From positions 2,313 to 66,312 of IMG/VR virus record IMGVR_UViG_3300027965_000212: a stretch of 64,000 nt of DNA. One strand, given 5' to 3'. Of this stretch, positions 1 to 64,000 are shown in pieces. The notes beneath the pieces are model-generated. The model was not told the origin of the DNA. It saw only the letters and a list, made by a program, of their open reading frames with translations, and made no database searches. The DNA comes from a virus. Position numbers and translations under genes: made by a program. Within the stretch, counting starts at the first letter, position 1, and the number at the start of each line of letters is the position of its first letter.

Positions 1-146
1 TGCTTGAAGCTCGGCGAGAACGTCGGCGCGTTCACGTCGCCATTGAAGGTCCAGCCATCCGGCAGCGGATGCATTTCGTTGCAGGCCGGGCACCACCACA
101 TGAAGGCGCCTTCGGCGCGACGAAGCTTGGCACTGACTTGGCCCAT
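1..146 (-). CDS. Partial ORF running off the window, DUF6527-like small phage protein
   Basis: Read manually: MGQVSAKLRRAEGAFMWWCPACNEMHPLPDGWTFNGDVNAPTFSPSFK; CxxC..H and WTFNGD..PTFSPS motif. Confidence 0.55.
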   Translation of the reverse strand, partial: MGQVSAKLRRAEGAFMWWCPACNEMHPLPDGWTFNGDVNAPTFSPSFK

Positions 147-197
147 CAACACCCGCGCTCTCGCGATTCCAAAAATGCATAGCGGCCATTCTGCCGC

Positions 198-252
198 TGG
201 TCAGTATTTTGTTACAGAACCATTGACGGGATGGTCAGTGTTTTGTTACAAC
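198..252 (+). promoter_or_regulatory. Putative higBA promoter with two 19-bp direct repeats
   Basis: TGGTCAGTATTTTGTTACA (198-216) and TGGTCAGTGTTTTGTTACA (232-250) flank TTGACG (223-228); TACAAC at 247-252. Confidence 0.55.
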
Positions 253-411
253 GCTTTCGACAGTTCAGAGCGGCGGGAGGAAGGAACAGCGCGGGGCGGT
301 AAATCGGGGTTCACCCCGTCCGGAAATCGAACCCGAACGGTCATTCGGGGGAAAGCCGGGGACCCGACCGCGAGACCACCTTCCTCCCGCTGCCGCAAAC
401 AGGGGAACGCC

Positions 412-690
412 ATGATCAAGACCTTCAAACACAAAGGCCTTCGGGAGGCTTTCGAGCGCGGGACCTCGCGCCACGTGGATCCCAAGCAGATCAAGCGCGT
501 GGTCGTCATTCTTGACGTCATCAACCGCGCCAGGACGACCCAGGACATCGACCAGCCCGGCTATCGGCTGCACACGCTCGCGCCAAGCCGGCCGAACACA
601 TGGACGATCCGCCTACAAGGCCCGTTCCGGATCACATTTGCCTTCACAAACGGAGATGCCTACGATGTCGACCTTGAGCAATATCACTGA
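412..690 (+). CDS. higB: HigB/RelE-family toxin (plasmid maintenance killer type)
   Basis: MIKTFKHKGL...PGYRLHTL...WTIRLQGPFRITFAF...VDLEQYH; toxin upstream of antitoxin. Confidence 0.9.
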   Translation: MIKTFKHKGLREAFERGTSRHVDPKQIKRVVVILDVINRARTTQDIDQPGYRLHTLAPSRPNTWTIRLQGPFRITFAFTNGDAYDVDLEQYH

Positions 691-709
691 TTCAGCGGAC
701 ATCCTGCCC

Positions 710-1036
710 ATGGCCAAGTCGCAACCCGCGCCTGAGCGGAAGCGGGCTCCATCGCATCCGGGCGAGGTGATCGCCGATATCCTGGAGGACATCGGGGTTT
801 CGGCGCGATCGGCCGCCGCCGCCATGGGCGTGTCGCATAATGCGCTCGCCAATGTCATCCGCGGCGACACCGGCGTCAGCGCCGAGATGGCGGTTCGCCT
901 CGGCGCCTATATGGCGAATGGTCCGCGGTTGTGGCTCGATCTTCAGTCGGATTTCGATCTCTGGCACGCCGAGGCGAAGCTCAAGAACGAAGTTGCCAAG
1001 ATCAAGCCGGCACCGCGCGAACCTAAGGTGGCTTAG
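710..1036 (+). CDS. higA: HigA XRE-HTH antitoxin
   Basis: PSHPGEVI...VSAEMAVRLG...WLDLQSDFDLW signature. Confidence 0.9.
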   Translation: MAKSQPAPERKRAPSHPGEVIADILEDIGVSARSAAAAMGVSHNALANVIRGDTGVSAEMAVRLGAYMANGPRLWLDLQSDFDLWHAEAKLKNEVAKIKPAPREPKVA

Positions 1037-1038
1037 TC

Positions 1039-1248
1039 ATGATCTCATCCGAGATGATCAATCACCCGCTCGGCCCGGAATTCCAGGTTACGGCGGCGGC
1101 AGACATCAATCCGGATGCAAAAGGCTGGATTATCACCCATCGCAAAAGCGGACGTTTTATTGAAACGGGTATCGGCATGACGATACAAGGCGCCGCCGGA
1201 CGCCTGCTGACGGAGCTTGCGCGCGAAGAGATACCGGTCAACAGGTAA
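1039..1248 (+). CDS. Hypothetical protein, third gene of higBA operon
   Basis: Starts 2 nt after the higA stop, same strand. Confidence 0.5.
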   Translation: MISSEMINHPLGPEFQVTAAADINPDAKGWIITHRKSGRFIETGIGMTIQGAAGRLLTELAREEIPVNR

Positions 1249-1284
1249 AGCGCCGTTGCAGGCAGAGCGCTGTTGTTTGGAATG

Positions 1285-1305
1285 GTCCCGGGTCAAGCCC
1301 GGGAC
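1285..1305. repeat. REP-like hairpin, possibly acting as terminator between convergent genes
   Basis: GTCCCGGGTCAAGCCCGGGAC; near-identical copy at 30277-30297. Confidence 0.7.
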
Positions 1306-1309
1306 ACGG

Positions 1310-1612
1310 CTACTTCAGAAATTCAGCGCTGTGGTCGGTCCAATATTGCAGCGCCTCGTAGTCATCCTTCCCACATGGGACAATATTCGCGTTTGGAGCC
1401 TCTTTCTCGAAATCCGACCAGCAGGCGTATGGAACATGAAACACGAACATGTTGCCGCCAATTACTCCGCCGCACACTCTGGGGATGGCCGTCGAGTTTG
1501 GGACGACAGCGCATATCTCTCCGGCATCGACCGGGCGGCCCGAGTGCGACACTTGCTGTCCGCTCGCCGGAATGGCGATAAGGACGATCAAACAGGAGAT
1601 AGCGTACTTCAT
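1310..1612 (-). CDS. Small exported Cys-rich hypothetical protein
   Basis: MKYAISCLIVLIAIPASG signal peptide; 4 Cys in the mature part. Confidence 0.55.
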   Translation of the reverse strand: MKYAISCLIVLIAIPASGQQVSHSGRPVDAGEICAVVPNSTAIPRVCGGVIGGNMFVFHVPYACWSDFEKEAPNANIVPCGKDDYEALQYWTDHSAEFLK

Positions 1613-1667
1613 TGTTACCGTCCTACCTGATGATGCGCTGGAGCGGTGATCAGCAAATGGACACCTT

Positions 1668-2009
1668 TCATGCTGGCCTCCGCAACGCAATCGCACCGCC
1701 AATCGAGCGAGGCCGCTCGCGCAGTGCGTGACCATCGTTCCCACTCCGGATGATCCAGCGGCCATCTTTTGCCCGGCCGATGATCATCCCGACGTGATGT
1801 GGCCAGACGACGATCACGCCCGGCGCCGGGCCCGCAGCCGCAGATCCCCAGTGCGCCCAGTTGCGCGCGAGATTGTAGGATGGGCCAGGATCCCGGCCGA
1901 CCAGGTGACGCATTTCCCAGCCGCACCAGGCGGATGGCCGTGGGCCATAGCTGGCTTGCGCCGGCGCGATGGCGAGCGCGAGCGCGAGCAGCGCGACGAT
2001 GCGCTTCAT
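1668..2009 (-). CDS. Exported minimal CHAP-like (Cys/His) amidase
   Basis: Signal peptide MKRIVALLALALAIAPAQA; AWCGW, ARNW, PGVIVVW..HVG, SGN motifs. Confidence 0.65.
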   Translation of the reverse strand: MKRIVALLALALAIAPAQASYGPRPSAWCGWEMRHLVGRDPGPSYNLARNWAHWGSAAAGPAPGVIVVWPHHVGMIIGRAKDGRWIIRSGNDGHALRERPRSIGGAIALRRPA

Positions 2010-2032
2010 GAGAATCCCCCCAACTATTGTCC

Positions 2033-2416
2033 TTATTGCGGCTGCTTCGCCTTCGGCGCCGGCCGGCGCCGCATCCGGCGGCGCAGCGTATCGACGTCTT
2101 CCTTGAGTGCGACGACATGGCGCTCGAGCTCGCCGATCTTCCGCTCGAGCGGATCGCGCAGGGCCCTGATAACTTTCTGCAGGTTCTCCTCGAGGTCGCG
2201 CCGCATATCAGCGAGATCGCGGTCGATCTCCTCGCGCTCCTTGCGATGGTTTAGATCGCGCTCCAAGGCATCGAGGCGGCGTTCCCGCTCATCACCGCCG
2301 CCTGTCTTCTCGGGCGACGTCCGCGTGAACAGCCAGATCGTGATGTGGGCGATCGCGGCGCCGACCACAACAAGCCCGGCAAGGCCCGGCGGGAAATTCG
2401 GGACTTCATTTTCCAT
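2033..2416 (-). CDS. N-terminal TM plus coiled-coil protein (spanin/holin-accessory-like)
   Basis: One hydrophobic helix followed by a long heptad-rich charged segment; lies in the lysis region. Confidence 0.5.
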   Translation of the reverse strand: MENEVPNFPPGLAGLVVVGAAIAHITIWLFTRTSPEKTGGGDERERRLDALERDLNHRKEREEIDRDLADMRRDLEENLQKVIRALRDPLERKIGELERHVVALKEDVDTLRRRMRRRPAPKAKQPQ

Positions 2417-2816
2417 GTAAGTCGTGCTTCGCCCGCTGAACCGAACGCAGTTCACCGCCAGCAAGCGCAATCAGAAGTCCGGATAATACGGACGGCTGCC
2501 CGAGCTGCAGCCACAAGGCAATCACCATCAGCACCCAGATGATCAGGCTCAGGCTCGCCATCAGCGCGCGGATCGGCGGCCCATGGCGCGCCAGGCTGCC
2601 ATTGAGCATCAGCGTCACGATCCGCACTAGGCCGATACAGAAATAGACCGCCATCATCTCGCTCAGCGGCAGCACGTGCAGCAGCGGCCGCAAATTGCCT
2701 TCCGCAAGCGTGTGCGGCCAGATCATCAGGACGAGCGAGGTATTGAGCAAGCCGACGGCGGAAACCCATTCGAACAGACGATTGGAGGAGAAGCGACCTG
2801 CAGGATCGTTCGCCAT
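2406..2816 (-). CDS. 4-TM membrane protein, holin-like
   Basis: Four hydrophobic segments in 136 aa; overlaps the next gene. Confidence 0.5.
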   Translation of the reverse strand: MANDPAGRFSSNRLFEWVSAVGLLNTSLVLMIWPHTLAEGNLRPLLHVLPLSEMMAVYFCIGLVRIVTLMLNGSLARHGPPIRALMASLSLIIWVLMVIALWLQLGQPSVLSGLLIALAGGELRSVQRAKHDLHGK

Positions 2817-2842
2817 CGGCACGCGTGCTCCAATTTGTTTGG

Positions 2843-2879
2843 AAAAATCCGGGGCGGCAGCGTTGCCGCGCCGCCCCGG
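2843..2879 (-). terminator. Intrinsic terminator after the porin gene
   Basis: Minus strand CCGGGGCGGC-loop-GCCGCCCCGG followed by ATTTTT. Confidence 0.7.
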
Positions 2880-2895
2880 GTCCGCCCCCATCAAA

Positions 2896-3621
2896 TCACC
2901 ACTTCAGCGCAAGACCGGCCTTGTAGACCGTCGACAGCGATCCGCAGGCCTGCCCAGGGATCGTACCGGGACCGACGCAGAGGCCCTTTTGCGGAAACTG
3001 AGTCATGGCAAAGACATCGACCACGGATCCCGAAGAGAGCTGGCCGAGCGCGCCGACAGACAGACCCGGCGAGACGCGCCAATCGCGATTGGAGCCGACC
3101 CCGAGAACGTCGATCGTGATGTCGTCCTCGCTGATCGAGGCCGCGAGGTAGGGCTTGACGTTCGTCGCCGTTTGGCCGCCCGGCAACGTCGGGAACGGCG
3201 GCACCGTAATGCCGAGGTTGGGGAAAAGCGCCATGATCTCGGAGAGCGGCGCGCCGACCATCACCCTTTGGGTGAAGGAGGCGGGCCCCGAGATCGAGAA
3301 GCCCGGCGTCGAGCCGTTGACATTGTTCCAGCCGAACCAGCCCTCGACGGCCGTGAACATGGCACTGTTGGGCACGTTCCAGGCAAACCCAACGATGCCG
3401 CCGACGCCGATCTGATTGGTCACCAGGCTGTTGGAGTTCACGCCGGGGGCGGAGATGTTGGCATTGCCGCCGCCGCCCATCGTGCCGAGACCAAAGTAGA
3501 AACCGCTTGTGGCCGGATATGACGTTGAAATCAGCGGCGCTTTGAAAGGACCAGCGAGATTGGCCGCACAGGCCGGAATAGCCGCGAGCGAGATAGCCGC
3601 GGCAAGCAAGAGCTTTCGCAT
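2896..3621 (-). CDS. Outer-membrane beta-barrel protein (Omp25/RopB-like)
   Basis: Signal peptide, AANL..KAP...SGFYFG start, amphipathic strands, C-terminal aromatic (YKAGLALKW). Confidence 0.75.
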   Translation of the reverse strand: MRKLLLAAAISLAAIPACAANLAGPFKAPLISTSYPATSGFYFGLGTMGGGGNANISAPGVNSNSLVTNQIGVGGIVGFAWNVPNSAMFTAVEGWFGWNNVNGSTPGFSISGPASFTQRVMVGAPLSEIMALFPNLGITVPPFPTLPGGQTATNVKPYLAASISEDDITIDVLGVGSNRDWRVSPGLSVGALGQLSSGSVVDVFAMTQFPQKGLCVGPGTIPGQACGSLSTVYKAGLALKW

Positions 3622-3691
3622 ATTCAACTCCGATTTGATGAAAGCCCGCGATATCGCCCGCGGGATCAGCGCTTCGTGACGACTTGTTGAT

Positions 3692-3949
3692 TTAAGCCGG
3701 GAAACAGTAGGAGGTGATTTTCCCTTCGGCGCGCAGCCGGGCGACCTTGCGGTCCCAGGACTCTTTTTTTCTGGCCCTGGTCACCCCTTCGGTTCGCCGC
3801 GCTCCTCTTTGATTGGCGATCTGATAGACGCGGTCCCGCGGCACGCCGAACTCGCGGCCGAGCGCAGTCGCAGTCTCGCCATTCGCATAGCGCCGCGCGA
3901 TGGTGCGGCGGCTCGCCTCGGAGAGTTTCCGGTACCGCTTCACGGCCAT
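3692..3949 (-). CDS. Small HTH DNA-binding protein
   Basis: IARRYANGETATALGREFGVPRDRVYQI helix-turn-helix pattern. Confidence 0.65.
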   Translation of the reverse strand: MAVKRYRKLSEASRRTIARRYANGETATALGREFGVPRDRVYQIANQRGARRTEGVTRARKKESWDRKVARLRAEGKITSYCFPA

Positions 3950-3952
3950 CGC

Positions 3953-4258
3953 TTATTTTGCAGTCGTCGCGGCCACGTGCGCATCGAGCTGCGCCAGCGC
4001 GGATTGCGGGGCGATCTGATTGGCGCGGGCCTTGGCGGCCGCGTCGAGCACCTTGGCGCGCAGAATCTCCAGCGACGCGATCGCCATCACGCGCCCGTAG
4101 TCATTCCAGGCCGACCACATGCCGGCCGCGGCGACCATGCCGCCCCCGACCAACATTTCGGCGTCGCTGTCGTTGATCCAGCCGTGCGCGACGGCAGCGC
4201 CGGCCGCGGCCTTGAGCGCGGTGCGCGCAACCGTGCCGAGCAGAGTTTTGGTATCCAT
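3953..4258 (-). CDS. Putative holin (2 TM)
   Basis: ARTALKAAAGAAVAHGWI...MLVGGGMVAAAGMWSAW; lysis context. Confidence 0.6.
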   Translation of the reverse strand: MDTKTLLGTVARTALKAAAGAAVAHGWINDSDAEMLVGGGMVAAAGMWSAWNDYGRVMAIASLEILRAKVLDAAAKARANQIAPQSALAQLDAHVAATTAK

Positions 4259-4310
4259 TGGATAGCTCCGTTTTTTGCGAAAAATGAAATCCCGCGGTTG
4301 GGACCGGCCG

Positions 4311-4790
4311 CTAAGCGTCCAACACCGGCACGCATGCACTCAGGATCAAGAGCAGATCGCGCGGCGTGATCTTGGCGACGCTGCTGGCGAGCCTGGTCGC
4401 AAACCAGCCGCACGCCTCGAGCGCAGCCGCCTGGAGCTCGCTGCAAAACCATGAATCAGGCGAGCGCCAGTCGCGGCCGGCGACCAGGGCGGCAATGGCC
4501 TCGATGTCGTAAGGCTTGCCGATCTGCGCCTGGAGAAAGCGGTTGAAGCTTTCGCTCTGAGCTGCATTGCAAGGCAGCCTGATGAATTGCTCGCGCGTGA
4601 ATGAGCTCTTGTCGTAATCGGGCGAGCGCGCCTGCACACCGCCGTCGAAGTGAGCACCAAGGTAGGTGCCGTCGGGCATGACAGCCTCGACGTGCGTCGC
4701 CCAATAGCCGTATTCGCCGACACGGATGCCGGCAGAGACGACGTCCGCGCCAGTGACGAAGCGCAGCGTGATCTTGGGATCACCCATCAA
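4311..4790 (-). CDS. Permuted papain-like (YiiX/NlpC-P60) amidase
   Basis: THVEA...QIGKPYD...WFCSEL; His precedes Cys. Confidence 0.8.
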   Translation of the reverse strand: MMGDPKITLRFVTGADVVSAGIRVGEYGYWATHVEAVMPDGTYLGAHFDGGVQARSPDYDKSSFTREQFIRLPCNAAQSESFNRFLQAQIGKPYDIEAIAALVAGRDWRSPDSWFCSELQAAALEACGWFATRLASSVAKITPRDLLLILSACVPVLDA

Positions 4791-4807
4791 CGGATCTCCG
4801 GGGCGGG

Positions 4808-4823
4808 TGCGCCAATTGGCGCA
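4808..4823. repeat. 16-bp palindrome copy 1 (intergenic)
   Basis: TGCGCCAATTGGCGCA. Confidence 0.95.
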
Positions 4824-4826
4824 TTC

Positions 4827-5213
4827 TCAGAACGGAAGCGCGTTGTCCGCAGCGGTCGCCTCGGCAGCGACCTTTGCCCATTGACGGCTCAGCCTGATGC
4901 GGTTCGCCATCTGCTGCTTCGGGGTCAGCCAGCGAAGATTGGACCGCTGGTTGTTGAGGCTGTCGCCATCCCGGTGGTCGCCAGTGTGCCGTGGCGTCGG
5001 CGGCTCGAGCCCCATGCGCTCACGCAAGATCACGCGATGCATGAGGATGGTGACATTGGCATCGCCAACCCGGATCGACCGGCGTGCGTAGATCAGATCG
5101 CCGCCGCGATGCGAGACCGCGAACGTCCAGAGCCACTGCATCAGAAAATCGTAATCGATGTCGGACACGGCAACTTCGAATTGCCGCGACCGTCCGATCG
5201 TGATGATCCGCAT
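4827..5213 (-). CDS. HNH endonuclease
   Basis: MHRVI...DHRDGDSLNNQRSNLRW. Confidence 0.85.
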   Translation of the reverse strand: MRIITIGRSRQFEVAVSDIDYDFLMQWLWTFAVSHRGGDLIYARRSIRVGDANVTILMHRVILRERMGLEPPTPRHTGDHRDGDSLNNQRSNLRWLTPKQQMANRIRLSRQWAKVAAEATAADNALPF

Positions 5214-6056
5214 TCAGTGCAAAATCTGCTCGATAACCGCCCAGGTCTTATTGCCGGCAACGCCATCTGCCTCGATGTCGTACGCCTCTTGGAAATGGCG
5301 GACGGCCGCGCGCGTCTTGTCGCCCTCGACGCCGTCGACAGCGAGCGGCGGATCGAGCTGCAGGATCTGGTTGAGATCGGTCTGCAGCGCCCGCACCGAG
5401 CGGTCGGTTGTGCGTCGGACCGGCTCCGGCCGGGGCGGTGCAAGCGGCGCCAGGCCGAGGCCTTTGCGGAAGAGATCAGCCTCATGGCCGCGCCGGCGCC
5501 AGAGATCGCTTCCTTCCAGCCAGAGCCGGCGCATCGACAGGAATTCGTCTGGGATGAGATCGAAGCGCCCAGCCAGCATATGCGCCTTGATGGACCGCAT
5601 TTCGGCATAGCGAGGCCCTGGTTCGTCGAACGAGCAGCCCCGGTTATAGGCGAGGCTCACCAGCGCGCCGTAGCTGTCGCCTGTCAGCTTGGCCGTAGGC
5701 AGCGCCGCATCGAGCCGCGCTTCCCACTTGGGCATCTCGCGCGTCGAGAATTCGGCGAGTGCCTGGTCCCAGGTGACGGTGACGCTGGTGCCATGCTGGG
5801 CGACGAATTGGTGTGCCGCCTCGCCCTTGAGGCCGCACGCCAACAGTACATGCGGGAGCATGTCATCGCTCAGGATCCCGCGGCAGTCGGCGGTCGCCTC
5901 ATCGCGCGTGACATAGCCGCAGTCGTAGCCGATCATGATGGTCGGGCCGGAGGCGCCCTGCGGCCATTCGAAGTGCGCGCAGTGGCGCAGATAATAAATC
6001 TTTCCGTCGACCTCCTCGGAGACGATCAAATTGAAGGCGTCCTGCGAGGATCTCAC
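5214..6056 (-). CDS. Endolysin: lysozyme-like (pesticin/T4L-type) domain plus C-terminal peptidoglycan-binding domain
   Basis: EE..SGPTIMIGYDCG, ALVSLAYNRG, RRRGHEADLF; LAVDGVEGDKTRAAVRHFQ..ADGVAGNKTW. Confidence 0.85.
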   Translation of the reverse strand: MRSSQDAFNLIVSEEVDGKIYYLRHCAHFEWPQGASGPTIMIGYDCGYVTRDEATADCRGILSDDMLPHVLLACGLKGEAAHQFVAQHGTSVTVTWDQALAEFSTREMPKWEARLDAALPTAKLTGDSYGALVSLAYNRGCSFDEPGPRYAEMRSIKAHMLAGRFDLIPDEFLSMRRLWLEGSDLWRRRGHEADLFRKGLGLAPLAPPRPEPVRRTTDRSVRALQTDLNQILQLDPPLAVDGVEGDKTRAAVRHFQEAYDIEADGVAGNKTWAVIEQILH

Positions 6057-6763
6057 GGAGATACCTCCGGCAGCGCCGCGCGCACCATCTTGCCGAGACC
6101 GACGCGGTCGAGCTCCTCCCAGACCTTGTTGAGCCAGGAGCGAACGTAGCCGCGCAGGATGCGCGATTGCCGATCATCGACCGTGAAGGCGGAGAATGAG
6201 CCGCCGAGCTTCTGGATCATCTCGCAGGCCTGCGCCGGGATATGCGGCACGCTCACCGTCATTCCGGACATCTGGGCGAAGATCGTGGCGAAGCGGTTGT
6301 CGCTGTCCCAATCGAAGAACCCAGTTTCGTTGATGTAGTTCTTGACGATGAAATGTTTGGTGCCTCCGCCGACCAGGCGCGCGGCCTGGTCGATCTCGTT
6401 GAACGAGGCGATCGAGGGGCCGAGCACATGCAGGAGCGCCAGGTTGATCTTGCCGCCGCGGATGTCGGTCAACAGCTGCGCCTCATCGAGCGCGCGCAGC
6501 GTGGGCGACAAGAGCCCGGCGCGGATGTCAAGGACGGTGACACCCTCGAGCGCGTCGAAGACCTTCATCTGGTCGCCGACCCTCTCGATGTCGATGACGG
6601 TTGCGCTGGGGCTAAAGCGCTTGAGATCGCCGGCCGGCCATTCGGAATCGAACAGCTTGGCGACAGCGCCGCGCGCGATCAGATAATCATCGAGCGCGCG
6701 CGCGACCGTAGTCTTGCCGACGCCGCCCTTGTCGGCGCCGACCATGATGATGAGCGGGGTCAT
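6053..6763 (-). CDS. ParA/MinD-type deviant Walker A ATPase
   Basis: VGADKGGVGKTT, FDSE, VTVLD; stop overlaps the endolysin start (GTGA). Confidence 0.8.
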   Translation of the reverse strand: MTPLIIMVGADKGGVGKTTVARALDDYLIARGAVAKLFDSEWPAGDLKRFSPSATVIDIERVGDQMKVFDALEGVTVLDIRAGLLSPTLRALDEAQLLTDIRGGKINLALLHVLGPSIASFNEIDQAARLVGGGTKHFIVKNYINETGFFDWDSDNRFATIFAQMSGMTVSVPHIPAQACEMIQKLGGSFSAFTVDDRQSRILRGYVRSWLNKVWEELDRVGLGKMVRAALPEVSP

Positions 6764-6841
6764 GTTTCGGCCTTTGATTTGCGCCGGAGCTGGCCGGCCA
6801 TAGCGCGCCGCGCGATGCGGCTCGTCGAGGAAGGTCAAGCT

Positions 6842-7873
6842 TCAGCCGACTGCGCGCAGGAGCGCGTTATCGTTGGCAGGGATCAACAATGCGGTCGGAG
6901 TGACGGTGATGCACCCCTGCTTGCCGCCCCCGGACGTCTGCGCGTTACCGGATGAGTTCGCGACGCCGCCGCTTCCGCCGCCATACTGACCGCCGTTGCC
7001 GGACTGCGAGGTGCCGGTGTTACCGTTGCCGCCGCCGCCGCCGCCGGAGCCACAGCCCCACTCTGTGCCCGTGTTGCCGGGATTGTTGGGGCCGGTACCG
7101 CCCGTTCCGCCCGTGCCGTTGTCGCCAGTGCCGCCCGTGCTCGAGACGTTGGCGCTGCAGGTCTGATTCGGACCGTTACCGCCGTTTCCGTTCGGGCCCG
7201 CCGCGCCGCCGGCCCCGCTCCCGCACGCAAGCGTCGTGCCGGTGGTCCCGGTCAGGTTGCCGCCCGCGCCGCCCGTCGCCGTGGTCGAGTTTCCCTTGCC
7301 GGCCCCGCCCGCGCCGCCGCTGCAATTGCCGCCGATGACCCCGATGCCGCCACCTGATCCGCCGGCACCGCCGACGCTCGCCGCCGCGTAGCTCGCTGCG
7401 TTGAAATACGTTGCGCCCCCTGGGTTCCCGGCACTCTGCGTCGAGATACCGGTGCCACCTAGGCCGATCGTATAGCTGACACCGGCGCCAGGAGAGATGC
7501 CGAGCCCGGTGTACTTCCCGTAACCGCCTCCGCCGCCGCCGCAGCCGACCTGGGAAGAGCCCGTCGCGTTCTGGGTACCGTTTCCGCCGCTACCCCCACC
7601 GCCGAGCGTCTCGATCGTGAAGATCGTGCACCCGTATATGTTGGTGAACGTGTTTGTGCCCGTCGCCGTCAGGACGATCGGCGTATGTTTGCACGCCGGC
7701 ATGATCGGCAACGGGCCGACCATCAGCGGCCCGATCTGCGCCAGCGCGTATCGCTGCGAGATGACGCGCCCGAGAATGTTGTCCCGCGCCGGGGCCGATG
7801 CGAGCGAAGCGTGAGCCGCAATAGCCAGCGCGATCGCGCACAGCCCGGTGAACAATTTCGACCAGCGTGTCAT
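6842..7873 (-). CDS. Glycine-rich fibre-like protein with signal peptide
   Basis: MTRWSKLFTGLCAIALAIAAHASLA; ETLGGGGSGG...GGGGGGY..YTIGLGG glycine-rich domain. Confidence 0.75.
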   Translation of the reverse strand: MTRWSKLFTGLCAIALAIAAHASLASAPARDNILGRVISQRYALAQIGPLMVGPLPIMPACKHTPIVLTATGTNTFTNIYGCTIFTIETLGGGGSGGNGTQNATGSSQVGCGGGGGGYGKYTGLGISPGAGVSYTIGLGGTGISTQSAGNPGGATYFNAASYAAASVGGAGGSGGGIGVIGGNCSGGAGGAGKGNSTTATGGAGGNLTGTTGTTLACGSGAGGAAGPNGNGGNGPNQTCSANVSSTGGTGDNGTGGTGGTGPNNPGNTGTEWGCGSGGGGGGNGNTGTSQSGNGGQYGGGSGGVANSSGNAQTSGGGKQGCITVTPTALLIPANDNALLRAVG

Positions 7874-7881
7874 GCCCCGCC

Positions 7882-8517
7882 TCACTGATGAGCGTAGACC
7901 GAGTACCCGGCGACGCCATTGACGCGCCAAATCGAGATCGTGAACTTGTGGCCATTTGTGGTGTCGAGAGAAGCGCCGGTATTCGACCCGACTGTGAAGC
8001 CGGAGAAGCCGATCGCGCCGGCGCTGGCGGCATTGATCACCAACAGAAGACAGGACCCGTCGTTGGCTGGTGCTGCGATCGTGAATGCGCCATTGTTGGT
8101 AACGTACTGAAGCGGCCGCGCGCCGCAATCGATCGTCAGCGTTCCGCTCGATTGCGTGCCGAGATTGTCAGCATTAACGTTGGCGCCCCCCGTGACCGTT
8201 TGATCTGCGGCCGTGAGGATGGCATCCGGCGCCATCTTCAGAATAAATTGCGTGCCGTCCCACTCGACCTCAGTCGCCTCTCCGCTCTGGATTTCTCCAC
8301 CCACTAATGCGGTAAGGGCAGAGTTGGCCAACTTTTTGATAGCTTGAGCGCCGAGCCCGTTAACGTTGAGCGTCGCCGCGCCCGTATTGCTAAAGTTGGG
8401 AATGAATCGCAGCGGCACGCCGGGGAGATTCGAGGTCCAATTGTCGATGCTGATCGCGTAAGCGTTAGGCGACCCCGTCGACGCCACGTCCCACGTTTGT
8501 TGCTCTGGAAATGTCAT
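7882..8517 (-). CDS. Tail fibre-related protein
   Basis: NTGAATLNVNGLGAQAIKK motif typical of fibres; ATGA-coupled to the upstream gene. Confidence 0.7.
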   Translation of the reverse strand: MTFPEQQTWDVASTGSPNAYAISIDNWTSNLPGVPLRFIPNFSNTGAATLNVNGLGAQAIKKLANSALTALVGGEIQSGEATEVEWDGTQFILKMAPDAILTAADQTVTGGANVNADNLGTQSSGTLTIDCGARPLQYVTNNGAFTIAAPANDGSCLLLVINAASAGAIGFSGFTVGSNTGASLDTTNGHKFTISIWRVNGVAGYSVYAHQ

Positions 8518-9044
8518 GACGATTGCACATCCCATGTTGACGATCCGCCATAGACGAAGCTCGCGGATTGTTGTTGCTTGTCCATGATGAAATTCGTGTT
8601 GCCGGCGATGTTGTGCGTGGCCGGCGGAACGATGGTCACCTTCGCGGTGTCGAAGTTCTTGGCGACGTCGGAGATGCGGTAGGTCTTTCCGACGACGAGC
8701 GATCCGCTTGCTGCCAGGTTGACCGTCATCGCGGTGACGGCGGCGGTCCGGTTGAGCAGGATGTTCGCATCCGTCACGCAGTCGAGATTGAGCGTTGCGC
8801 TCGAGGTGACGATCCGGGTCGGCGGCAGGAAATTCCCGCCGAGAGCCTGGATTGCAGCGAGCAGCTGCGCGAGATTGCCGTTGCTCGGCGCCAGGCCGGC
8901 CGCCTGGATGACGGCGATAATTTCCCGCTGCGTGTACTCGATCGCTGCCGCCGGGATGATCGAGCCGGCCGTTCCTGTTGCCGGATTCCCGTTTACGTAG
9001 CTCGCGTTCGGATCGGCATTGCCGTAAGGCTGATTGTATTGCAT
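8514..9044 (-). CDS. Tail fibre baseplate-anchoring protein (Mu gp49/S N-terminal-like)
   Basis: QREIIAVIQAAGLAPSNGNLAQLLAAI motif; follows the DUF2313 gene. Confidence 0.75.
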   Translation of the reverse strand: MQYNQPYGNADPNASYVNGNPATGTAGSIIPAAAIEYTQREIIAVIQAAGLAPSNGNLAQLLAAIQALGGNFLPPTRIVTSSATLNLDCVTDANILLNRTAAVTAMTVNLAASGSLVVGKTYRISDVAKNFDTAKVTIVPPATHNIAGNTNFIMDKQQQSASFVYGGSSTWDVQSS

Positions 9045-9055
9045 GCGGCTTCCTT

Positions 9056-9076
9056 GTCCCGCGATTGATCCGGGAC
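9056..9076. repeat. Degenerate REP-like hairpin
   Basis: GTCCCGCGATTGATCCGGGAC, intergenic. Confidence 0.5.
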
Positions 9077-9104
9077 GGTTGCGGGCGATAGAGCTGCAGA
9101 ATTG

Positions 9105-9779
9105 TTACGGCGTGCCGGCCATGGCGCCTTGCGGGCCCGGCGCGTAATCGAAGATCGGTTGCGTGTGTGCCGGCGCCCAGCGGCTGATGCGGCACTGTAG
9201 ATCGGTCGCCTGCGCGATGGTCAGCGAAGGGTCGACCCCGCATTGCCCTGAGCCGCAGCGAATCCAGGAGAGCCGCGTCAGCCCGATGTTGACGTTCCAG
9301 TAGTAGCGGATGGTCGCGGGGCCGAGCTCCCAGCGATAGGTTCCGGCCGGGTTGCGGGTATCGCCGCATTGCGAGAGCCCGCACATATAGGGCGAGTGTT
9401 CGCTGATCGTGATCGCGTAGCCCATCTCCGCCGCGGTCGCGATGAAGAATGCAATTGATTGACCGCCTTGCGTGGTGAGCTTGGCGACCAGCGCTGCTTG
9501 GCGCGCCTGGATCGTGCTGGGCTCCGCCATGCACGGATCCGGCAGCCCGAAATTCCTCTCCCAGTCAGGCAGCAGGTTGACGGTCGACCGCGGATCGCTC
9601 TCGACGGTCAGCAGCAGCGCAGCGGCGGCATCGACATCGCCCCAGATCGCCCCGATGCCGGCGCACCACTTCTGCAGATAGCTGGAGGGATCGCGCGGCC
9701 AGGCCGGACCGTCGGGAAGAAGGTCGCGGTACGCCTGGGCATAGTCGGAGCCCGAATGCGGCACCCACTTGTCGGGCAT
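9105..9779 (-). CDS. Baseplate protein YmfQ/DUF2313 (Mu gp48-like)
   Basis: LLPDGPAWP, LLPDWERNFGLPD, PAHT motifs. Confidence 0.9.
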   Translation of the reverse strand: MPDKWVPHSGSDYAQAYRDLLPDGPAWPRDPSSYLQKWCAGIGAIWGDVDAAAALLLTVESDPRSTVNLLPDWERNFGLPDPCMAEPSTIQARQAALVAKLTTQGGQSIAFFIATAAEMGYAITISEHSPYMCGLSQCGDTRNPAGTYRWELGPATIRYYWNVNIGLTRLSWIRCGSGQCGVDPSLTIAQATDLQCRISRWAPAHTQPIFDYAPGPQGAMAGTP

Positions 9780-9790
9780 TTTCGCTCTCT

Positions 9791-9861
9791 TGTCCCGGCC
9801 TTGAGCCGGGACCGTTTCAGACTGGAATGGTCCCGGCTCGCGCTATTGCGCGTCCGGGACA
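9791..9861. repeat. Two-hairpin REP/BIME-like element
   Basis: Reverse complement aligns with 30214-30299. Confidence 0.75.
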
Positions 9862-9865
9862 GGGA

Positions 9866-10951
9866 TCAGGCCCACGTGATCACGCCCAGCGTCGCCATGT
9901 GCCCGTTATCAGGCTGCACGAAGTCCGACATCGTCAGGTCGAACGACGCCACGCCTTGCGTATAGCGGATTGCGGCGGACACCCATTCGCTGAAAATCGT
10001 CTGCCCGGGTATTGCGACCTCGAACAGCATCGCGCTCACGGACGTCGCTATGGCGGCCTTGACGGCCGTGAGCGTGGTGTTCGCGGCAACCGCCAGGTTC
10101 GCGACCGTGAAGTTCATCGGGTTGGCGACCGGCGCCACGACGAAGAGATCCTGCACCGTGACCGGCCTGACCGTATTGAGATAGGCCGTCACGGCCGCAA
10201 TGTCCGCGGCTTGCGGGAAGCCATTGAATGCCGCCTCGAGCTCGTCGCACATGAAGCGAACCGTCACGGTGCCGATGCCCATCTCCTGCGGATAGCACCA
10301 GGCGCGCGTGACGCCGGCGACGCTCTCGGTCCAGGTCACATAGTCGGCCTGGTCGCCGCCCATAGGCGGCTCCTGGATGCGCTGCAGGAGGCGCGCGAGC
10401 AGCTGCGGATCCGTCTCCGCATCGGTGCCTCCGGTCAGCGTGACGACCGTCGCGCCGGCATCGACGCCCGGAATGGCGATCGCAAGCGTCAGCGTTTCGC
10501 CGGCATCGAGATTGCCTGCTGCGCCTGCGATCGTCGCCCTTATCGTGCAAGCGGTCGCACCTGAAATCACGATGGCTTCGGTCGTTTCATAGCCAATCGC
10601 CGGGGAGCCATAGCCGACGAGCTGCGAGCCGACCGGAACCGGTGTCGTGGCAAGGCCCGTGAATGTCACCGAGCCGCTGGCGTAGGTCGCGGCCTTGCGG
10701 CCTTTGCTGCCGTCCGCATTGGTGAGGAAGATCGTCGCCCAGCGATCGAGGAACTCCGATTCCGCGGTGTCGGGCAGCAGCTGTTTCGCCAGCCAATCCA
10801 GATATCGCAGATTGAGATATGCGAGACCCGCGTTGCCATCCGCCAGCACGCGCGAATTTGAATTCGGCGGCAGCGGCGCGCCGATCTGCGCGGTCACATA
10901 GTCGCGGTTTTGCTGACGGACCTGCGTCAGCGTCTGCGTGTTCCAGGGCAT
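9866..10951 (-). CDS. Baseplate J-like wedge protein (Mu gp47-like)
   Basis: LLPDTAESEFLDRW, GGTDAETD, PPMGGDQADYVTW, GVTRAW. Confidence 0.93.
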   Translation of the reverse strand: MPWNTQTLTQVRQQNRDYVTAQIGAPLPPNSNSRVLADGNAGLAYLNLRYLDWLAKQLLPDTAESEFLDRWATIFLTNADGSKGRKAATYASGSVTFTGLATTPVPVGSQLVGYGSPAIGYETTEAIVISGATACTIRATIAGAAGNLDAGETLTLAIAIPGVDAGATVVTLTGGTDAETDPQLLARLLQRIQEPPMGGDQADYVTWTESVAGVTRAWCYPQEMGIGTVTVRFMCDELEAAFNGFPQAADIAAVTAYLNTVRPVTVQDLFVVAPVANPMNFTVANLAVAANTTLTAVKAAIATSVSAMLFEVAIPGQTIFSEWVSAAIRYTQGVASFDLTMSDFVQPDNGHMATLGVITWA

Positions 10952-10958
10952 CGGAGAC

Positions 10959-11954
10959 CTAGTTCAGGATCGCCGCGAAAGCGTGCCCGGTCGTCGCGCC
11001 CATCACGGTGATGGAGTCCTGCAGGACCACATCGCCGGATTTGCAGTTGAAGGTGCCGCCGGCGTTAAGAGTGAACGGCTGCGTCATGCTGCCAAACTTC
11101 ACATTGAGAATTTCGGTTGCCGTGGCGGGATTATGGATCATGCAGCCCTTGCGGGTCATCGAAGCGGCGGCAAGCGTCTGATAGCTCCCGCCTGTTGCGA
11201 TGGTCCCGCTTGCGTCCGTCGAGGTGACGCCCTGCGCCGAGGTCATCGCCGTATTGGTGACCTTCACGGATCCGGCAAATCGCGTGAAGGCCATGGTCAC
11301 GACAGCGCTTCCTGAGCCGAATGCAGTCGCCCGTAGCCGGACATTGGTCGCGCCGGCGACCTCGCATTCCAGCATTCCGTTTGCCGTGATGGAGCTCACC
11401 AGGTTAACGATCGCGGGGGCGCCGTTGACGTGGCAGCCCATCGCCCCATAGGTCGTCCCGCCGTCGATCGACTGCTCGAGCGCGAGCGTCGCGCCGGACC
11501 ATGTTCCGGACACCTGTATGCGCGCGGTCGAGGTTCCGTTCACCGCTTGAGTAACGGACGAATTCGCTGACGGCGTGCCGGTGACGATGTTGGAGCCGCC
11601 CTGCCCTGTCGTCGTGACAGAAGCGGAATCGACCGCCGAGATGTTGCCGGTCGATGGACGCACGTCCGGATCGCTCGGCCCCACGATAGGCAGCGAGGCG
11701 CTCTTGGTCTGCTGCCCCGCCGAGAGCGTCGCGTTGTTGAGCTCGAGATTGAAGAACTGCGGATTGGCTTGATTGAACGGATTTCCGCTCGCATCCGATG
11801 GCGAGACTTGCTGCTCCTGATTGCCTCCGATATTGAGGCTCAGGAACGAAATCGGGTTGCGGTTGCCGTCGAGCGCGGCCCAGTTCGCCAGCGCCGGGAT
11901 GCCAGCGCCGAGAACAAGGCAGATCGATGGGACGATGAGGCTGCGCAGCTTCAT
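10959..11954 (-). CDS. Exported beta-rich protein inserted between baseplate genes; paralogous to 21624-23267
   Basis: Signal peptide MKLRSLIVPSICLVLGAGIPALA; ATGA-coupled to gp46; SIDGGTTY Asp-box. Confidence 0.75.
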   Translation of the reverse strand: MKLRSLIVPSICLVLGAGIPALANWAALDGNRNPISFLSLNIGGNQEQQVSPSDASGNPFNQANPQFFNLELNNATLSAGQQTKSASLPIVGPSDPDVRPSTGNISAVDSASVTTTGQGGSNIVTGTPSANSSVTQAVNGTSTARIQVSGTWSGATLALEQSIDGGTTYGAMGCHVNGAPAIVNLVSSITANGMLECEVAGATNVRLRATAFGSGSAVVTMAFTRFAGSVKVTNTAMTSAQGVTSTDASGTIATGGSYQTLAAASMTRKGCMIHNPATATEILNVKFGSMTQPFTLNAGGTFNCKSGDVVLQDSITVMGATTGHAFAAILN

Positions 11955-12556
11955 CCGAGCGCTCCATACATGGAATTGTCAGGATCGGAGTAGTCGAGCG
12001 CCGGCGGTACCGGCGGGAACGCAAGCACAACAGGAGAAGCAGAGAGCTCGCTCCAGAGCATCTGATACTGGAGCGAGATTTCAGGCAGCGGTCCGCGGTA
12101 GAGCGTCACTTGCACATCGACACGCGAAGCATTGACCTGCATCAGCGATACGGAAAACTGCGAGATGATCTTGTTGTCGACGAACGGCTGCAGGCACTCG
12201 TTGACGTAGGCTTGTGCTTTGGCGAGGGTCGAACCTGCGGCAGCGGTTGAATCCGTGATCTTGTCGCGGCTCATCAACCAGAGGCGGACGCCGATCGGCC
12301 AGCCGCCCCACAGATCCGCCGCGCTGTCGTCACCCCACCAGCCGCGGCGATCGCTCGACCCGGGGATCGGCAGATTGTCCGAAGCATCGGCCAGGCGATC
12401 GGTGCCGAGGGCGATCGTAACAGCTGTTACCAACGCCTGGGTTTCGTCGAGGCCATTCTGCGATGGAACAAGGGCCGTCGTGCTCTTGATCCAATCGAGC
12501 GTGACGGCCTCTTGCCCGCCGAGCTGGCCGACCTGGACGATGCGAATGTCAGGCAT
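11951..12556 (-). CDS. Mu gp46-like baseplate protein
   Basis: ALGTDRLA, RRGWWGD, GVRLWL. Confidence 0.9.
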   Translation of the reverse strand: MPDIRIVQVGQLGGQEAVTLDWIKSTTALVPSQNGLDETQALVTAVTIALGTDRLADASDNLPIPGSSDRRGWWGDDSAADLWGGWPIGVRLWLMSRDKITDSTAAAGSTLAKAQAYVNECLQPFVDNKIISQFSVSLMQVNASRVDVQVTLYRGPLPEISLQYQMLWSELSASPVVLAFPPVPPALDYSDPDNSMYGALG

Positions 12557-12634
12557 TTTTACTTCATTTTCCGCTTGACGGCTTTGAATAACGGTCTGCT
12601 AGGCTCCGCGCCTTTTTCGAACCAGGAGCTATTA

Positions 12635-12796
12635 ATGATCGAATTGTTGAAGCAGAAGCTTTCTATGCAGTGGCTACTTTTCGCACTCTTCCGACGCGGG
12701 AAGGGACCCGATCCCAAGGAAGTCGCGCAATTGACAATGCGTGAACGGCTTGACCGCCTTTATAAGAGCCTCGGCTGGGGCGAGGATCGCAAGTAA
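12635..12796 (+). CDS. 53-aa antisense moron with own promoter
   Basis: TTGACG (12575-80), GCTAGGCT near 12598, AGGAG SD, lower GC. Confidence 0.55.
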   Translation: MIELLKQKLSMQWLLFALFRRGKGPDPKEVAQLTMRERLDRLYKSLGWGEDRK

Positions 12797-12814
12797 CACA
12801 CGGTTCTCTGAGCT

Positions 12815-12830
12815 TGCGCCAATTGGCGCA
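12815..12830. repeat. 16-bp palindrome copy 2 (intergenic)
   Basis: TGCGCCAATTGGCGCA. Confidence 0.95.
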
Positions 12831-12833
12831 GGC

Positions 12834-13481
12834 TCAGGTCCCTGGAGTGGGCGCCGCGGTCGAACCGGCGCCGGCCGCTACGCCGCCATGCATGTGCGTC
12901 TGGACGCCAACTTGGCTACCGGTGCCCTTACCGGCGATCACATCGCCGCTGGTCTCGAAGTTTCCGGCATAGATGCCGCCGCCAATGGCCGTGATCGCAC
13001 CGCTGATCTGTACGCCGCCATTGACGATCAGGTTTCCGGTTACGGTGACGCCTGTCGACGACACCTCGAGCGAAACAGATCCAACTTGCACCGTGACCGG
13101 CAGATCACTTCCGCCGCCGAGGATCTTGATGCCGGCGCGGCTGATGTAGATCTGCTGCCCTTGGTCGTCGTAAAGCGAACTCTCGCCAGGCTGCAGGTTC
13201 TTGACTCGATAGCGGCGATCATCGGCCCGAATGATGATCGGATGCGAGCGGTTGCCGTTGACGAAGACCGCGACGATCTCCGCCGTCCCGTTCGAATCCG
13301 CAGGCTTCGGAACGCTGGTGAAGCCGTAATCCTGGAAGCGTTCGGCGCCGGCGAGGACCTCGTCATGCAGCAGGCGCACATCCGCCGTCTGCATCTTGAG
13401 CGCATCGTTGACGCGGGTAAGAGTGCCGCGCGCGATGGCGAGAAAGGAACGACCAGCAGTCGTAACGGCAGACAACCGCAT
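12834..13481 (-). CDS. Baseplate spike (Mu gp45-like)
   Basis: ERFQDYGFTSVP, DDRRYR..LQPGE...YD, C-terminal HxH (THMHGGV). Confidence 0.92.
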   Translation of the reverse strand: MRLSAVTTAGRSFLAIARGTLTRVNDALKMQTADVRLLHDEVLAGAERFQDYGFTSVPKPADSNGTAEIVAVFVNGNRSHPIIIRADDRRYRVKNLQPGESSLYDDQGQQIYISRAGIKILGGGSDLPVTVQVGSVSLEVSSTGVTVTGNLIVNGGVQISGAITAIGGGIYAGNFETSGDVIAGKGTGSQVGVQTHMHGGVAAGAGSTAAPTPGT

Positions 13482-13526
13482 TTTTCAGGGTCGCCCTTGA
13501 GAGGACATTCTGATACTGAGCTCACC

Positions 13527-14309
13527 ATGACTGACTTGTTCGATAGCCCAATGCAGATGCTTGGCTGGGCGCAGCGCCGCATCGATGACCTGGAAAAGGA
13601 AATCGATCGCTTTTCGAATGCGCGCCCGTGGACCTTCGTTCGAGAGAGAGATGACGATGGCGTCATAGATGCATTAAAGGTGAAATTCTCCAGCCGCCTT
13701 TCGAATGACATTCCCCACATCATCTTCGATGCGGTCAACCATCTACGGTCGGCATTGGATCAAACTGCGCACGCCATCGCTGTTCGTCACACCGGCAAGG
13801 CCCGACCGAAGCATGCGAAGTTTCCTTTCGGCCAGACCGAGCAGGAGATGGTCAATGACGCCAACGGTCGATGCAAGGATCTACCGACAGAGGTCACCTC
13901 GATTTTCAGATCTTTCAAGCCCTACAAGTCAGGGAATGTCGTCCTTTGGGCACTAAACGAGCTTGCAAATACACCAAAGCACAAGACCATCTATCCAGTA
14001 AGCCTCAGTGGGCTTTCTACACTCATCCGCCCTAATGGGCTTAAGATCGAGATGAGGCCCAACGAGAGATTTGAATTATTTCCTCCGCGATGGGATGCGG
14101 ACAAATACGAGCTGATACTCGGCTACGTCCCCTCGCGCATCTCGTTCCCGGAAGACTTGGAAGTCACATTTACCGTAGCGCTCGACGAGGTCGACGAGGT
14201 TATTCGAGGACCGAACCCCGCCGCCGTCCTCAGGCGCATGGCTGAAGAGGTCAAAGCCGTGCTAGATGCCGCCGAGCAAACATGTCGATGCATCGGCCTG
14301 ATGAAATAG
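13527..14309 (+). CDS. Antisense moron, hypothetical (possibly HEPN-like)
   Basis: DAVNHLRSALD, FPF, LNELANTPKH; lower GC, opposite strand. Confidence 0.7.
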   Translation: MTDLFDSPMQMLGWAQRRIDDLEKEIDRFSNARPWTFVRERDDDGVIDALKVKFSSRLSNDIPHIIFDAVNHLRSALDQTAHAIAVRHTGKARPKHAKFPFGQTEQEMVNDANGRCKDLPTEVTSIFRSFKPYKSGNVVLWALNELANTPKHKTIYPVSLSGLSTLIRPNGLKIEMRPNERFELFPPRWDADKYELILGYVPSRISFPEDLEVTFTVALDEVDEVIRGPNPAAVLRRMAEEVKAVLDAAEQTCRCIGLMK

Positions 14310-14316
14310 ACGCCAG

Positions 14317-15447
14317 CTAGCTATCCGGCTGATCCGGCCGCGCGGGCGCCGACGGCGTATCCTGCCCATAGGAAGGCTCACCCTGCAGGACATTTGCCGA
14401 AATCGGCGTTGTCGAGAAAGCCAGCGCATTCTCGGTGCAGAGGTCGATGGTCGTTCGGGATCCTGCGTTCGACTGCGAATAGATCACCTCTCGCGAGGCC
14501 AGAACGCGGTCGAGATCGAGCATCGGGCTCTTGACCGTGTAGCGCTTACCCACATCCCAGAGCGTTCCGGGCGCCGATTGCCAGCCTTGCATGACGCATC
14601 GGCAATCGACGATGTCGGTCGCGTTGTAGGCCATCTCGTGGTTCGCCCGGGCAGCCGCGTCCTGCGGACTGCCCGGCTCTTCCATGACGATGATCGAGCG
14701 CCGGCCGGCGCGCACATTCGGATTGGTGACGGTCGCAGAGACATCGCGTGCTGCGTCGCCATTGGTGTGATCATCACCGGGCCGCTGCCCGACGATATTC
14801 ACGATGTTGAATGACCGCGAGCCGTCGATGCTCGCGCGCGCCGACACGATATTCTTCCCCTCGACTAGCTCGCCGGCGAGCGCCTGGGTCGGATCATACG
14901 GCTCGGCGATCAGGTTTCCGTTGCCATCGTCCGTGATGTGCAGGCCGCGCAGCCGCGCCAGGCGCTCGATCGCCCGAAAGACCGTCTCCCCGTACGCGAC
15001 CGAGAACTGCGGGAACGGCGTCGCCAGATTTGGCGACGATCCCCTGACCACCAGGTTGACGCCGGCGCTTTGCGCCAAGGCTGAGGCGATCGCCTGGAAC
15101 GTATAGCCCTTGTATTGACCGCCGTTGATCACCGCCGATGAATCGACGGCATCCGCCGTGAGGCTCCGGCCAGCCACCATGAGCCCATGCCGATCGGCAT
15201 CGAAGGATCCCTGGCGCACAAACACATAACCGGTGAACGCCAGGATCCCGGCAAGCGTGATCGTGCACTGATCGCCAGGTTTGATGCGCCAGGCCTGGAA
15301 GTTGGCGTCGCCGTCGAGCGGCTCCGCCGCAGTGAACTCGAAATCCGAACATGCCCCACCATAGAGGCGACGAAGCGTGACCGAGGTCCAGCCCGAATAG
15401 GCCCGGCCGTTGACGGAAAGGACGGCGGTTTCGGAGGGGGACGGCAT
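14317..15447 (-). CDS. Baseplate hub/tail protein (Mu gp44/gpP-like)
   Basis: YSGWTSV, GRSLTADAVDSS, GETVFRAIERLAR. Confidence 0.9.
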   Translation of the reverse strand: MPSPSETAVLSVNGRAYSGWTSVTLRRLYGGACSDFEFTAAEPLDGDANFQAWRIKPGDQCTITLAGILAFTGYVFVRQGSFDADRHGLMVAGRSLTADAVDSSAVINGGQYKGYTFQAIASALAQSAGVNLVVRGSSPNLATPFPQFSVAYGETVFRAIERLARLRGLHITDDGNGNLIAEPYDPTQALAGELVEGKNIVSARASIDGSRSFNIVNIVGQRPGDDHTNGDAARDVSATVTNPNVRAGRRSIIVMEEPGSPQDAAARANHEMAYNATDIVDCRCVMQGWQSAPGTLWDVGKRYTVKSPMLDLDRVLASREVIYSQSNAGSRTTIDLCTENALAFSTTPISANVLQGEPSYGQDTPSAPARPDQPDS

Positions 15448-15536
15448 CGCGGATACGGAGTCTTGCAACCGCAGGCGGCGAGGGTGCAGAATAAAATCTT
15501 AACTTTTCGGGGGGAGCTTCGAACGCTGTGCGATCG

Positions 15537-16379
15537 ATGTCCTATTTAGCGCTGCCTTACATCCGGCGCGAGTTGCCCGGATGGGGCGCCATTTTCCGCC
15601 ACTGTGTCGGTGACTACCGTTGTGACGAACAATGGTACGGAAGAAAGAGAACTGTTGTCGATAAGATCACCGGCTATGAGCTCGATCTGAACCTCGGATC
15701 GTGGTCGGACCGGATGACCTATTTCCTTGGCCGCTGGTATGACCTCGGTGCACAGCTGGTCATCAGGGAGCACATCCGTCCCGGCGATGTCGTTGTGGAT
15801 GTCGGCGCCAATCGCGGCATGTTCGCCTTAAATGCTGCGCATCAGGTTGGGCCGGGTGGCCGTGTCATCTGCTTCGAACCAAATCCAGCCTGCGCTTCGA
15901 TGTTCCGACACGCCGTCGCGCGAAATTGCATTTCGCAGATCGAAATTCATCAGAACGGTCTTTCCGATAGCGAGGAGAACCGCGATCTGTTCTTGCCTCC
16001 GGGCGGTGACGTGCTGGGCACTTTCGCGGCCTATCGAGAGGAAGGGGAGCGGGCAGTTCCATGTCGCCTGCTTGTCGGCGACAAGGCCCTGTCAGGAATT
16101 GCCCCCAACTTCATCAAGATCGACGTCGAGGGCTTCGAGGAGCATGTGATCCGCGGGCTCCAGTCGACAATTAGAGAGCACCATCCGACGATCTACATGG
16201 AGTGTGTAGAGCGTCACCTCCTTCGGGCCGGATCATCGATTGCCGCGATGATGGCGCTAATGGAGAGCCTCGGCTATTCCGGAAAGCGGGTGGCGTATAG
16301 CGGGAGGCATCCGACGCATTGCGAATACCTGCCGATCGATGGACGCAATTGCGATACGCTTTGGCTCTATGCGGCCTGA
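15537..16379 (+). CDS. FkbM-family SAM methyltransferase (antisense moron)
   Basis: VVDVGANRG, FEPNP, FIKIDVEGFEEHVIRG. Confidence 0.92.
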   Translation: MSYLALPYIRRELPGWGAIFRHCVGDYRCDEQWYGRKRTVVDKITGYELDLNLGSWSDRMTYFLGRWYDLGAQLVIREHIRPGDVVVDVGANRGMFALNAAHQVGPGGRVICFEPNPACASMFRHAVARNCISQIEIHQNGLSDSEENRDLFLPPGGDVLGTFAAYREEGERAVPCRLLVGDKALSGIAPNFIKIDVEGFEEHVIRGLQSTIREHHPTIYMECVERHLLRAGSSIAAMMALMESLGYSGKRVAYSGRHPTHCEYLPIDGRNCDTLWLYAA

Positions 16380-19300
16380 TATAGGCCTACGGGCGCGTTG
16401 TCGTTCGCGGCCGGATCAAGATCGCGCTCGAGCAAGTATGACCCCGGGCCAATGCAGGGCCTAGAGCCCATGAACGGACCATTCGGCGTGCCGATGTATA
16501 TTGGGCCGCAAATGTAAGGATCGCCGGAGATATCCGTGACGTTCTGCATCCATTTCGGCCCGTTCGGCAGAGCTGGAAGCCAATCAGTCATGAGCTGGAA
16601 TGTCCCGCCGGCGGTCATGGATTGCGGAGTCGAGACGGTCTGCTCGGTATCGATCGTGTAGTTCCCGCCGCCGAGCGAGGCGATCACCCGCGGCGTGCCA
16701 GTGAGTCCGGCGGCGATGACGTGGTCGCCGACCGCTATGGCGCCGCTGAGCCCCGAAGTCGACATGACACTGGTGCCCTGGCCGGTGTTGGGCGCGACTG
16801 TCGCGGTGAACGTCCCGTCGAAATCATTGCAACTCGCCGATGGTCCGCTTTTCCCGTGATTAGGATCATCGACCGATCGCCAGATCCCAAACTGCGAATT
16901 GTTGATATTGCCCTGCGGATTGTACCAGCCGGCGATGATGATCGATGGATAGCGCCCAGGCGCGGCCGGGGCGCCGACGCCGATCGCCAGCGTGCCGAAC
17001 CAATTCGGAACCTTGTGCATGATGACACTTGCGCCGGTCGGCGGCGTCGCCGGCGTATTGTTGTCGCCGTTGCATGCCCGCCAGAGCTGCCCCTGCGAGG
17101 TCGATTGGAACGGAACGAAATTGCCAGGAATCCACCAAAGATGACCTGACTCACCTTTCGGCTGCTTCAAGACAGAATTCGTCGCCGCATTCTGCAACCA
17201 TGATCCCGACGTTCCGCAGCATTGTTGATAGTTGACCACGGTGAGAGGGCCGCACCCCACGCTCTTGAGCAGGCCGGCGTTGAAATTGACATAGAAAAAG
17301 GTGTTCGGCTTGACCGTATCCGGGATGACGATCTGATCGCCGTCGTAATCGGCATTGATCCATCCCTGGTAGCTGAAGAGCATCGGCGCCCCAGTGAGTA
17401 TCTGGCGGCCGGCCGGCACTCCTGTGTTCTCGCCGGACGAGCTCGTCTGCAGCGTGATTTGCGAGCTGCCCGTATTAACGGAACCGATGACCGCATACAT
17501 CATGCGGCCATCGTCCATCTGGATGTTGATGTTTTGGCTCGGGAGAAGGCCAGAAGTGCTCGCCACGCCGAACGTGGCGGTTCCTGCGCCGTACGGACCG
17601 CCGGTGATCGTCGTCTGCACCTGCGGGCCGCCCGGCTGCCCGATGGCGCCGGGCAGCGCCACATCACTCCAACCGGCGACGGACGTGCCCCTGTCGATCG
17701 AGCAGCGCGGTGTGCCGTTGTCGCCGGGCATGACCACGAGATAGCTTCCGGAGGCCGCATAGGTGCCGCCCGGCGCGGCATAAGTCCGGGCCGTGCCTCC
17801 GCCCGCGTAGGGAATTCCGCTATAGGTCGAGTTCAGCAGCGTCGTGCAATTCGAGCTGATGTTGTTGGCCGTACCGACGAGATGACGCCCGTTCGCTTCG
17901 GTCGGCCCCTGCACGCCCGAGATGTCCACGAAGAAGTTCTTGTTCGCGCCCCACCCGCCGCCGCGCGAGTCCATCACGCAGATCATGATGTGACCGCTGC
18001 CGTCGTTTCCCACCGTGGTGATGTTGCGCGAATTGCTCCAATGGTCGGTCGGCGGCGTCGGATCATAGAACAGATATTGCGCGCCGGTGACGCCGGAGAG
18101 TTGCAGGCTCGCAGTAAACGTGACGCCGGCGAGATCGAACGTGGTCGGACTAGTCACGATGACTGGGTGGCAGGAGGAGCTATTTTGGCCACCCGATTGG
18201 CTCAATGCATTGCCGCCGACGATCCTGACGGACGCGATCGAGCACATGATCGTGCCCTGCCCGTTGTTCCACGTCGTCAGCTGGGCCGTCGAGTCGACCG
18301 TGATCTGCACCAGCCCGTTGTTCGGCCCGATGCTGGTGTCCTGCCCCACGTTCGCGGCCAGGATGGTCCTGTTCCAGCGGTTGAAGGGCTTGAAATTCGC
18401 GAATGTGGCGAAACCGTCGCTCGAATAGCCCGAGAAGTCCGAGCCCCCGGCGAGATTCGGCGAGGTCTTTGCGGCCAGGAAATTCGTGTATGGATCAAGG
18501 CCGAATCCGCTCGAATAAGCCAAACTGAATATCTGACTCAGCGGCGCGCAATTCCCCGGCGGAAAATTGACGATGCTGTAAGCGCAAGCCGAGACGTCCT
18601 GCATGCCCGCCGTGGCGCCGAGCGGATTCTGCACCACGATGCCTCCGCTCGCGACCGGATGCAGAATCCCACGCGATAGCGAAGTATAGGTGAAATTCCC
18701 GCTCTTGATCGCGTTGAATGTCGTGGTCCAGCCACCCTGACCGCCATCCTGAAAGAGATTGCCTTCGTTGATCGGATCAAACTCGATGTTATACCCTTGG
18801 AACGCCAGCCAGATCAGCCAGGGCGCGTCACCGCCAGCGTTCGGCGTGGTGTATGACGCCGGCCCGCTCCAAGCTCCCGTCGTCAAGCCACCCGTGGTCG
18901 ACCAGTAGAGCGACCCGGCGTTGTTCATCGCCACCATGTTGTTCTGGTTCTTGGGATCGATGGCGACCCATTTGATGCTCGCGTTGTTGATGACGATCGA
19001 CCAAGTACCGTGGCAGGAGCCCGCTCCGGGCGTGAAGGTCCACAACAGCCCGGTGCCATTGGTGCCGTTCGTTCCGCCGTCGACCACAAACAGCGTCCCG
19101 CCGGTGAGCGAGACCACCATGTGTTGGACCCAGGGCGGGCCGCCGCAGGCCTCAAAGAAAGTCGTGCCGCCGTCGTTGGTGCCGTAGATCGTCCCGACCT
19201 GAATGCTCGCAGAACTGAAGGTGCCGGGGTTAGTCGTCTTGTTGACGATGATCGTGGTGCCGCCGGTGCCAGCCTGCGTCTGATAGAGGCCGTTGTAGGC

Positions 19301-20449
19301 GGAAGGGCTCGCGCTCGTGACCTCGACGTAATCGCCGACCTTGATGCGCGATGACGCCGAAGTCGTGAACGTGATCTGCTGCGTGCCGCTGTTCCACGAA
19401 GCAGAGCTTACGCCCACCTGTTGAGCCGAAGCGGCATACCAGGTGTTCGTGACACCCGCGCCGTTGGTCCCAGAGCCAGGATCGTAAGCCAGGACGTAGG
19501 AGTCCGGCGATACGTTGGTGAACGGGATCGAACTCGGCGGAACCTGCTGAAAAGAGTTTCCCTTGTCCTGCGTGCGCCAGATGCCGAACGTCTGCGTGGC
19601 GACGATCACGCCATTGACACTGTTCGGGTCGCACTCGACGTAATTGCCGTTTACCCGATAGGTCCCGTTGCCGTTGTCTATCGGGAAGTTGATGTAGCCG
19701 CCGCTCGAATATGTCCCCGGGCTCGTGGCCTTGTTGACTACGACAGTGGTCCCAGACGTGCCTGGCTGGGTAACCAGGCCGCTGCTGGTGGAATTGAAAC
19801 CGCTGGGGCTGACACCGGCGATAACGACAGTCTCGCCGGGGTAGTAGTTTCCGCCCGTGACCGTAAACGTAATCTGCTGCGTGCCGCTGTTCCAGACAGC
19901 GCCGGTGATCGTCTCGGGCGGATCGAAACCACCGCCGCCGAGCTCGTTGGTGTTCTGCCAGAGGAGTGTGGCGTCGGGATTCGCGGGATTGAATGGACTC
20001 GCCGGGTTCGTCCTGAAGACGAATCCCTGGCCATACATGAAGGCCGTGCCCTGATCCTGCGGCGATCCGCAGGCGCCTATCGCGACCAAGCCTGAGCCTT
20101 GGAACGTCTGGGTCGGCCCCGTTGTCGGCGACACGCCGAAGCAGGAGCCCGGCGTGACAAAGTTCGGGACGTCGCACTTGGCGCTCGCCAGCGCTACATT
20201 CGAGAATATCTGGTGCCACGAATTGTCGTTGGTCCCGAACACATATGCGCCGGAGCCATCGGGCGAGACGAAGTGCACCCCCGTGTTGAGCGCCCAATGC
20301 TGATGCGCGTTGAGCCCTCCGCCCCAAAGCCCGGCCGCCTGGAACGGCACCGTCCCGACGTTGCCGTGCGAGGCCGAAAGAGCTTGGCCGCCGAGGGCCT
20401 GAACCCAGACGGTGACCGCAATAAATACGAACGCGATTCTCCGGATCAT
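16367..20449 (-). CDS. 1360-aa exported GH74/xyloglucanase-like beta-propeller protein with inserted beta-sandwich repeats
   Basis: Signal peptide; GLWGGG...SPDGSGAY; Asp boxes; GAPAAPGRYPSIII..GIWRSVDD...GDPYICGPIYIGT. Confidence 0.7.
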   Translation of the reverse strand: MIRRIAFVFIAVTVWVQALGGQALSASHGNVGTVPFQAAGLWGGGLNAHQHWALNTGVHFVSPDGSGAYVFGTNDNSWHQIFSNVALASAKCDVPNFVTPGSCFGVSPTTGPTQTFQGSGLVAIGACGSPQDQGTAFMYGQGFVFRTNPASPFNPANPDATLLWQNTNELGGGGFDPPETITGAVWNSGTQQITFTVTGGNYYPGETVVIAGVSPSGFNSTSSGLVTQPGTSGTTVVVNKATSPGTYSSGGYINFPIDNGNGTYRVNGNYVECDPNSVNGVIVATQTFGIWRTQDKGNSFQQVPPSSIPFTNVSPDSYVLAYDPGSGTNGAGVTNTWYAASAQQVGVSSASWNSGTQQITFTTSASSRIKVGDYVEVTSASPSAYNGLYQTQAGTGGTTIIVNKTTNPGTFSSASIQVGTIYGTNDGGTTFFEACGGPPWVQHMVVSLTGGTLFVVDGGTNGTNGTGLLWTFTPGAGSCHGTWSIVINNASIKWVAIDPKNQNNMVAMNNAGSLYWSTTGGLTTGAWSGPASYTTPNAGGDAPWLIWLAFQGYNIEFDPINEGNLFQDGGQGGWTTTFNAIKSGNFTYTSLSRGILHPVASGGIVVQNPLGATAGMQDVSACAYSIVNFPPGNCAPLSQIFSLAYSSGFGLDPYTNFLAAKTSPNLAGGSDFSGYSSDGFATFANFKPFNRWNRTILAANVGQDTSIGPNNGLVQITVDSTAQLTTWNNGQGTIMCSIASVRIVGGNALSQSGGQNSSSCHPVIVTSPTTFDLAGVTFTASLQLSGVTGAQYLFYDPTPPTDHWSNSRNITTVGNDGSGHIMICVMDSRGGGWGANKNFFVDISGVQGPTEANGRHLVGTANNISSNCTTLLNSTYSGIPYAGGGTARTYAAPGGTYAASGSYLVVMPGDNGTPRCSIDRGTSVAGWSDVALPGAIGQPGGPQVQTTITGGPYGAGTATFGVASTSGLLPSQNINIQMDDGRMMYAVIGSVNTGSSQITLQTSSSGENTGVPAGRQILTGAPMLFSYQGWINADYDGDQIVIPDTVKPNTFFYVNFNAGLLKSVGCGPLTVVNYQQCCGTSGSWLQNAATNSVLKQPKGESGHLWWIPGNFVPFQSTSQGQLWRACNGDNNTPATPPTGASVIMHKVPNWFGTLAIGVGAPAAPGRYPSIIIAGWYNPQGNINNSQFGIWRSVDDPNHGKSGPSASCNDFDGTFTATVAPNTGQGTSVMSTSGLSGAIAVGDHVIAAGLTGTPRVIASLGGGNYTIDTEQTVSTPQSMTAGGTFQLMTDWLPALPNGPKWMQNVTDISGDPYICGPIYIGTPNGPFMGSRPCIGPGSYLLERDLDPAANDNAPVGLYQAA

Positions 20450-20452
20450 AGA

Positions 20453-21613
20453 TCAATCACCAAAGACGCGATTTCCGGCGCCGCCGGGCGCGTTGAAGGT
20501 GACGTTTGTGTTGCCACCGAGATTGAGCGAATTGTTCGCCGTCAACGACCCTGCGCCCGTCACGGTGATGTTGCCGACAGCGGCCCAATTCATCGTGTCG
20601 GCGCTACCCAGAGACAGCGTGGCGACCGCCGGAGTGGCCGCGTTTGTTTGCAGGAGCAGAGCGGCGCCCGAGGTCCCGCTCCAGGTGAACGGATTGGTGA
20701 TCGTGGTAGTGAGGCCGGAGGAGAACTGCAACCAGCTCGCATTTGTGAGCGTCAGCGTGCCGATGGTTGGGCCGCCCGAGATGACTACCGCCTCATGGGC
20801 GCTCCAATTGCTGTTGATCACGAGCGTCCCATACGACGCCGTGGTCATCGTCAAATTCAGCGACCCACTCGGGTTCGCCCCGGGCACGATTGCCAAGGTC
20901 GCCGAGGATCCGGTGATGGTCGAGCCGGTGATGTTCCAGATGATGCCGGTGGACCCCGTGAGCGTCCACGTCCCGGCTCCCATATTGATCGCGCCACCGC
21001 TGCCGGTGACAGACGGCGCCGTGACGCTAAAGCCGAGGGAATCGTCAAGCGTTCCATTGGAAACGGTCGGCGCCGATTGGTAGGTGAAGTTGTCCTGCTG
21101 CTGGAAGTCCCCACCCGCCCCGTTGTAGGTGACCGTTGGCAACAATTTTCCGGCGCTGGTGATCAGCGTCGTGCCGGAGGTCGACGTGAACGAAATAGTA
21201 CGCACGGCCGCCGGCGCATAGGTCATCCCGGGCACCAGCTTGAACAGGTTGCCCGTGATGCCGAGCGTAAAGCCGGCATTGTGGGTGAGCGTGCCGGTGT
21301 AGGGGCTTCCACTGCCGCCTGTGCCGCTCGCGTCCAGAGATCCGATCGTCAGGGCCGCCGCAATTGTCAGGTTACCAGCGGCGCTGTCGAGAATAACGGC
21401 ATCGCCGCTCGCGGGCAGACAAGTACACGAGCCGCCGCCTGAATTTTGCGACCATACGGTGTTGACGTTGCTGCTACCACCGCCCGGCGTGACGAAGCAC
21501 GTCCCAGTGCCGGTCCCGCAGCCGGTTGCCTCCGCGGGCGCCGCGCCAAAAACCTGCATTGCGACCAGCGCGGCCGCGAGCAGGCATCTCAACGCCTTGT
21601 CGAAAAAGCTCAT
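20453..21613 (-). CDS. Exported Gly/Thr-rich beta-helix-like protein
   Basis: Signal peptide ending APAEA; Cys cluster GCGTGTGTC..SCTC; W..P.SGDAVILD; passenger-like repeats. Confidence 0.7.
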   Translation of the reverse strand: MSFFDKALRCLLAAALVAMQVFGAAPAEATGCGTGTGTCFVTPGGGSSNVNTVWSQNSGGGSCTCLPASGDAVILDSAAGNLTIAAALTIGSLDASGTGGSGSPYTGTLTHNAGFTLGITGNLFKLVPGMTYAPAAVRTISFTSTSGTTLITSAGKLLPTVTYNGAGGDFQQQDNFTYQSAPTVSNGTLDDSLGFSVTAPSVTGSGGAINMGAGTWTLTGSTGIIWNITGSTITGSSATLAIVPGANPSGSLNLTMTTASYGTLVINSNWSAHEAVVISGGPTIGTLTLTNASWLQFSSGLTTTITNPFTWSGTSGAALLLQTNAATPAVATLSLGSADTMNWAAVGNITVTGAGSLTANNSLNLGGNTNVTFNAPGGAGNRVFGD

Positions 21614-21623
21614 CGCGGATCTC

Positions 21624-23267
21624 TTATTTGTAGCTGATATCGGCAATTATAGTGGAGGCAGGTACCGAGCTCGCATCGTTGTCGGCGATCGCCGCGGTGA
21701 TGCAGAAGCCCAACCCATTCAGGAACTGCTTGCCAATTGGAAATATCTGATTGTTCGCGCTGTTCGCGGGCGGGATCAGCACGGTCTTAAACACCAATGC
21801 CGAGTCGGTCGACGGCACTGGCGTCGACGCCTTGTCGTAGAACCGCAGGAAATAAGCGGTCGAGGCGTTGATATTCCCGGTCTGCGTATCCTCGAGCTTG
21901 CCCGCTGTCTGCTTCAAGTTCGTACAGTTGTTCGTATTGGCGGCGATCAGATGATAATTCGTTGATGGGGTCTCGCTGGTGAGCACGCGAACCGGACCAG
22001 GTGTGCGAGTAAAGGTCGCCTGCACGGTCGCAGTGCCTGTCCATGCCGCTGTCGCGCGCATGCGCACATTCGTCGCTCCCGCAGCAAGACAATTCAGGAC
22101 GGCGTTGGCCGTGACCGTGTTGGCAACGAACGTCGTGCCGTCCACGTGGCAAGGCATGACAACCCAGGTCGTGCCACCATCGACCGATTGATCCGCCTCA
22201 AGCGTGCCGGTCCAAGTGCCCGTGATCTGCACCTTGACCGTCGAAAGACCGTTCACAGCCTGCGAGTAGGTGGAGTTAGCTGTGGGGGCTCCGGTAATGA
22301 TCGATGCGCCATATTGGCCGGCGGTAGATGTGGAGGCCACATCTTGCGCCGTGATCGTCCCGCTCGCGGGTCGAATGTCTTGCGCCTCCACGATGGGCAA
22401 CGAGGATCCAGCGGCGGCCTGGCCCAACGAGATGTTAGCGCCGCCGACGCGATTCAGGCCCGTGTTCGTGTATCGACCGCCATTGAGATCGCAAGTGGCC
22501 GGATTCGTCTGCCCAGTGGTATAGCTGTTCGTGTTGTAGTTCGTTGCATTGAGGCACGGCTCCGCAGCCGTGAGGCTTGCATTCATTGTGGCGAGCAGAT
22601 TAGCGAGGTTTGAACCCGAGACTGCATCGACCTCGAAAGCTCGCGCCGCGGTGAGCGCGACAGTTCCTTGCTGCCCGCTGGTGAGCAACGTCGCCGCCGG
22701 ATTGTACTCGCCGCCCGATGGCGTGAACTGAGAGCTGGCATAGGTCCATGGCGCCGCATCTGTCACCGATAGACCGCCGCCACCTCCGCCTCCGCCACCT
22801 CCGCTCGATACACCACCTCCGCCGCCAGCAAACAACCCCGTGCCGCCGGCGAGCGCGATCAGATTGGAAGTGGAATCCGAGCCGCCCTGGTCGATACAGG
22901 CGACATGATCGTAATTGCCAACCTCGAAGGCCGCCTGCCCGCCATTCGGCGGGACCGGAATGTTGTTCCGCTGCGCAACAGCCGTTCCGGTCGCCGGCGT
23001 GCAGCTGACGAGCGTTGTGCCGTAGTTGGTTAGCACCACGGCAGAACCGCTGCCTGAGATCGGCAGCGCCGTCGAGGCCGACGACGAGCCGGTCGCGGTG
23101 AGCGTACCAAAGTTCAGATAGAGGAAGGTATGAACCGGGAGGAGGGAATCCGGTTGTCCCGCGCTGCTCACCTGCGCCAGCGCAGGCGCCGCGAAAGCGA
23201 GCCAGGAGAACGCAGCTGCATGCGCAGCGGTGCGCGGAAATCGTGGAATGCGCATAGTGGACCTCAT
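21624..23267 (-). CDS. Exported multi-domain beta-rich protein (547 aa)
   Basis: Signal peptide ending APALA; poly-Gly linker; SVDGGTTW; ATGA-coupled. Confidence 0.75.
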   Translation of the reverse strand: MRSTMRIPRFPRTAAHAAAFSWLAFAAPALAQVSSAGQPDSLLPVHTFLYLNFGTLTATGSSSASTALPISGSGSAVVLTNYGTTLVSCTPATGTAVAQRNNIPVPPNGGQAAFEVGNYDHVACIDQGGSDSTSNLIALAGGTGLFAGGGGGVSSGGGGGGGGGGLSVTDAAPWTYASSQFTPSGGEYNPAATLLTSGQQGTVALTAARAFEVDAVSGSNLANLLATMNASLTAAEPCLNATNYNTNSYTTGQTNPATCDLNGGRYTNTGLNRVGGANISLGQAAAGSSLPIVEAQDIRPASGTITAQDVASTSTAGQYGASIITGAPTANSTYSQAVNGLSTVKVQITGTWTGTLEADQSVDGGTTWVVMPCHVDGTTFVANTVTANAVLNCLAAGATNVRMRATAAWTGTATVQATFTRTPGPVRVLTSETPSTNYHLIAANTNNCTNLKQTAGKLEDTQTGNINASTAYFLRFYDKASTPVPSTDSALVFKTVLIPPANSANNQIFPIGKQFLNGLGFCITAAIADNDASSVPASTIIADISYK

Positions 23268-23584
23268 TGGGGATCCTGAGCGGTTGCGGGCGTACCGCCC
23301 GAAGCGGGCGCTTGGGGCGCAGGTGAGGGCGGCGGAGGCGCTGCGGGAGCCGCAGGCTTGGCCTCTTTCACCTTGGCGGAGAACTCGGCCAGGAAGGCGG
23401 AGACGTCGGCGCATGCAGCGAATTCCCGCCGCAGAAGCATTGCGCCCATGCAGCGATCCATCACCGGGCCGATATTCGACCATGCCATGAACTCGCCGTC
23501 ACTGATGGCGACCTGGCGATCGGCAGCTTGAGCGGGGAGCGCTAAAACCAGCGCAGCCGCGGCAATGACAGCGCGCGAGACCAT
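23264..23584 (-). CDS. Small exported protein with Cys pair and Pro/Ala tail
   Basis: MVSRAVIAAAALVLALPAQA signal peptide. Confidence 0.7.
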   Translation of the reverse strand: MVSRAVIAAAALVLALPAQAADRQVAISDGEFMAWSNIGPVMDRCMGAMLLRREFAACADVSAFLAEFSAKVKEAKPAAPAAPPPPSPAPQAPASGGTPATAQDPQ

Positions 23585-23608
23585 GCAGAGACCTTTTTTG
23601 AGGATGAG

Positions 23609-24772
23609 CTACGCAGACAGTGCGATGCCGCTCGCCGGCATGAAGGCCGGGTGGATGACCTTGTTTTCCGCGGCGAGCTCGTCAGCGCGAGTTGAATCCG
23701 CGTAGAGCTTCCAGGCCATCACGATCGAGGGCAGCGAGCGCGGGAAGTTGTAGGTCACAAGGCTCGGCAGCTGCAGCGCCCGCTGAACGAGATCGCGGGT
23801 GACGGAGCCATGCAAAGCAACGAGCGCCTGGTAGGTCCCGACGTCGCCGGAGTCCCCGACCGTCTCTTCCGCGCTCGAAAAATTCGCATTATTGGTCGCG
23901 ATCGCGGCGCTGACGTCGTTCGATGACGTGAACGTCGTCGCCGACAGGATGCGCGCGATCTCGACCAGCGCCATGTTGATGCCGGCATTAGCGACCGCAA
24001 TGCCGAGCGCGCCGCTCGGAGCCTCCGCCTGCATCGCTGAAAGCACATTGGTCATGCCCGCCAATGTCGCCCCGGCCGTCGTCGCCTGCTCGAATACCGC
24101 AAGCAGCGGCGTCCCAAGCGCGCCGGCACGGATATCGGCTTCCCCGTTCGACAAGAGGTCGCCGATCGCCAGGAAGAGGCTGCTGCCCGGAATGCCGATC
24201 TGCCCCGACACTACGCCGCGCAAAGTCGTCAGCATCTGGCCGAGCACGCCGACGGCTTCCGTGATGTTGGCAACCGTCGCGCCCGCCTGGAGCGCCGCGG
24301 AGATCGCGGTATCGAGCGCGGCGCCGACGGCCGTCCCGGTCGTCCCCGCAAGCATCCCGACCAGCGACTGCGTATCATCGACGACGTTCGCGCCAGGCTG
24401 CTGACCAGCCTCGACGAAGTCCATCTCGATGATGCAGATGCCGCCGCGCTCGCGCGTCTCGCTGGTCTTGAAAGTTCCGTAGACTGTGAACGTGCCGAGC
24501 GTCGGATGTATCAGGATCCCGGGGCCCTCGGCCTCGAGCTCCGCGATCAGCGCATCGCGCTCGAAGGTGTAGAGATCGCCCAGCACATAGCCGGTCACGG
24601 AAAAGCGCCGGGCCCGCCGCCCCATATCCTCGCTATACGGGATATCGAACTTCGGGAACTCGAAGGTCGCCGTACGCCGTCCGCCCGCGCGGGCGCCGGC
24701 GTCGACCTTGAACGGCACGCCGTTGAAGCTCGCCGGAACGAGATTGAGCCGCCAGAGCGGAGGGAACGTCAT
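23609..24772 (-). CDS. DNA circularization protein (Mu gp43/N-like)
   Basis: ASFNGVPF, GGRR..FEFP...EDMGR, GILIHPTLG, HPAFMP. Confidence 0.92.
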   Translation of the reverse strand: MTFPPLWRLNLVPASFNGVPFKVDAGARAGGRRTATFEFPKFDIPYSEDMGRRARRFSVTGYVLGDLYTFERDALIAELEAEGPGILIHPTLGTFTVYGTFKTSETRERGGICIIEMDFVEAGQQPGANVVDDTQSLVGMLAGTTGTAVGAALDTAISAALQAGATVANITEAVGVLGQMLTTLRGVVSGQIGIPGSSLFLAIGDLLSNGEADIRAGALGTPLLAVFEQATTAGATLAGMTNVLSAMQAEAPSGALGIAVANAGINMALVEIARILSATTFTSSNDVSAAIATNNANFSSAEETVGDSGDVGTYQALVALHGSVTRDLVQRALQLPSLVTYNFPRSLPSIVMAWKLYADSTRADELAAENKVIHPAFMPASGIALSA

Positions 24773-26490
24773 TCGAAATTGTCCGCGCTTTGCATCGCGA
24801 CGCCGCGATTGACCTTCACGGTATCGAACAGCCCGCTGGCGTCGGCTTTGACTTTCGTCCCGGGCGGCGCCTTGACATCGACCGTGATGGAAGCATTGCC
24901 GGTGACAGTCGCGGGATTGCTACCGATGCCGGCTTGACCAGCCGCGGCAAGCAGGGAGCCGGCGCTTTCGGCGTTCGGCAGCAACGCTCGCCCATAGGCC
25001 AGGCGCGTCGCTTCCGATTTATCGCCGTATCGGATGAACCGGTGCAGCGCCGCATTCATGTTCTCCATACCGCTCGCGGACCGGAATTCCGAGCCAGCCG
25101 AAGAATTGATCTCGCTCATCAGGAAATCGAGCTGCGTCGCAAGATCGGTCTCACTCTTGCCGCGCGCCGCCGCGAACTCCTGCAGCCGCCGGCGCCGATC
25201 AAGCCGCCATTGAATGAGCCCGATGCCGCCCTCGAGCAGGTTCGGCTGCTCGGGATTGAAGTTCGATTCCCATTGGATATTGCCGGCGAGGATCGCGGCA
25301 TGCTCGGCATCAAGGCCGCGCGCGCGAAGCCCCGCGATGACCTGTTTGGCGCGGTCGGCAGCCGAACCTGTCGGCGCCAATGGATTAGGGGGAGGCTCCC
25401 CGCCACCGGCCTGCAGACGTATCTCGCTGTCCGGAACGGTCCCGCCGGTGAGCTCGGTCCAGAGCTGCCCCGGCGTCATTTTGAGATAGCGCCAGACCTT
25501 CGCTATCCCCTGCATTGCGGCCTCGACATCGCGGAAGCCATGCTCGATCGACGGCAGGTCATCCTTGATGTCCCGGAGAAACCCGCCGATGCCACGGACT
25601 GCCGCGACGATATCGTGGCCGATCTTGACCTTGTTCTCGGAAAAGAACTCCTGCGCCTGCTGCACCAGGGCCGTCATATCGGGAAGCAGCTCGTTTCCGA
25701 CTGCGTTGCGCAAGCCTTCGACCGCATCCGTAAACCGCGCCCAGCCTGCCGCAAACTTCTCGCCGGCGCCCGTATCCTGCGCACCGCGCAGCTTGAGCGT
25801 CAGGTCGATCGCCTCCTGCAGTCCTGCATTGCCCTTGCGCAGAAGATCAACAAACGCATCAGTGCCGAAGACCTCATTCGAGAACGCCCGCGCAGTCGGC
25901 TCGCCATGAACGCGGCGCACATCCTCGATCAGCTTGAGGAACGTGCGCAGCGCCTGCTCGTTGCCGGCGACGGTTTCCGGGGTGGCGGCGAGCTCCTGCG
26001 CGAAATCACTCCGCTGCGCCAACAGATGCGCATAGAGATCGCCTCGACGCCGGCGGATGAGGAACATCGCCTGAGCAAAGCTCTGCTCGCCCTGGCGCAC
26101 CGCCTCCGGATCGACGTTGAACTGCCCGGCCGCTCCCTCGAGGCCACGGATGGTATCCGTCGTCAGCTGTACCTTGCGCCCGAAGGCCGCGACACTCGCG
26201 CCCTGGTCGGCGAACTTGCGCAAGTTTTCGACCAAGGCGGCGACCGCACCGACCGCCGTCAGGCTCGAGATGCCGATGACGCCGAGCGCCGGAGCAACAC
26301 CTTCGCGCGCGACCTCCGCGACGCGATCGAGCTGCTCGTGGACCTTGCGAAAGCCTTCGTGCAGCTCCTTTGTTTCTTCGCGGCCGCGCTTGCTCAGAGC
26401 CTTGAGCGCGTTCTCGACCTTGCGCAGCGGCCCGCTTGCATCATCGCGAGCCTTCGCGACCATGCGGAGAGTTTCTTCCTGCGACATCAC
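24769..26490 (-). CDS. Tape measure protein with C-terminal phage tail lysozyme domain
   Basis: Helical N-terminus; AILAGNIQWESNFNP..GIGLIQW...QLDFL. Confidence 0.85.
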   Translation of the reverse strand: MMSQEETLRMVAKARDDASGPLRKVENALKALSKRGREETKELHEGFRKVHEQLDRVAEVAREGVAPALGVIGISSLTAVGAVAALVENLRKFADQGASVAAFGRKVQLTTDTIRGLEGAAGQFNVDPEAVRQGEQSFAQAMFLIRRRRGDLYAHLLAQRSDFAQELAATPETVAGNEQALRTFLKLIEDVRRVHGEPTARAFSNEVFGTDAFVDLLRKGNAGLQEAIDLTLKLRGAQDTGAGEKFAAGWARFTDAVEGLRNAVGNELLPDMTALVQQAQEFFSENKVKIGHDIVAAVRGIGGFLRDIKDDLPSIEHGFRDVEAAMQGIAKVWRYLKMTPGQLWTELTGGTVPDSEIRLQAGGGEPPPNPLAPTGSAADRAKQVIAGLRARGLDAEHAAILAGNIQWESNFNPEQPNLLEGGIGLIQWRLDRRRRLQEFAAARGKSETDLATQLDFLMSEINSSAGSEFRSASGMENMNAALHRFIRYGDKSEATRLAYGRALLPNAESAGSLLAAAGQAGIGSNPATVTGNASITVDVKAPPGTKVKADASGLFDTVKVNRGVAMQSADNFE

Positions 26491-26959
26491 TCTCTCGCGT
26501 CTTTGATCCGCTTGATCAGCAGCGCTGTCTGCCGCACGGTCCGCTCGACCCGGGACAGCGGCTTGTCGAGGAAGGCGTCAGGATCGCAGCCGTAGAACTT
26601 CGCAAGCTCGTAGCAGCGAAGCGTCAGGTCTTCCCGCCCGGCACAAAAAAGGGGGCGATGGCCCAGGCGCAATTCGTCCAATCGGACGCGCGCATCTCCT
26701 GGATGTACGGGAGCGGGACGCCGGCGAGGCGCGCGAGCATGCGGTTCATCTTCGGGCCATCGAAGGTCGGCAGCGCGTCACCGATGGCATTGACATCGAG
26801 CACAACCGGAGACCCGCCGCATTCCTCGATATCGCGCGCCGTAGGCTCGCGAAAGGCGAGCGCCTTGGTTTCTTCGATGCCCTTCTTGCCGGCGACCTTG
26901 AGCGGCCGCGATAACGCGACGCGAACGGAGCCTTCCGGGACTTCAGAATGCTCGCTCAC
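26487..26959 (-). CDS. Tail assembly chaperone pair (G 26624-26959; GT via probable -1 frameshift to 26487)
   Basis: FREPTARD motif; CCCCCTTTTTT run near the G end; overlapping -1 frame ORF; located between tube and TMP. Confidence 0.75.
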
Positions 26960-27327
26960 GACGTCGCCACCAGCTCATCGCAAAGCAGGCCCTGGAATTC
27001 GACCGTCACCTTGCCCTCGACCGTGTCCGCCTCGAATGGCGGGACAGACCAGGCGCCGGAGAGCACATAGGTCGTGCCGTTCGCCAGCGCGGCCGTGATG
27101 ACGCTATCGGTCATCGCTTCCAGGGTCAGCAGCGACAGCCCGGGCACCATCTGCAGGTCACCCTTGATCGATGGCACCACCGGCATTTCGGTATAGCCGT
27201 CGACCTGCGCCTGACCCGCGATGCCCTCACGCTTCACCCGGTTCGGGGTCACCGTGAAGTTGCCACGCGGCGCATACTGCACGCCGTCGATCGTAAAATA
27301 GAGGATGCCGCCAATTCTGTTAGCCAT
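26956..27327 (-). CDS. Tail tube protein (Mu gpM-like)
   Basis: KREGIAG..VDGYTEMP, LANGTTYVL, EGKVTVEFQG. Confidence 0.9.
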   Translation of the reverse strand: MANRIGGILYFTIDGVQYAPRGNFTVTPNRVKREGIAGQAQVDGYTEMPVVPSIKGDLQMVPGLSLLTLEAMTDSVITAALANGTTYVLSGAWSVPPFEADTVEGKVTVEFQGLLCDELVATS

Positions 27328-27366
27328 GGGCGCTTCCTTGGATGGGAAAGAACGAAGCTTGGAACG

Positions 27367-27401
27367 ATCCCGGCTCTCCGCTTCGCTGCGGCCGGGATGA
27401 C
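27367..27401. repeat. REP-like hairpin between sheath and tube genes
   Basis: ATCCCGGC-TCTCCGCTTCGCTGCG-GCCGGGATGAC. Confidence 0.65.
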
Positions 27402-27410
27402 GCTAGCGCG

Positions 27411-28925
27411 TCAATTCAGGACCGTCGGGTACATCAGTCGGAACTGCGCCAGCAGCGTGAACTGGCGCAACTGACCCATCAGCTGCGGCGGCCACAGCAC
27501 TTGCAGGCGGCTCGAATTCGACGGGTCGATCTGCACCACCAGGTTGGCGATGAATTCCGTCACATTCGACATCAGCCCGTTGTACTCGGCATTGCGCGCC
27601 TCGGCGACGAGCTCGGCCTTGGCGATCGTCGGCGTGATGATCGCCTGCCCGGGCCCGAAGCGCGTGCCATCCGGCGCGAGCTTGTGGCGCGGATACTTGG
27701 ACGAGATCGCCGCCGACATGGTGGTCAGCAGCGCGGCGAGGTTCGACAGGACCGTGAGGAGCGAGAAAGCGGTGTCGCTCTGCCCTTGCGCGTTCTTCTG
27801 GTACTGCGTGCTCTCCCGCACAATCGCCGGCACGCCGCTCGGATTGACCGCCTGGACGGCGAGGCCAGAGCCCGCGAGCGTATTGATTTGGGTTTGCGAG
27901 AAGCGGCCTGACAGCGGCGCCGGCAGGATCCCGGTGAGCGGCAGCGTCTGCAGCGGCCGCGCCGGATCGTCGAGCAGCGCCTGAGCGCCTTGCGCACAAT
28001 AGGCCGCCGTCGCCTCCCACATGCTGGTCGGCGTCAACGGTTCCCATACCATGGTGGAGATGACCGGCGCGTTCTGGGCCAGGCCGAAGGTGAGCGCGTC
28101 CGCGTAGTCGTTGCGGTAGCCCTGGTAAATCCAGCCGTATTGCTGGCGCTGATAGCCCCAGCGGCCCGTGGTTCCGAAGCCGTATTCGGTCGCCCAGGCG
28201 GCCATGCTGGCGGTGTCCGTATAAGGCAGACCGACATGCAGGAATTGCTGCGCCTGGATGGCAGAGATCGCGCCCGTGAAGCTCGGCACGCCGGCGCCGC
28301 CCGCCATCGCCGTATAGGTGACCGCCATGCCGGCCGGCAAAGCCTGGCCGCCGGCAACACCGAGATAGCTGTCGGACAGCTGGATATCGTTGCCGGTCGC
28401 ACCAAGCCAGCGACAGGTGAGATCGACCTGATAGTTGTGCACGCCGTCGACCGTCGCGGTGACGGGCAGCGTCGTCAGTGCGTTGATCGCGGCCACGACG
28501 TTGGTGGCGATGGTCGAGGCCGTATCGGTCGCACCGACCGCGACGGAAACGAGCTGGCCGGCGATATAGAGCGAGTATGTCCCGGCCGCGGTCGGGTTGG
28601 CGGTGATCTGCAGCGAACCGGTCGCCGCGACGCCGCCGCCCGGATCCGCAACCGGAAGCGCCCAGAGCTGCTGTCCCGGATTGATGTTGAAGAACGCGTT
28701 GCACATGCGCTCGAGCATAGAGCCGATGCCGAACTGCTGCTGCGCAATGGCAAGGGAGCCGATGGGGATCGGGACATTGTTGGCGGCGATCCCGGCCGCG
28801 AGCTTCTGCCCAACGAGCAAGGCCGGCTGGCTCTGCACCGAGCCGCCGGCGAGCGAGCCGTCGACCGTCGCCCAGAACAGTGGCAACAGCCAGTTTTCCG
28901 GGACCCCTGTATTGATGCCGCCCAT
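27411..28925 (-). CDS. Contractile tail sheath (Mu gpL-like)
   Basis: FGIGSMLERM, GATGNDI, DPARPLQTL, KYPRHKL. Confidence 0.95.
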   Translation of the reverse strand: MGGINTGVPENWLLPLFWATVDGSLAGGSVQSQPALLVGQKLAAGIAANNVPIPIGSLAIAQQQFGIGSMLERMCNAFFNINPGQQLWALPVADPGGGVAATGSLQITANPTAAGTYSLYIAGQLVSVAVGATDTASTIATNVVAAINALTTLPVTATVDGVHNYQVDLTCRWLGATGNDIQLSDSYLGVAGGQALPAGMAVTYTAMAGGAGVPSFTGAISAIQAQQFLHVGLPYTDTASMAAWATEYGFGTTGRWGYQRQQYGWIYQGYRNDYADALTFGLAQNAPVISTMVWEPLTPTSMWEATAAYCAQGAQALLDDPARPLQTLPLTGILPAPLSGRFSQTQINTLAGSGLAVQAVNPSGVPAIVRESTQYQKNAQGQSDTAFSLLTVLSNLAALLTTMSAAISSKYPRHKLAPDGTRFGPGQAIITPTIAKAELVAEARNAEYNGLMSNVTEFIANLVVQIDPSNSSRLQVLWPPQLMGQLRQFTLLAQFRLMYPTVLN

Positions 28926-28955
28926 GAGCAAGCCTCGCGATGTTGGAAGGGAGGA

Positions 28956-28971
28956 TGCGCCAATTGGCGCA
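28956..28971. repeat. 16-bp palindrome copy 3 (intergenic)
   Basis: TGCGCCAATTGGCGCA. Confidence 0.95.
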
Positions 28972-28978
28972 GGCTGAT

Positions 28979-29245
28979 TTATGCCGCCGGCGTGCGCGAC
29001 TGCGCGGAGTCGCCGATCGCCTTCTCAGGCGCCGCGGGCTGCGCAGCGGCAGGCGCGGTGGCCGCAGGCGGCGGCGAAGCCGGAGGCACGTAAGCCTTCG
29101 CCTCCTCCTCCGTAACCGCATTGTCGGTCAGGCAGCGGCATGTGAAGCCGTCATAGGTCCAGAACGATCCGCCGACCTTGAGCCGGCCGTCGATCGGATG
29201 GACGAGGTTGAGGGATGCGGCCTTGGTCGGATAGACCTTGATCAT
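28979..29245 (-). CDS. Small protein preceding the sheath (Mu gp38/DUF2635-like)
   Basis: Position; IKVYP..HP..G..L...G..W...RCLTDNAV pattern. Confidence 0.6.
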   Translation of the reverse strand: MIKVYPTKAASLNLVHPIDGRLKVGGSFWTYDGFTCRCLTDNAVTEEEAKAYVPPASPPPAATAPAAAQPAAPEKAIGDSAQSRTPAA

Positions 29246-29796
29246 GTCGGGATCTCCGTGACGATCGTGATCGGATCGGCGGTTGGCGTCAGCTGATAGG
29301 TCGTATCGACCTCTTCGAGCGGATTGAGCGCGACCGGCGGCCAGTTGCTGCGGTACGTCACCGTGAGCTCGATGCGCGCCTCGCAGAGCACGAGATCGGC
29401 TTCGCGCGGAAAGTGGTAAGTGACCGCGAAGCTCTCCAGCGCCTCGAGCAGGTTGAGCCAGGTCGAATCCGTGAACAGTGTCTGCTTGATCTCCTCGACC
29501 TTGCGGGAAATCCCCGCGTCGAGGACGAGGTCGCTGGTCGCGCTGTCGACGACGGTGATCAAGAGATGCAGGCGATTGAGGAACTTCGGCGCGCCCGCAT
29601 TGGCATCGCCATCAGGCTCCCCATTCTCGCCCGCGTGCGCCACGCAGATGACCGGGAGCTGATCATCCTTGGTCGGCAGCGTCCGCGTCTTGAGAACGCT
29701 CTTTATCCCTGGAATGTCCGCAAGCCGCGCGTGCGTCGCGTCGCGGATCGCCAGCGGGCCGCCATCCGGAAAGTAGAGGCCGGGTGCAAGCGACAC
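29242..29796 (-). CDS. Tail terminator/completion protein
   Basis: Position between head-tail joining and sheath genes; DQLPVICV. Confidence 0.6.
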   Translation of the reverse strand: MSLAPGLYFPDGGPLAIRDATHARLADIPGIKSVLKTRTLPTKDDQLPVICVAHAGENGEPDGDANAGAPKFLNRLHLLITVVDSATSDLVLDAGISRKVEEIKQTLFTDSTWLNLLEALESFAVTYHFPREADLVLCEARIELTVTYRSNWPPVALNPLEEVDTTYQLTPTADPITIVTEIPT

Positions 29797-29799
29797 TGT

Positions 29800-30201
29800 T
29801 CAGCTCTGCGGCTGCGCCGGCACGGGATCGGAGGAGGCCTGCGGCAGCGATCCGCGCACCATGCGCAGCTCCATATCAGCGCCGCCCTGCCCGTCCGGTT
29901 TCACGTCCATCACTTCCCAGGAGATGTTCGCAGGATCGCTCGCGACCGCGATGAAGTCGCCCTGCACCGGATAGGCTTGACCGACCGCGTCCCAATCTGC
30001 GAGGCGAATGCCAAGCGTCGGCTGATTGGTGGAATGAAAGCCTGTCCCAGTCTCGATCACGACGGGCTTGGAAGCCCACACACCGCGCACGCCGCTATAG
30101 AATGGCGCGCCGGGATTGGATTTCGCGGGCGCTACCGTGACCGCGACCGCGAACGCATCCATGCAGGGGCCAAGCACCAGGTCGGTGAAGTCGACGGACA
30201 T
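29800..30201 (-). CDS. Head-tail joining protein (lambda FII-like)
   Basis: PVQGDFI...WEVMDVKPDGQG. Confidence 0.65.
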   Translation of the reverse strand: MSVDFTDLVLGPCMDAFAVAVTVAPAKSNPGAPFYSGVRGVWASKPVVIETGTGFHSTNQPTLGIRLADWDAVGQAYPVQGDFIAVASDPANISWEVMDVKPDGQGGADMELRMVRGSLPQASSDPVPAQPQS

Positions 30202-30213
30202 TCGCTGAACCTT

Positions 30214-30299
30214 TTCCCGGACGCGCGAAGCGCGAGCGGGACCGTTACAAGCCATAAGGGGCCAACGCTTGAAACGGTCCCAGGTCAAGCCCGGGACAC
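30214..30299. repeat. Two-hairpin REP/BIME-like element
   Basis: TCCCGGACGCGCGAAGCGCGAGCGGGAC...GTCCCAGGTCAAGCCCGGGAC. Confidence 0.75.
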
Positions 30300-30300
30300 A

Positions 30301-30630
30301 TCAAAATGACCCGTTGAGCCGCACATTGCCGACGCTGCTGGGATTGGCCGCCGCCTCGATCGCAACGCCGATCTTGGTATTGCCGGCGGACGTCGAGGTC
30401 GCGAGCAGCGCGGTGTTATCCCAGTAGATCAGCTGACCGAGCGTCCACACATCAGACGAGTTCTTGGCGAGCTGATAGACGCCCTTGATCCAGAGGAGGA
30501 CCGGCTGTCCTATTGCCGCGGCGTTAAGGCAGATACCAAACAAGGAACCGACCAGGATCGGCTGGCCGCTGGCGACGGCAGCAGGCGCCGTGATGGTGAC
30601 CTGGTCGCCGTCGCCGAGGTAGTTCTGCAT
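30301..30630 (-). CDS. DUF2190 capsid-associated protein
   Basis: MQNYLGDGD..TAPAAVASG..VGSLFG, GVYQLAK, IYWD, VRLNG. Confidence 0.88.
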   Translation of the reverse strand: MQNYLGDGDQVTITAPAAVASGQPILVGSLFGICLNAAAIGQPVLLWIKGVYQLAKNSSDVWTLGQLIYWDNTALLATSTSAGNTKIGVAIEAAANPSSVGNVRLNGSF

Positions 30631-30669
30631 GGCCTCACCCCGACCCTCTCCGGAAGGAGAAGGAGCTCG

Positions 30670-30963
30670 TTACGCAGCGGCGCGGGCGGGACCGTCGGTC
30701 GCGAGCGGGACCGCTGCCGCATGCGGATCAACCAGGTGCCCGGAGACGCGCAGGCGCGCCACCTCGTCGGCCGGGAGCTCAACTTCCTGGCCGGGGCCAT
30801 AGGAGAGGAGCTCGGCAACCTCGATCGGCTTGCCGTCTGCGGGTGCATAGCCGACGACGCGCTTCTTGGCTCCCGGGACGAGAATGCTGCGGCCGCGGGC
30901 GACGGTCGCGCGCACAAGGCGGGCGCCTTGCTGCTGATTGGCGGGACGCTGTTCGTTGCTCAT
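30670..30963 (-). CDS. Hypothetical head-region protein
   Basis: YGPGQEVELPADEVARL..G motif; follows the capsid gene. Confidence 0.6.
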   Translation of the reverse strand: MSNEQRPANQQQGARLVRATVARGRSILVPGAKKRVVGYAPADGKPIEVAELLSYGPGQEVELPADEVARLRVSGHLVDPHAAAVPLATDGPARAAA

Positions 30964-31120
30964 GATGATACCTCAACTTGTTTGCGGAGATACGTCTCAG
31001 GCGAGATCGCGCGGCTACTCAACGGGAGATTTTGCGAGCGGCAGGCTTTGCCTGACAACGCTCGCAAAGCATTCAACGTGCGCCGCACATGGTGCTCGCC
31101 AGGTTGTCGATAGGCGCCAG

Positions 31121-32236
31121 CTAGGTGTAGACCGGCGAGCAGACCGTCGCGGCGAGCGCGGCGTTGACGCGACCCGGGATCGTGATCGGCGCCGACTGCA
31201 TCATGATGAATCGCTGCGCGGGATCCTCGATGGTCCAGGTCTTCGGCGCGTATGGGAGCGCCTGATAGTTGAAGTTCGGGTCCATGATGGATGCGAAAGC
31301 GCGCGTCCCCATCATGTCCGGACCGGAGAGGAGCACCGTGCCATCGGTCAACATCGGGTATTCCTGATCGGTGTTTCCACCCTCAGTTCCCATGTCGACG
31401 TACCATTCATTGTAGATCCAGAGGTCGTACTGACCCCAGCGCCCCTTATACACCGCGCCGCGCTCGATCTTCGCGCCGGGATCGATGGCATTGCCGAACT
31501 CCGAGAGCTTCGGATAGTAGATCGCTCCCTTCAGCACCGGATCGGCAATGAAGCCCTCCCAGGACGAGGTCGTGAAGATGATGTCGGTCACCTTTGCGCC
31601 GCTCTCTTTCAGAATCTGGCGCTGCCAAGCCTCGATGTTGGTGGTCGGCGATGCGTTCCCGGCGATGACATTCGCATTCGTCCATTGCGCAGTGCCGGTG
31701 AGCGCGACAGTGAGCGAGGGGGCGCGGCCGAAGTCGACCAAAGAAGTCGGGAAGCCCTCACCTTTGATCAGCACGGTTCCGGTCGAGAGCACCTGCGCGG
31801 CCATCCACTCAAGGCGCCGATCGATCAGATCGATCTGATCGGTCATCTCGGCCTCGAGGTTCGCCATTTCGCGCTCAGCGCCGGTCAGCTCCCCGCCGAT
31901 GCGCTCGCCGATCATGCGCCGGACAGGCTTGCGCAGATCCGGCGCACGCTTGTCCTTGATGTAGGCGGGCTTGAAAATGTTGGTCTGCATGCGACGCTGC
32001 TCGACCAGCTTGCCTTCGACCAGCGGCGACACGAACGGCGCGATGCGGCGCTTGCCGACATCGACGTCGATCGCGACGAATTCCGTCTCGCTGTTGATGA
32101 TGTTGGGAAAGAACCTGTCGAGCAGGAACTTGGTCGGACGCTTCAGGTTCGGCACGACCGCCACGAGACGCGCCGTGTCGTAGACAAGGTTGGTGCCGGC
32201 GGCGCCGGGGCCAGGAGTAGGAGCAGGACCAGACAT
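31121..32236 (-). CDS. Major capsid protein, lambda gpE family
   Basis: FLLDRFFP, IAPFVSP, RRLEWMAAQ, MQSAP. Confidence 0.95.
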   Translation of the reverse strand: MSGPAPTPGPGAAGTNLVYDTARLVAVVPNLKRPTKFLLDRFFPNIINSETEFVAIDVDVGKRRIAPFVSPLVEGKLVEQRRMQTNIFKPAYIKDKRAPDLRKPVRRMIGERIGGELTGAEREMANLEAEMTDQIDLIDRRLEWMAAQVLSTGTVLIKGEGFPTSLVDFGRAPSLTVALTGTAQWTNANVIAGNASPTTNIEAWQRQILKESGAKVTDIIFTTSSWEGFIADPVLKGAIYYPKLSEFGNAIDPGAKIERGAVYKGRWGQYDLWIYNEWYVDMGTEGGNTDQEYPMLTDGTVLLSGPDMMGTRAFASIMDPNFNYQALPYAPKTWTIEDPAQRFIMMQSAPITIPGRVNAALAATVCSPVYT

Positions 32237-32341
32237 GGATAGTCTCCGGAGGTTGACGGCGCCGAGGCGGCCGCGAGTTTTCGTGTGAGTGGATCGAGCC
32301 GCCGCGCAAAACGATCGCGCGGCGCTCGCATGAGGACTGGA

Positions 32342-33379
32342 TTACTCGCCCGCCGGATCGTCGGCGGAGACAGCGCCCTTGAGGAAGATGCCGAGCGGGA
32401 TCAGAGCTGCCTTCGCCTGCGCGATCGAGATGCTCGGATCGAGCGTGATCGCATTGACGTTGAACTCGCCCATCAGATAGATGCCGCAGACGCAATCGCC
32501 GGCCGCTGCCGGCGCATAGTCGGCGAGGATCGCCACCGGGTTTGCACTGCCGTCGACCGCGGTCGCGACCGCCTGCTTGTACGAGAGGCTTCCGGTCGCC
32601 GGCGTGATCACGAAGGTGTCACCCGCCGCACAAGCCGTGCCGCCCGCCGTGATCGTGAAGTTGATCTGCGGGGACGCGAATGCGGCGCCGAAGGTTGCTA
32701 CGCCGAGCTCAGCTCCATTCGGCGCATAGACCTGCGCATGGGTCGCATCCGTGCAGACCGCCGTGTAATTTCCGGCCCTGACGGCAACGCCATTGCTGAT
32801 CGAGCCGACGGTCGCGTTGCCGGTGTTCGCGGTGCCGCCGGTCAGGGTCGCGCCCGACAGCGTGACCGCACCAGCGTCGGACGTAGCGAGCGTCAGTGCA
32901 TTTCCCGCCGTGCCGATTTGCACCGCAGTCAGCGTGATGACGGCACCGGCGAGCGCATAAGTGAACTTGCTCAGATTGACGTCCGTCGAGCCAACCAGGA
33001 ACGCCATGAGGTTCTGCGCAGTCGCCGCGGCGCTCGCCCCGATATAGACGTTGTTTCCGGCCGGAGGCCGATCCTCCCAGGCACCAGGCTGCGCGATAAA
33101 GGTCACAACCGTGCCGCCGATCGTCACGGTATCGCCGGCGTTCGGCACCGCCGCGACCGTGATGGTGCCAGTCGCATAGGTCTTGCCGGTCGTCGCGGTC
33201 GCGGCGCCGTCAAGCACCTGTCCGAGCACGGTGCCGCGCTGCAGGTTGACGCCACCGGTGATGGTTGCATTGTCGCTCACAAGCTTGAGGTTCCCGGCAA
33301 TGAGCTGATCCGGGATGAACGTCTCGGCGACCGCGCTGGGCACCTGCGGATTGTCGCCAATAAGGCTGGGATTGAGCAT
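32342..33379 (-). CDS. Head decoration protein (gpD-like) with large internal insertion
   Basis: [18 protein letters not shown]-terminus and [16 protein letters not shown]-terminus separated by ~200 aa. Confidence 0.8.
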
Positions 33380-33465
33380 TGAGGTGCTCCTTTCGAGGTT
33401 GCACGGGATTGGCCGGCGGCTCGTCAAGCCGCCGGAGATTGAAACAAACTAAGCGTGGGTCAGGA

Positions 33466-34140
33466 TCAGGCTTCGCCGCGAGCCTTCTTTCCGGCCGCCG
33501 CCACCGCAGCCGCGAAGGCCTCCGGAGAATCCGCAGATGGTGCTGAGCCACCATTAGAGCCGACATTCGGCGGCGCTTCGCGGGACATGCGATCACGGAG
33601 AGGATCAGCGGGACGCGCTGCAGCGGGCGCCGCAATGCTGAGAGCGGCGATCGCCTGCGATCGCGGCATGCGGGTCGTGAGCGCAAGGCGCATGGCGGCG
33701 TCCGGGTTGGCTTTGCCGGCAGATGAATAGACGATTGCCGAGATACGCCGACGCTCCCGGGCACGGATTGCGCGGATCTGAGCACGCGCCTCGGGTTCCT
33801 CTTCGTCATCACGCTCGTCTTCGTCGTCGCCGTCGCCATCCTCCTCGTCGGCCTTTTTGGCTTTCTTGGCCTTTTTGGCCTTTTTGCCCTTCTCTTCGCC
33901 GTCGTCTTTCTCCTCCTCCTCCTCGCACTCCTCGCTGGCCCGCTCGGAATCATCCTCCTCTTCGGCGCGCTTGGACTTTTTGCCGTCCTTTTTGTCGCCC
34001 CCCTCCTCTTCCTCCTTGTCTTCCGCGCGCTTGGACTCCTTTTTGTCCTTCTCGTCCTTATCGTCTTCGGCGCGAGCGGCTGTCGGCCGGGCCAAAGCGG
34101 GCTTGGAAGTGCTGGCGGCGAGCTGCGAGAAAACGCGCAT
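33466..34140 (-). CDS. Acidic scaffolding-like protein (Nu3-like)
   Basis: D/E/K-rich tract then ARERRRISAI; lies between protease and decoration genes. Confidence 0.7.
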   Translation of the reverse strand: MRVFSQLAASTSKPALARPTAARAEDDKDEKDKKESKRAEDKEEEEGGDKKDGKKSKRAEEEDDSERASEECEEEEEKDDGEEKGKKAKKAKKAKKADEEDGDGDDEDERDDEEEPEARAQIRAIRARERRRISAIVYSSAGKANPDAAMRLALTTRMPRSQAIAALSIAAPAAARPADPLRDRMSREAPPNVGSNGGSAPSADSPEAFAAAVAAAGKKARGEA

Positions 34141-34166
34141 GGATCGGATCTCCGTCGTGTTTGAAA

Positions 34167-35030
34167 TCAGCTGATGGACTTGAGGAGGCTCGAGAACGCC
34201 TCGTCTGGAGGCAGGACCTCGTCCGCGAGGCCCTGGGTGACACCGGCAGACCCGAGGAAACATCCAGCTTCCGTCGATCTCACTTTGCCGGCGCCGAGCT
34301 CACGATTACGCGCGACCAAATCAACAAACATCTCGCCCATGGCGTCGATGTCGGCCTGGAAGCGGGCACGCGCAGCATCCGACAGCGGCGTGGTCGGATA
34401 GCTGTCAGACTTGCGCTCGCCATATTGAATGGTGGTGACCTTGATGCCGAACCTCTCAAGCGCCGCGGTGATATCGACATGCAGCGCGATCACGCCGATC
34501 GAGCCGGACCCGCCAGTGCGCGGCACCGTGATGTGATCCGCAGCGCTCGCGAGCGCATAGGCCGCCGAATAGGCGTATTCGTCGAGGATCGCCCAGATCG
34601 GCTTCCGACCGCGCATCGCATAGATTTGATCGGCGAGGTCGAAACATCCAGCCACCTCGCCGCCGGGCGAATTGATGTGCATCGCGATCGCGCGTACTTC
34701 GGCATCATCGAGCGCCGCAGTCATCTGGTCGCTGATGTCGGAGTAGACGGTCTCCGCATCCCAAGCCCACCAGCAGCGCTCGTGCACCAATACGCCGCGC
34801 ACTGGAATGATCGCGACCCCGTCAACAAGATCGTAGGGGCGAAGCCGCTCGCTGCGCAGATCAGCTGCGCGGCCCAGATCGGCGGATGCGGGTATCTCCG
34901 CAACAGGCATGACGACAGGGGCTTGGAGCATCTCCAGCAGCACCGCAGCGTGACCAGGCCAAAGCGCGAGCGGCGCATTGAGGAAGCGCCGCAGGCGTCC
35001 CGGATTAAGCTCGGGAGCGAGATGATTCAT
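34167..35030 (-). CDS. S49 prohead protease (lambda gpC-like)
   Basis: INSPGGEV, AYSAAYALAS, GSIGV. Confidence 0.93.
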   Translation of the reverse strand: MNHLAPELNPGRLRRFLNAPLALWPGHAAVLLEMLQAPVVMPVAEIPASADLGRAADLRSERLRPYDLVDGVAIIPVRGVLVHERCWWAWDAETVYSDISDQMTAALDDAEVRAIAMHINSPGGEVAGCFDLADQIYAMRGRKPIWAILDEYAYSAAYALASAADHITVPRTGGSGSIGVIALHVDITAALERFGIKVTTIQYGERKSDSYPTTPLSDAARARFQADIDAMGEMFVDLVARNRELGAGKVRSTEAGCFLGSAGVTQGLADEVLPPDEAFSSLLKSIS

Positions 35031-36676
35031 TGTGCCTCCGGTTGCCGCGCGCTTCGCTGCGCGAGCACCGCACCCGCCCATTCGGGCCGCGGAATACCGT
35101 ATTTGTCGAACAGAGAGAGCTCGTAGCGGCGCTGCTCAAGCACCTCCTCGAATTCGAGGCCCTGTTCCGCGCATTCGTCCTCGAGCGTCGAGAGGGCGCC
35201 ATCCATACGCATGATGGCGGCACCAGCTTCATCGACCGGGGAAATCCACCCCCTGCCCGGGCCCATCCAGCGGCAGCGCGAATAGGCGCCGCGAGCCGAG
35301 GGAAAGTCGGGCGCGCCGGCAGGCAACGGCAGATCGTCGACCTCGTGCGCCTCTTCGAGCCAGGCGGCACGGATCGGCGCGGCAAAGCCCTCGGCGAATT
35401 CATGCCGTCGGCGCGCCAATGTCTTCCATGCCTCGAGCAGCGCGCCGCGCGCGGATGAATAGTTCACATCCGACCAGTTGTTGCTGATCTGCTGCGCCGA
35501 GAGCCCGGCGCCGGCCGCAACGTTGCGCAGCACCGCGCCTTCAAATTCCTTGAAGTTGCTGCTCGGACGGGTCGGTGCAACCGTGTTGATCTTCTCGCCC
35601 GGGAAGAGCATCGGGATCCTGGCGTTGCCGATCATCATCCCGCGGCCGTCGTGGAACTCCTTGCGCAGGCCCTGATAGCGAGGAATCTTCTCGCCGTCCT
35701 CGAGCGCCTCCATCATCATTTCATGATCGAAGGGTGACTCAACGTAGGCCGCGAAGACCGAATTCAAGATCGCTGCGTCGACCTCGAGCGTGTCGTACTT
35801 GATCAGCATCTTGAGACGCTGAATGACCGGCGTCAGGATCCCGGCGCCGCCGCGATGCTGCGCAGCCCGGTCGGCCTCATAGTCGTGAACGACAATCGGG
35901 CGGCCCCAAGAGGTTTCGCGCAGCACGCGTTCCCAGGTGACGGATTCCGCGGCAGTGAACCAGTCGCCCGCATGCGCCTTACGGATATGATAGGCGACCG
36001 CTGCGCCGTAGCGATCGATCTCGACGCCGCCGCGCATGGTCATCTGATCGAAGCGCAGCTGCGGATTGGAGAGCCGATCCGGATCGACGATCTGCACCGC
36101 CGTGCAATAGCGCGCGGCACCCCGCCCAACGCGCTCCGGAATCCACTGCATCACTGCGAGCGCATCGCCGTCGATCAGCTTATGGCGGAAGCCGATGCGC
36201 ATCATCTGGCCGAAGGTCCAGTTGCGCGCGGCATCGCAATAGCGACCAAGATCCGTCACCGCCCAGGCACGCCAATGCGCGTCGACGGCCGCGGCGTATT
36301 CCTTGGCCCACACATGATCGAACGCGGCGCCGGAGACGCTGGCGAGGAACCGATAATCCGGCTTCGGCACCGGGCGAAGGTTCGCGCCGACCGCGTTATC
36401 GAGCACACGCGTGACCGCGCCAGATGCCCATCCGTCATTGCGGACCAGGTCGCGAACGCGGCTAACGATCCGGTCGCGATAGATGTTGAGCTCGCCGTCA
36501 GGGCTCCAGAGATAGGGCTGCCACGCGGCGAGATGCTGGCCGTAGATGTCGGCCGCGTCATAGGGCGGTCCGCCGAAGCGGCCGTTGCCGCCGTTGAGCG
36601 CGCGCGCGCGACGGCTCGGCGGCACAGGTTCGCCGCCGGGACCATAGATCACCACTTCGCGTTTTTCTGACTGCAT
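35027..36676 (-). CDS. Portal protein, lambda family
   Basis: RVRDLVRND, GGVEID.YG..VAY, VNYSSAR, GRGWISPVDE. Confidence 0.95.
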   Translation of the reverse strand: MQSEKREVVIYGPGGEPVPPSRRARALNGGNGRFGGPPYDAADIYGQHLAAWQPYLWSPDGELNIYRDRIVSRVRDLVRNDGWASGAVTRVLDNAVGANLRPVPKPDYRFLASVSGAAFDHVWAKEYAAAVDAHWRAWAVTDLGRYCDAARNWTFGQMMRIGFRHKLIDGDALAVMQWIPERVGRGAARYCTAVQIVDPDRLSNPQLRFDQMTMRGGVEIDRYGAAVAYHIRKAHAGDWFTAAESVTWERVLRETSWGRPIVVHDYEADRAAQHRGGAGILTPVIQRLKMLIKYDTLEVDAAILNSVFAAYVESPFDHEMMMEALEDGEKIPRYQGLRKEFHDGRGMMIGNARIPMLFPGEKINTVAPTRPSSNFKEFEGAVLRNVAAGAGLSAQQISNNWSDVNYSSARGALLEAWKTLARRRHEFAEGFAAPIRAAWLEEAHEVDDLPLPAGAPDFPSARGAYSRCRWMGPGRGWISPVDEAGAAIMRMDGALSTLEDECAEQGLEFEEVLEQRRYELSLFDKYGIPRPEWAGAVLAQRSARQPEAQ

Positions 36677-36683
36677 GTGCGGG

Positions 36684-36699
36684 TGCGCCAATTGGCGCA
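36684..36699. repeat. 16-bp palindrome copy 4 (just upstream of the portal start)
   Basis: TGCGCCAATTGGCGCA. Confidence 0.95.
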
Positions 36700-36704
36700 A
36701 GCTC

Positions 36705-36860
36705 TCAACGTCTCGGTTCTACGCGCGGGAGATCGCGCCGGTATCGGGCATTCCAGTTGGCGACCGCTTCATCGAAGCGGCGCCAGGCATCGCCCGGGAT
36801 TTGCTGATAGCTGTCGTGCTCGGCTATCAGCTTCTGCAGATCGGGATAGCCGGAGATCAT
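36705..36860 (-). CDS. 51-aa hypothetical between gpW and portal
   Basis: ATGA-coupled to gpW; MISGYPDLQKLIAEH... Confidence 0.5.
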   Translation of the reverse strand: MISGYPDLQKLIAEHDSYQQIPGDAWRRFDEAVANWNARYRRDLPRVEPRR

Positions 36861-37108
36861 CGATAGTAGGGCCGGATGGCGCGCCGACCACGATTGATTC
36901 CGAGCTGCCGCTGCAGCAAGCCGATCCACTGCACCAATCCGGCCTTTTCGGCCGGCGTGTAGGTGACGCTCTTGCCTTCGTAGGACACTGTCACCGGTTT
37001 GCCGCCGGTGACGAGCTGCTGATACGCCATCTGCGCCTCGCTCAGCCATTGCTGCAGCGTCGCGATGGCGACGCCGGAGAGGATCGTTCTGTTCGGGTCG
37101 AAGGTCAT
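36857..37108 (-). CDS. Head completion protein, gpW family
   Basis: AYQQLVTGGKPVTVSY...VTYT..L..QLG..RRAI. Confidence 0.9.
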   Translation of the reverse strand: MTFDPNRTILSGVAIATLQQWLSEAQMAYQQLVTGGKPVTVSYEGKSVTYTPAEKAGLVQWIGLLQRQLGINRGRRAIRPYYR

Positions 37109-39033
37109 GCGAGCAGACTTGCGATCGATTTGCGTGTCGGCGGCTTAGGTGGCGGAGCCTTGGGCGCCACGGAAGGCGCGGCGATCAGATCCTCGAGATC
37201 GAGCTGTCCAGTTTGCAGCGGGGTCTCACGCTCGGCCTCGAGCTTGCCCCAGCCGACGTCGGATAACCCGTAAACGCCAAACTTGAGCGCGGCGCCGGTT
37301 GCCTGGATCAGCGTATCGAGCGCCTCGTTGTCCTGCCGATCGTCCTTCACCCAGCGATAGACTGTGAAGCCACGGTCGCCTTTGCGCTTGATGGGCACGC
37401 GCCGTTCGGCCGTGAGCTCCTGGAAGTATTCATCGTCGAGACCGGAGGGAAACGCGACAAAGCCATTCGCAAGCGGGTCGTCCTTGGCGAGATCCCGGTA
37501 GAGCGCCATCTTCAGGACTGACACGCCCAAATGATAGAACCGGCTGGAATAGCGCAGAACCTTGCCGGTCTTTTCGTTACGCTCCCGCTTCACCCGAGCG
37601 ATGCGCGGCGCGCCATCATCGCCGCGGCCGCGCACCATAATCAGCTTCGAGGATGGATGCTTGCGGGCGAAGCTCCAAACATCCTCCGTCCAGGCGTTAC
37701 CGTCGATCGCGGCGAGGTCGATGCCGAGGTTGCGGCCGGCGGAGTTGCGCCACTGCTTGCCGAGCAGAGCGCCGAGATTGGCCTGGCAGTCGGGATCAGA
37801 GATGTGGCGATCAATGATCCCATAGTCGACCACGTAGCGGCGATAATCGCGACCGAAGCCGACCAGCTGCCACTCCACGCGATTGACCTGGCAGTCGATG
37901 CCGAGCATCAACAACAATGCGCCGGCCGGAACATTACCGCGAACGTAGTGAGATTCAGCTGCCCGATCGCGCAGCTCTTCCCAAGGCCGCGCCTCGCCTT
38001 GTGCCCGATAGGCCTTGCCGACCGTATCGTTGAGGAACGTCTTTTCGGCGGCCGGGTCGCCGCGCGCGCGCAACCATTCGGCCGCGATGCGCGAGAACGA
38101 TTGCAGATAGGAATACGCGGACCAAATCCAAAACGAGCGATGCTCGCGCCGCGCATTCGGGTTTTTCGCTCGCCACTCGAAGCCGGCGAGCATCTGCGGC
38201 CGATGATGCTCCTCGATCGTCGCGCCGCACGCCACGCAGGTGAAATGCGCGTCCTCCGGCTTCGCCGGATCGAGACTGGCGAGCATGTTGTCCCATTCCA
38301 GCACCTGCATCTCGCCGCAGTGCGGGCATGGGACGTAAGGCATCTCCTGGCTGCCGGCCTCGAAGTTCCGCGTGATGCGGCAGCCCGGCATGACGAGCGG
38401 CGTCGAGATTTTCGCGATCTTGGCGAATTCGATCGCGCGCGAGCGGTTGTCGGCCTGCACCTCCGGATCGCCGGCCGCGTTCATCTCCCATTTCGCCAGG
38501 TCATCCTGCACCTGGCACTGGATCGTGACCTGCGAGAGCGAGGCCGGCGAGTTGGCGCCGCTGATCAGCAGCGTCGCCAGACCATCGCGCCGTTCCTTGT
38601 ACATCACGCTGTCGGCGACATCGCGGCTCTTCTGCGGGAAGAGCTCCCGCACCACCGCGGTCGACCGCATCAGCGGAGCGAGCTTCATCTTCGACCAGCG
38701 CCGCGCGTTATCCTCGGTCGGATGCGCGTAGAGGAAATTCCCCTTCGCCATCGTGATCGACCCGCACGTGAAGATGTTAGCGAGCGTCGTCTTGCCGATC
38801 TGCGCCGAGCCTTGAACGGTCACATAGCGGCACGGATCATCCGGCGACAGCGCCCGCAGGATCTCGTCGAAGTACGGGAAGAGCTTCCGATTGTACGGGC
38901 CCGGGAACGACCCTTCGGTGATGACGACGTTGCGCTCCGCCCAGGCGAGGTAATCGATCGGCGGCGGCGGCTCGAGCGCGACGGCCGCGGCTTCGGTCGC
39001 CAGGCGCTCCACATTGGCGAGCATGATGCCCAT
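37105..39033 (-). CDS. Terminase large subunit, lambda GpA family
   Basis: SAQIGKT, ISTP, CPHC, GIDCQ, NEALD. Confidence 0.96.
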   Translation of the reverse strand: MGIMLANVERLATEAAAVALEPPPPIDYLAWAERNVVITEGSFPGPYNRKLFPYFDEILRALSPDDPCRYVTVQGSAQIGKTTLANIFTCGSITMAKGNFLYAHPTEDNARRWSKMKLAPLMRSTAVVRELFPQKSRDVADSVMYKERRDGLATLLISGANSPASLSQVTIQCQVQDDLAKWEMNAAGDPEVQADNRSRAIEFAKIAKISTPLVMPGCRITRNFEAGSQEMPYVPCPHCGEMQVLEWDNMLASLDPAKPEDAHFTCVACGATIEEHHRPQMLAGFEWRAKNPNARREHRSFWIWSAYSYLQSFSRIAAEWLRARGDPAAEKTFLNDTVGKAYRAQGEARPWEELRDRAAESHYVRGNVPAGALLLMLGIDCQVNRVEWQLVGFGRDYRRYVVDYGIIDRHISDPDCQANLGALLGKQWRNSAGRNLGIDLAAIDGNAWTEDVWSFARKHPSSKLIMVRGRGDDGAPRIARVKRERNEKTGKVLRYSSRFYHLGVSVLKMALYRDLAKDDPLANGFVAFPSGLDDEYFQELTAERRVPIKRKGDRGFTVYRWVKDDRQDNEALDTLIQATGAALKFGVYGLSDVGWGKLEAERETPLQTGQLDLEDLIAAPSVAPKAPPPKPPTRKSIASLLA

Positions 39034-39710
39034 TACGCTGGCTCGCTTTCTTCCTCCCCTTTCCCCTCGGTCTCGGAGACCTCATCCTCGATAAGCGCCG
39101 GCAGCTCGTCAGCCTCATCGCGCAGCGCGGCAGCCGCATTTGCGCGAAAGAGCCGAAACTCGGAACGGAGAAAGTGCAGCATGTCGCGCTGCGGAATTGA
39201 GAACCTGGCGGAGGCCTTCGCCGATATCTCGGCGAGCCAGCCGTCCAGCATGTTGATGATCCGCGCGAGCGCGCGGCCGATCTGCTTCTTGACCGCCTCG
39301 GTCAACGTGTAGCGGCCGGCGCGAGCCGCCTCCTCTTCCGCCTTCTTGCGGTTGTCGCGCGAGAGGCCCTCGAGGCGGGCAGCCTTGATCTGCTCTTCGA
39401 CCGGATCGGTCCGCGGCTGCGGAGGCGGCAGCGGCAGCGCCGGCGCGGCTGCTTCAGTCGGCTGAGCGGGCGGTCCATCGAGCTTGGTCGACAGTCCATT
39501 GCCGAGACGTTGACCGATATCGAGGTGGCGCCGCAGCTGCGCGCGCGCCACGGCAACCCGTATCTGCGCCGTCCGCCCCTCGCCTACAATCGCCTCGCCG
39601 TAGACCTTACCTTCCGTGATCCACTGCGTGACGCGGCCAGGCGACACGTTGCAGAGCCGAGCGAACTCCGACTTGGAGGCGATCTCCGGCTCCGCCGGCT
39701 GCTCACTCAT
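39033..39710 (-). CDS. Terminase small subunit (Nu1-like)
   Basis: N-terminal wHTH SKSEFARLCNVSPGRVTQWI; directly upstream of GpA. Confidence 0.85.
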   Translation of the reverse strand: MSEQPAEPEIASKSEFARLCNVSPGRVTQWITEGKVYGEAIVGEGRTAQIRVAVARAQLRRHLDIGQRLGNGLSTKLDGPPAQPTEAAAPALPLPPPQPRTDPVEEQIKAARLEGLSRDNRKKAEEEAARAGRYTLTEAVKKQIGRALARIINMLDGWLAEISAKASARFSIPQRDMLHFLRSEFRLFRANAAAALRDEADELPALIEDEVSETEGKGEEESEPA

Positions 39711-39723
39711 CCCGCCCCGCGCA

Positions 39724-39845
39724 TTTTTAGCGAGCCTTTTAGCCGCCTTTAGGCAAGCTCTTTAGGCTACGAAAATGCGCTCTGACTGCGAGTTACCCTC
39801 GCTCGCGCGTAGCCCGTGGATGGAGGGTCCATAGGAAGGACCCAA
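39724..39845 (-). other. Candidate cos site
   Basis: cosQ-like GGGTCCT (39837-43) about 22 nt before ACG/GG; four TTTAG repeats next to the small terminase start. Confidence 0.5.
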
Positions 39846-39881
39846 AGAGGTGGAGGAGGTGCCGAGGGGGCGCCCTCGACG

Positions 39882-40487
39882 TCAGGCCTTGAGCCGTCGG
39901 GTCGCAAGCGCCTTGGACAAGGCAGCGGGAAACGAGGTGCGAAGCTCAACCAGCATGTCGTGACGGAAGTCGGCTTCGAAGGGAACGTCAGCCGGCTGAT
40001 TGGCACGCGGTGCGAACGCATACATCAGGTGCAGGCGACCGCCCTTGCCTACATAGATGCCCTTCGGTGTGATCCGGAGGGCGCGCTTGGGCGTGTTGAC
40101 CACGATCGCATGCGGCTTCTGGTTCTTGCGCACCGCGCCTGATGCCATACGACTGACCGCACCTGGTGGCGGAATGGCGAGGCGCCCGCGCGCCTGCTTG
40201 GTGCCGCCTGCATCATGAAGCTTGAGATGCGCCCGGCCGAGGCTATCGTAGATCTCGATCCGGAGGTTGCGCTTGTTGGCGAAATTGGTGCGCAAAGCAC
40301 GCGAGATGAAGCCCTGGTTACGCTGCGTCACATGGCTTGGCCATGTGCCTTGCACCAAGGCTTGCCGTGTGTTCTTGGCCGCCTGGTTCATGGCGAGCGC
40401 AAGCGCGTACGGCACCTGGTCGATCTGGGCGTGTAATTCCTTTGCGCGAAGCTCGAAATCCCGGGTATCGATCACAAGGTCGATCAT
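39882..40487 (-). CDS. Basic phage protein (gpZ/HK97-gp10-like), first late gene
   Basis: QVPYALALAMNQAA..., GGTK; position. Confidence 0.6.
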   Translation of the reverse strand: MIDLVIDTRDFELRAKELHAQIDQVPYALALAMNQAAKNTRQALVQGTWPSHVTQRNQGFISRALRTNFANKRNLRIEIYDSLGRAHLKLHDAGGTKQARGRLAIPPPGAVSRMASGAVRKNQKPHAIVVNTPKRALRITPKGIYVGKGGRLHLMYAFAPRANQPADVPFEADFRHDMLVELRTSFPAALSKALATRRLKA

Positions 40488-40504
40488 CAGGTTCCAGCCC
40501 CTAT

Positions 40505-40540
40505 AAAACACAAAACCCCGCGCACGTGAGTGGCGGGGCC
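40505..40540 (-). terminator. Intrinsic terminator in the late-operon leader
   Basis: Minus strand CCCCGC-loop-GCGGGG-TTTTGTGTTTT. Confidence 0.7.
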
Positions 40541-40604
40541 TGTAAGCGGCAGCACGGGGATATTTCCCCGTTGTTGTGGCGTTTCCGCCGTCGCGCGCTT
40601 TGAC

Positions 40605-41315
40605 CTAAGAGGCCGGATCGCCGGCTATCCGTCGGCTACATCGCGTGAGCTCGGACGCTGGTACCCAAACTCTGATAACGCGCCCGAACAACTTCGTTAC
40701 CTCAACACCGATTCTCGATTCATTTGCAACCTTGAAAACCTTCCCGCTCCCCAGAAACTCGGCATTACCGCGATCCCTGAATTCGACTTCGTCACCGATC
40801 TCGAGCGGTCCCACGTCCGGATCGGGCGGAGGGGGCAGATTGAGCTGCGCCTCGATCTTGCGGATGCGCTCGATGTCATCTTGCCGAAGCACCGCTGGCA
40901 AACCCTTGGAGCTACGAATGAAGTCACGAACACCGGCCCATTTCATCACTGGATCACGGTGCTGAATATTCATGATCCGAGTGGGGGCGAACATCAGGCC
41001 GGGCATGATGGGCCAAAGCCGATGAGATGTCTTCGTGGTATTGAGACCGGAAATGGCCTGCTTCGAAAAGACGGGAAGATAGATCAGCACATTTAGATTG
41101 ATCAGTCGCTCGGCTGCCTTGATTTCACGGTTTGGCGACACGATCAAGGCGTGCCACTCCCGAAATGCCTCCCAGGGCGTGACCTCTTCGGGCTGGATCA
41201 GATCGGCGAAGTGCGTATCGAGCTTTTTCGATCGCCAGTCGTCGCCCCACTCAGCCCGCGCGCGCTCTTCGGCGAGACGAACCGCGTCCGGATTGAGCTT
41301 GTCGTTTGCGAGCAT
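40605..41315 (-). CDS. NusG-paralogue transcription antiterminator
   Basis: NGN (WHALIVSPNRE..IYLP..PIMPGLMF..GVRDFI) plus KOW (LEIGDEVEF..LFGR). Confidence 0.85.
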   Translation of the reverse strand: MLANDKLNPDAVRLAEERARAEWGDDWRSKKLDTHFADLIQPEEVTPWEAFREWHALIVSPNREIKAAERLINLNVLIYLPVFSKQAISGLNTTKTSHRLWPIMPGLMFAPTRIMNIQHRDPVMKWAGVRDFIRSSKGLPAVLRQDDIERIRKIEAQLNLPPPPDPDVGPLEIGDEVEFRDRGNAEFLGSGKVFKVANESRIGVEVTKLFGRVIRVWVPASELTRCSRRIAGDPAS

Positions 41316-41322
41316 CGGTCAC

Positions 41323-42504
41323 CTATTTGAATTCGGCCAAATCTTCAGCGGTGCAGAGCGTTTTTGCGTCGGCTGGCGGCCCGGTCGACACGCCGCCGTC
41401 CTTGCGCGGCGGCCATGGCCAAGGCGCCTCGATCGCATCGAACTGCCGCAAGTTTGTGAGATGCGCGCGCAGGAAATCCCGCCATGCTGCGAAGTTCGGC
41501 GAGCCGATGCGATAGATCGCGCCCTCGGCCGGCGCGGATGCGAGCGCGAGCAGCTGCGGCGTGATCGGCCGCGTATAGATCAACCGCCCGTCGCCCATCC
41601 GCGGCAAGCTCGTTTGGCCGATCCGCGCCAGCGCCTGCAGCGCTCGGCCGGCCTCGCTCGCAAGACCGTACGGGCCACCGATGCCGGCTTCCGGCGCGGG
41701 CGAAGCCATCAGCCCTTCCCAGACGCGCTTGCGGATGAAAAGGTGCGCTTTCATCGGCTTTTCGCGCCGACGCAGGCAGCGCGCTGCGAATACCGGCACA
41801 CCGGCGACGCAAGCCTTCTGATCGGCAGCCGACAGCGCAGCAAAACTCTCTTGCGCCGCGATCAGGTCGACAATCCCGTCCGGATAGCCCGCCTTGAATT
41901 CCCTGAAACGCTCCTCGGTTCCATCAACACCCCCCGGAGGGGGGTTTGGGGGGAGAATCTTAGGTTCAGGTTCAGAGATTAGGCCCTGCACGCAGGTGAA
42001 GGGCAAATGCACCCCTAATGCAGGGTCAGCTGAATTTGACCCCTCACCGCGTGCAGGGTCAGATGCATCGCGCCCCGCAGGCGCTAACCCCTCACCGCGT
42101 GCAGGGCTAAATTCCCCCCTATCCCCCTCGCCGGCGCCGCTCGCGCGCGCCTCGATTTCATCCGGATCGGCATTGATCATCAGCCGGATTTCGTCGGTCG
42201 TGCGGCGCCCGCGGCCATCGCCATTGCGGCGGCCGACCTCATCGATCCACTGCGGCGCGCGCGCGATCGCACCGATCTCCTCGAGGAAGGAAAGTCGCCT
42301 GCGTACCGTGTTCTCGACGAGCTCGCAGTCTTCAGCGAGGTGCGAGATCGAGACAAAGCACGCGCCCTCGCCATTGACGTAGCCGGTGAGCATGCACAGG
42401 ACGAACTTGGCGTGCGGATTGCCGATCCGCAGGTTGCGCGCCCAGGCGTGCGCCTCGTCGGCGGCAATGCGGCGCGGCCGGCGCCGTCTGTCAATCTCAG
42501 CCAT
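41323..42504 (-). CDS. Replication initiator (N-terminal wHTH)
   Basis: AKFVLCML...CFVSISHLAEDCELVENTVRRRL..LEE.G.I; PPNPP linker; F..F..YP. Confidence 0.8.
   Translation of the reverse strand: MAEIDRRRRPRRIAADEAHAWARNLRIGNPHAKFVLCMLTGYVNGEGACFVSISHLAEDCELVENTVRRRLSFLEEIGAIARAPQWIDEVGRRNGDGRGRRTTDEIRLMINADPDEIEARASGAGEGDRGEFSPARGEGLAPAGRDASDPARGEGSNSADPALGVHLPFTCVQGLISEPEPKILPPNPPPGGVDGTEERFREFKAGYPDGIVDLIAAQESFAALSAADQKACVAGVPVFAARCLRRREKPMKAHLFIRKRVWEGLMASPAPEAGIGGPYGLASEAGRALQALARIGQTSLPRMGDGRLIYTRPITPQLLALASAPAEGAIYRIGSPNFAAWRDFLRAHLTNLRQFDAIEAPWPWPPRKDGGVSTGPPADAKTLCTAEDLAEFK
41955..42112. repeat. Iterons of putative origin inside the initiator gene
   Basis: ACCCCTCACCGCGTGCAGGG at 42039-58 and 42087-106, partial copy near 42011, inverted variant 41984-42003, adjacent AT-richer tract. 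Confidence 0.7.
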
Positions 42505-42506
42505 GG

Positions 42507-42740
42507 TCACGGAACGGTCTCCTCGGCCGCGGCCAGACAGGGCGGCGTGTTTGTCAGCGGAATGCTCGCGCCGTTGCGGTGCCGCCATTCGCGCCACGGC
42601 AGGCCGTGCGGCGGATGCATGGTGATCTTGACCAGCCCGCAGTGCGCGCAGGTGCGCTCGGTCCGATCGGGAAGCCGCACCGGCTCGCCCCAGCGATGGC
42701 GCGGCTCGACGGCAGGCGAAGCTGTCTTTTCCACGGTCAT
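42507..42740 (-). CDS. Small Zn-finger-like hypothetical
   Basis: HRW..CAHCG..PPC; coupled in operon. Confidence 0.55.
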   Translation of the reverse strand: MTVEKTASPAVEPRHRWGEPVRLPDRTERTCAHCGLVKITMHPPHGLPWREWRHRNGASIPLTNTPPCLAAAEETVP

Positions 42741-43093
42741 CGCACTCGCTCCCCTGTGGATATCGGGGACTTGACGGACCGATTCGTCACCCGCGAATCG
42801 CCTTCCGGACGCCGCCCGGGCATGCTTTCAAGCTCAGGCTCCTCGTCCTGAAGGATCGCAGCGAACAAACTTTCGTCGGCGATCATCTCCAGAACGACGC
42901 GGATGAGGCCCGATAAGCGCAGCTTGCGATCCTGCGCCTGCTTGATCCATGCCGCGGCAACATCCTGCGGCAGACTGATCGAGGGGATCACAAAGTTGAT
43001 CCGTTCTTTCTGGCGGTATTGAACGAAGCGCGGCAGGCCGGAACGCGCGCGAGCGGCGGCCATGCGCACCGAAATCGGAATGCGCTCGCTCAT
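42737..43093 (-). CDS. Hypothetical (possible ribbon-helix-helix)
   Basis: ATGA-coupled; ISLP..A.W...A..R...LSGLIRVVL. Confidence 0.5.
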   Translation of the reverse strand: MSERIPISVRMAAARARSGLPRFVQYRQKERINFVIPSISLPQDVAAAWIKQAQDRKLRLSGLIRVVLEMIADESLFAAILQDEEPELESMPGRRPEGDSRVTNRSVKSPISTGERVR

Positions 43094-44811
43094 GCCGCCC
43101 TCGACAAATAGGCTTCCGCGAGCTGGCGGATGCGGCTTTCGTCGGAATAGACCGTGGCGACACCGCGCAGCGGATCAACAATGCCGGCCGATTGGCTCGC
43201 CTTGAGGCCGAGCAGCGAGACCATCAGCGGATCGCTGCCGCCATCGGCGTGGAGATAGATCGCGGTGCATTCCTCCGCCGTCTGGCCCGGCCGATCGACG
43301 CGGCCGATCAACTGCGCATGCACCTGCGGCGACCAATCAAGCTCGCCGATGACCACGGTCGAACAGCGCTGCTGCAGGCCATCGAGGCCGGAGCCTGAGC
43401 GCAGCGAGATGATGAACAAATCAGTCTCGCCGGCGCAGAAGGCGCGCTTGGCCTCATCCTTGTGTTTGGTCGTCTCGCTGCCGGTGTACATGACCGGCTT
43501 GAACTCCGCGAGCTCCTCGAGCCAGATGTCGTAGACCTCGCGATGCCACCCGGCGAGCACGACCGGCGTGCCGGCTTCGAGCAACAATCGCACGAACGCG
43601 GCAACGTGCTTGGCCTTGGCGACGCCGGTGATCTGCCGCAGCAATAGATCAAGCTCGCGCGCCGCCTGCCCGCGTTCGACGAACGTGCCGCGCATGACGG
43701 TGAGCGCCAGCTGGCGCGCGAGCGCCGCCGACTGCGCCTCGACCTTTTCGTCGTAAGGCACTTCGCGCACGATCGTGTTGACCGGGCGCCCTGAGCGCAC
43801 CTCGCGTAGCACTAGATGCTGCTCGCGTAGATAGGTTCCGAGCGCCTCCGGCTCAGTCACCACGCCCTTGACGCCGCACCATTCGCGCAGGAATTCGTTA
43901 TAGCTGCCAAGCGCGCCGGGCTCGATGAACTGCATCACGTCCCAGATTTCGGCGCCTTGATTGTAGATCGGTGTCGCCGAGAGGCCGAGGCGCAGCTCTG
44001 CGTGCTCGCTGAAGACCGCACAGGCCTTGCCCTTCTCGGTCAGGCCGCCGTGGCGCAGCTCCTGGATCTCGTCATAGACTACGCTGCGGAACTTGCCCGT
44101 CGCCGCGACATCGACCCAGCCGTGCACGTTGGAATAGCGGAAGATATACACGTCCGCTTCCGGCAGCGGATAAGGCCTGGTCACCTCGATCACGTGCGGC
44201 CGCAGATGCGTGCGCAGCTTGCAGCGCTGCGCCCATTGGGTCGCGAGATGCGGCTGCACCACGATCGCGGCCGGGAGGCTGTCTGCCGCCGCGATCGTCC
44301 CAAGCGCGCTCTCGGTCTTGCCGAGCCCGACATCGTCCATCAGCAGGAGGCGCCGGCGCAGCCGCGCCACCTCGATCGCGCGCGCCTGGTTAGGATGAGG
44401 CACGAAGCCTTCGCGGAAGCCCATCGTGGCGGTCGGCTGCCAGTCGGCGCCGAGCACGCGCTCAACCGCCGCGCGGTCCCGATCGAACGCTAGGCACCCG
44501 CGCTCGAGCCGCGCCCGGTCGATCGCCGACATCTCCAGCGGATAGCGCTGCATGAACCAGGCGAGATCGGTGCAGGCCTCATCCGTGGCCGGAAACGTGA
44601 AAGCTGCCGTCTCCGTCTTCGGCACGCGCGGGAAGCTGCGCTTGAGGCGGATCGCCACGTGCGGGGCAATACCGGTCATGATCCAGCGCTTCTGCACCGG
44701 ATCGAATGCGAGCTTTCCGTAGGTCGGCGCGGGCGCATCGCGCCAGGCGCGCGCCACGGCCGCGGCGAGCAGGTCGCCGTCACTGTCGCGAAGCGCGAGG
44801 CTATCAACCAT
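43090..44811 (-). CDS. SNF2-family helicase
   Basis: DDVGLGKT, DEIQ, SATPIYN, QLIGRVDRPGQ. Confidence 0.9.
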   Translation of the reverse strand: MVDSLALRDSDGDLLAAAVARAWRDAPAPTYGKLAFDPVQKRWIMTGIAPHVAIRLKRSFPRVPKTETAAFTFPATDEACTDLAWFMQRYPLEMSAIDRARLERGCLAFDRDRAAVERVLGADWQPTATMGFREGFVPHPNQARAIEVARLRRRLLLMDDVGLGKTESALGTIAAADSLPAAIVVQPHLATQWAQRCKLRTHLRPHVIEVTRPYPLPEADVYIFRYSNVHGWVDVAATGKFRSVVYDEIQELRHGGLTEKGKACAVFSEHAELRLGLSATPIYNQGAEIWDVMQFIEPGALGSYNEFLREWCGVKGVVTEPEALGTYLREQHLVLREVRSGRPVNTIVREVPYDEKVEAQSAALARQLALTVMRGTFVERGQAARELDLLLRQITGVAKAKHVAAFVRLLLEAGTPVVLAGWHREVYDIWLEELAEFKPVMYTGSETTKHKDEAKRAFCAGETDLFIISLRSGSGLDGLQQRCSTVVIGELDWSPQVHAQLIGRVDRPGQTAEECTAIYLHADGGSDPLMVSLLGLKASQSAGIVDPLRGVATVYSDESRIRQLAEAYLSRAA

Positions 44812-44973
44812 GGCGAGATCTATTGCTGTTGCTGTGCTGGCATCGCAGCTGCCGAGGTGATGCGACACCGATGAGCGCCACGCGCTGGCCGAAGATCAGG
44901 ATCGGTTGGCGCCATCCTCGCCCGCGCATGTAGCGGCAGAAGTCAGTAAGCCGGACGAGCCAAGGGCGCCCCA

Positions 44974-45336
44974 TCACAGCCACCCCCGCCCCAGATCCGC
45001 GACATAGCAGGGCTTGGCCCCCATCTCCGGCGGCATGCCGACCTTGAAATTTGTGGCGAGCACCAGCGCCCGTACCCGCTCATGGCTGCAATAGCGGGCG
45101 CACTGGCGATAGATGTTGCGCTTGCTGCCCTTGATCTTGATTTCGACTGCGACGCCTTCGACCATGAAATCGACGACGTCGGTCGCCGACAGACGAACCT
45201 CGCGCTCCGCGGCAAAGCACGCCTCAGCCAGCTCGGCAGCAATCGCCGCCTGCAGCGCCTTTTCGTCGCTGAGCGGCCAGCGGCGCGCCTGCAGAAACGC
45301 GACGAGGTTGCGGGCGATCTGATCCGGCGAGATCAT
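44974..45336 (-). CDS. PD-(D/E)xK nuclease-like protein
   Basis: DEK.LQ, VVDF...VEIKI, QCARY. Confidence 0.7.
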   Translation of the reverse strand: MISPDQIARNLVAFLQARRWPLSDEKALQAAIAAELAEACFAAEREVRLSATDVVDFMVEGVAVEIKIKGSKRNIYRQCARYCSHERVRALVLATNFKVGMPPEMGAKPCYVADLGRGWL

Positions 45337-45668
45337 GCGTGCGCGCGCTCCTCGCGCCGCTCCTGCTTCTTCGACATCGCGTCGAGGTGCGCCTGCCCCG
45401 CGGCGGACATATTCCCACTGCCGTCGACCATTCCGAGCGCGTGCATGTAGAGGCCGAGGATCGCCTCATGCTCGGCGAGCTTGTCGGCATCCTGCGCGCG
45501 GCGGCGGACGATTGCGCGCAAAGCCTTGGTGTCGAAGCCGTTCGCCTTCGCCTCGGCGTAGATGTCGCGAATGTCATCCGCGATCGACTTCTTCTCCTCC
45601 TCCATCCGCTCGATGCGCTCGATATAGGCGCGCAGGTGATCGCGCGCGATGCCCATGACGTTGCTCAC
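45333..45668 (-). CDS. GapR/DUF2312-family DNA-binding protein
   Basis: LRAYIERIERMEEEKKSIADDIRDIYAEAKANGFDTK..LYMHALGM. Confidence 0.92.
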   Translation of the reverse strand: MSNVMGIARDHLRAYIERIERMEEEKKSIADDIRDIYAEAKANGFDTKALRAIVRRRAQDADKLAEHEAILGLYMHALGMVDGSGNMSAAGQAHLDAMSKKQERREERAHA

Positions 45669-46009
45669 TGTGATGCCGCCTCCTCTTTGACGATAGGCTC
45701 GTCAGTTTTCCACTTGCCTTTGCCCATATTCCGACCGAACCATTTGGCGAAGTCAGTGCAGTTGATTTGCACCGTGTAGGTCACACCGCCAGAAGCATTG
45801 AACGGGTTGCGAGTGAGGGCGCCGGACTTCACCAATTCGTCCAGTGCCTGCTGCATACGAACGGTCGGGCGAGACCGGACCATCTGGTAGGTCAACTGGC
45901 TTTGACCAGGGATGCCGAGACGACCGAACAAAGCCCCAAGAACGACCTTGGCGTCGTCGCTTAACGACTTCATCAGCAGGTCGCTAGAAATACCGGCAGC
46001 GTTGCTCAT
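45665..46009 (-). CDS. Hypothetical (wHTH-like)
   Basis: Coupled in operon; QALDELVKSGAL. Confidence 0.55.
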   Translation of the reverse strand: MSNAAGISSDLLMKSLSDDAKVVLGALFGRLGIPGQSQLTYQMVRSRPTVRMQQALDELVKSGALTRNPFNASGGVTYTVQINCTDFAKWFGRNMGKGKWKTDEPIVKEEAASQ

Positions 46010-46019
46010 ATTACCTCTC

Positions 46020-48695
46020 TCAGCTCATCGAGGGGGGGGGTGCGGCGGCGTCTTCGACCACGGGACCGCATTGCTCGAGGTCGAACAGCGCCGGCACGGC
46101 GAGCTTTTCCTCCGCCGCGCGGCAGTAGTGGACCGCGTCGAGGAATGTGCCGCCGTTGAGCTCTGAGCCGGCGCCGCGGCGGCCTTTGAGGATTGCCCGA
46201 TACGGCACGGTGCCGAGGCCTGCGAACGGGTCGTAGATCAGATCGCCGGGGTTGCTGTAGCAATCAATCAAACGGTCGACGATGTCCCACTGGAGAGGAC
46301 AGAGGTGTTTCTCGACCTTGCGTGCGGCCTGGTTGGAATTGAGCGTGCGCATGCGCAGCACGTCATGCCAGACGTCCGGATGCCAGCTCCCCGGCGCGAT
46401 GCACATGAACTTGGTCGGCAGGCGGTCCATCCGCTCGAGCGTCTCGCCGACCTTGACGTGCAGTTCGTAGTCGTAGATGCGCTTGAGCGAATCCTCGGTG
46501 AACACCTTGGCGAGCTGCTGCGGCCCGTAGGCGGCGAGCTCTTCCGCTGTCAGCAGGCGGTTGCCGCTCGATCGCCAATAGCCATGCGCGTCGACCTGCC
46601 AGCGCGCCCGCGTGTAGATTTCCTTGTCCTTGGTGACCGGCTCATCCGCGTAGCCGCGACTGCGATCCGACTGCGGCTTGCGGAGCAGAAGGATATATTC
46701 CGGCATGCCGCAGCCCATCTTGGTCGAATCCTTGGCGTTCTCCGACCAGCCGAGCCGATAGGTCTGCGCGTTCTCGCGCACCACATCGGTGATGACCGTC
46801 ACCATCCCCATGTAGTCGAAGCCGTGCGCGCGGTAGTGCATGATGGCTTCGGCGTGAAAGGGCAGCACGGTCGGCGCGCCCTTGCCGGTGACGGCGCCGA
46901 ACAGGATCCGGTCCTTGACGTGGATCGACATGCGCCGGCCAGGCTTGAGCATCCGGAAGAGCTTCGGCGTCAGAAAATCCATCTGCGCCCAGAAACCGGA
47001 GGTATCGGCCGGCGCATCGCCGTTGTGCCCAAAATCGTTGAAGGACTCCGCGTACTCGTACTGCGTTCCGAACGGGATCGACGACACGATCGCATCGACC
47101 GAGTTTTCGGCCCAACGCGAGGCCTCATCGACCGCATCGTTGTTGGCGATGACAAAGCGCTCGCCGCGCACCTCGACGCGCTTGAGGCCAATCGATCGGC
47201 GCAGAACCTCCGCAGTCGGCAGCTTGTCGAGGCCGAAGCGCTTGATGATCGCGCTCATGCGCTCGCGCAACTCGGTGTCGCGCTGCCACTTCTCGAGCAG
47301 GATCGCCCGCACTTCGCGCTCGGCTTCGGAATAAATGATATGCACATCGACCGGGTGCTGCTGGCCGAAGCGCTGGAGGCGATAGGTCGCTTGGATGAAA
47401 TCGTTGAACTTGAAGCCGACCCCGACAAAGATCGCGGTGTGGCAGTGATATTGAAAGTTCGACCCGGAGCCGGACAGGATCGGCTTGGTAGCAAAGTTCT
47501 TCACCTCGCCGCGCTCGAAGGCAACGAGGCTCTTTTCGCGCTCATCCGGATGCTCGCTGCCAGAGATCGCGACGACGTTGGGCACCGCGGCCTCGATCGC
47601 CTCGCGCTCAGCCTCGAGGTCATGCCAGAGCAGGTGATGCCGTCCGGGATCCTCCGCCATGATGGCGCACATCTTGGCGACCCGCGCCGGGATGCTCTCT
47701 CGCTTGGCGGCCGCGGCCTGGCTCACGCCGAGCGCGGCTGAGCGGAACAGCACAGTCTGACCGTCCCGTTCGACGTCGGCCTTACTGTGATCCGCCGGCA
47801 CCTCGTGCCAGTGCACGCGGATCGGCGGCAGGTCATAGCCCTCATCTGAATAACCGAGATCGCTCGGCTTCTGCACGAACGCGGCCCAGGAGTGCACCCA
47901 GAGCCAGAACTCCTCCTCTTTGTGCGGATAGAGCGTGAGATCGCCTGCCTGCTCGCTGTTGCGTTGGAACCAGCGGGTCAAGGCCTGCCCGGTATCCATG
48001 ATGCCGAGGAAGCCGGCGTAGTGGATCAGCTCCTTGTAGCGATTGGGCGAAGGCGTTGCGGTGCAGACCAGCTTGAACGGAATATGCTCGAAGAGCGGCA
48101 GGAACTCCTGGAAGGTCTTGCTGCCGTAGCTGCGCAGCACACTCGCCTCATCGAGCGATGACGCCGCGAACGAGCGCAGGTTGAGCTTCCCGTCGCGCAC
48201 GGGCTCATAGTTGGTGCAATAGTGCTCGCAGCCAGCCACCATCTCGCTTTCGTGCTGGATGAAGCGGAGATCGATGCCTAGCGCCGCTGCGTCGCTCATG
48301 AAACCGTGCCGCACGCCGTACGGCATGACGATCAGGGTCGGGCCGCCGTCGCTATGGCGCGCGATCTGTCGCGTCCATTCGAGCTGCATTGAGGTCTTGT
48401 GCAGTCCGAAGGCCGCGAAGATCGCGCGGTTGCCGCCACGCAAGGCCCAGGTGACAAGGTCGCGGCAGTGCGGCTTGAGCCAGGGATGCAGCTCGCGCGG
48501 GTCGACATCAAAGCCGGACGCCTCAGCGACCCGCATCTTGGATTCAAGGAATTCGGTATAGTCGGGCCATTCAACGGTGATTTCCTCATCCTCGAAATTG
48601 GCAGCTAAGCCATTGATGGGATTGGCCGGAGGGTTGATTTCCTCCGGAGCGGGTGCGCCAATTGGCGCAGGCTCAAGCTGCGCAAGCGCGGTCAT
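46020..48695 (-). CDS. SF2/SNF2 helicase-like plus N4/N6 DNA methyltransferase fusion
   Basis: FGLHKT, DEAS, TATPSPN, RFGQ; then SIPF, HLCPLQ, DPFAGLGT (beta-class order). Confidence 0.9.
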   Translation of the reverse strand: MTALAQLEPAPIGAPAPEEINPPANPINGLAANFEDEEITVEWPDYTEFLESKMRVAEASGFDVDPRELHPWLKPHCRDLVTWALRGGNRAIFAAFGLHKTSMQLEWTRQIARHSDGGPTLIVMPYGVRHGFMSDAAALGIDLRFIQHESEMVAGCEHYCTNYEPVRDGKLNLRSFAASSLDEASVLRSYGSKTFQEFLPLFEHIPFKLVCTATPSPNRYKELIHYAGFLGIMDTGQALTRWFQRNSEQAGDLTLYPHKEEEFWLWVHSWAAFVQKPSDLGYSDEGYDLPPIRVHWHEVPADHSKADVERDGQTVLFRSAALGVSQAAAAKRESIPARVAKMCAIMAEDPGRHHLLWHDLEAEREAIEAAVPNVVAISGSEHPDEREKSLVAFERGEVKNFATKPILSGSGSNFQYHCHTAIFVGVGFKFNDFIQATYRLQRFGQQHPVDVHIIYSEAEREVRAILLEKWQRDTELRERMSAIIKRFGLDKLPTAEVLRRSIGLKRVEVRGERFVIANNDAVDEASRWAENSVDAIVSSIPFGTQYEYAESFNDFGHNGDAPADTSGFWAQMDFLTPKLFRMLKPGRRMSIHVKDRILFGAVTGKGAPTVLPFHAEAIMHYRAHGFDYMGMVTVITDVVRENAQTYRLGWSENAKDSTKMGCGMPEYILLLRKPQSDRSRGYADEPVTKDKEIYTRARWQVDAHGYWRSSGNRLLTAEELAAYGPQQLAKVFTEDSLKRIYDYELHVKVGETLERMDRLPTKFMCIAPGSWHPDVWHDVLRMRTLNSNQAARKVEKHLCPLQWDIVDRLIDCYSNPGDLIYDPFAGLGTVPYRAILKGRRGAGSELNGGTFLDAVHYCRAAEEKLAVPALFDLEQCGPVVEDAAAPPPSMS
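48654..48669. repeat. 16-bp palindrome copy 5 (5' end of helicase-methylase gene)
   Basis: TGCGCCAATTGGCGCA encoding APIGA. Confidence 0.95.
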
Positions 48696-48997
48696 TCGAG
48701 GATGCCTTTCTCCGCCGCGATCGGCCGCGGCAAAGTCACCCGCACGAGCCGGCTGCCGTTCACGCCAATCCCGGTTTTCTCGTACTCAATCAGCGATCGA
48801 GGGAGCCATACCCACTCTTTGAATGGAGTGTCGCCGCGAAGCGAGACAGCAATCGCTTTCTTGCTCGGATTGTCGTTGTGCAAGATCAGGTCGAGGTCGA
48901 CGAGATTGGAGCGCGCCTCTTGCGTCGGCGACGCCATCTCGTTGTCGCCGAACCGGCCGCGATCGGGAGCTTGGAATTTTTCGAAGGCATCCTTCAT
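48692..48997 (-). CDS. Hypothetical phage protein
   Basis: WLPRSLIE..VTLP..A.EKG; coupled. Confidence 0.6.
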   Translation of the reverse strand: MKDAFEKFQAPDRGRFGDNEMASPTQEARSNLVDLDLILHNDNPSKKAIAVSLRGDTPFKEWVWLPRSLIEYEKTGIGVNGSRLVRVTLPRPIAAEKGILE

Positions 48998-49383
48998 TTC
49001 GCTGCACCTCCGCACAAAACCAGCTCGGTGCCGGCGAGCCTGACGCGAGGCAGCCTCTTCCAGACTTCCGGGAATGCCGTCATCGAATTGCGAAACAGGC
49101 GCTCCGGATCGCAAGCTCCAGGCGAGAAAAATGTGCTGTTAGACCCCGGTCGATCGTCGACCGTGCGATCCCAAAACGAGATCGCCGAGTAACCCAACCC
49201 ATCGAGCCGCGCGAAGCAGGCCTGGAGCTCGTTCGGGGTGTATTGCTCAGGATGCGGAGCCAGCAGCCCATCGAAATGAGCCATCTGGCGGGTGAGTTCG
49301 TAGGCCGCGTGACGCATTCCGCGCTCAAACAGGAAGTGCCCGCTTTCGCCGTGGCAACCGAAGTACAGCCAGGTCCGGCTCAT
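48994..49383 (-). CDS. Hypothetical phage protein
   Basis: YFGC..GH; FWDRTVDDRPGSNSTF; coupled. Confidence 0.6.
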   Translation of the reverse strand: MSRTWLYFGCHGESGHFLFERGMRHAAYELTRQMAHFDGLLAPHPEQYTPNELQACFARLDGLGYSAISFWDRTVDDRPGSNSTFFSPGACDPERLFRNSMTAFPEVWKRLPRVRLAGTELVLCGGAAK

Positions 49384-51113
49384 CTGCTCCCCCACGCATA
49401 AGCTTTGGCCGCATGGAGCATCGGCGCCGGCTCGCGGGCGAGCTCCGGCACGTTGGCGCGCACAAGTGCAGTCGCAAACGGCGGCGGCACCGAGTTGCCG
49501 ACCATCCTGACCTGCACTGTTTTCGAGAAGCGGCGACCGTCGTGACCGCGATCGATGATGTAGTCATCGCGGAAGGAATGCGCGCGGTAGAGCTCCCGCG
49601 GCGTCAGCATCCGCATGCCGATGTCGACGATCTGATAGAGCGCACCCCTGACCAGCACCAGACCGAAGCGGTCGCGCGTCGTCACCGTATCGATCGGCTC
49701 GCGCAGGTCGGGATCCTGGTCGGTTCCGTAATATTTCAACAAAAAGGCGCGGACCTCGGCGAGATGCCATCCCGCGGCGGTGACGGTCGGCAGCGGGGCA
49801 CTAACCGGCGCGTCGCGCCGATCCGATCCCTTGAGGTTCACCAGGTGCGTGGCGCAGAGCGCCTGCGTGCAGCCTTTGGTGACGATCGTCGAGACCGGCT
49901 CGAGTGGCGAATGCCCGGGCTCCTGATAATTGTGCTGCGCCAAGAAGGCGGCAACCATCGCATGACGCGGTGCGCCGGCCATCACGGTATGCAGCGGATC
50001 GTCAGCCGGCGCCCCGCAACCATTCTCTTGGAATTTTGCCAGATGAACGGCCGCCAGGCTGCCCTGATTCGCGGTCGTGACGATCGTCGGCATCGGCTCA
50101 TCAGCCGCATGCGTGCGCGGATCCTGCCCGGGCCGTTCGCCGTAGCGCGGGACCAGAAACGGTGTCACCAGCGCATGCTCGCCGCGGTGCGCGGTCGTCA
50201 CCGTACGCAGCGGCTCACTGACGGCCTGGCCGCGCTCAGGATCGGTTCCGTGCGTGATCGGTACTATGAACGGCTCAGCCGCATTGATCACATAGCGCCA
50301 CACGCCCTTGGCGATGCGGGCCATCGTGGCGTCGGCGAGCGGTCGACGGACGCCGAGTGCGCGGGCCTCTTCTGGCGACAGGAAGATCGACGGGCACGGC
50401 AGCGACCAGTCGATGCAATCCGCGGCCGTGCCCCAGGGCTTCAATCCGCCGCTGATGACCGCGGGAGACTTCGGATCGTCATGGGTCGGCTCTGGCCAGA
50501 CGATCGACTTTCCATCACGCCGGCCGATCACGAAAAGGCGCTTGCGGGTCGTGCGCGCGCCGAATTTGCAGGCGCGCAGCTCGCGCCATTCGATCCGGTA
50601 GCCGTCACGCCGGCCGGCTTCGATCCAGCGCCCGAAATCCTCGCCCTCGCGTTTCTTGCAGGGGACGAGCAGCGGCGAGCCGTGGACGTCGAGGATCGGC
50701 TTTCGGTCCGGGCCGAGCTTGCGGACCAACGGGCCCCACTTCGCGAGCTCCTCGACATTCTCGACGACGAAGACGCGCGGGCGCTTTTTCTTGATCCAGC
50801 GCATGACGACCCAAGGCAGGTCCCGGCGATGGCGCTTGACCGGCTTGCCGCCCTTGGCTTTGCTGTGATGCGTGCAATCCGGACTGGCCCAGAGCAGTCC
50901 GATCGGCGCGTCGCCGATCACCCGCATCGGGCTGACCTGCATCAGGTTCGCGCGCAGGTGTCGCGTTTCCGGATGGTTGGCCTGGTGCATCGACAGCGCG
51001 TCTTCATCGTGGTTGATCGCGATGTCGGGCGAACGGTTGAGCGCAATGCGAATGCCTTCGCTCGCGCCGCCCCCGCCGGCGAACAGGTCGACGATGAGCT
51101 CTTCCGCGCTCAT
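49380..51113 (-). CDS. C5 cytosine DNA methyltransferase
   Basis: DLFAGGGG, SPDC, ENV, RKR, RMLTPREL, GNSV. Confidence 0.95.
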   Translation of the reverse strand: MSAEELIVDLFAGGGGASEGIRIALNRSPDIAINHDEDALSMHQANHPETRHLRANLMQVSPMRVIGDAPIGLLWASPDCTHHSKAKGGKPVKRHRRDLPWVVMRWIKKKRPRVFVVENVEELAKWGPLVRKLGPDRKPILDVHGSPLLVPCKKREGEDFGRWIEAGRRDGYRIEWRELRACKFGARTTRKRLFVIGRRDGKSIVWPEPTHDDPKSPAVISGGLKPWGTAADCIDWSLPCPSIFLSPEEARALGVRRPLADATMARIAKGVWRYVINAAEPFIVPITHGTDPERGQAVSEPLRTVTTAHRGEHALVTPFLVPRYGERPGQDPRTHAADEPMPTIVTTANQGSLAAVHLAKFQENGCGAPADDPLHTVMAGAPRHAMVAAFLAQHNYQEPGHSPLEPVSTIVTKGCTQALCATHLVNLKGSDRRDAPVSAPLPTVTAAGWHLAEVRAFLLKYYGTDQDPDLREPIDTVTTRDRFGLVLVRGALYQIVDIGMRMLTPRELYRAHSFRDDYIIDRGHDGRRFSKTVQVRMVGNSVPPPFATALVRANVPELAREPAPMLHAAKAYAWGSR

Positions 51114-51349
51114 GCGGCTCTCCGCGGCTGCAGGTCCGCAGCTTCTATCCATTGATCGACTTTGCCGGCGATCTGGCGGCGCGCTTCGTCGACCGAGCAT
51201 GCGCGCGCCATCGACCCGCAAAACGGCAGGCGAAGCGACCAATAGAACTTTCCACCGACCGGATAAGGAATGATGTCAGCGACGATGATGGCGCCGAGCA
51301 GCGCAACCTCGCGCCCCTCCCCTCGAGACTCGAAGCGGACCACGCTCAT
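51110..51349 (-). CDS. Hypothetical
   Basis: Coupled ORF in early operon. Confidence 0.5.
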   Translation of the reverse strand: MSVVRFESRGEGREVALLGAIIVADIIPYPVGGKFYWSLRLPFCGSMARACSVDEARRQIAGKVDQWIEAADLQPRRAA

Positions 51350-51576
51350 AGCGGCGGCCCCTTTTCGACAGCCGCGGCGCCGGCGCGATTGAAGTCATAG
51401 AGCGCGCAGCGCTGCGCCTTGGTCGAGGTTATGATCAGATGATGATCGCTTTCCTTGAGCTCGATCTGCATGCCGAAGGATCGGCAGATGCGGCCGAGCG
51501 CGACCAGCAATTCAGTCTTGCTGGCGCCTGCGTCCCCGCGCGCCTTCAACTTGAATATCTTGACGTCCTTGGCCAT
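51346..51576 (-). CDS. Hypothetical
   Basis: Coupled ORF in early operon. Confidence 0.5.
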   Translation of the reverse strand: MAKDVKIFKLKARGDAGASKTELLVALGRICRSFGMQIELKESDHHLIITSTKAQRCALYDFNRAGAAAVEKGPPL

Positions 51577-51588
51577 GGCCCAATGTTC

Positions 51589-51954
51589 TCAGAGGCGCTC
51601 CGGAAATCCGTATCGCTCGGAGGTCGCGTTGAACTTGGCGATGACGGCCTCGGGCAGATCGATTCCCAGCCTGCAGGCCAACAGGTTCAAATAAAGGAAT
51701 GTATCGGCGATCTCTTCGGCGATCTTTGAGATCGCCTCCTCGCGGGTCGACAATTGCAGGTCGGCATCGCTAATATTTGCGATATCGTCTTCGATCCGAA
51801 ACAGCTTCTTGAGGGCATTGCAGACCTCGCCGGCTTCGCCCTGCATTGCGCAAGCCCATCGCTCAGGCGTCCAATCATTAATGCCGTTCTTATGCCAGCG
51901 ATTACAACGGGAGAGGTTCTGCTCGGTTACCTTCGCCAAGGAGAGATCGGTCAT
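51589..51954 (-). CDS. MazG-like nucleotide pyrophosphohydrolase
   Basis: GEAGEVCN..KK, EEIADTFLYL, KFN. Confidence 0.85.
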   Translation of the reverse strand: MTDLSLAKVTEQNLSRCNRWHKNGINDWTPERWACAMQGEAGEVCNALKKLFRIEDDIANISDADLQLSTREEAISKIAEEIADTFLYLNLLACRLGIDLPEAVIAKFNATSERYGFPERL

Positions 51955-52123
51955 GGACGCCCCTCTTCATCTTTTGAATTTGTCGCAGCCGTGTTGCGCG
52001 CGGCCTCAGCCAGCATGGCCCGCAGCTCGGCCTTGGATGGCTCGCCGGAAAGCCGGTTCCAGATGGTCGCGCCGAGGGCCCGATCGCGCGATTGCCGCGA
52101 AATCTTCGATATGCGATGGTCGA

Positions 52124-52636
52124 TCATGGCGCGCTCCGCTTATTGCGGGCGCGGTCGAAGCGCTCGATTTCGGCGAGGATCAGGGCCGCACCGCGGACGA
52201 GATCGCGGCGGATATTGTGCGGCTTCCACCAATCAGGAGCCCAAGGCCAGACCAGCTCCGCCGTCTTGGCGCGGACGCCGTTCCCGTAGATCGCGTAAGC
52301 CGCGCCAGCGCGGGCGAGATCGCCAGGCGCATGAGCGTCGTCGTGTTCCGCGGTCCAGCCCTCGGCATCGATCTGACGGCGCCGCTCGGCCAATACAGCG
52401 AGCGCGGCGGCCGACATCGGCACGCGAATGTGCAGGGCTTCGAAGACGCGGCGCAGGATGAATTGCCGCGCGATTGACACGAAGGTCATTACAACTGCGA
52501 ACGCAACATTCTGTGAAAACGAAACCGCGACGCCGAGCATCGGCAGCACGGTCGCCTGGGCGAGCAGAGAAATGCCGAAGCCGGCCGCGGTCGATAGGCT
52601 CGTTTCAAGCAGTGACATCGCGCGCGGCTGTTTCAT
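52124..52636 (-). CDS. Two-domain hypothetical (TM N-terminus plus AERRRQ..EGW domain)
   Basis: MKQ..MSLLE..RRVFE; ERRRQIDAEGWTAEHDD..WPW..WKP..LILAEIER. Confidence 0.7.
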   Translation of the reverse strand: MKQPRAMSLLETSLSTAAGFGISLLAQATVLPMLGVAVSFSQNVAFAVVMTFVSIARQFILRRVFEALHIRVPMSAAALAVLAERRRQIDAEGWTAEHDDAHAPGDLARAGAAYAIYGNGVRAKTAELVWPWAPDWWKPHNIRRDLVRGAALILAEIERFDRARNKRSAP

Positions 52637-53076
52637 GGCGCATCCCACACCAATTGATCGGGAACTTCGAAGAGGCCCTGGCGTCCGCGATACGGAATCG
52701 GCGTCGCGAACCTGCGGAAGGCGCCGCGCTGGAAGGCAAAGCGGCCGGGCGTGAAGTCTCCGCAAATGAAGTCGTCGCTCGGATCCTGCTCGCCGACCAT
52801 CTGCGTGCCGGGCGGGAAAACCTGCTCGGTTGGCTTGCAGTCGATGATCTCGACAATGCCGATCAGCGCGCCGGTCGGCAGCTCAAGGCCCCAGTGCGAT
52901 CCGAAGTCGCTATCGAGGATTGTCTCGAGCGCAGGATCGACATCGCGCACGAACTTCTTTGCTGCATGCACAACAAGCTTGCCGCGATGGCGCAATGGCC
53001 AATGTCGCGTTTCGTGAATCTTTGCCGGCGAGCACCAGAGGCTTGCCCACGGCTGCCAGAGCGAGAGCGCTTTCAT
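52633..53076 (-). CDS. ASCH-domain protein
   Basis: MKALSLWQPWASL..K.HETR.W..RG..HAA, GRQGLF. Confidence 0.9.
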   Translation of the reverse strand: MKALSLWQPWASLWCSPAKIHETRHWPLRHRGKLVVHAAKKFVRDVDPALETILDSDFGSHWGLELPTGALIGIVEIIDCKPTEQVFPPGTQMVGEQDPSDDFICGDFTPGRFAFQRGAFRRFATPIPYRGRQGLFEVPDQLVWDAP

Positions 53077-53264
53077 CGCTTGCGCTCCTTCGGTCGCAGC
53101 ACTTCGGAAATGATCGCCTCAGCCGCCTCTTCCCGGGTGAGGTTCCAATCCTTGGCGCGCTGATTGAGCCGTTGCAGCGTTTTCGGTGTCAGGCGAACAA
53201 ACACAGTCCCGCGCGAGACTTCCGGGCGCCGCACGACGGGGAGGATGATGACGGTTGCGCTCAT
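53073..53264 (-). CDS. Ribbon-helix-helix-like protein
   Basis: VFVRLTPKTLQRL..A......A..II. Confidence 0.55.
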   Translation of the reverse strand: MSATVIILPVVRRPEVSRGTVFVRLTPKTLQRLNQRAKDWNLTREEAAEAIISEVLRPKERKR

Positions 53265-54037
53265 GCCGCGGGTGCCTCCGCAGCTGCGCGAGCCTCATCG
53301 TTTCGGCGCTTGATCTCGGTGCTGACCGCGAACATCACATCCTCATCGAAATCGCGGGCGAGCACCCAATGGAGGAAGCCGTCATCGACCTCGCTCCAGC
53401 GCTTGCCGCGGTGTTGGCCGAATGGCACGCGCGGCAACAGCGCCGGCTCGCTTGTCCATTGGATCAACTGCTCGAGCGGAACGGTTTCCAGCATCGCGGC
53501 GAGCAGATGCGCGGTGACATAGGCGTCCGGTAGCGCGCGATGGGCAAGCTCCGCATATTCGCGGATGAGCCCGGGAGGCTTCAGCCAGTAGCGTAGCGCT
53601 TGATTGGAATGAGCCGGCGCATCCGGCCAGAGGCGAAGGGCGCACTTCCAGGTGCAGACCCAGGGCGCCCCCCCCGTCATTTCATCGGAGATGAAGGCGC
53701 GCTCGAATTTGGCCGAGTGCGCGCACCAAGCCGCGACCGGAATGGTATAGCGGTCGAGCGCGAGAGACGTGAAGATCGGCCACGCATCCGCGAAGGACGG
53801 TGCGCCGATCAGATCCTCATCAACGATATGGTGGACGGCGCTCGCGACCGGCGGGATCACCCTACTCGGCCGACAGAGCCTGTTGCGATGGGCATGATAT
53901 TCGACCGTCGACCGCCCGCTGTTACGCAGCACATCGACCGTGGCGACTTCGATCACCTCGGCGTCAGGGGGAAATCCGGTCGTTTCAAGGTCAACGACGC
54001 GGATCAGGCTCACGGTTTCGTCAATCGTATCGCTCAC
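53261..54037 (-). CDS. DEDDh 3'-5' exonuclease (ExoX-like)
   Basis: VDLETTG, AHSAKFE, HRALPD, PFGQHRGK.W. Confidence 0.9.
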   Translation of the reverse strand: MSDTIDETVSLIRVVDLETTGFPPDAEVIEVATVDVLRNSGRSTVEYHAHRNRLCRPSRVIPPVASAVHHIVDEDLIGAPSFADAWPIFTSLALDRYTIPVAAWCAHSAKFERAFISDEMTGGAPWVCTWKCALRLWPDAPAHSNQALRYWLKPPGLIREYAELAHRALPDAYVTAHLLAAMLETVPLEQLIQWTSEPALLPRVPFGQHRGKRWSEVDDGFLHWVLARDFDEDVMFAVSTEIKRRNDEARAAAEAPAA

Positions 54038-55926
54038 TCTGCAGCCTCCATCGCCGGACCAGCGGCGTAAATCACCGTCTCGATCGGCGCCCACTTGTTG
54101 CAGGTCATGCCGGCGCCGATCGCGCCGCTGACGCGACGACATTCGTGCTCGCTGATGCGGTTCTTGCAGGCGCCGCAGTGCCGATATCCGCCTGGGGTCC
54201 CCGGGTTAAACCCGGGGATCGCGCGGTAATGCGCTTCGTCCTGGCTGATCTGATCTTGCGGTTCTGGCGGGACCGCCTGGTTGCCCCAGAAGCGCCAGTC
54301 CGGCCACCTGCTTTCATCGAGCAGGCGATTGCCGGCGTCATCAAAGACACGGGCGAACAACTCGATCTTGGGAACGCCCGGAAAATAGCGGTCGATCATC
54401 GCGCGGACCGCATCCGGCTTGGCCGAATGCTCGCCCACGACCGTATCTAGGATCGACAGGTCCTGTTGCCCCTCGAGCGGGCAAGGCACGTCGCCCTTGA
54501 CGCCGAGCAGCAACAATTCGTGCGCGTTGATCCACCAGAAGCCGGTGCCGCGGTGCCAGTTTCCGGAGGTCGAGCGCTTGGCCCAGACCATGTGTGAGCG
54601 ATAATCGCCCTCCCCGACCGGCGCCAAGGCTTTGCCGTTCTCACGAACGAGGCGACCTTGCGCATCGCGCGGGCGCAGCCTGCAGAATCCCCACTCGGCC
54701 ATCAACTCGATCTGGTCGATCAGCGAAGGCTGCCAGGCGTACATCAGGAGCGCGCAGTTATCGGCGGCGAGCTCTCGCACCGGCAGGTCGATAAGCGCAT
54801 CGAGCGGTGCCGTCGCGTAGTGATTTTCCGGCGACTTCTCCATGCCAGTCTGTGCCGACCAGGCCTTCCAGTCGCGCGGAATATCGACATAGATCACGCC
54901 AAACTTATTGCCGGTGAGCAAGGGAGCCGCTTGCGGCGCGCGCATCTGCTCGAGCTTGCGCTCGCGGCTTTGCTCGCGTTTCGCTGTGCGGTTTGCCTTC
55001 GCCACATCCTTGACGGCCTTCGGATCGGCGCTGGCGATGATGCGCTTCTGCTCCTCGATCGGGAGCTGAGCGATCTCGGCGGCAGCTTCCGTCGCGACCT
55101 TGCCGGCCGTGACCGCCTCGACGAGCTCCGGCGCGCCCTTCTGCGCCACAACGGCCGCGCGTTGGACGCTGCGGCGCGAGACGTTCATCAGCTCCGCCGC
55201 CTCGGTCTGAGACATCAGCGGCTTTGGCGGCTCGATCGGCGAAGGCGCCTGCACCCGCTCAACAAACTCGCGCACGTCAGTTGGAGGAAGGTCGCTCTTG
55301 ATGGGCTTGCCGTCGAATTCGCACCAATGCGCCTCGCAGGCAGCGTCCATCTGGACGCCCTTGTCTGACACCGGAAAGCGGAAGACGGCGCCGCACTCGC
55401 AGGTGCCGACGCTCATCGGCTCATTGCCGTCGCCCGGATATTCGCGCGTCATGGTGATGACGTGCCCGGCCGGCCAGCTTGTGCGGGTCGGTTTCGCGGG
55501 GCGCGTAGGCTGCGCGAGCGGCAGAGCGGGTGCGCCAATTGGCGCAGGCTTGGCCGTGTGCTGGTTGCCGCCAAGCCTGATCTCCGCCATTTTCGCGGCG
55601 ATCATCGCGCGCTGTTGCGTATTCAAGTGGCGGCGATGGATGTTCTCCGAGGCGACCAGGTCGAGGGCTTCGCGGTCAGAACCGGCAAAGACCTGCGTCG
55701 CGATCCCGATGCCGAGCTCGGTTGCGGCCTTATAGCGATTGCGGCCGTCGAGGAGCATTCCCCGATGAAGGATGATCGGATGATTGATGCCGTTCTGCTT
55801 GATGTCGGCGAGGTGGGCGGCATATTCCGCATCGCTCATCATCGGGAACAGATCGGCGAACGGGTGCGGCTTGAGCGCCGGCGCGCCGGGCGGCAGATGT
55901 TGGACGGAGCCGAGCTTGATGGTCAT
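54034..55926 (-). CDS. ParB-N + HTH + MT-A70 methyltransferase + HiPIP-like fusion
   Basis: LLDGRNR, ENIHRRHL, SQTEAAELMNVSRRSV, YVDIPR, HY, W.K, HE.LL.G.KG, EHSAKP, IELFAR, WGNQ, CxxC..C..C. Confidence 0.88.
   Translation of the reverse strand: MTIKLGSVQHLPPGAPALKPHPFADLFPMMSDAEYAAHLADIKQNGINHPIILHRGMLLDGRNRYKAATELGIGIATQVFAGSDREALDLVASENIHRRHLNTQQRAMIAAKMAEIRLGGNQHTAKPAPIGAPALPLAQPTRPAKPTRTSWPAGHVITMTREYPGDGNEPMSVGTCECGAVFRFPVSDKGVQMDAACEAHWCEFDGKPIKSDLPPTDVREFVERVQAPSPIEPPKPLMSQTEAAELMNVSRRSVQRAAVVAQKGAPELVEAVTAGKVATEAAAEIAQLPIEEQKRIIASADPKAVKDVAKANRTAKREQSRERKLEQMRAPQAAPLLTGNKFGVIYVDIPRDWKAWSAQTGMEKSPENHYATAPLDALIDLPVRELAADNCALLMYAWQPSLIDQIELMAEWGFCRLRPRDAQGRLVRENGKALAPVGEGDYRSHMVWAKRSTSGNWHRGTGFWWINAHELLLLGVKGDVPCPLEGQQDLSILDTVVGEHSAKPDAVRAMIDRYFPGVPKIELFARVFDDAGNRLLDESRWPDWRFWGNQAVPPEPQDQISQDEAHYRAIPGFNPGTPGGYRHCGACKNRISEHECRRVSGAIGAGMTCNKWAPIETVIYAAGPAMEAAE
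55531..55546. repeat. 16-bp palindrome copy 6 (inside the ParB gene)
   Basis: TGCGCCAATTGGCGCA encoding APIGA after GGNQH. Confidence 0.95.
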
Positions 55927-56162
55927 TGTTCAGTAGGGCCTGATCCCAAAGCTCGACACGATCCAACCGGCGACGGCGAGCACCAGCGCGGCGATGAAAT
56001 AATCGAAGAATAGTGAGGCAGCCACGGTGGATATCCCCAACCCAAAGAGAAGCGCGCGCAAGGCCGCGAAGGGATCGCAATCATAGGGGTAACCATGAAT
56101 GGGGACCCGCAGATCGCGACCTTGCGCAACTGAATGCAACAACAAACAAACGCGAGGAGGAA

Positions 56163-56369
56163 CTAGCCGCAGCCACCCCTTCGGCGCGGATAGAGAGAAC
56201 GAGCAGCCCCAAGAAGAATGCCAGCGATGATGATGCGGGCGCGCCTTGTAACGAGGCGCTCGATCTCTGTGGCCTGCGCCTCGGTGAAGAGCGCAGCGGC
56301 GCGCGGCGATCTTCCGCGCGCGAGCATGCGCTGCTTGCGGAGAGCGGGAGAGTTCGGGTGCCGCTTCAT
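56163..56369 (-). CDS. Hypothetical
   Basis: ORF in cro-proximal operon. Confidence 0.4.
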   Translation of the reverse strand: MKRHPNSPALRKQRMLARGRSPRAAALFTEAQATEIERLVTRRARIIIAGILLGAARSLYPRRRGGCG

Positions 56370-56522
56370 GCGGCGCTCCTGAATTCGGCTGCCGTCTCTC
56401 CGGCTGTCGCGCCTAGCGTTCGCGGCGGCGTTCCCGCGCGGTTGCTACTCGCACCGCCTTGAGTCCGGTTCTCTCCGCATTTGATTCCGCTGCAGGCACC
56501 GGCAACCCCGCCCAGAATTCCG

Positions 56523-56906
56523 TCAAATGCCGATCCTATCGACGGCCGCCCGCACGGCGTCCGCCAGTGCGAGCTTGCGCGCGATGCGATGATGCGAGCC
56601 GAGGATGATCGAGATCGCCCGCTCGCCATGTTTGTCCGAGGCGATGATTGCAGCGAGCACCCAGGAATCCGGCTCTGATTTCCCCTGGCACCATGCGCGG
56701 CAGGTGCGGTCGGAGCAGCCGGTGAGGCATTCGAACTCTTTTGCCGGGATAAGCGGGGGCGGCCAAAGGCGCTCGACCAAATAAGTGAACGACCAGTTTC
56801 GCGGCAGAATCCTGCCGCCACCGTCAAGCGGGCGACCGTCCCGGCAAAATCCTGCCGATTGTTCGATTGCACGAACTGCAGTCGTGGATACTGATTCGCC
56901 CGCCAT
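56523..56906 (-). CDS. HTH regulator in CII-like position
   Basis: AKEFECLTGCSDRTCRAWCQGKSEP. Confidence 0.6.
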   Translation of the reverse strand: MAGESVSTTAVRAIEQSAGFCRDGRPLDGGGRILPRNWSFTYLVERLWPPPLIPAKEFECLTGCSDRTCRAWCQGKSEPDSWVLAAIIASDKHGERAISIILGSHHRIARKLALADAVRAAVDRIGI

Positions 56907-57430
56907 GACGCCACCCCTACTCGACCAACAACAAATTCATTCGGAATTAGCCGGCTCTGCGCGCGGAAGTGCCGGCCGATCGGAGAACAGGTTCCAGCGT
57001 CCCGATCGGCCGGCCTCGCTGCATCCCCCGACATCGCCAGAAGTGGAGGCTGAGCTTTGGAATTGATTTTTTCTTCCTGCATCGTCACGCGCGACGACCA
57101 CATGATCGTGATCGCGCTATTCGACGGCGATCCGGCAACCTCTGTCGGACTGCTGAGAGGCAGCGAACAGGCGGCGACGGCCTTGCTCGAGGCGCTCGCC
57201 GAAGTGCTGGGTTCCCCGCCGAATTCGGTTTCGGAATAAGCCCTTAGCGATCGGCAAAAATTCCAGGAGATCGTCTTTACTTTTCCGCCATCTGACGCGG
57301 TTCCCGGAATTTCTGAGTTCTCCCCGCTCTCAACACGAAATGCAGTGGATTCCCGTTGTGTATTGCATCCGACACTACCGCGACACCACACTTGCGCGTC
57401 CATGTCGGACAAAGTTGTGGGGAGGTAACG

Positions 57431-57715
57431 ATGCTTGGAGAAGCGCAGCGCGAAGAACAGCTCACAATATCGGAGCCTGCAGGCGTGCCGGAAATCTGGT
57501 TCGACGCCGTCGCCTGGATATACGACAAGGGGGATTCCTGCCGGATCGTACTCTACAGCGAAGATCGCCCGCTCGGGCCGGATGGGCCGCTCGAGCGGCG
57601 GATCGTCGCGAAGCTGGTCGGCCCCAGCGGCAGCCTCTTCGCGATCGTCGAGGCGATCACGAACCATCTCGCGCGAAGGGAGAGAGGCGCCAACGCGGGA
57701 CGACTGTTGAGCTGA
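57431..57715 (+). CDS. Hypothetical convergent with cro
   Basis: GGAGG SD; EPAGVPEIWFD..ERRIVAKLV. Confidence 0.55.
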   Translation: MLGEAQREEQLTISEPAGVPEIWFDAVAWIYDKGDSCRIVLYSEDRPLGPDGPLERRIVAKLVGPSGSLFAIVEAITNHLARRERGANAGRLLS

Positions 57716-57738
57716 GATCATATCCGGTGCGGAGGCGC

Positions 57739-57954
57739 TCATGATTGGGCCGCCTCCGCGGAAGGAGCGGGATAAAGATCGGGGCGCAGCTCATGCCGTG
57801 GCACACCGGTCAAGCGCTCAACCTCGAGCACCCGGCCCGAGGGCACGCGCCTCCATTGCGAAATCGCTTGGGGCGAGATGGCGCCCCCAAAGAGCCGGCT
57901 GAGGCCGGAATTACCGCCCGCCGCCTCTTTCGCGCGAATCAATCCATCGCTCAT
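57739..57954 (-). CDS. Cro/YdaS-like repressor
   Basis: AGG..LSR..ISPQAISQW..VP..VERLTGVPRHELRPDLY; divergent from cI. Confidence 0.9.
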   Translation of the reverse strand: MSDGLIRAKEAAGGNSGLSRLFGGAISPQAISQWRRVPSGRVLEVERLTGVPRHELRPDLYPAPSAEAAQS

Positions 57955-57962
57955 GCGCAATT

Positions 57963-58032
57963 GAAAGCATTGCTTTCCCGATGTTGCAAGCACCTCTTTC
58001 AGTGATTGAAAGCGAGCGAAAGGTTACCTTTC
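57963..58032. promoter_or_regulatory. OR-like triple operator
   Basis: GAAAGCATTGCTTTC 57963-77, GCAAGCACCTCTTTC 57986-58000, GAAAGGTTACCTTTC 58018-32. Confidence 0.85.
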
Positions 58033-58037
58033 AATGC

Positions 58038-58757
58038 ATGGACAGCCAAAAAACACTCGGTGAGCGAATACGTTACATACGAAAAGGGCATGGCCTCTCG
58101 CAGCAGCAGTTCGGAAAAATTCTGGGGGTAGAGCGCGGCGCCGTTGGCAATTGGGAACTCGGGAAGGGAATCAAGTCCGAGAATCAACGGCAGATCAGCC
58201 AAAAATTCCATGTAACGCTGGATTGGCTGATGAACGGCGACGCAGAGCTCCCTCAAATGCCGAGCAATCGCGAACTATTTCCAAGTTTTCGCGTGAGCCA
58301 TCATGGCCTTGAAGAGCCAGTTCCGATCCAGCCTGCGCCGCCGGCCGGAGCCGTCGAGCTCGGTTCAACAGTGCCGCTAATGCGACAGGGCCGGGCCGGA
58401 AAAGACGGTCAATTCGGCTTTACCCGGGAGCAGGCGGCCGATGTCCCGGCTCCCCCGGCCATCGCCCGGGTCCGCGACGCCTATGCGGTGTATGTGGTCG
58501 GAGAATCCATGCAACCTCGATACGATCCGGGCGAAATCGTGTTTGTGGACCCTAACAGGCCGGTAAATCCCGGCCATTACGTTGTGGCCCAAATCGCGGG
58601 TGAGGGCGGCGAAGGCCCGGTCGGATACATCAAGCGCTTTCTTGGTCGCGACAGCCGGCAGCTGCGCCTGGAGCAATTCAACCCAAAGAAAATACTTACG
58701 TTTCCATTGAAGAGCGTGATTTCGGTCGATCGGATACTCATGAGCGGGGACGGATGA
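58038..58757 (+). CDS. CI-like repressor (XRE HTH plus S24 peptidase)
   Basis: LGERIR..LSQQQFG..V..WE.G; GESMQP..GE.VFVDP; IKR. Confidence 0.95.
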   Translation: MDSQKTLGERIRYIRKGHGLSQQQFGKILGVERGAVGNWELGKGIKSENQRQISQKFHVTLDWLMNGDAELPQMPSNRELFPSFRVSHHGLEEPVPIQPAPPAGAVELGSTVPLMRQGRAGKDGQFGFTREQAADVPAPPAIARVRDAYAVYVVGESMQPRYDPGEIVFVDPNRPVNPGHYVVAQIAGEGGEGPVGYIKRFLGRDSRQLRLEQFNPKKILTFPLKSVISVDRILMSGDG

Positions 58758-59098
58758 TGAGGTTTATTATCGCCTTGAGCCTAGCTGTTGCCGCCGCCTC
58801 TGGGGCGGAGGCGAGGGCCCCAAACATCTCCGATACGACAGGATGGCTTTCGCGCGTCGCCGAAGCCTCCGTCGCGGCGAAGGCGTGCGGCTACGAGATC
58901 AACGCCAACAAGGTCATGGGCGAAATGCTCGCCACATACGATTCGATGGACAGCTTCACGGGAGAGTTTTTCGGCGATCAGCTCGATAAGCAGGAAGCCG
59001 CGCTCAGGCGCGATCGAACTGGATTTTGCCGCCGCGCCTGGGACAAATTCGGAGCAACCGGCAGCGACATCAAGAGCTTGCTTCTGCCCGGAAGATAA
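58754..59098 (+). CDS. Exported protein co-transcribed with cI
   Basis: ATGA overlap; signal peptide ending AEA; Cys pair. Confidence 0.7.
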   Translation: MMRFIIALSLAVAAASGAEARAPNISDTTGWLSRVAEASVAAKACGYEINANKVMGEMLATYDSMDSFTGEFFGDQLDKQEAALRRDRTGFCRRAWDKFGATGSDIKSLLLPGR

Positions 59099-59104
59099 AC
59101 GCCG

Positions 59105-59153
59105 GAAAGCGCTGCTTTCTTTTTGCTTGCGCTGAAATGAAAGAAATGCTTTC
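59105..59153. promoter_or_regulatory. OL-like double operator
   Basis: GAAAGCGCTGCTTTC 59105-19 and GAAAGAAATGCTTTC 59139-53. Confidence 0.85.
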
Positions 59154-59182
59154 ATCCCTCTCGTTCGTCGGGAGGGGCATCC

Positions 59183-59371
59183 ATGCGCGTCAAAATCTGG
59201 GAAGAGGTTTGCGGCACCGACAACTTCGCGCCCGGTCCCGAATGCGATCTCCCCGAATGCTTCCCGGATGATGCGGACAGCCGGCGTGAGGCTGAGGCTG
59301 ACCTCCTCAAATCTGGATTTCACTTTGGCGGCGGCGCGGCTCCCTGCTTCATGCTGGAGCGCGTGTCTTGA
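59183..59371 (+). CDS. First gene of PL-like operon, hypothetical
   Basis: GGAGG SD downstream of the operators. Confidence 0.6.
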   Translation: MRVKIWEEVCGTDNFAPGPECDLPECFPDDADSRREAEADLLKSGFHFGGGAAPCFMLERVS

Positions 59372-59847
59372 CTCCGGCCCCCGCGCACCTTCCCGCCGCC
59401 CAGCAGATCGGGCTGCTGATCCTGCGCAAGAGCGAGCTCGCCGATGCTTGCGCCTCGCGGCTCCGGGCCGAGGGCGCCCCGCATCCATCGGAGGCGGATT
59501 ACCTCGCGCTCAGCCGTACAGGCTTTGCCATGCGCTCCCCGGCCGGGACGCGCATGCTCACCCCCCTCGGCAAATCCCGCACTGACGCCTTCGCCATCGC
59601 GATCGCGCGGCAGTTCCGCCTGCATGTGATCACGCACGGGTCGACACCCGGGGTCTGGTTCGTCCGCTGTTCGTGCGGGGAGTTCTTCACCTCCAAGCCG
59701 CACGCGATCCCGGGCGCGCTCGCCAAGGCGGCGGCGGCCGGCGCGCGGCATCTGCGCCTGGTCTGTGATCGCACTGAGCATGCGCCAATTGGCGCAGCCT
59801 CTACCCCCGCGATCCTGATCGCTGAAGAGACGCGGACAGCGCCATGA
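59368..59847 (+). CDS. Hypothetical with H..CxC..H motif
   Basis: Coupled; HVIT..CSCG..RH. Confidence 0.55.
   Translation: MTPAPAHLPAAQQIGLLILRKSELADACASRLRAEGAPHPSEADYLALSRTGFAMRSPAGTRMLTPLGKSRTDAFAIAIARQFRLHVITHGSTPGVWFVRCSCGEFFTSKPHAIPGALAKAAAAGARHLRLVCDRTEHAPIGAASTPAILIAEETRTAP
59781..59796. repeat. 16-bp palindrome copy 7
   Basis: TGCGCCAATTGGCGCA encoding APIGA. Confidence 0.95.
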
Positions 59848-60350
59848 CCAGCAATTTCTGGCGCAAGTCGCATCGCTTCGATCGCGCCGCCGTGGCGCTC
59901 GCCGATCGTCACTACAGCCGTGTCAAACCGGGCTCGCCGCAGTTCATGCCGCCCGGCTCCTGCCGAGTGTTGATGGCGAAGAACAGCAAGGCGGTCTTCG
60001 GCCTCTCATTTCCCAAGGCCGAGTTCGTCAAGCACGCCTGGGCGGGCGCTTGGGTTGTTTCGATATTCCGCAACGAGGAGGCCGGTCCGCTCGCCTCCGA
60101 CATGCTGCGCGAGGCAATGGGCCTGATGCAGACCGAGTACGACGTGCCGGAGCTCGGCTGCGTCAGCTTCGTCGACCCCAGGAAGGTCCGCGGCGTCATG
60201 GAACGCGGCGAGCGCGTGAAAGGCTTCTGTTTCAAAAGGGCCGGTTTCCGCGCCGTCGGAGAGACCAAGGGCGGCTTGATCGCCTGGCAGATGCTGCCGC
60301 GCGAGATGCCGGCGCCGATCTCGCTTGAAGGGGAAAGGACCGCGCCATGA
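59844..60350 (+). CDS. GNAT/Mom-like hypothetical
   Basis: ADRHYSR, FRNE..ASDM, SFVD, GFCFKRAGF. Confidence 0.5.
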   Translation: MTSNFWRKSHRFDRAAVALADRHYSRVKPGSPQFMPPGSCRVLMAKNSKAVFGLSFPKAEFVKHAWAGAWVVSIFRNEEAGPLASDMLREAMGLMQTEYDVPELGCVSFVDPRKVRGVMERGERVKGFCFKRAGFRAVGETKGGLIAWQMLPREMPAPISLEGERTAP

Positions 60351-60501
60351 TGGTGCCCACCACCTATTCCGACCTTCCCTATTTCGATCTGCCTCCCAGA
60401 CCGCCGATCAGCGGAACGCTGGTGATCTCATGGGTAGTCGCGCTGGGCATCAACGTCGCCCTGCTGATCGCGTTGGCCGCAACGGCTTGGAGGCTGATCT
60501 A

Positions 60502-60837
60502 ATGAGTGCCATCGGCCGCGAGCTCCGCGCCATGGCAGACGATCTCTGGCGTTCCGGAGACCACGCCCTTGCTTCATTCGCTCATTCGCATGCGCTCAAG
60601 TTGGAAGCGACATTGCGAGAGGCGCAAAAGCGCGAGCCCCGCCTCATCGACATCGAAGACTGCATCGCGGTCTATGGCGATGACCTGGTCGACGAAGTGA
60701 TCCTCATCGATCTCGACATTAATAACAGCTGCGCCGATCCGGGCGGCCATGTGTTCCTTACCGAGAATGGCGAGGTGAAGTGCATGAGGTGCGGAAGGCC
60801 CGGGATGCCGGTCTATGCAATGCGGGAGTCGGAGTGA
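60502..60837 (+). CDS. Hypothetical with C-terminal Zn-ribbon
   Basis: C..GGH..CMRCG; GGAGG SD. Confidence 0.5.
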   Translation: MSAIGRELRAMADDLWRSGDHALASFAHSHALKLEATLREAQKREPRLIDIEDCIAVYGDDLVDEVILIDLDINNSCADPGGHVFLTENGEVKCMRCGRPGMPVYAMRESE

Positions 60838-61133
60838 TGGCCGATCCAAAAGAACAGCTGATGGCGGCAAGCTCGGTGATCAATACCGCTGTGGCGCTAT
60901 TGCGCAGCGAGCAGCCGACCTTCGAGGCATTCCTTGAGGAATGCCGGAACGTGGACAGCTTCGGTCACATAGTCGACCCGACGCTGTTCCGCGATCCCGA
61001 GCGCCGCGCCGTCAGCGCGTTGATGAATCCGCTTTATGAGGCCGCGCTCGATTTCATCCGCGCGTACGACGAACAGACGAAGCGCGCCAAAGCCGCACTT
61101 GAAAAAGTCAAGGCGCCTCAGGGGGCAACATGA
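60837..61133 (+). CDS. Hypothetical
   Basis: TGATG-coupled ORF. Confidence 0.55.
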   Translation: MADPKEQLMAASSVINTAVALLRSEQPTFEAFLEECRNVDSFGHIVDPTLFRDPERRAVSALMNPLYEAALDFIRAYDEQTKRAKAALEKVKAPQGAT

Positions 61134-61336
61134 GCGCTCGAGCGTTTACTCATCCGGATTTCGGCAAGGAAGCCCGCGTCGAAGTCTGGGGCCGAGAGGT
61201 GCGGCTGATTTTCGTCGCCGGCACCGAAGCCAAGGCCGAGAGCCTGGCGGAGGGAATTGTCGAGCAACTAAAGGCCGGCGTGCTCCATCTCACGATGATG
61301 GGCAAGCCGACGGGCGTCGTTGAAACGAGAGGCTAA
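61130..61336 (+). CDS. Hypothetical
   Basis: ATGA-coupled ORF. Confidence 0.55.
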   Translation: MSARAFTHPDFGKEARVEVWGREVRLIFVAGTEAKAESLAEGIVEQLKAGVLHLTMMGKPTGVVETRG

Positions 61337-61551
61337 ATGACCGGATTTGAGACAACCATCGGCACAACGCTTTCGCAGCGAGCGCTTGCCTGCCACCTGG
61401 ATCGCTCCGTTAGCTGGGTGCGCAATCAGGGAGAGACGGTTTACCGGTTTGGCGAGAAATGGGAGCGCATGGAGTGGCGCGGCCATCCGGGTCGATGCGC
61501 CGGCTATAGGCGCGTTGTGTGAGACTGCCGCGGATATCTGAGGGCAAATAG

Positions 61552-61776
61552 ATGGACCAAAAAACAAGGTTCAAAATCGGGCTTTATTTGCGGGCTCTCA
61601 TATGCGCCGCTGCAGTCGTCGTCTCGTGGTTCATCATGGATCACACATTCGGCTGGCTGTTGGGCGACAAGCCGCACGACTACTTGCTGGTGTTTTTTTC
61701 TGCTGCGGCCGGTGCGATCACGGCTTTGGTTACCTGTCGCCTGCGCATGGGCTTCGTGTCCGAGCCGCTATTCTGA
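61552..61776 (+). CDS. 2-TM small membrane protein
   Basis: Two hydrophobic helices; lower GC. Confidence 0.55.
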   Translation: MDQKTRFKIGLYLRALICAAAVVVSWFIMDHTFGWLLGDKPHDYLLVFFSAAAGAITALVTCRLRMGFVSEPLF

Positions 61777-61806
61777 TCGCCTGGTGCGGAAACGGTGAGA
61801 TACCCA

Positions 61807-62117
61807 ATGCCTGAGCGAGTGCAGCGCAAGCGGTCGACCGGCTGGAAGATGCCAGCGAACACGGTCTACGTCGGCCGCGGCAGTAAATGGGGAAACCCTC
61901 ACAAGGTCGGGATCTCGCTCGAGCGGAACGGTGACGGCACCTATCGGCGCATGACTGCAGAGGACGCAGTCGCTCGCTACCGCGACGAATATCTGCCGTT
62001 CTACATGGCGAACGGAGAGCTCGTCCCTGATAGCTGCGTGGCAATAATCTCGCTTGCTGGTGTCCGCTCGATCGGCCGTGTCACGCGGACGTGCTGCTTA
62101 GATTGGCAAACGAATGA
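61807..62117 (+). pseudogene. DUF4326-family gene with 1-nt frameshift near 62031
   Basis: VYVGRGSKWGNP in one frame; LRGNNLACWCPLDRPCHADVLLRLANE* in the adjacent frame, ending in ATGA overlap with the next gene. Confidence 0.8.
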
Positions 62118-62494
62118 GCCGCCCCCGTCTCAACTTCACGGCCGAGACAAAGCGCGCCGCGCTCCAGCGCTCAGGCGGCATCTGCGAATGTCATCGCGTG
62201 CCACAGCTTGGAAGGCCGGAAGGTTGTGGGGTGAAGCTCGTCGCCGGGCTCATTCGTTACGAGCACATCATCCAGGACGCGATCAGGAAGGACAACTCGC
62301 TCGACAATGCGGCATGCCTGACGAAAACATGCTGGCTTGAAAAGACTTGCACCATCGACATTCCGGTCATCGCCAAATCGAACCGCGTCCGCGATCACCA
62401 TTGGGGCACCGAGACCGCCCCGCGGGCGATCATCGTCGGATCACGCGCCAGCGATTGGAAGCATAAGATCTCGGGCGGATGGGAGCGCAGGTGA
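62114..62494 (+). CDS. HNH-like endonuclease
   Basis: RSGGICEC..C..YEH..DNSLDN..L..C..KT..D. Confidence 0.75.
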   Translation: MSRPRLNFTAETKRAALQRSGGICECHRVPQLGRPEGCGVKLVAGLIRYEHIIQDAIRKDNSLDNAACLTKTCWLEKTCTIDIPVIAKSNRVRDHHWGTETAPRAIIVGSRASDWKHKISGGWERR

Positions 62495-62754
62495 TGGCAC
62501 TCAAAGCCCCGACAGATGCCATTGTCGCGCTATTGCGGGAGCGCCCGGGGCTTACCGCTCGGGAGATCGAGGCGCATTTCAGCATCGAGCCATCCGGCTG
62601 CTTCAATCGTCTGATCAAGCTTGCCGCTCGCGGGATCCTCCGCGTCGAGGTCGAGAGCCGGTCTTTTCACCGCGATCCGCGTGGCCGGTGCTTCACGACC
62701 GGCGCGCAGACGCGGCGCTACTTCGCGCCGCCGATCCTCGAGGCCGCAGAATGA
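62494..62754 (+). CDS. Winged-helix hypothetical
   Basis: LLRERPGLTAREI..L.KL..RG. Confidence 0.55.
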   Translation: MALKAPTDAIVALLRERPGLTAREIEAHFSIEPSGCFNRLIKLAARGILRVEVESRSFHRDPRGRCFTTGAQTRRYFAPPILEAAE

Positions 62755-63149
62755 GCGCGCCAATCCTCCTCGCCGCAGCCGCCGCCGAGCTCGGCATGAC
62801 GCTCAGGGGGCTCAAGGATTGGCTTGCCCGCAACCCGATGGATGCTGCGGGCGAGCCGTTTTACAGCTTCCACGGCCGCGTTCGTGTGTTCTACGATACG
62901 GATATCGCCCGCATCCGCGCCGCCAAGCGGGAGGAGACCAGATGCCGTTTAAGCTCGTCCCGCCCCGTCAAGGGCAAAGCTCGAATTGGCGCATCCGCGG
63001 CACGCACCTCAAAGTCTACGTTGACCGCACTAGCGGAACTCCTAAACGATCCGTCGCTCGCTCCATCCGCGACGCCCTCGAGCGCGCCGTCGAGCGTGGC
63101 GAGTACCCGCCCAAAGAGGAAGCGCCCGCAGCTCGAGCTGGTGCGCTGA
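62751..63149 (+). CDS. Excisionase-like HTH protein overlapping the integrase 5' end
   Basis: AAAELGMTLRGLKDWL..GRVRVFYDTDIARI; position. Confidence 0.6.
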   Translation: MSAPILLAAAAAELGMTLRGLKDWLARNPMDAAGEPFYSFHGRVRVFYDTDIARIRAAKREETRCRLSSSRPVKGKARIGASAARTSKSTLTALAELLNDPSLAPSATPSSAPSSVASTRPKRKRPQLELVR

Positions 63150-64000
63150 CCTTCGCGGAAGCGGCCCTCGCCTATCTCAAGGCTGGCAAGCGGAAACGCT
63201 ACATCGGCAAGCTCGTCAAGCATTTCGGCGACACGCCGATCAGCTCGATCGACCAGGCGGCAATCAACGCCGCCGCTGATGCTCTCTGCCGGCCGGGCAC
63301 CGGCGGCGGCGGACGCAATGCGGCCGTCTATACTCCGGTTGCCGCGATCCTGCACCACAATGGCGTCGCCATTCAGGTGAAGCGCCCCAAAGGCGCCAAG
63401 GGCCGCATTGTTACCGACTGGCTGACGATCGAGGACGCCGCGCTGATCATCGACGCGGCCTATGCGATCGATGCCGAGTTCGGCCTCTATCTGAAGCTTT
63501 TGCTCTACACGGGCCCGCGTCGCGCCGAGCCGCTTAAATGGCTGCGCAGCGACTTCAGGGCCGACGAGCGCACCATCTGGACCCGGCGCGGCAAGAAAGG
63601 CATCGCGTCTAACGTCAAGCTCCGGCCGGAGCACGCCGAGGAACTCGCCAAGCACATCGCCGGCCATGAGCGCGAGCACATCTTCCGCTTCCGGGACGGC
63701 GGACACTTCGCGCACATGCTCACGCGCGCCAAGCTCAAGGCGCTCGGCCTGCCCTGCCCGACCACACGGCCGACCGGATGGAGGCCGCCGGCGAACCGCT
63801 TCGCGTGGGTCACATTCCACATTTTCCGCCACACATGGGCGACCTGGCTGCGCCTCTACGCCGGCTTCGATGACATCGATCTCGCTGCCACGGACAACTG
63901 GCGGGATCCTCGCAGCGCGCGACGCTACATGCATGCGCTGCCGCGCGGGCAATGGGACAAGGTCGGTTTGCTGCCGGATATCGCGCGGAAGAAGGCCTAA
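62942..64000 (+). CDS. Tyrosine integrase
   Basis: YTGPRRAE, K, HIFRHTWATW, W, RRYMH catalytic residues. Confidence 0.93.
   Translation: MPFKLVPPRQGQSSNWRIRGTHLKVYVDRTSGTPKRSVARSIRDALERAVERGEYPPKEEAPAARAGALTFAEAALAYLKAGKRKRYIGKLVKHFGDTPISSIDQAAINAAADALCRPGTGGGGRNAAVYTPVAAILHHNGVAIQVKRPKGAKGRIVTDWLTIEDAALIIDAAYAIDAEFGLYLKLLLYTGPRRAEPLKWLRSDFRADERTIWTRRGKKGIASNVKLRPEHAEELAKHIAGHEREHIFRFRDGGHFAHMLTRAKLKALGLPCPTTRPTGWRPPANRFAWVTFHIFRHTWATWLRLYAGFDDIDLAATDNWRDPRSARRYMHALPRGQWDKVGLLPDIARKKA

Follow-up and report, generated by a model that had tools for sequence, protein, structure and literature searches.

Comparison of related phages indicated that the palindrome TGCGCCAATTGGCGCA, present seven times in the window (the whole 64,000-nt stretch of DNA analyzed here), is recognized by a ParB-HTH-MT-A70 protein encoded in the same prophage. 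Probably, the protein has the palindrome as its cognate site, comparable to parS, normally kept as a single copy inside the protein's own gene and, in the clade represented by this prophage, spread genome-wide.

All seven copies of the 16-mer, reported in the initial annotation at positions 4808, 12815, 28956, 36684, 48654, 55531, and 59781, were recovered as exact matches in a recount, and no further copies were found in the window at up to two mismatches. Dinucleotide-shuffled windows contained a mean of 0.14 copies and never more than one; the chance expectation of approximately 1e-5 copies given earlier was arithmetically right (64000/4^16). A count in the host genome outside the prophage, which had been proposed as a check, showed the motif to be phage-specific: all seven copies in the whole genome (6,318,172 bases) were located inside the window, the rest of the 6.3-Mb genome contained none, and the 16-mer was absent from all 60 related genomes searched. 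The copies all belonged to one prophage, in which they extended from the lysis genes to the repressor/integrase end, across 55 kb and with a spacing of 4.3–16.1 kb.

Three copies were intergenic, each lying 3–7 nt beyond the stop of the minus-strand gene upstream of it. Copy 1 (dyad 4805..4826, core 4808-4823) separated an HNH-like gene (4827-5213) from a 159-aa gene (4311-4790), copy 2 (12812..12833, core 12815-12830) lay 3 nt past the stop of a gene in the baseplate region (12834-13481), and copy 3 (28953..28974, core 28956-28971) was flanked by an 88-aa gene and by the gene for the tail sheath (27411-28931). Copy 4 (36681..36702, core 36684-36699), between a gene for a head-tail adaptor-like protein (36857-37108) and the portal gene, preceded the likely portal start codon (ATG 36676) by 7 nt and fell within an open reading frame only in the longest, TTG-started version of the portal ORF. 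The remaining copies were indeed coding and, as described initially, were each translated as A-P-I-G-A. Copy 5 (48651..48672, core 48654-48669) encoded residues 9-14 (PAPIGA) in the first codons of a gene for an 891-aa helicase/N6_N4 DNA methylase (46020..48695, minus strand). Copy 6 (55528..55549, core 55531-55546) occupied the linker that follows GGNQH in the ParB-HTH-MT-A70 protein, a position conserved throughout the family, while copy 7 (59778..59799, core 59781-59796) was located near the C-terminus (HAPIGAAS) of a 159-aa ORF (59368..59847, plus strand) in the repressor/integrase-side operon, whose stop codon overlaps the next start (ATGA).

The flanks that had been noted as partly shared were real and lengthened the element. 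In the 82 half-sites of 41 distinct copies, taken from the window and from related phages, G occurred at position -3 in all 82, C or G at -2 in 81, and C at -1 in 58. Because these flanks are conserved, the unit is a 22-bp dyad of the pattern G-S-S-core-S-S-C, of which the 16-mer is the core. Positions -2 and -1 were often non-complementary between the two sides of a dyad, despite the invariant G at -3, a combination that fits contacts with a protein better than a stem.

The proposed binder of the dyad, a 630-aa protein (54034..55926, minus strand), is encoded by the only ParB-HTH gene in the whole genome and had PHROG matches to methyltransferase and ParB-like families. In Pfam searches, MT-A70 was its only match, with no ParB family at E ≤ 0.01. 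An AlphaFold2 model showed pLDDT values above 90 in the N-terminal domain (residues 1-118; 55573..55926, minus strand) and in the HTH region (residues 236-330; 54937..55221, minus strand), which includes a predicted recognition helix at residues 251-263 (RRSVQRAAVVAQK) with R256. Top Foldseek matches of this model were Noc, pNOB8 ParB, ParB-CDP, Spo0J, the Caulobacter ParB-parS structure, and KorB; the best 11 chains, from Noc, pNOB8 ParB, ParB-CDP, Myxococcus ParB, and Spo0J, had E-values of 6e-6 to 1.6e-4 over at least 300 columns. A profile comparison with Spo0J (1vz0) gave an E-value of 1.4e-5 for positions 33-189. The modeled protein thus combines a ParB/Srx-type N-terminal fold with a following HTH, the two-domain arrangement of ParB, Noc, and KorB, in agreement with the ParB identity assigned initially to its N-terminal part.

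Nucleotide-binding motifs of ParB proteins are defined as GxxRxxA (Box II) and ENxxRxxL (Box III). Equivalents of both were present (G61-R62-N63-R64-Y-K-A67 and E94-N95-I-H-R98-R99-H-L101), with GRNR in place of GERR in Box II. Residues D60, G61, R62, N63, R64, N95, and R99 were invariant in 65 sequences; PMC12704722 describes a role of the arginine in Box II. At the C-terminus, the dimerization domain of the ParB family is replaced by an MT-A70 domain (PF05063; E 6.1e-11; score of 43 bits, cut-off 23.9), and by a different methylase domain in three relatives. The profile matched MT-A70 chains at an E-value of 1.9e-24 (7f4r, from the ciliate proteins that are the best solved relatives of the methylase domain) and METTL3 at 1.5e-21. 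Motif IV reads DP[PE]W in most homologs; the window protein has V-D-I-P-R-D-W at this place, and close relatives have DPPT or SDFEW. Since the catalytic motif is atypical in the multi-copy clade (DIPRDW, DPPT, SDFEW), methylation by its members appears doubtful. No ParA partner was found among 40 window proteins scanned, in which the sole ParA-like trace was a 27-residue P-loop match (6053-6838, E 3e-4). The prophage carries an integrase.

The link between the palindrome and the ParB-HTH-methyltransferase gene extended beyond this prophage, and its in-gene place was fixed across the family. Of 79 more distant homolog loci that were scored, 61 had a perfect A/T-centered palindrome at the linker spot that precedes the HTH, and the other 18 showed no such palindrome there. 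These palindromes, 10–28 bp long and centered on AAATTT or CAATTG, differed in arms that changed symmetrically, and in 19 of 22 plus 5 of 5 more distant records the phage's own palindrome had no copy other than the in-gene one. Where the linker spot encodes A-N-L, it was written GCA AAT TTG in 34 of 45 genes, a choice of otherwise rare codons that would be expected in 0.7% of cases from the codon usage of these genes. In an alignment of 55 distinct sites, the central AATT was invariant (55/55), 82.1% of cells paired as compared with 60.7% after shuffling, and double changes numbered 166 versus 62. The covariation score was 0.477 versus 0.141, with a maximum of 0.146 for slid partners. Sites had been included in this alignment for having an A/T-centered palindrome of at least 10 bp, so that pairing of the inner five pairs follows from this choice and the nine outer pairs alone were free to vary. 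Comparison of these sites showed that the palindrome evolves through symmetric changes at the DNA level.

Co-variation of the in-gene palindrome with the HTH recognition helix, which the initial annotation had proposed as a check, was observed. The position that precedes the final Ala of the recognition helix, R256 in the window protein, was Arg in 16 of 16 rows with a CAATTG-centered site and in 0 of 47 rows with an AAATTT-centered site, so that the arginine tracked the palindrome center in 63 of 63 rows, although these rows are kin rather than independent and every link between protein and site is correlative. On a tree built without the columns concerned, eight concordant changes were reconstructed, of which well-supported branches forced at least five. 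Independent pairs on supported branches were concordant in five of five cases (sign test, p = 0.0625).

Five IMG/VR phages of 54–57 kb each contained four to five copies of the motif with 0–1 mismatch, and all five encoded a ParB-MT homolog. They had mainly the early gene module in common with the prophage, while their structural genes were mostly unrelated. In the window and in four of the five relatives, a copy was present in the linker that runs from G.NQH to the HTH; in the phage G064, the in-gene copy had decayed and the dispersed copies were kept. When copies were located in open reading frames, 17 of 19 were read in the A-P-I-G-A frame. In one variant phage (G066), the in-gene copy and three dispersed copies had all become TGCGCAAATTTGCGCA, a concerted switch accompanied by a change from QRA to QSA in the recognition helix; the suggested co-variation between in-gene and dispersed copies was thereby seen in a single phage. 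One copy in G066 was located at the start of a 616-aa ORF; this start (MNERAQICAADD) is similar to that of an SNF2 helicase homolog in G062 (MNELAPIGAPDADD). A family of low-GC phages also carried the same 16-mer, clustered with other palindromes; no match to a ParB-HTH homolog was found in the four records searched (4/4; 13–71% complete). Sites unaccompanied by the ParB gene, named in the initial annotation as evidence against its proposal, were not encountered among near-complete, GC-rich multi-copy records, but incomplete records of the low-GC family had no detectable ParB-HTH homolog.

The palindromes might act as nucleic-acid structures (cruciforms, hairpins, or RNA stem-loops) with uses in replication or in transcript processing or stability, rather than being read by the ParB-HTH protein. 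Wide variation of the arms with retained complementarity, stems of up to 14 bp in the family, and the position of several copies directly past stop codons fit such a function, and window copies in single-stranded form were predicted to make hairpins of 6 bp closed by an AATT loop (-6.7 to -7.1 kcal/mol). This stability is modest, however, and one of three copies tested did not exceed shuffled sequences (z -1.44). Intrinsic terminators have a T-run after a G+C-rich hairpin, whereas all seven copies lacked a subsequent T-run on both strands and have a stem of just 6 bp. An Rfam search of the window gave no match. Furthermore, in the nine outer pairs only 7 G-U-type cells were counted against 138 unpaired cells, the G at -3 is invariant although its neighbors need not pair, the exact sequence rather than pairing alone is kept within the clade in all copies and across phages, and structure alone does not explain the co-variation of the arginine with the palindrome center. 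A purely structural role was therefore considered very unlikely. Recognition by another protein of the early module, with the copy in the ParB-MT gene as one site among many, was judged to be of even lower probability. Candidates would be an HTH_36 replication-initiator-like protein (41323-42597), a 213-aa protein (52124-52765), and a CI-like repressor (57981-58757); the initiator-like and 213-aa proteins each occurred in four of five multi-copy relatives, and dispersed repressor sites ("stoperators") provide a phage precedent (PMC4351075). In BLASTP searches, however, each candidate lacked a match in one of the five relatives, whereas ParB-MT was present in all five. Restriction of the palindrome to the ParB-MT gene in most of the more distant records, as well as co-variation with the recognition helix of ParB-MT itself, also argue against a different reader.

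A further explanation accepts the ParB-HTH-MT-A70 protein as the reader but dispenses with clamp and spreading: a statically bound protein would methylate the central AATT, at its ApT step, or would tune or block local transcription, which at the in-gene copy would make the methylase a regulator of its own gene. Such a mode of action, although not the favored one, was given a small but appreciable probability. Invariance of the central AATT is consistent with it, as are the ciliate MT-A70 enzymes found as the best solved methylase relatives, which methylate ApT according to the title of a reference in PMC12704722. The single in-gene site of most family members suits local control, and the four non-coding copies in the window lie in very short intergenic gaps. 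Static methylation is less easily reconciled with the occurrence of one palindrome alongside two unrelated methylase domains and with the atypical catalytic motif of the clade, and static binding leaves the conserved ParB-type N-terminal domain, with its invariant GxxR and ENxxR-type residues, without an obvious role.

If the palindrome is the cognate site of the ParB-HTH-MT-A70 protein, the seven copies could serve in the manner of parS, Noc-binding sites, or KorB operators, with a protein dimer reading each 22-bp dyad by means of two HTH domains. In most phages, the lone in-gene site would make gene and site a self-contained cassette for self-targeting or autoregulation. In the present clade, the site may have been seeded every 4–16 kb into intergenic gaps and flexible Pro/Ala/Gly linkers, insertions into the latter presumably using the sole reading frame that tolerates the site. 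From these dyads, the protein would occupy, or spread over, phage DNA exclusively. The interpretation in the initial annotation was supported in part, by the phage specificity of the motif, its pairing with the protein, and the ParB-type fold. Its "sliding methyltransferase" is less well in accord with the comparison: the genome-wide array is evidently not needed for family function, because most homologous phages have the in-gene copy alone, and in the multi-copy clade the MT-A70 motif is atypical and three members carry a different methylase domain. Because of this atypical catalytic motif, a KorB-like DNA-bound regulator or organizer seems somewhat more likely in this clade than an active cis-methylase.

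For the family as a whole, a more speculative proposal, possible but considered improbable in its full form, is that phage ParB-HTH-methyltransferases are gene-plus-site cassettes, of which single helix changes re-set the specificity (such as Arg to Ser alongside a shift from CAATTG to AAATTT) and in which an NTP-gated clamp coats or marks the phage's own DNA. Such a self/non-self label would set a phage apart both from the chromosome of its host and from relatives that infect the same cell. Under this proposal, A-N-L and P-I-G would be kept with rare codons because the loading site sits in the linker codons, and genome-wide copying of the site in the present clade would imply a clamp that loads only on the DNA of its own phage. 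ParB-fold/DNA methyltransferase fusions are common in phages and prophages, and passages of PMC12704722 on such fusions assign them no DNA target or role. The family now gains a concrete candidate site, the palindrome within the gene's own linker, together with a candidate specificity residue (R256) and a natural series of site/protein pairs. Selection at the DNA level appears to fix amino acids and rare codons inside a ParB-HTH-methyltransferase protein, and in one clade the in-gene site is dispersed genome-wide, much like KorB operators over RK2. Should clamp loading or cis-restricted modification prove true, phages could mark or regulate exclusively their own DNA.

Several known systems share elements of this arrangement. 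In Bacillus subtilis, a parS lies within the spo0J gene. The linear prophage N15, a plasmid prophage with SopA/SopB partition, has SopB centromere sites dispersed through its genome, an example of partition-protein sites scattered over a phage, whereas the prophage described here has an integrase and no ParA among the 40 proteins scanned. ParB/Spo0J-parS and Noc resemble the present pair in their two-domain fold and in a palindromic site with a 16-bp core, and differ in site sequence, in the conserved dyad of 22 bp, and in Box II (GRNR, not GERR). Unlike ParB/Spo0J, the protein of this integrating prophage would have neither a ParA partner nor a partition role. A close parallel is KorB/OB of plasmid RK2, in which a member of the ParB family, built from an N-terminal NTP-type domain plus an HTH, is paired with several dispersed palindromes on one mobile element; here, seven copies accompany one ParB-like gene whose product is the presumed binder, and KorB (8qa9) was among its fold matches. 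KorB is a CTP-dependent sliding clamp and long-range silencer (PMC11790492). In contrast to KorB, the prophage protein ends in MT-A70 instead of a dimerization domain, and one site lies inside its own coding sequence.

The same domain architecture is found in phage fusions of a ParB-CTPase fold with a DNA methyltransferase, which are frequent in phages, enriched in prophage regions, and in some cases bind ATP or CTP (PMC12704722). Passages of that study on these fusions name no DNA site for them, "palindrom" and "parS-like" have 0 occurrences each in its main text, and an in-gene palindrome, its co-variation, or its dispersal is not described there. ParB-like proteins of mobile elements have also been repurposed for gene activation, as in BisD of ICEclc (PMC12409273), and for activation of a DNA-modifying enzyme, as in phage ParB-activated thymine dioxygenases, whose ParB lacks an obvious DNA-binding domain (PMC13229309); partners and activities in both systems differ from those of the prophage protein. 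Stoperators of Cluster A mycobacteriophages are asymmetric and oriented with transcription (PMC4351075), whereas the prophage site is a perfect palindrome with symmetric flanks. Cluster O mycobacteriophages, which encode a ParB-like domain protein, carry more than 30 copies of a 17-bp palindrome with a 3-bp spacer, many exact dyads being distributed genome-wide in intergenic positions and gene starts (PMC4351075), as in the prophage. In the right arm of Corndog, 0 of 23 palindromes fell inside the ParB-like gene 90, the product of which is comparable to the prophage family by its ParB-like label and not by established kinship; the nearest copies were located 135 nt below and 361 nt above this gene.

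The palindrome TGCGCCAATTGGCGCA was found as seven exact copies in the window (positions 4808, 12815, 28956, 36684, 48654, 55531, and 59781), with zero extra copies at up to two mismatches and a mean of 0.14 copies in dinucleotide-preserving shuffles of the window. Exact search, mismatch search, and shuffles thus bore out the seven perfect copies located by the initial annotation. The window corresponds to C11:521229-585228 of a 6.32-Mb assembly, and all seven genome copies of the 16-mer fell inside it. The motif count in the host genome outside the prophage, which had been proposed as a check, was therefore zero, and the 16-mer was also absent from 60 related genomes (36 of the same genus and 24 from other families of the order). 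These counts ruled out chance or a host-wide repeat as the source of the array, which is real and highly non-random. A scan of genome contigs yielded at least 119 stretches with the 16-mer versus approximately 139 expected in 596 billion bases under uniform composition, and was therefore uninformative either way.

Family searches identified the window as a tailed prophage with mostly minus-strand genes. These encoded an integrase (62621 to the window end), a CI-like repressor (57981-58757), and, in an early leftward module, a ParB-fold/HTH/MT-A70 protein (ParB-MT, 54034-55926), followed by a C5-methylase (49380-51242), a helicase/N6_N4-methylase (46020-48695), an SNF2 helicase (43090-44868), and a replication-initiator-like HTH_36 protein (41323-42597). 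Small (39033-39710) and large (37105-39033) terminase subunits, a portal (35027-36676), a tail sheath (27411-28931), baseplate proteins (9866-10951, 11951-12556, and 14317-15468), a tail fibre (8514-9044), and an endolysin (5214-6056) were also identified. The window contained no tRNA and no Rfam match at gathering score. The seven sites covered the whole prophage element at spacings of 4.3 to 16.1 kb. Four were intergenic, in short spaces separating minus-strand genes and 3-7 nt past the upstream stop, and three were coding, all reading A-P-I-G-A; the context of each site agreed with the initial division into intergenic and in-frame copies. Of the three DNA methyltransferase-type genes in the early module (helicase/N6_N4, C5-cytosine, and ParB-MT-A70), two had the palindrome within their coding sequence. 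Between two baseplate genes, the stretch 12560-12800 had a lower G+C content and no minus-strand gene; a small plus-strand ORF in it ended just before copy 2, which places this copy between convergent gene ends.

An IMG/VR scan located the 16-mer in 99 stretches, several to a contig, and five records of 54-57 kb (G061-G065) were pieced together from stored loci. Each of these multi-copy relatives had 4-5 motif copies at 0-1 mismatch. Their structural genes were mostly unrelated to those of the window, and an early module was common to them: a ParB-MT homolog occurred in all five, an initiator-like protein and a 213-aa protein in four each, and a large helicase/methylase, a C5-methylase, and an SNF2 helicase in three each. 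The motif thus goes with a phage lineage and not with a structural module. Across six genomes, 17 of the 19 copies inside called ORFs used the A-P-I-G-A frame, and in-ORF copies were located in Pro/Ala/Gly-rich stretches of differing proteins; the DNA word itself is conserved, put where the protein tolerates it. A megablast search with window positions 27000-47000 revealed no close relatives in the phage collection; the only hits were stretches of roughly 650-780 bases in Arthrobacter phage helicase/methylase genes, matching at 72-73%, plus a single 37-base match. A metagenome scan with the N-terminal 345 residues of the window ParB-MT yielded 10 loci, mostly short.

The window and four of the five relatives had one copy of the palindrome between the G.NQH motif and the helix-turn-helix of ParB-MT. 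In the fifth relative, G064 (L241:6642-7937, L253), this copy had decayed and the linker read KAAAVDAPPL; three exact copies and one with a single mismatch were kept elsewhere, and the recognition helix was unchanged. Eighty further homolog loci were fetched, of which 79 were scored (the motif of L322 was not recognisable). At the in-gene spot, 61 of the 79 had a perfect palindrome (10-28 bp), centred on AAATTT in 47 and on CAATTG in 14, with arms that varied between lineages; control stretches further down the same genes contained mostly 4-12 bp palindromes. The residues A-N-L at this spot were spelled GCA AAT TTG in 34 of 45 genes, while the genes' own codon usage predicts 0.7%. Pairing was analyzed for 55 distinct 32-nt sites, which come from related sequences and are thus non-independent: 82.1% of cells were paired (60.7% in shuffled sites), 166 had changed on both sides (62 shuffled), and the covariation score was 0.477, versus 0.141 for shuffled sites and at most 0.146 with partners slid. 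Only the nine outer pairs are free in this comparison, since the inner five were the selection criterion for sites.

Whether this symmetry belongs to an RNA stem or to duplex DNA was assessed from the outer pairs and flanks. The nine outer pairs included 7 G-U type cells versus 138 unpaired ones, a rarity that favours duplex DNA symmetry over an RNA stem. For the flanks, the window and related phages provided 41 distinct copies, corresponding to 82 half-sites. The position three outside the core was G in all 82, the two positions between this G and the core were C or G, and A was favoured at -4. Because these flanking bases were conserved across the 82 half-sites, the conserved element is a dyad of 22 bp, G-S-S-core-S-S-C. 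The two sides were often non-complementary at positions -2 and -1, and such symmetric yet non-pairing flanks fit a stem less well than a pair of identical protein subunits. Intrinsic terminators were ruled out, since none of the copies was followed by a T-run. Origin from a MITE-like mobile element was not favoured, the flanks outside the 22-bp dyad being unrelated.

Record-level searches, with one locus per record, covered 50 + 30 loci from 50 + 26 distinct records, without L197; G061-G065 were searched separately. Among 22 records with AAATTT-centred in-gene sites, GCAAATTTGC occurred exactly once per whole record in 19, and in the other three not at all, twice, and four times, respectively. 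Five records had other CAATTG-centred sites, and none of them showed its own palindrome a second time; the symmetric 8-mer core occurred once in three of the five, and in G157 and G158 the sole other symmetric match had a different core or, by the count for locus L269, was less than the full palindrome. A 66.9-kb complete record from another family branch contained the exact 16-mer of the window once, inside its gene, and encoded a nearly identical helix (NVSRRGVQRA). A single in-gene copy is thus the rule, with dispersal special to the clade of the window. The record with four copies, G066, was located within this clade (support 100/100). Its in-gene site and three dispersed sites all read TGCGCAAATTTGCGCA, flanked as usual by GGC/GCC. 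One was at the start of a 616-aa ORF (MNERAQICAADD); the SNF2 helicase homolog of G062 starts MNELAPIGAPDADD, with the motif of the window at that place, and is a putative counterpart of this ORF. Since the four G066 copies are identical, all sites of this genome changed together with the in-gene copy of ParB-MT, and the co-variation of in-gene palindrome and genome-wide repeat was observed in this record.

An AlphaFold2 model of residues 1-345, based on an alignment of 65 sequences, was confident for the N-domain and residues 236-330 and predicted helices at 240-246 and 251-263, the latter being RRSVQRAAVVAQK. The residue equivalent to R256 was Arg in 16 of 16 rows with a CAATTG centre and in none of 47 with an AAATTT centre. 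The window combines R256 with CAATTG, and the helix of G066 reads QSA where its relatives have QRA. In a tree of 157 columns that excluded the helix, residue and centre changed eight times, always together, and well-supported branches forced at least five changes. This tree excluded L246, L278, and the window row, whose helix the HTH pattern missed within the search span. Independent pairs were concordant in 5/5 cases on supported branches (sign test p = 0.0625) and in 8/8 on the best tree. This tree replaced an earlier N-domain tree of 98 columns, which was poorly resolved and held two independent pairs on supported branches. As for the co-variation of palindrome and recognition helix, which the initial annotation had proposed to check, the palindrome centre and one residue of the predicted helix co-varied across the 63 rows as well as in the supported pairs.

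The best solved Foldseek matches were all two-domain ParB-family structures (Noc, pNOB8 ParB, ParB-CDP, Myxococcus ParB-CTPγS, Spo0J, Caulobacter ParB-parS, and KorB), and the family profile matched Spo0J at E 1.4e-5 and MT-A70 enzymes at 1e-24 to 1e-21. GxxR and ENxxR-type residues were invariant in 65 sequences. ParB-MT, the only gene of its type in the genome, has a methylase in place of the C-terminal dimerisation domain of ParB. A homodimer prediction for residues 1-345 gave no answer (scores of 0.00 and 0.00 against a mark of 0.42) and counts neither for nor against. About 90 additional residues are inserted in the window linker (55237-55509, residues 140-230); they include Cys/His pairs and, at low confidence, a small predicted beta-sheet. 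This insert was absent from the ParB-MT proteins of the relatives, whose helicase/methylase proteins of 900-1500 aa contain a segment similar to it (32-43% identity, E values as low as 4e-12).

The link between the palindromes and the ParB-methylase fusion was backed by several independent comparative lines, and the system is akin to ParB/parS-KorB/OB, with an unusual in-gene site. For its role, the initial annotation had envisaged a clamp that loads on the palindromes, slides, and methylates or coats phage DNA in cis. Most homologs have the catalytic motif DP[PE]W, in place of which the multi-copy clade has DPPT or SDFEW and the window DIPRDW; the methylase may be weak or inactive in that clade. 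In three clade members, the same ParB-HTH and site are combined with a different methylase domain, which indicates that the site belongs with the ParB-HTH part. The atypical motif counts partly against a sliding, cis-methylating mechanism and, because of this motif and the swapped domains, a putative KorB-like DNA-bound role ranks slightly above cis-methylation.

According to the accessible parts of a 2025 survey, ParB-fold fusions to DNA methylases are frequent in phages and enriched in prophages, and no DNA site for them is named in those parts (PMC12704722). Precedents, as far as covered by the available portions of the sources, are KorB (PMC11790492), BisD (PMC12409273), ParB-activated thymine dioxygenases (PMC13229309), HerB (bioRxiv 10.64898/2026.07.07.736705), single-strand-specific plasmid methylases (PMC7736820), and unexplained Cluster O palindromes (PMC4351075). 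A literature search of texts without their supplements (where site or methylome data for ParB-methylase fusions may be given) turned up neither a report of palindromes inside ParB-methylase genes nor the 16-mer or its 12-mer core; GCAAATTTGC was found only as a model DNA dodecamer. In Mycobacterium phage Corndog (L363:2617-2633), none of the 17-bp repeats was located inside the ParB-like gene 90, and the Corndog system is thus at most a putative parallel.

The ORF of a canonical, GERR-type ParB-like phage protein of 288 aa, which lacks a methylase domain, had a 26-bp perfect palindrome with a AAAATTTT centre at the equivalent place before the HTH (L362:2538-2563), and the in-gene site may therefore reach beyond methylase fusions. 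One branch, whose ParB-HTH proteins measure 686-763 aa, had two copies of the 12-bp palindrome CGCAAATTTGCG about 4 kb apart (L356:3037 and 7035; L357:1712 and 5685): one within the gene, immediately ahead of the HTH, and the other upstream. In a low-GC (0.41-0.48) phage family (L160:5560-5760, L132, L195, L127, L193, and L203), four incomplete records searched showed no ParB-HTH match; a fifth record in that search, G137, was a GC-rich fragment. This family packs the same 16-mer and two other palindromes into about 150 bp; of the two, the first has a CCATGG-type centre and the second is core-identical to the in-gene site of homolog L284, and the cluster could be an origin or centromere-like.

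Follow-up and report, generated by a model that had tools for sequence, protein, structure and literature searches.

Proteins in which a ParB N-terminal fold is joined to a DNA methyltransferase, a layout shared by the protein described here, are enriched in prophages and predicted to modify phage DNA or to act in anti-defence, according to the accessible text of a survey of ParB folds (PNAS 2025, PMC12704722) and of Iyer et al. on the 'ParB-Tls locus' (PMC4738411). Those parts of the survey stress phage fusions of the N6_N4 and Methyltransf_23 families and describe MT-A70 fusions as enriched in archaea (PMC12704722). A further relative, M.EcoPA8orf6770P of the Stx prophage phiPA8 (PMC10810198), is likewise prophage-encoded and belongs to the same Pfam family and fold. 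Agrobacterium phage Rivra encodes a ParB-MT-A70 fusion (DGHHR in the ParB part, DPPW in the MT-A70 part) with a layout like that of our protein.

A motif IV of the form (D/N/S)-P-P-(aromatic) is treated as the hallmark of amino-methyltransferases. The target base is normally stacked against the aromatic residue, so an enzyme that has lost this residue could be unable to catalyse, and loss of the motif is routinely read as inactivity, as in METTL14 and MTA9. METTL3-METTL14 and the ciliate pair MTA1-MTA9 are heterodimers that, in the available text of PMC7544214, combine an active DPPW subunit with one in which the motif has eroded to EPPL or NALW. The sequence evidence presented below leads us to favour the view that P0001, a prophage-encoded protein with arginine at the aromatic position, is a DNA-binding methyltransferase of a conserved, previously undescribed branch of MT-A70.

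The window (the whole 64,000-nucleotide stretch analysed) holds the gene as one intact open reading frame (Table 1), whose start codon matches that of homologues P0002 and P0005. A first-pass annotation made from the letters alone had proposed a five-part fusion, and all five modules were located in this frame. The motifs it had named, including those said to remain of the MT-A70 family, were all found in the translation with coordinates re-checked: DGRNR (D60-R64), DIPRDW (D348-W353), HY (369-370), WxK (448-450), HE (469-470), EHSAKP (499-504), ELFAR (522-526) and WGNQ (547-550).

Table 1. Coordinates in the window of the fusion gene, its modules and neighbouring prophage genes.
Feature	Position	Strand	Evidence
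Whole gene P0001 (ParB-N / insert / HTH / MT-A70 / four-Cys tail; 630 aa, ATG start, TGA stop)	54034..55926	-	ORF list, translation
ParB N-terminal (ParB/Srx, 'ParB-CTPase') fold, residues 1-125	55552..55926	-	Family profile, invariant residues, pLDDT
Conserved insert, putative metal site, residues 152-206	55309..55473	-	10-insert alignment; pLDDT 74-91
Helical ParB-type HTH / DNA-binding region, residues 235-330	54937..55224	-	PHROG 4715, weak Pfam HTH, helices
MT-A70 methyltransferase domain, residues 336-556	54259..54921	-	PF05063; Foldseek; profile against PDB
Motif IV variant D348-I349-P350-R351, replacing D-P-P-W	54874..54885	-	Alignment columns; coordinates checked
Subfamily-specific Arg-rich insertion, residues 415-441	54604..54684	-	Row comparison; interface from dimer prediction
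HiPIP-like four-cysteine tail, residues 580-615	54082..54189	-	Tail profile against PioC; C584, C587, C596, C609
DnaQ-type exonuclease, downstream	53261..54037	-	Pfam RNase_T E 1.8e-12; PHROG 192 E 3.4e-40
C5-cytosine DNA methyltransferase, start uncertain	49380..51242	-	Pfam DNA_methylase 2.2e-25; PHROG 116 3.9e-94
Cro/YdaS-like, first early-operon gene	57739..57993	-	Pfam YdaS_toxin 1.7e-10; P22_Cro 5.7e-5
CI/LexA-type repressor (HTH + S24 peptidase), divergent from early operon	57981..58757	+	Peptidase_S24 8.7e-11; HTH_19, HTH_3
Integrase	62621-64000		

Both the domain scan and the structure prediction suggested at first pass bore out the methyltransferase assignment. Pfam PF05063 matches well above its gathering cut-off (E 6.1e-11; 43 bits against 23.9), as it does 32 of the 34 representatives of the D-x-P-R subfamily described below, and the family profile retrieves MTA1 (2e-29) and METTL3 (5e-28) from the PDB. 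The AF2 model, whose pLDDT here mostly exceeds 85, has a permuted (class beta) Rossmann fold resembling METTL3 (Foldseek E 2.4e-13, TM(target) 0.69) and MTA1 (E 4.5e-12). On the cofactor side P0001 has H500, S501, K503, P504, E522, R526, W547 and G548, residues that the subfamily conserves. In the alignment its HSxKP and ELFxR segments correspond to 'SHKPDE' and 'IELFGR' of METTL3, segments that contact SAM in the published METTL3 structures.

The replacement of DPPW by DIPR is real in the family alignment, where the column of R351 is tryptophan in all 92 canonical rows, and the canonical motif is thus absent from P0001. We considered W353 of DIPRDW as a catalytic tryptophan displaced by a shift of register, and rejected it because the corresponding column is phenylalanine in 83 of the 92 canonical DPPW/DPEW proteins (DPPW-R-F); among the D-x-P-R rows it varies (F in 16, H in 8, P in 4, W in 2).

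Aligning motif IV across homologues, another check proposed at the outset, revealed a recurrent variant. The alignment comprised the query and the best 150 of 6070 HMMER hits, each representative standing for a 50%-identity cluster, and D-x-[P/A]-R occurs in 34 of its 151 rows, a figure which is not the share among the 6070, since the best matches to a D-x-P-R query are enriched for that type. Asp348 and Arg351 are invariant in the 34, position 350 is proline in 31 and alanine in three, and the position of the canonical first proline is hydrophobic throughout, giving the signature D-hydrophobic-[P/A]-R. The same motif appears in 21 of 74 aligned homologues from a word search. The first-pass annotation had held that its reading would fail were DIPR common among active homologues; of this, the commonness among homologues was found.

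The 34 rows form one side of a branch in a FastTree phylogeny of 146 rows (SH-like support 96) and one split in an IQ-TREE phylogeny of 76 rows (SH-aLRT 97), the columns of the motif and of the insertion having been left out of both. All 34 also carry an Arg-rich insertion of 27-33 residues, absent from the 92 canonical rows, within which R418, R420, G424, R428 and G431 are conserved, and further changes specific to the subfamily fall at F375, S397, S401, D405 and E411. DIPR is the mark of a single subfamily and no isolated lesion. The other MT-A70 motifs are kept in the D-x-P-R rows as strictly as in the canonical ones: H369 (32/34 against 91/92), Y370 (33/34 against 92/92), W448 (34/34 against 90/92), K450 (32/34 against 92/92), E470 (34/34 against 91/92), H500 (32/34 against 90/92), S501, K503 and P504 (each 33/34 against 92/92), E522 (34/34 against 92/92) and R526 (33/34 against 92/92).

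The domain appears to have been exchanged as a cassette. P0005 is 80% identical to the query in the ParB region, 82% in the insert and 74% in the HTH region, but only 39% in the methyltransferase domain, which is of canonical DPPW type and lacks the Arg-rich insertion; the same ParB/HTH chassis is thus found with either kind of domain. A search of 40 related genomes found no D-x-P-R gene, the best matches being partial, 37-46% identical and broken at 414|442, that is, without the insertion. Matches to the methyltransferase domain were found in 353 records of a phage collection, all below 60% identity (the best among the matches listed being 35%), and none of the 30 matches listed covers a stretch of the insertion's length. 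Two phage relatives carry DPAW (Bradyrhizobium phage ppBdUSDA122-1) and DPPW (Rivra) as motif IV.

The MT-A70 domains probably pair as a homodimer, judging from structure prediction. Residues 336-560 modelled as two copies scored 0.86, against 0.00 for the best of three controls, with 95% or more of the contacts shared between runs and a partner pLDDT of 79 or higher. Of 30 proteins solved as pairs of one chain, 20 attain the score mark, as does one of 23 solved as single chains; these counts hold only roughly here, as our own alignment was used. The score may also come from the METTL3-METTL14 and MTA1-MTA9 dimers, whose solved structures the model could have memorised. The predicted interface covers insertion residues 415-420, 422-426, 428, 431-433 and 437-438, and the subfamily-specific residues 375 and 399-411, like the insertion, lie within it and not necessarily in the base pocket. 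Pairing with a second MT-A70 protein was rejected, as the genome that carries the gene (99% complete) yields a single PF05063 match.

The N-terminal region was recognised as a ParB fold chiefly through its family. A profile of 74 sequences matches, over profile positions 20-117, Spo0J (E 9e-8), Noc (2e-7), the ParB-family structure 7bnk (4e-6) and ParB 6t1f (8e-4), and the single sequence matches Spo0J at E 0.0065. Pfam PF02195 (ParB_N) does not match P0001 itself, even at E≤1, but does match homologues P0030 and P0050. The region is confidently modelled (pLDDT 87-97), with a Box II of G61-R62-N63-R64-Y65-K66-A67 (GxxRxxA) and a Box III-like stretch of E94-N95-I96-H97-R98-R99-H100-L101. G61, R64 and R98 are invariant across the 74 homologues, and the GxxR motif is intact; the position that we take to be the glutamate of the canonical ParB GERR is arginine. 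Of the label 'ParB CTPase', the fold and the GxxRxxA motif stand and 'CTPase' is overstated. In the available text of the ParB-fold survey, neither sequence nor AF3 predicts which NTP is bound, and the methyltransferase fusions studied there bound ATP (PMC12704722). The HTH likewise appears intact: PHROG 4715, 'ParB-like partition protein', matches residues 239-353 (E 2.2e-14) and the AF2 model has confident helices over residues 240-329, the Pfam HTH matches at residues 238-256 falling below threshold (E 0.06-0.2).

Between these modules lies what had been called a Zn-like insert. Residues 157-204 are modelled confidently by AF2 as three strands and one helix, and H155, C176, C178 and H200 are invariant in all ten insert-bearing homologues, whereas C197 and C202 are not conserved among them; a conserved insert with an H/C/C/H set is thus upheld, on a basis other than the four cysteines of this copy. 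Its profile had no significant match in the PDB (best E 0.35, the Rpp21 zinc ribbon, followed by IscA at 0.61 and NDUFS6 at 0.85), and none in the Atlas either, where feature scores reached at most 0.77 and structure rows carried no named family.

The C-terminal tail was described at first pass as HiPIP-like, a reading that gains from its four cysteines, C584-x2-C587-x8-C596-x12-C609, being kept in all five aligned tails. The tail profile aligns over 38 residues with the HiPIP PioC (6xyv; E 4.6e-4), matching all four cysteines together with V/I and aromatic positions around them. Other comparisons fell short: NCBIfam Iro reached 18.2 bits where its cut-off is 100 (E 0.0023), Atlas structure rows gave TM 0.58-0.59 to HiPIP clusters, below the tool's bar, Pfam matched none of the five tails at E≤10, HIPIP (PF01355) included, and the genome that carries the gene gave no PF01355 match at E≤1. 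Neither AF2 model is confident here (pLDDT 47 for the tail alone with a five-tail alignment, below 50 in the full model). HiPIPs are [4Fe-4S] proteins of 50-100 residues, according to the text available of PMC7462912, and the tail sequence fits a Zn(Cys)4 site equally well. The tail was found in six longer proteins among 594 candidates by profile, all ParB-MT-A70 fusions, and in the query alone among 21 candidates by a region-restricted word search; we thus regard it as a putative HiPIP-like metal site, seemingly rare among the proteins searched.

The gene belongs to an integrated prophage and lies in its early operon; the prophage also encodes two helicases, a replication initiator, TerS, TerL and portal. 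Genes are tightly packed around it: the likely GTG start of the exonuclease at 54037 overlaps its TGA stop (GTGA), and a 71-residue reading frame of no known family ends three bases upstream. The C5-cytosine enzyme is the second methyltransferase of the operon.

On balance, we consider it somewhat better than an even chance that P0001 is an early-expressed prophage methyltransferase whose substrate is nucleic acid, and most probably the DNA of the phage itself. The ParB fold and ParB-type HTH may bring the protein onto DNA, perhaps under the control of a nucleotide, and the MT-A70 domains would homodimerise, the Arg-rich insertion extending the interface and an adjoining nucleic-acid groove. 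SAM would be bound as in canonical MT-A70 enzymes, and the flipped base would enter a pocket that keeps the motif IV aspartate and presents an invariant arginine in place of the stacking tryptophan, so that the preferred target base or sequence probably differs from that of DPPW/DPEW relatives. The four-cysteine module may form a HiPIP-like metal site, probably [4Fe-4S], as a rare accessory outside the catalytic core. Guarding phage DNA against restriction is the usual role of phage orphan methyltransferases, and P0001 could, with the operon's C5-cytosine methyltransferase, shield replicating phage DNA from the host's restriction.

The altered motif had initially been read in two ways, as an altered-specificity enzyme or as a dead methylase repurposed as a scaffold. 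Of the two we prefer the first, in the form of an active and probably homodimeric methyltransferase whose base pocket has changed, on the strength of the conservation of DIPR across the subfamily, the kept motifs and the domain swap in P0005, and we infer the activity of the D-x-P-R group from sequence. That the domain is instead a pseudoenzyme of preserved fold, perhaps still able to bind SAM or DNA and serving as a DNA-bound, repressor-like scaffold or regulator or as the non-catalytic half of a dimer, seems unlikely to us. Motif IV has indeed lost its first proline and its aromatic residue, non-catalytic partners have an eroded motif IV (METTL14 EPPL, MTA9 NALW; available text of PMC7544214), and two DNA-binding modules could function without catalysis. 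METTL14 and MTA9, however, have lost the first aspartate too, which is present here in 34 of 34 rows, and the equally invariant replacement by arginine suggests selection for a specific residue, not erosion. Against a METTL14/MTA9-type protein we also find that the motifs on the cofactor side are kept no less strictly than among the 92 canonical rows, that no MT-A70 paralogue is co-encoded to act as the active partner, and that the same slot is filled by a canonical DPPW domain in P0005.

The choice of substrate is a separate matter. A prophage DPPW MT-A70 enzyme, M.EcoPA8orf6770P, methylates 16S rRNA with a partner protein, preferring this substrate when the enzyme is bound to the small partner PNB-2, which is encoded just upstream (available text of PMC10810198), and a DNA substrate is therefore not assured. 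An RNA methyltransferase tuning host translation or prophage induction, as is reported for the Stx-prophage enzyme, could fit the small reading frame just upstream of P0001, and Stx-converting phages are among the 353 records matching the methyltransferase domain. That P0001 is fused to a ParB N-domain and a ParB-type HTH nevertheless points to DNA, as do the C5 DNA methyltransferase and the replication genes with which it is paired; the Stx enzyme apparently lacks such fusions, 'ParB' occurring zero times in the text available of PMC10810198. We hold the RNA reading to be improbable, and give as little credence to an amino-methyltransferase with a new acceptor, be it cytosine N4, guanine N2, a pre-modified base or a substrate other than nucleic acid, which would amount to a new kind of modification and not to a shift in the sequence recognised. 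The invariant arginine at the base-stacking position, the hydrophobic residue at the preceding proline position in all 34 rows and the further subfamily-specific changes listed above would suit such a shift, and N4-cytosine enzymes have repeatedly arisen from N6-adenine ones through motif changes (accessible text of PMC4738411). The same text has those enzymes altering the first motif position, to serine, and not the last; an arginine is able to stack on adenine, which would allow for the same target as before; and residues 375, 399-411 and the insertion lie in the predicted dimer interface. A bolder variant, in which D-x-P-R proteins are a new class of enzymes modifying nucleic acids, with arginine for the aromatic residue in the flipped-base pocket, and write a mark other than N6-methyladenine, on another or a pre-modified base, here under HiPIP-redox and NTP control via a ParB clamp, strikes us as slightly more doubtful still.

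A whole prophage-borne lineage has thus swapped the aromatic residue for an invariant arginine and kept all its other catalytic and cofactor motifs. If D-x-P-R enzymes are active, the rule by which MT-A70 proteins are called 'dead' needs a caveat, and a new target preference is possible, with a bearing on phage escape from restriction and possibly on reagent use. If inactive, they would give the non-catalytic MT-A70 subunits of eukaryotes a first counterpart in bacteria. With the HiPIP-like tail, an electron-carrier module would, unusually, be part of a DNA enzyme.

Full-text word searches of a limited literature collection found no description of a D-x-P-R MT-A70 protein or a HiPIP-methyltransferase fusion, and Hia5, considered as a characterised phage MT-A70 comparator, was dropped as its family was not confirmed from the literature. 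The accessible text of PMC12704722 and PMC4738411 makes no mention of the D-x-P-R variant, the H..CxC..H insert or the HiPIP-like tail, though the survey's supplementary information may list such proteins. PioC is a 54-residue HiPIP of Rhodopseudomonas palustris TIE-1 and a free-standing electron carrier, whereas the tail of P0001 ends the chain of a cytoplasmic DNA enzyme, fails Pfam HIPIP and is not confidently foldable. With canonical MT-A70 proteins (DPPW/DPEW) P0001 shares HY, WxK, HE, HSxKP, ELFxR and WG, and differs from them in DIPR, in a 27-residue Arg-rich insertion after 'WGF' and in six further subfamily-specific residues. It has the fold of METTL3-METTL14 and MTA1-MTA9 and, by prediction, their pairing of MT-A70 domains; unlike these heterodimers, it is a single gene with a predicted homodimer and an invariant motif IV aspartate and arginine, and it bears bacterial DNA-binding modules where the METTL3 and MTA systems have CCCH or homeobox partners.

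The reading frame encoding the ParB–MT-A70 fusion P0001, the query of our searches, is intact in both the ORF list and its translation. The five-part fusion and the DIPR variant at motif IV described in the first-pass annotation are borne out by the ORF, the module matches and the alignment, and all of the motifs listed there were found where expected, also with re-derived coordinates.

Positions of the ParB–MT-A70 gene, its modules and motifs (in residues), and neighbouring features (in nucleotides of the window)
Feature	Position	Strand	Remarks
ParB–MT-A70 gene	54034-55926	minus	630 codons, ATG start, TGA stop
ParB N-terminal fold	residues 1-125		family profile, AF2
DGRNR	residues 60-64		ParB part
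Insert	residues about 152-206		three strands and a helix in AF2 model, pLDDT 74-91
Helical HTH region	residues 235-330		PHROG match
MT-A70 domain	residues 336-556		above Pfam cut-off
DIPRDW	residues 348-353		motif IV stretch
HY	residues 369-370		MT-A70
W-x-K	residues 448-450		MT-A70
HE	residues 469-470		MT-A70
EHSAKP	residues 499-504		MT-A70
ELFAR	residues 522-526		MT-A70
WGNQ	residues 547-550		MT-A70
Tail cysteines	residues 584, 587, 596, 609		
C5-cytosine DNA methyltransferase	49380-51242	minus	about 590-620 aa
71-codon hydrophobic ORF	55930-56145	minus	no known family
458-codon ORF	56366-57742	minus	between Cro-like gene and methyltransferase; no Pfam or PHROG match
Cro/YdaS-like gene	57739-57993	minus	
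CI/LexA-type repressor	57981-58757	plus	faces Cro/YdaS-like gene
Tyrosine integrase	62621-64000	plus	extends past right end of window

An integrated prophage carries the gene in its early operon. Following it on the minus strand are genes for a DnaQ-type exonuclease, a DUF7220 protein, a MazG-like protein and the C5-cytosine DNA methyltransferase, then two helicases, a replication initiator, the small and large terminase subunits and the portal; no tRNA genes occur within the 64-kb window. Packing around the gene is tight, with the stop codon of the upstream 71-codon ORF lying 3 bases from the ATG. At the other end, the methyltransferase stop shares bases with a GTG at which the exonuclease probably begins (GTGA, 54034-54037), an overlap which suggests that the two are translationally coupled. 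The ORF list places the exonuclease start upstream, at an ATG at 54142 within the methyltransferase gene. The 458-codon ORF may be a spurious high-GC frame. As no close orthologue of the ParB–MT-A70 gene was found among 40 related genomes, where the best matches were partial and 37-46% identical, the gene fits strain-specific prophage cargo.

The C5 methyltransferase of the same early operon is long, and an equal pairing is seen in Bradyrhizobium phage ppBdUSDA122-1, in which an MT-A70-like protein with DPAW (5509-7488) precedes a C5 methyltransferase (8197-9780). Directly after the latter (9777-9989), this phage encodes a 70-aa Cys/His-rich protein annotated as 'cytochrome C', which bears no evident resemblance to the P0001 tail.

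By sequence and fold P0001 lies within the MT-A70 family, while at motif IV it lies outside the canonical definition. Structure prediction agrees with the assignment made at first reading, the MT-A70 part of the AF2 model matching METTL3 and MTA1, and the family profile matches MTA1 and METTL3 at 2e-29 and 5e-28, respectively. D-[IVL]-P-R was present in 21 of 74 aligned homologues, a subset of 117 matches from which sequences covering the ParB part only, or lacking a recorded MT-A70 domain, were excluded; the others featured DPPW, DPEW, DPPT, D[YF]EW and further variants. Residues 330-560, searched exhaustively with HMMER, yielded 6070 matches at E≤0.001, and motif IV was tallied in the query and the best 150 of these representatives. 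The DIPR of the query recurred as D-x-[P/A]-R in 34 of these 151 rows, a tally enriched for this type because the 150 rows are the best matches to a D-x-P-R query; 15 rows had other motifs and five were fragments without motif IV. DPEW (57 rows) was commoner than DPPW (40 rows). Motif IV is unusually variable in alphaproteobacterial and prophage MT-A70 homologues (P0023-P0037, P0029/P0030/P0268, P0151-P0264), of which entire groups carry DPPT, D[YF]EW, DPAW or DDEH. Judged from these alignments, the second proline of motif IV can clearly be dispensed with in this bacterial branch.

Within the 34 D-x-P-R rows, Asp and Arg are invariant, position 2 is occupied by V, I, W, Y or L, and position 3 by Pro (31 rows) or Ala (three rows). 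The remaining signature (HY, WxK, GxW, HE, HSxKP, ExFxR, WG) is kept as strictly as in 92 canonical rows (DPPW or DPEW with no insertion). All 34 also bear an insertion of 27-33 aa after 'WGF', at a site where the canonical 92 have 2 residues. Exceptions included P0134, a DPPW row whose 30-aa insertion is homologous, and P0158, P0163, P0242 and P0250, which combine DPEW with a shorter version (21-23 aa) at the same site. All five group with the canonical side in the tree, and the versions they carry mean that the insertion is not strictly bound to the Arg variant. Even with the motif IV and insertion columns removed before tree building, the 34 rows formed one side of a single branch, with an SH-like support of 96 in FastTree (146 rows) and an SH-aLRT of 97 in an IQ-TREE quick search (76 rows: the 34, seven hand-picked, and a random 40 of the rest, overlapping those picked). 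Other subfamily-specific residues are F375, S397, S401, D405 and E411 and, in the insertion, R418, R420, G424, R428, G431 and G440; the query departs from these in having L at 375, A at 397 and Q at 405. W353, considered as a displaced catalytic Trp, was ruled out, its column being Phe in 83 of the 92 canonical rows. Seven of the 34 representatives carry DUF3102 and no detectable ParB N-domain, and only 14 share a recognisably query-like N-terminus; the variant domain thus combines with several N-terminal modules.

The domain scan upheld the MT-A70 assignment, but the ParB part of the query had no match to Pfam PF02195 and Pfam matches to the HTH were sub-threshold. The 74-sequence family profile matches the solved structures of Spo0J (E 9e-8), Noc (2e-7) and ParB-family members (4e-6), AF2 is confident over the ParB part, and G61 and R64 (GxxRxxA) and R98 (in the Box III-like ENIHRRHL) are invariant across the 74 homologues. 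The HTH region matches the PHROG 'ParB-like partition protein' (E 2.2e-14). According to a 2025 survey of ParB folds, the bound nucleotide is predictable neither from sequence nor by AF3, and the methyltransferase fusions tested bound ATP (PMC12704722).

The insert, initially described as zinc-like, is present in at least 10 homologous proteins with H155, C176, C178 and H200 invariant, and a metal site is a reasonable guess. Two further cysteines in the P0001 insert are not conserved. No significant relatives of the insert were found among PDB sequences or in the Atlas of predicted-structure clusters. The HiPIP-like character of the tail is upheld in part. A tail profile matches PioC, a HiPIP from Rhodopseudomonas palustris (6xyv; E 4.6e-4), with four of four cysteines aligned, but Pfam HIPIP does not match the tails at E≤10 and the region is unconfident in both AF2 models. 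Weaker leads in agreement are NCBIfam Iro (E 0.0023) and structural matches to HiPIP clusters in the Atlas (TM 0.58-0.59, below the tool's bar), and the four cysteines are invariant in all five aligned tails. A profile search of 594 candidates among longer proteins found the tail in only six, all of them insert-bearing ParB–MT-A70 fusions. Among the Atlas structures resembling it, in rows below the tool's bar, are clusters found only in phages, one a family of 56-aa proteins and the other a 737-aa PAP2/HNH family; on such predicted structures, small HiPIP-like modules with four cysteines may occur more widely in phage proteins.

Two copies of residues 336-560, modelled with the 34-row alignment, gave a pair score of 0.86, where the best-scoring of three controls gave 0.00, with at least 95% of contacts agreeing between runs and a partner pLDDT of at least 79. 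Of proteins solved as one-chain pairs, 20 of 30 reach the dimer mark, as does one of 23 solved as single chains; these counts apply only roughly here because our own alignment was supplied. As MT-A70 dimers have already been solved, this pass may reflect likeness to them rather than evidence on P0001 itself. Helix 399-411 and the greater part of the insertion (415-420, 422-426, 428, 431-433, 437-438) fall within the predicted interface, and the extra element of the D-x-P-R type would therefore sit where the two subunits meet. In METTL3-METTL14, the corresponding junction holds the substrate groove.

The ParB and HTH modules, together with the neighbouring C5 DNA methyltransferase, point to DNA as the target and to a part in shielding phage DNA from restriction, and the expectation voiced for prophage ParB-methyltransferase fusions in two publications agrees with such a role (PMC12704722, PMC4738411). 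RNA is kept as a live rival because 16S rRNA is the substrate of one prophage MT-A70 that has been characterised, a DPPW enzyme working in conjunction with a small upstream-encoded protein, described there as the specificity partner of the Stx prophage methyltransferase (PMC10810198). The combination of a prophage ParB fold with a methyltransferase, the MT-A70 fold and the MT-A70 dimer are already known. A full-text literature search returned no description of a D-x-P-R subfamily with the insertion, of the H..CxC..H insert, or of a HiPIP-like tail on such a protein. The insertion was absent in all matches listed (30 of 353 matching phage records), and two phage MT-A70 proteins inspected had DPAW and DPPW at motif IV.

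The first-pass annotation offered two readings of the altered motif, an enzyme of altered specificity or a dead methylase serving as a scaffold, and the former is favoured here, so that this interpretation is supported in part. In P0005, a close relative of the query, identity is 80% in the ParB part, 82% in the insert and 74% in the HTH but only 39% in the methyltransferase domain, which is canonical (DPPW) and lacks the insertion. This amounts to a natural swap of domain types, and suggests that the two, being exchangeable on one chassis, do a similar job. Conservation, the swap and the presence of a single MT-A70 gene lead us to prefer an active enzyme whose pocket is altered over a dead scaffold, and we judge it somewhat probable that P0001 is an active, probably homodimeric prophage methyltransferase with such a pocket and a rare HiPIP-like accessory. 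A scaffold does have precedents in the non-catalytic subunits METTL14 (EPPL) and MTA9 (NALW), whose motif IV is eroded (PMC7544214). However, these subunits rely on an active paralogue, whereas the genome of P0001, 99% complete, contains no second MT-A70 gene; and while both have lost the motif IV Asp, the D-x-P-R rows retain the cofactor-side motifs and an invariant Asp, and the Arg that replaces the canonical residue is invariant too.
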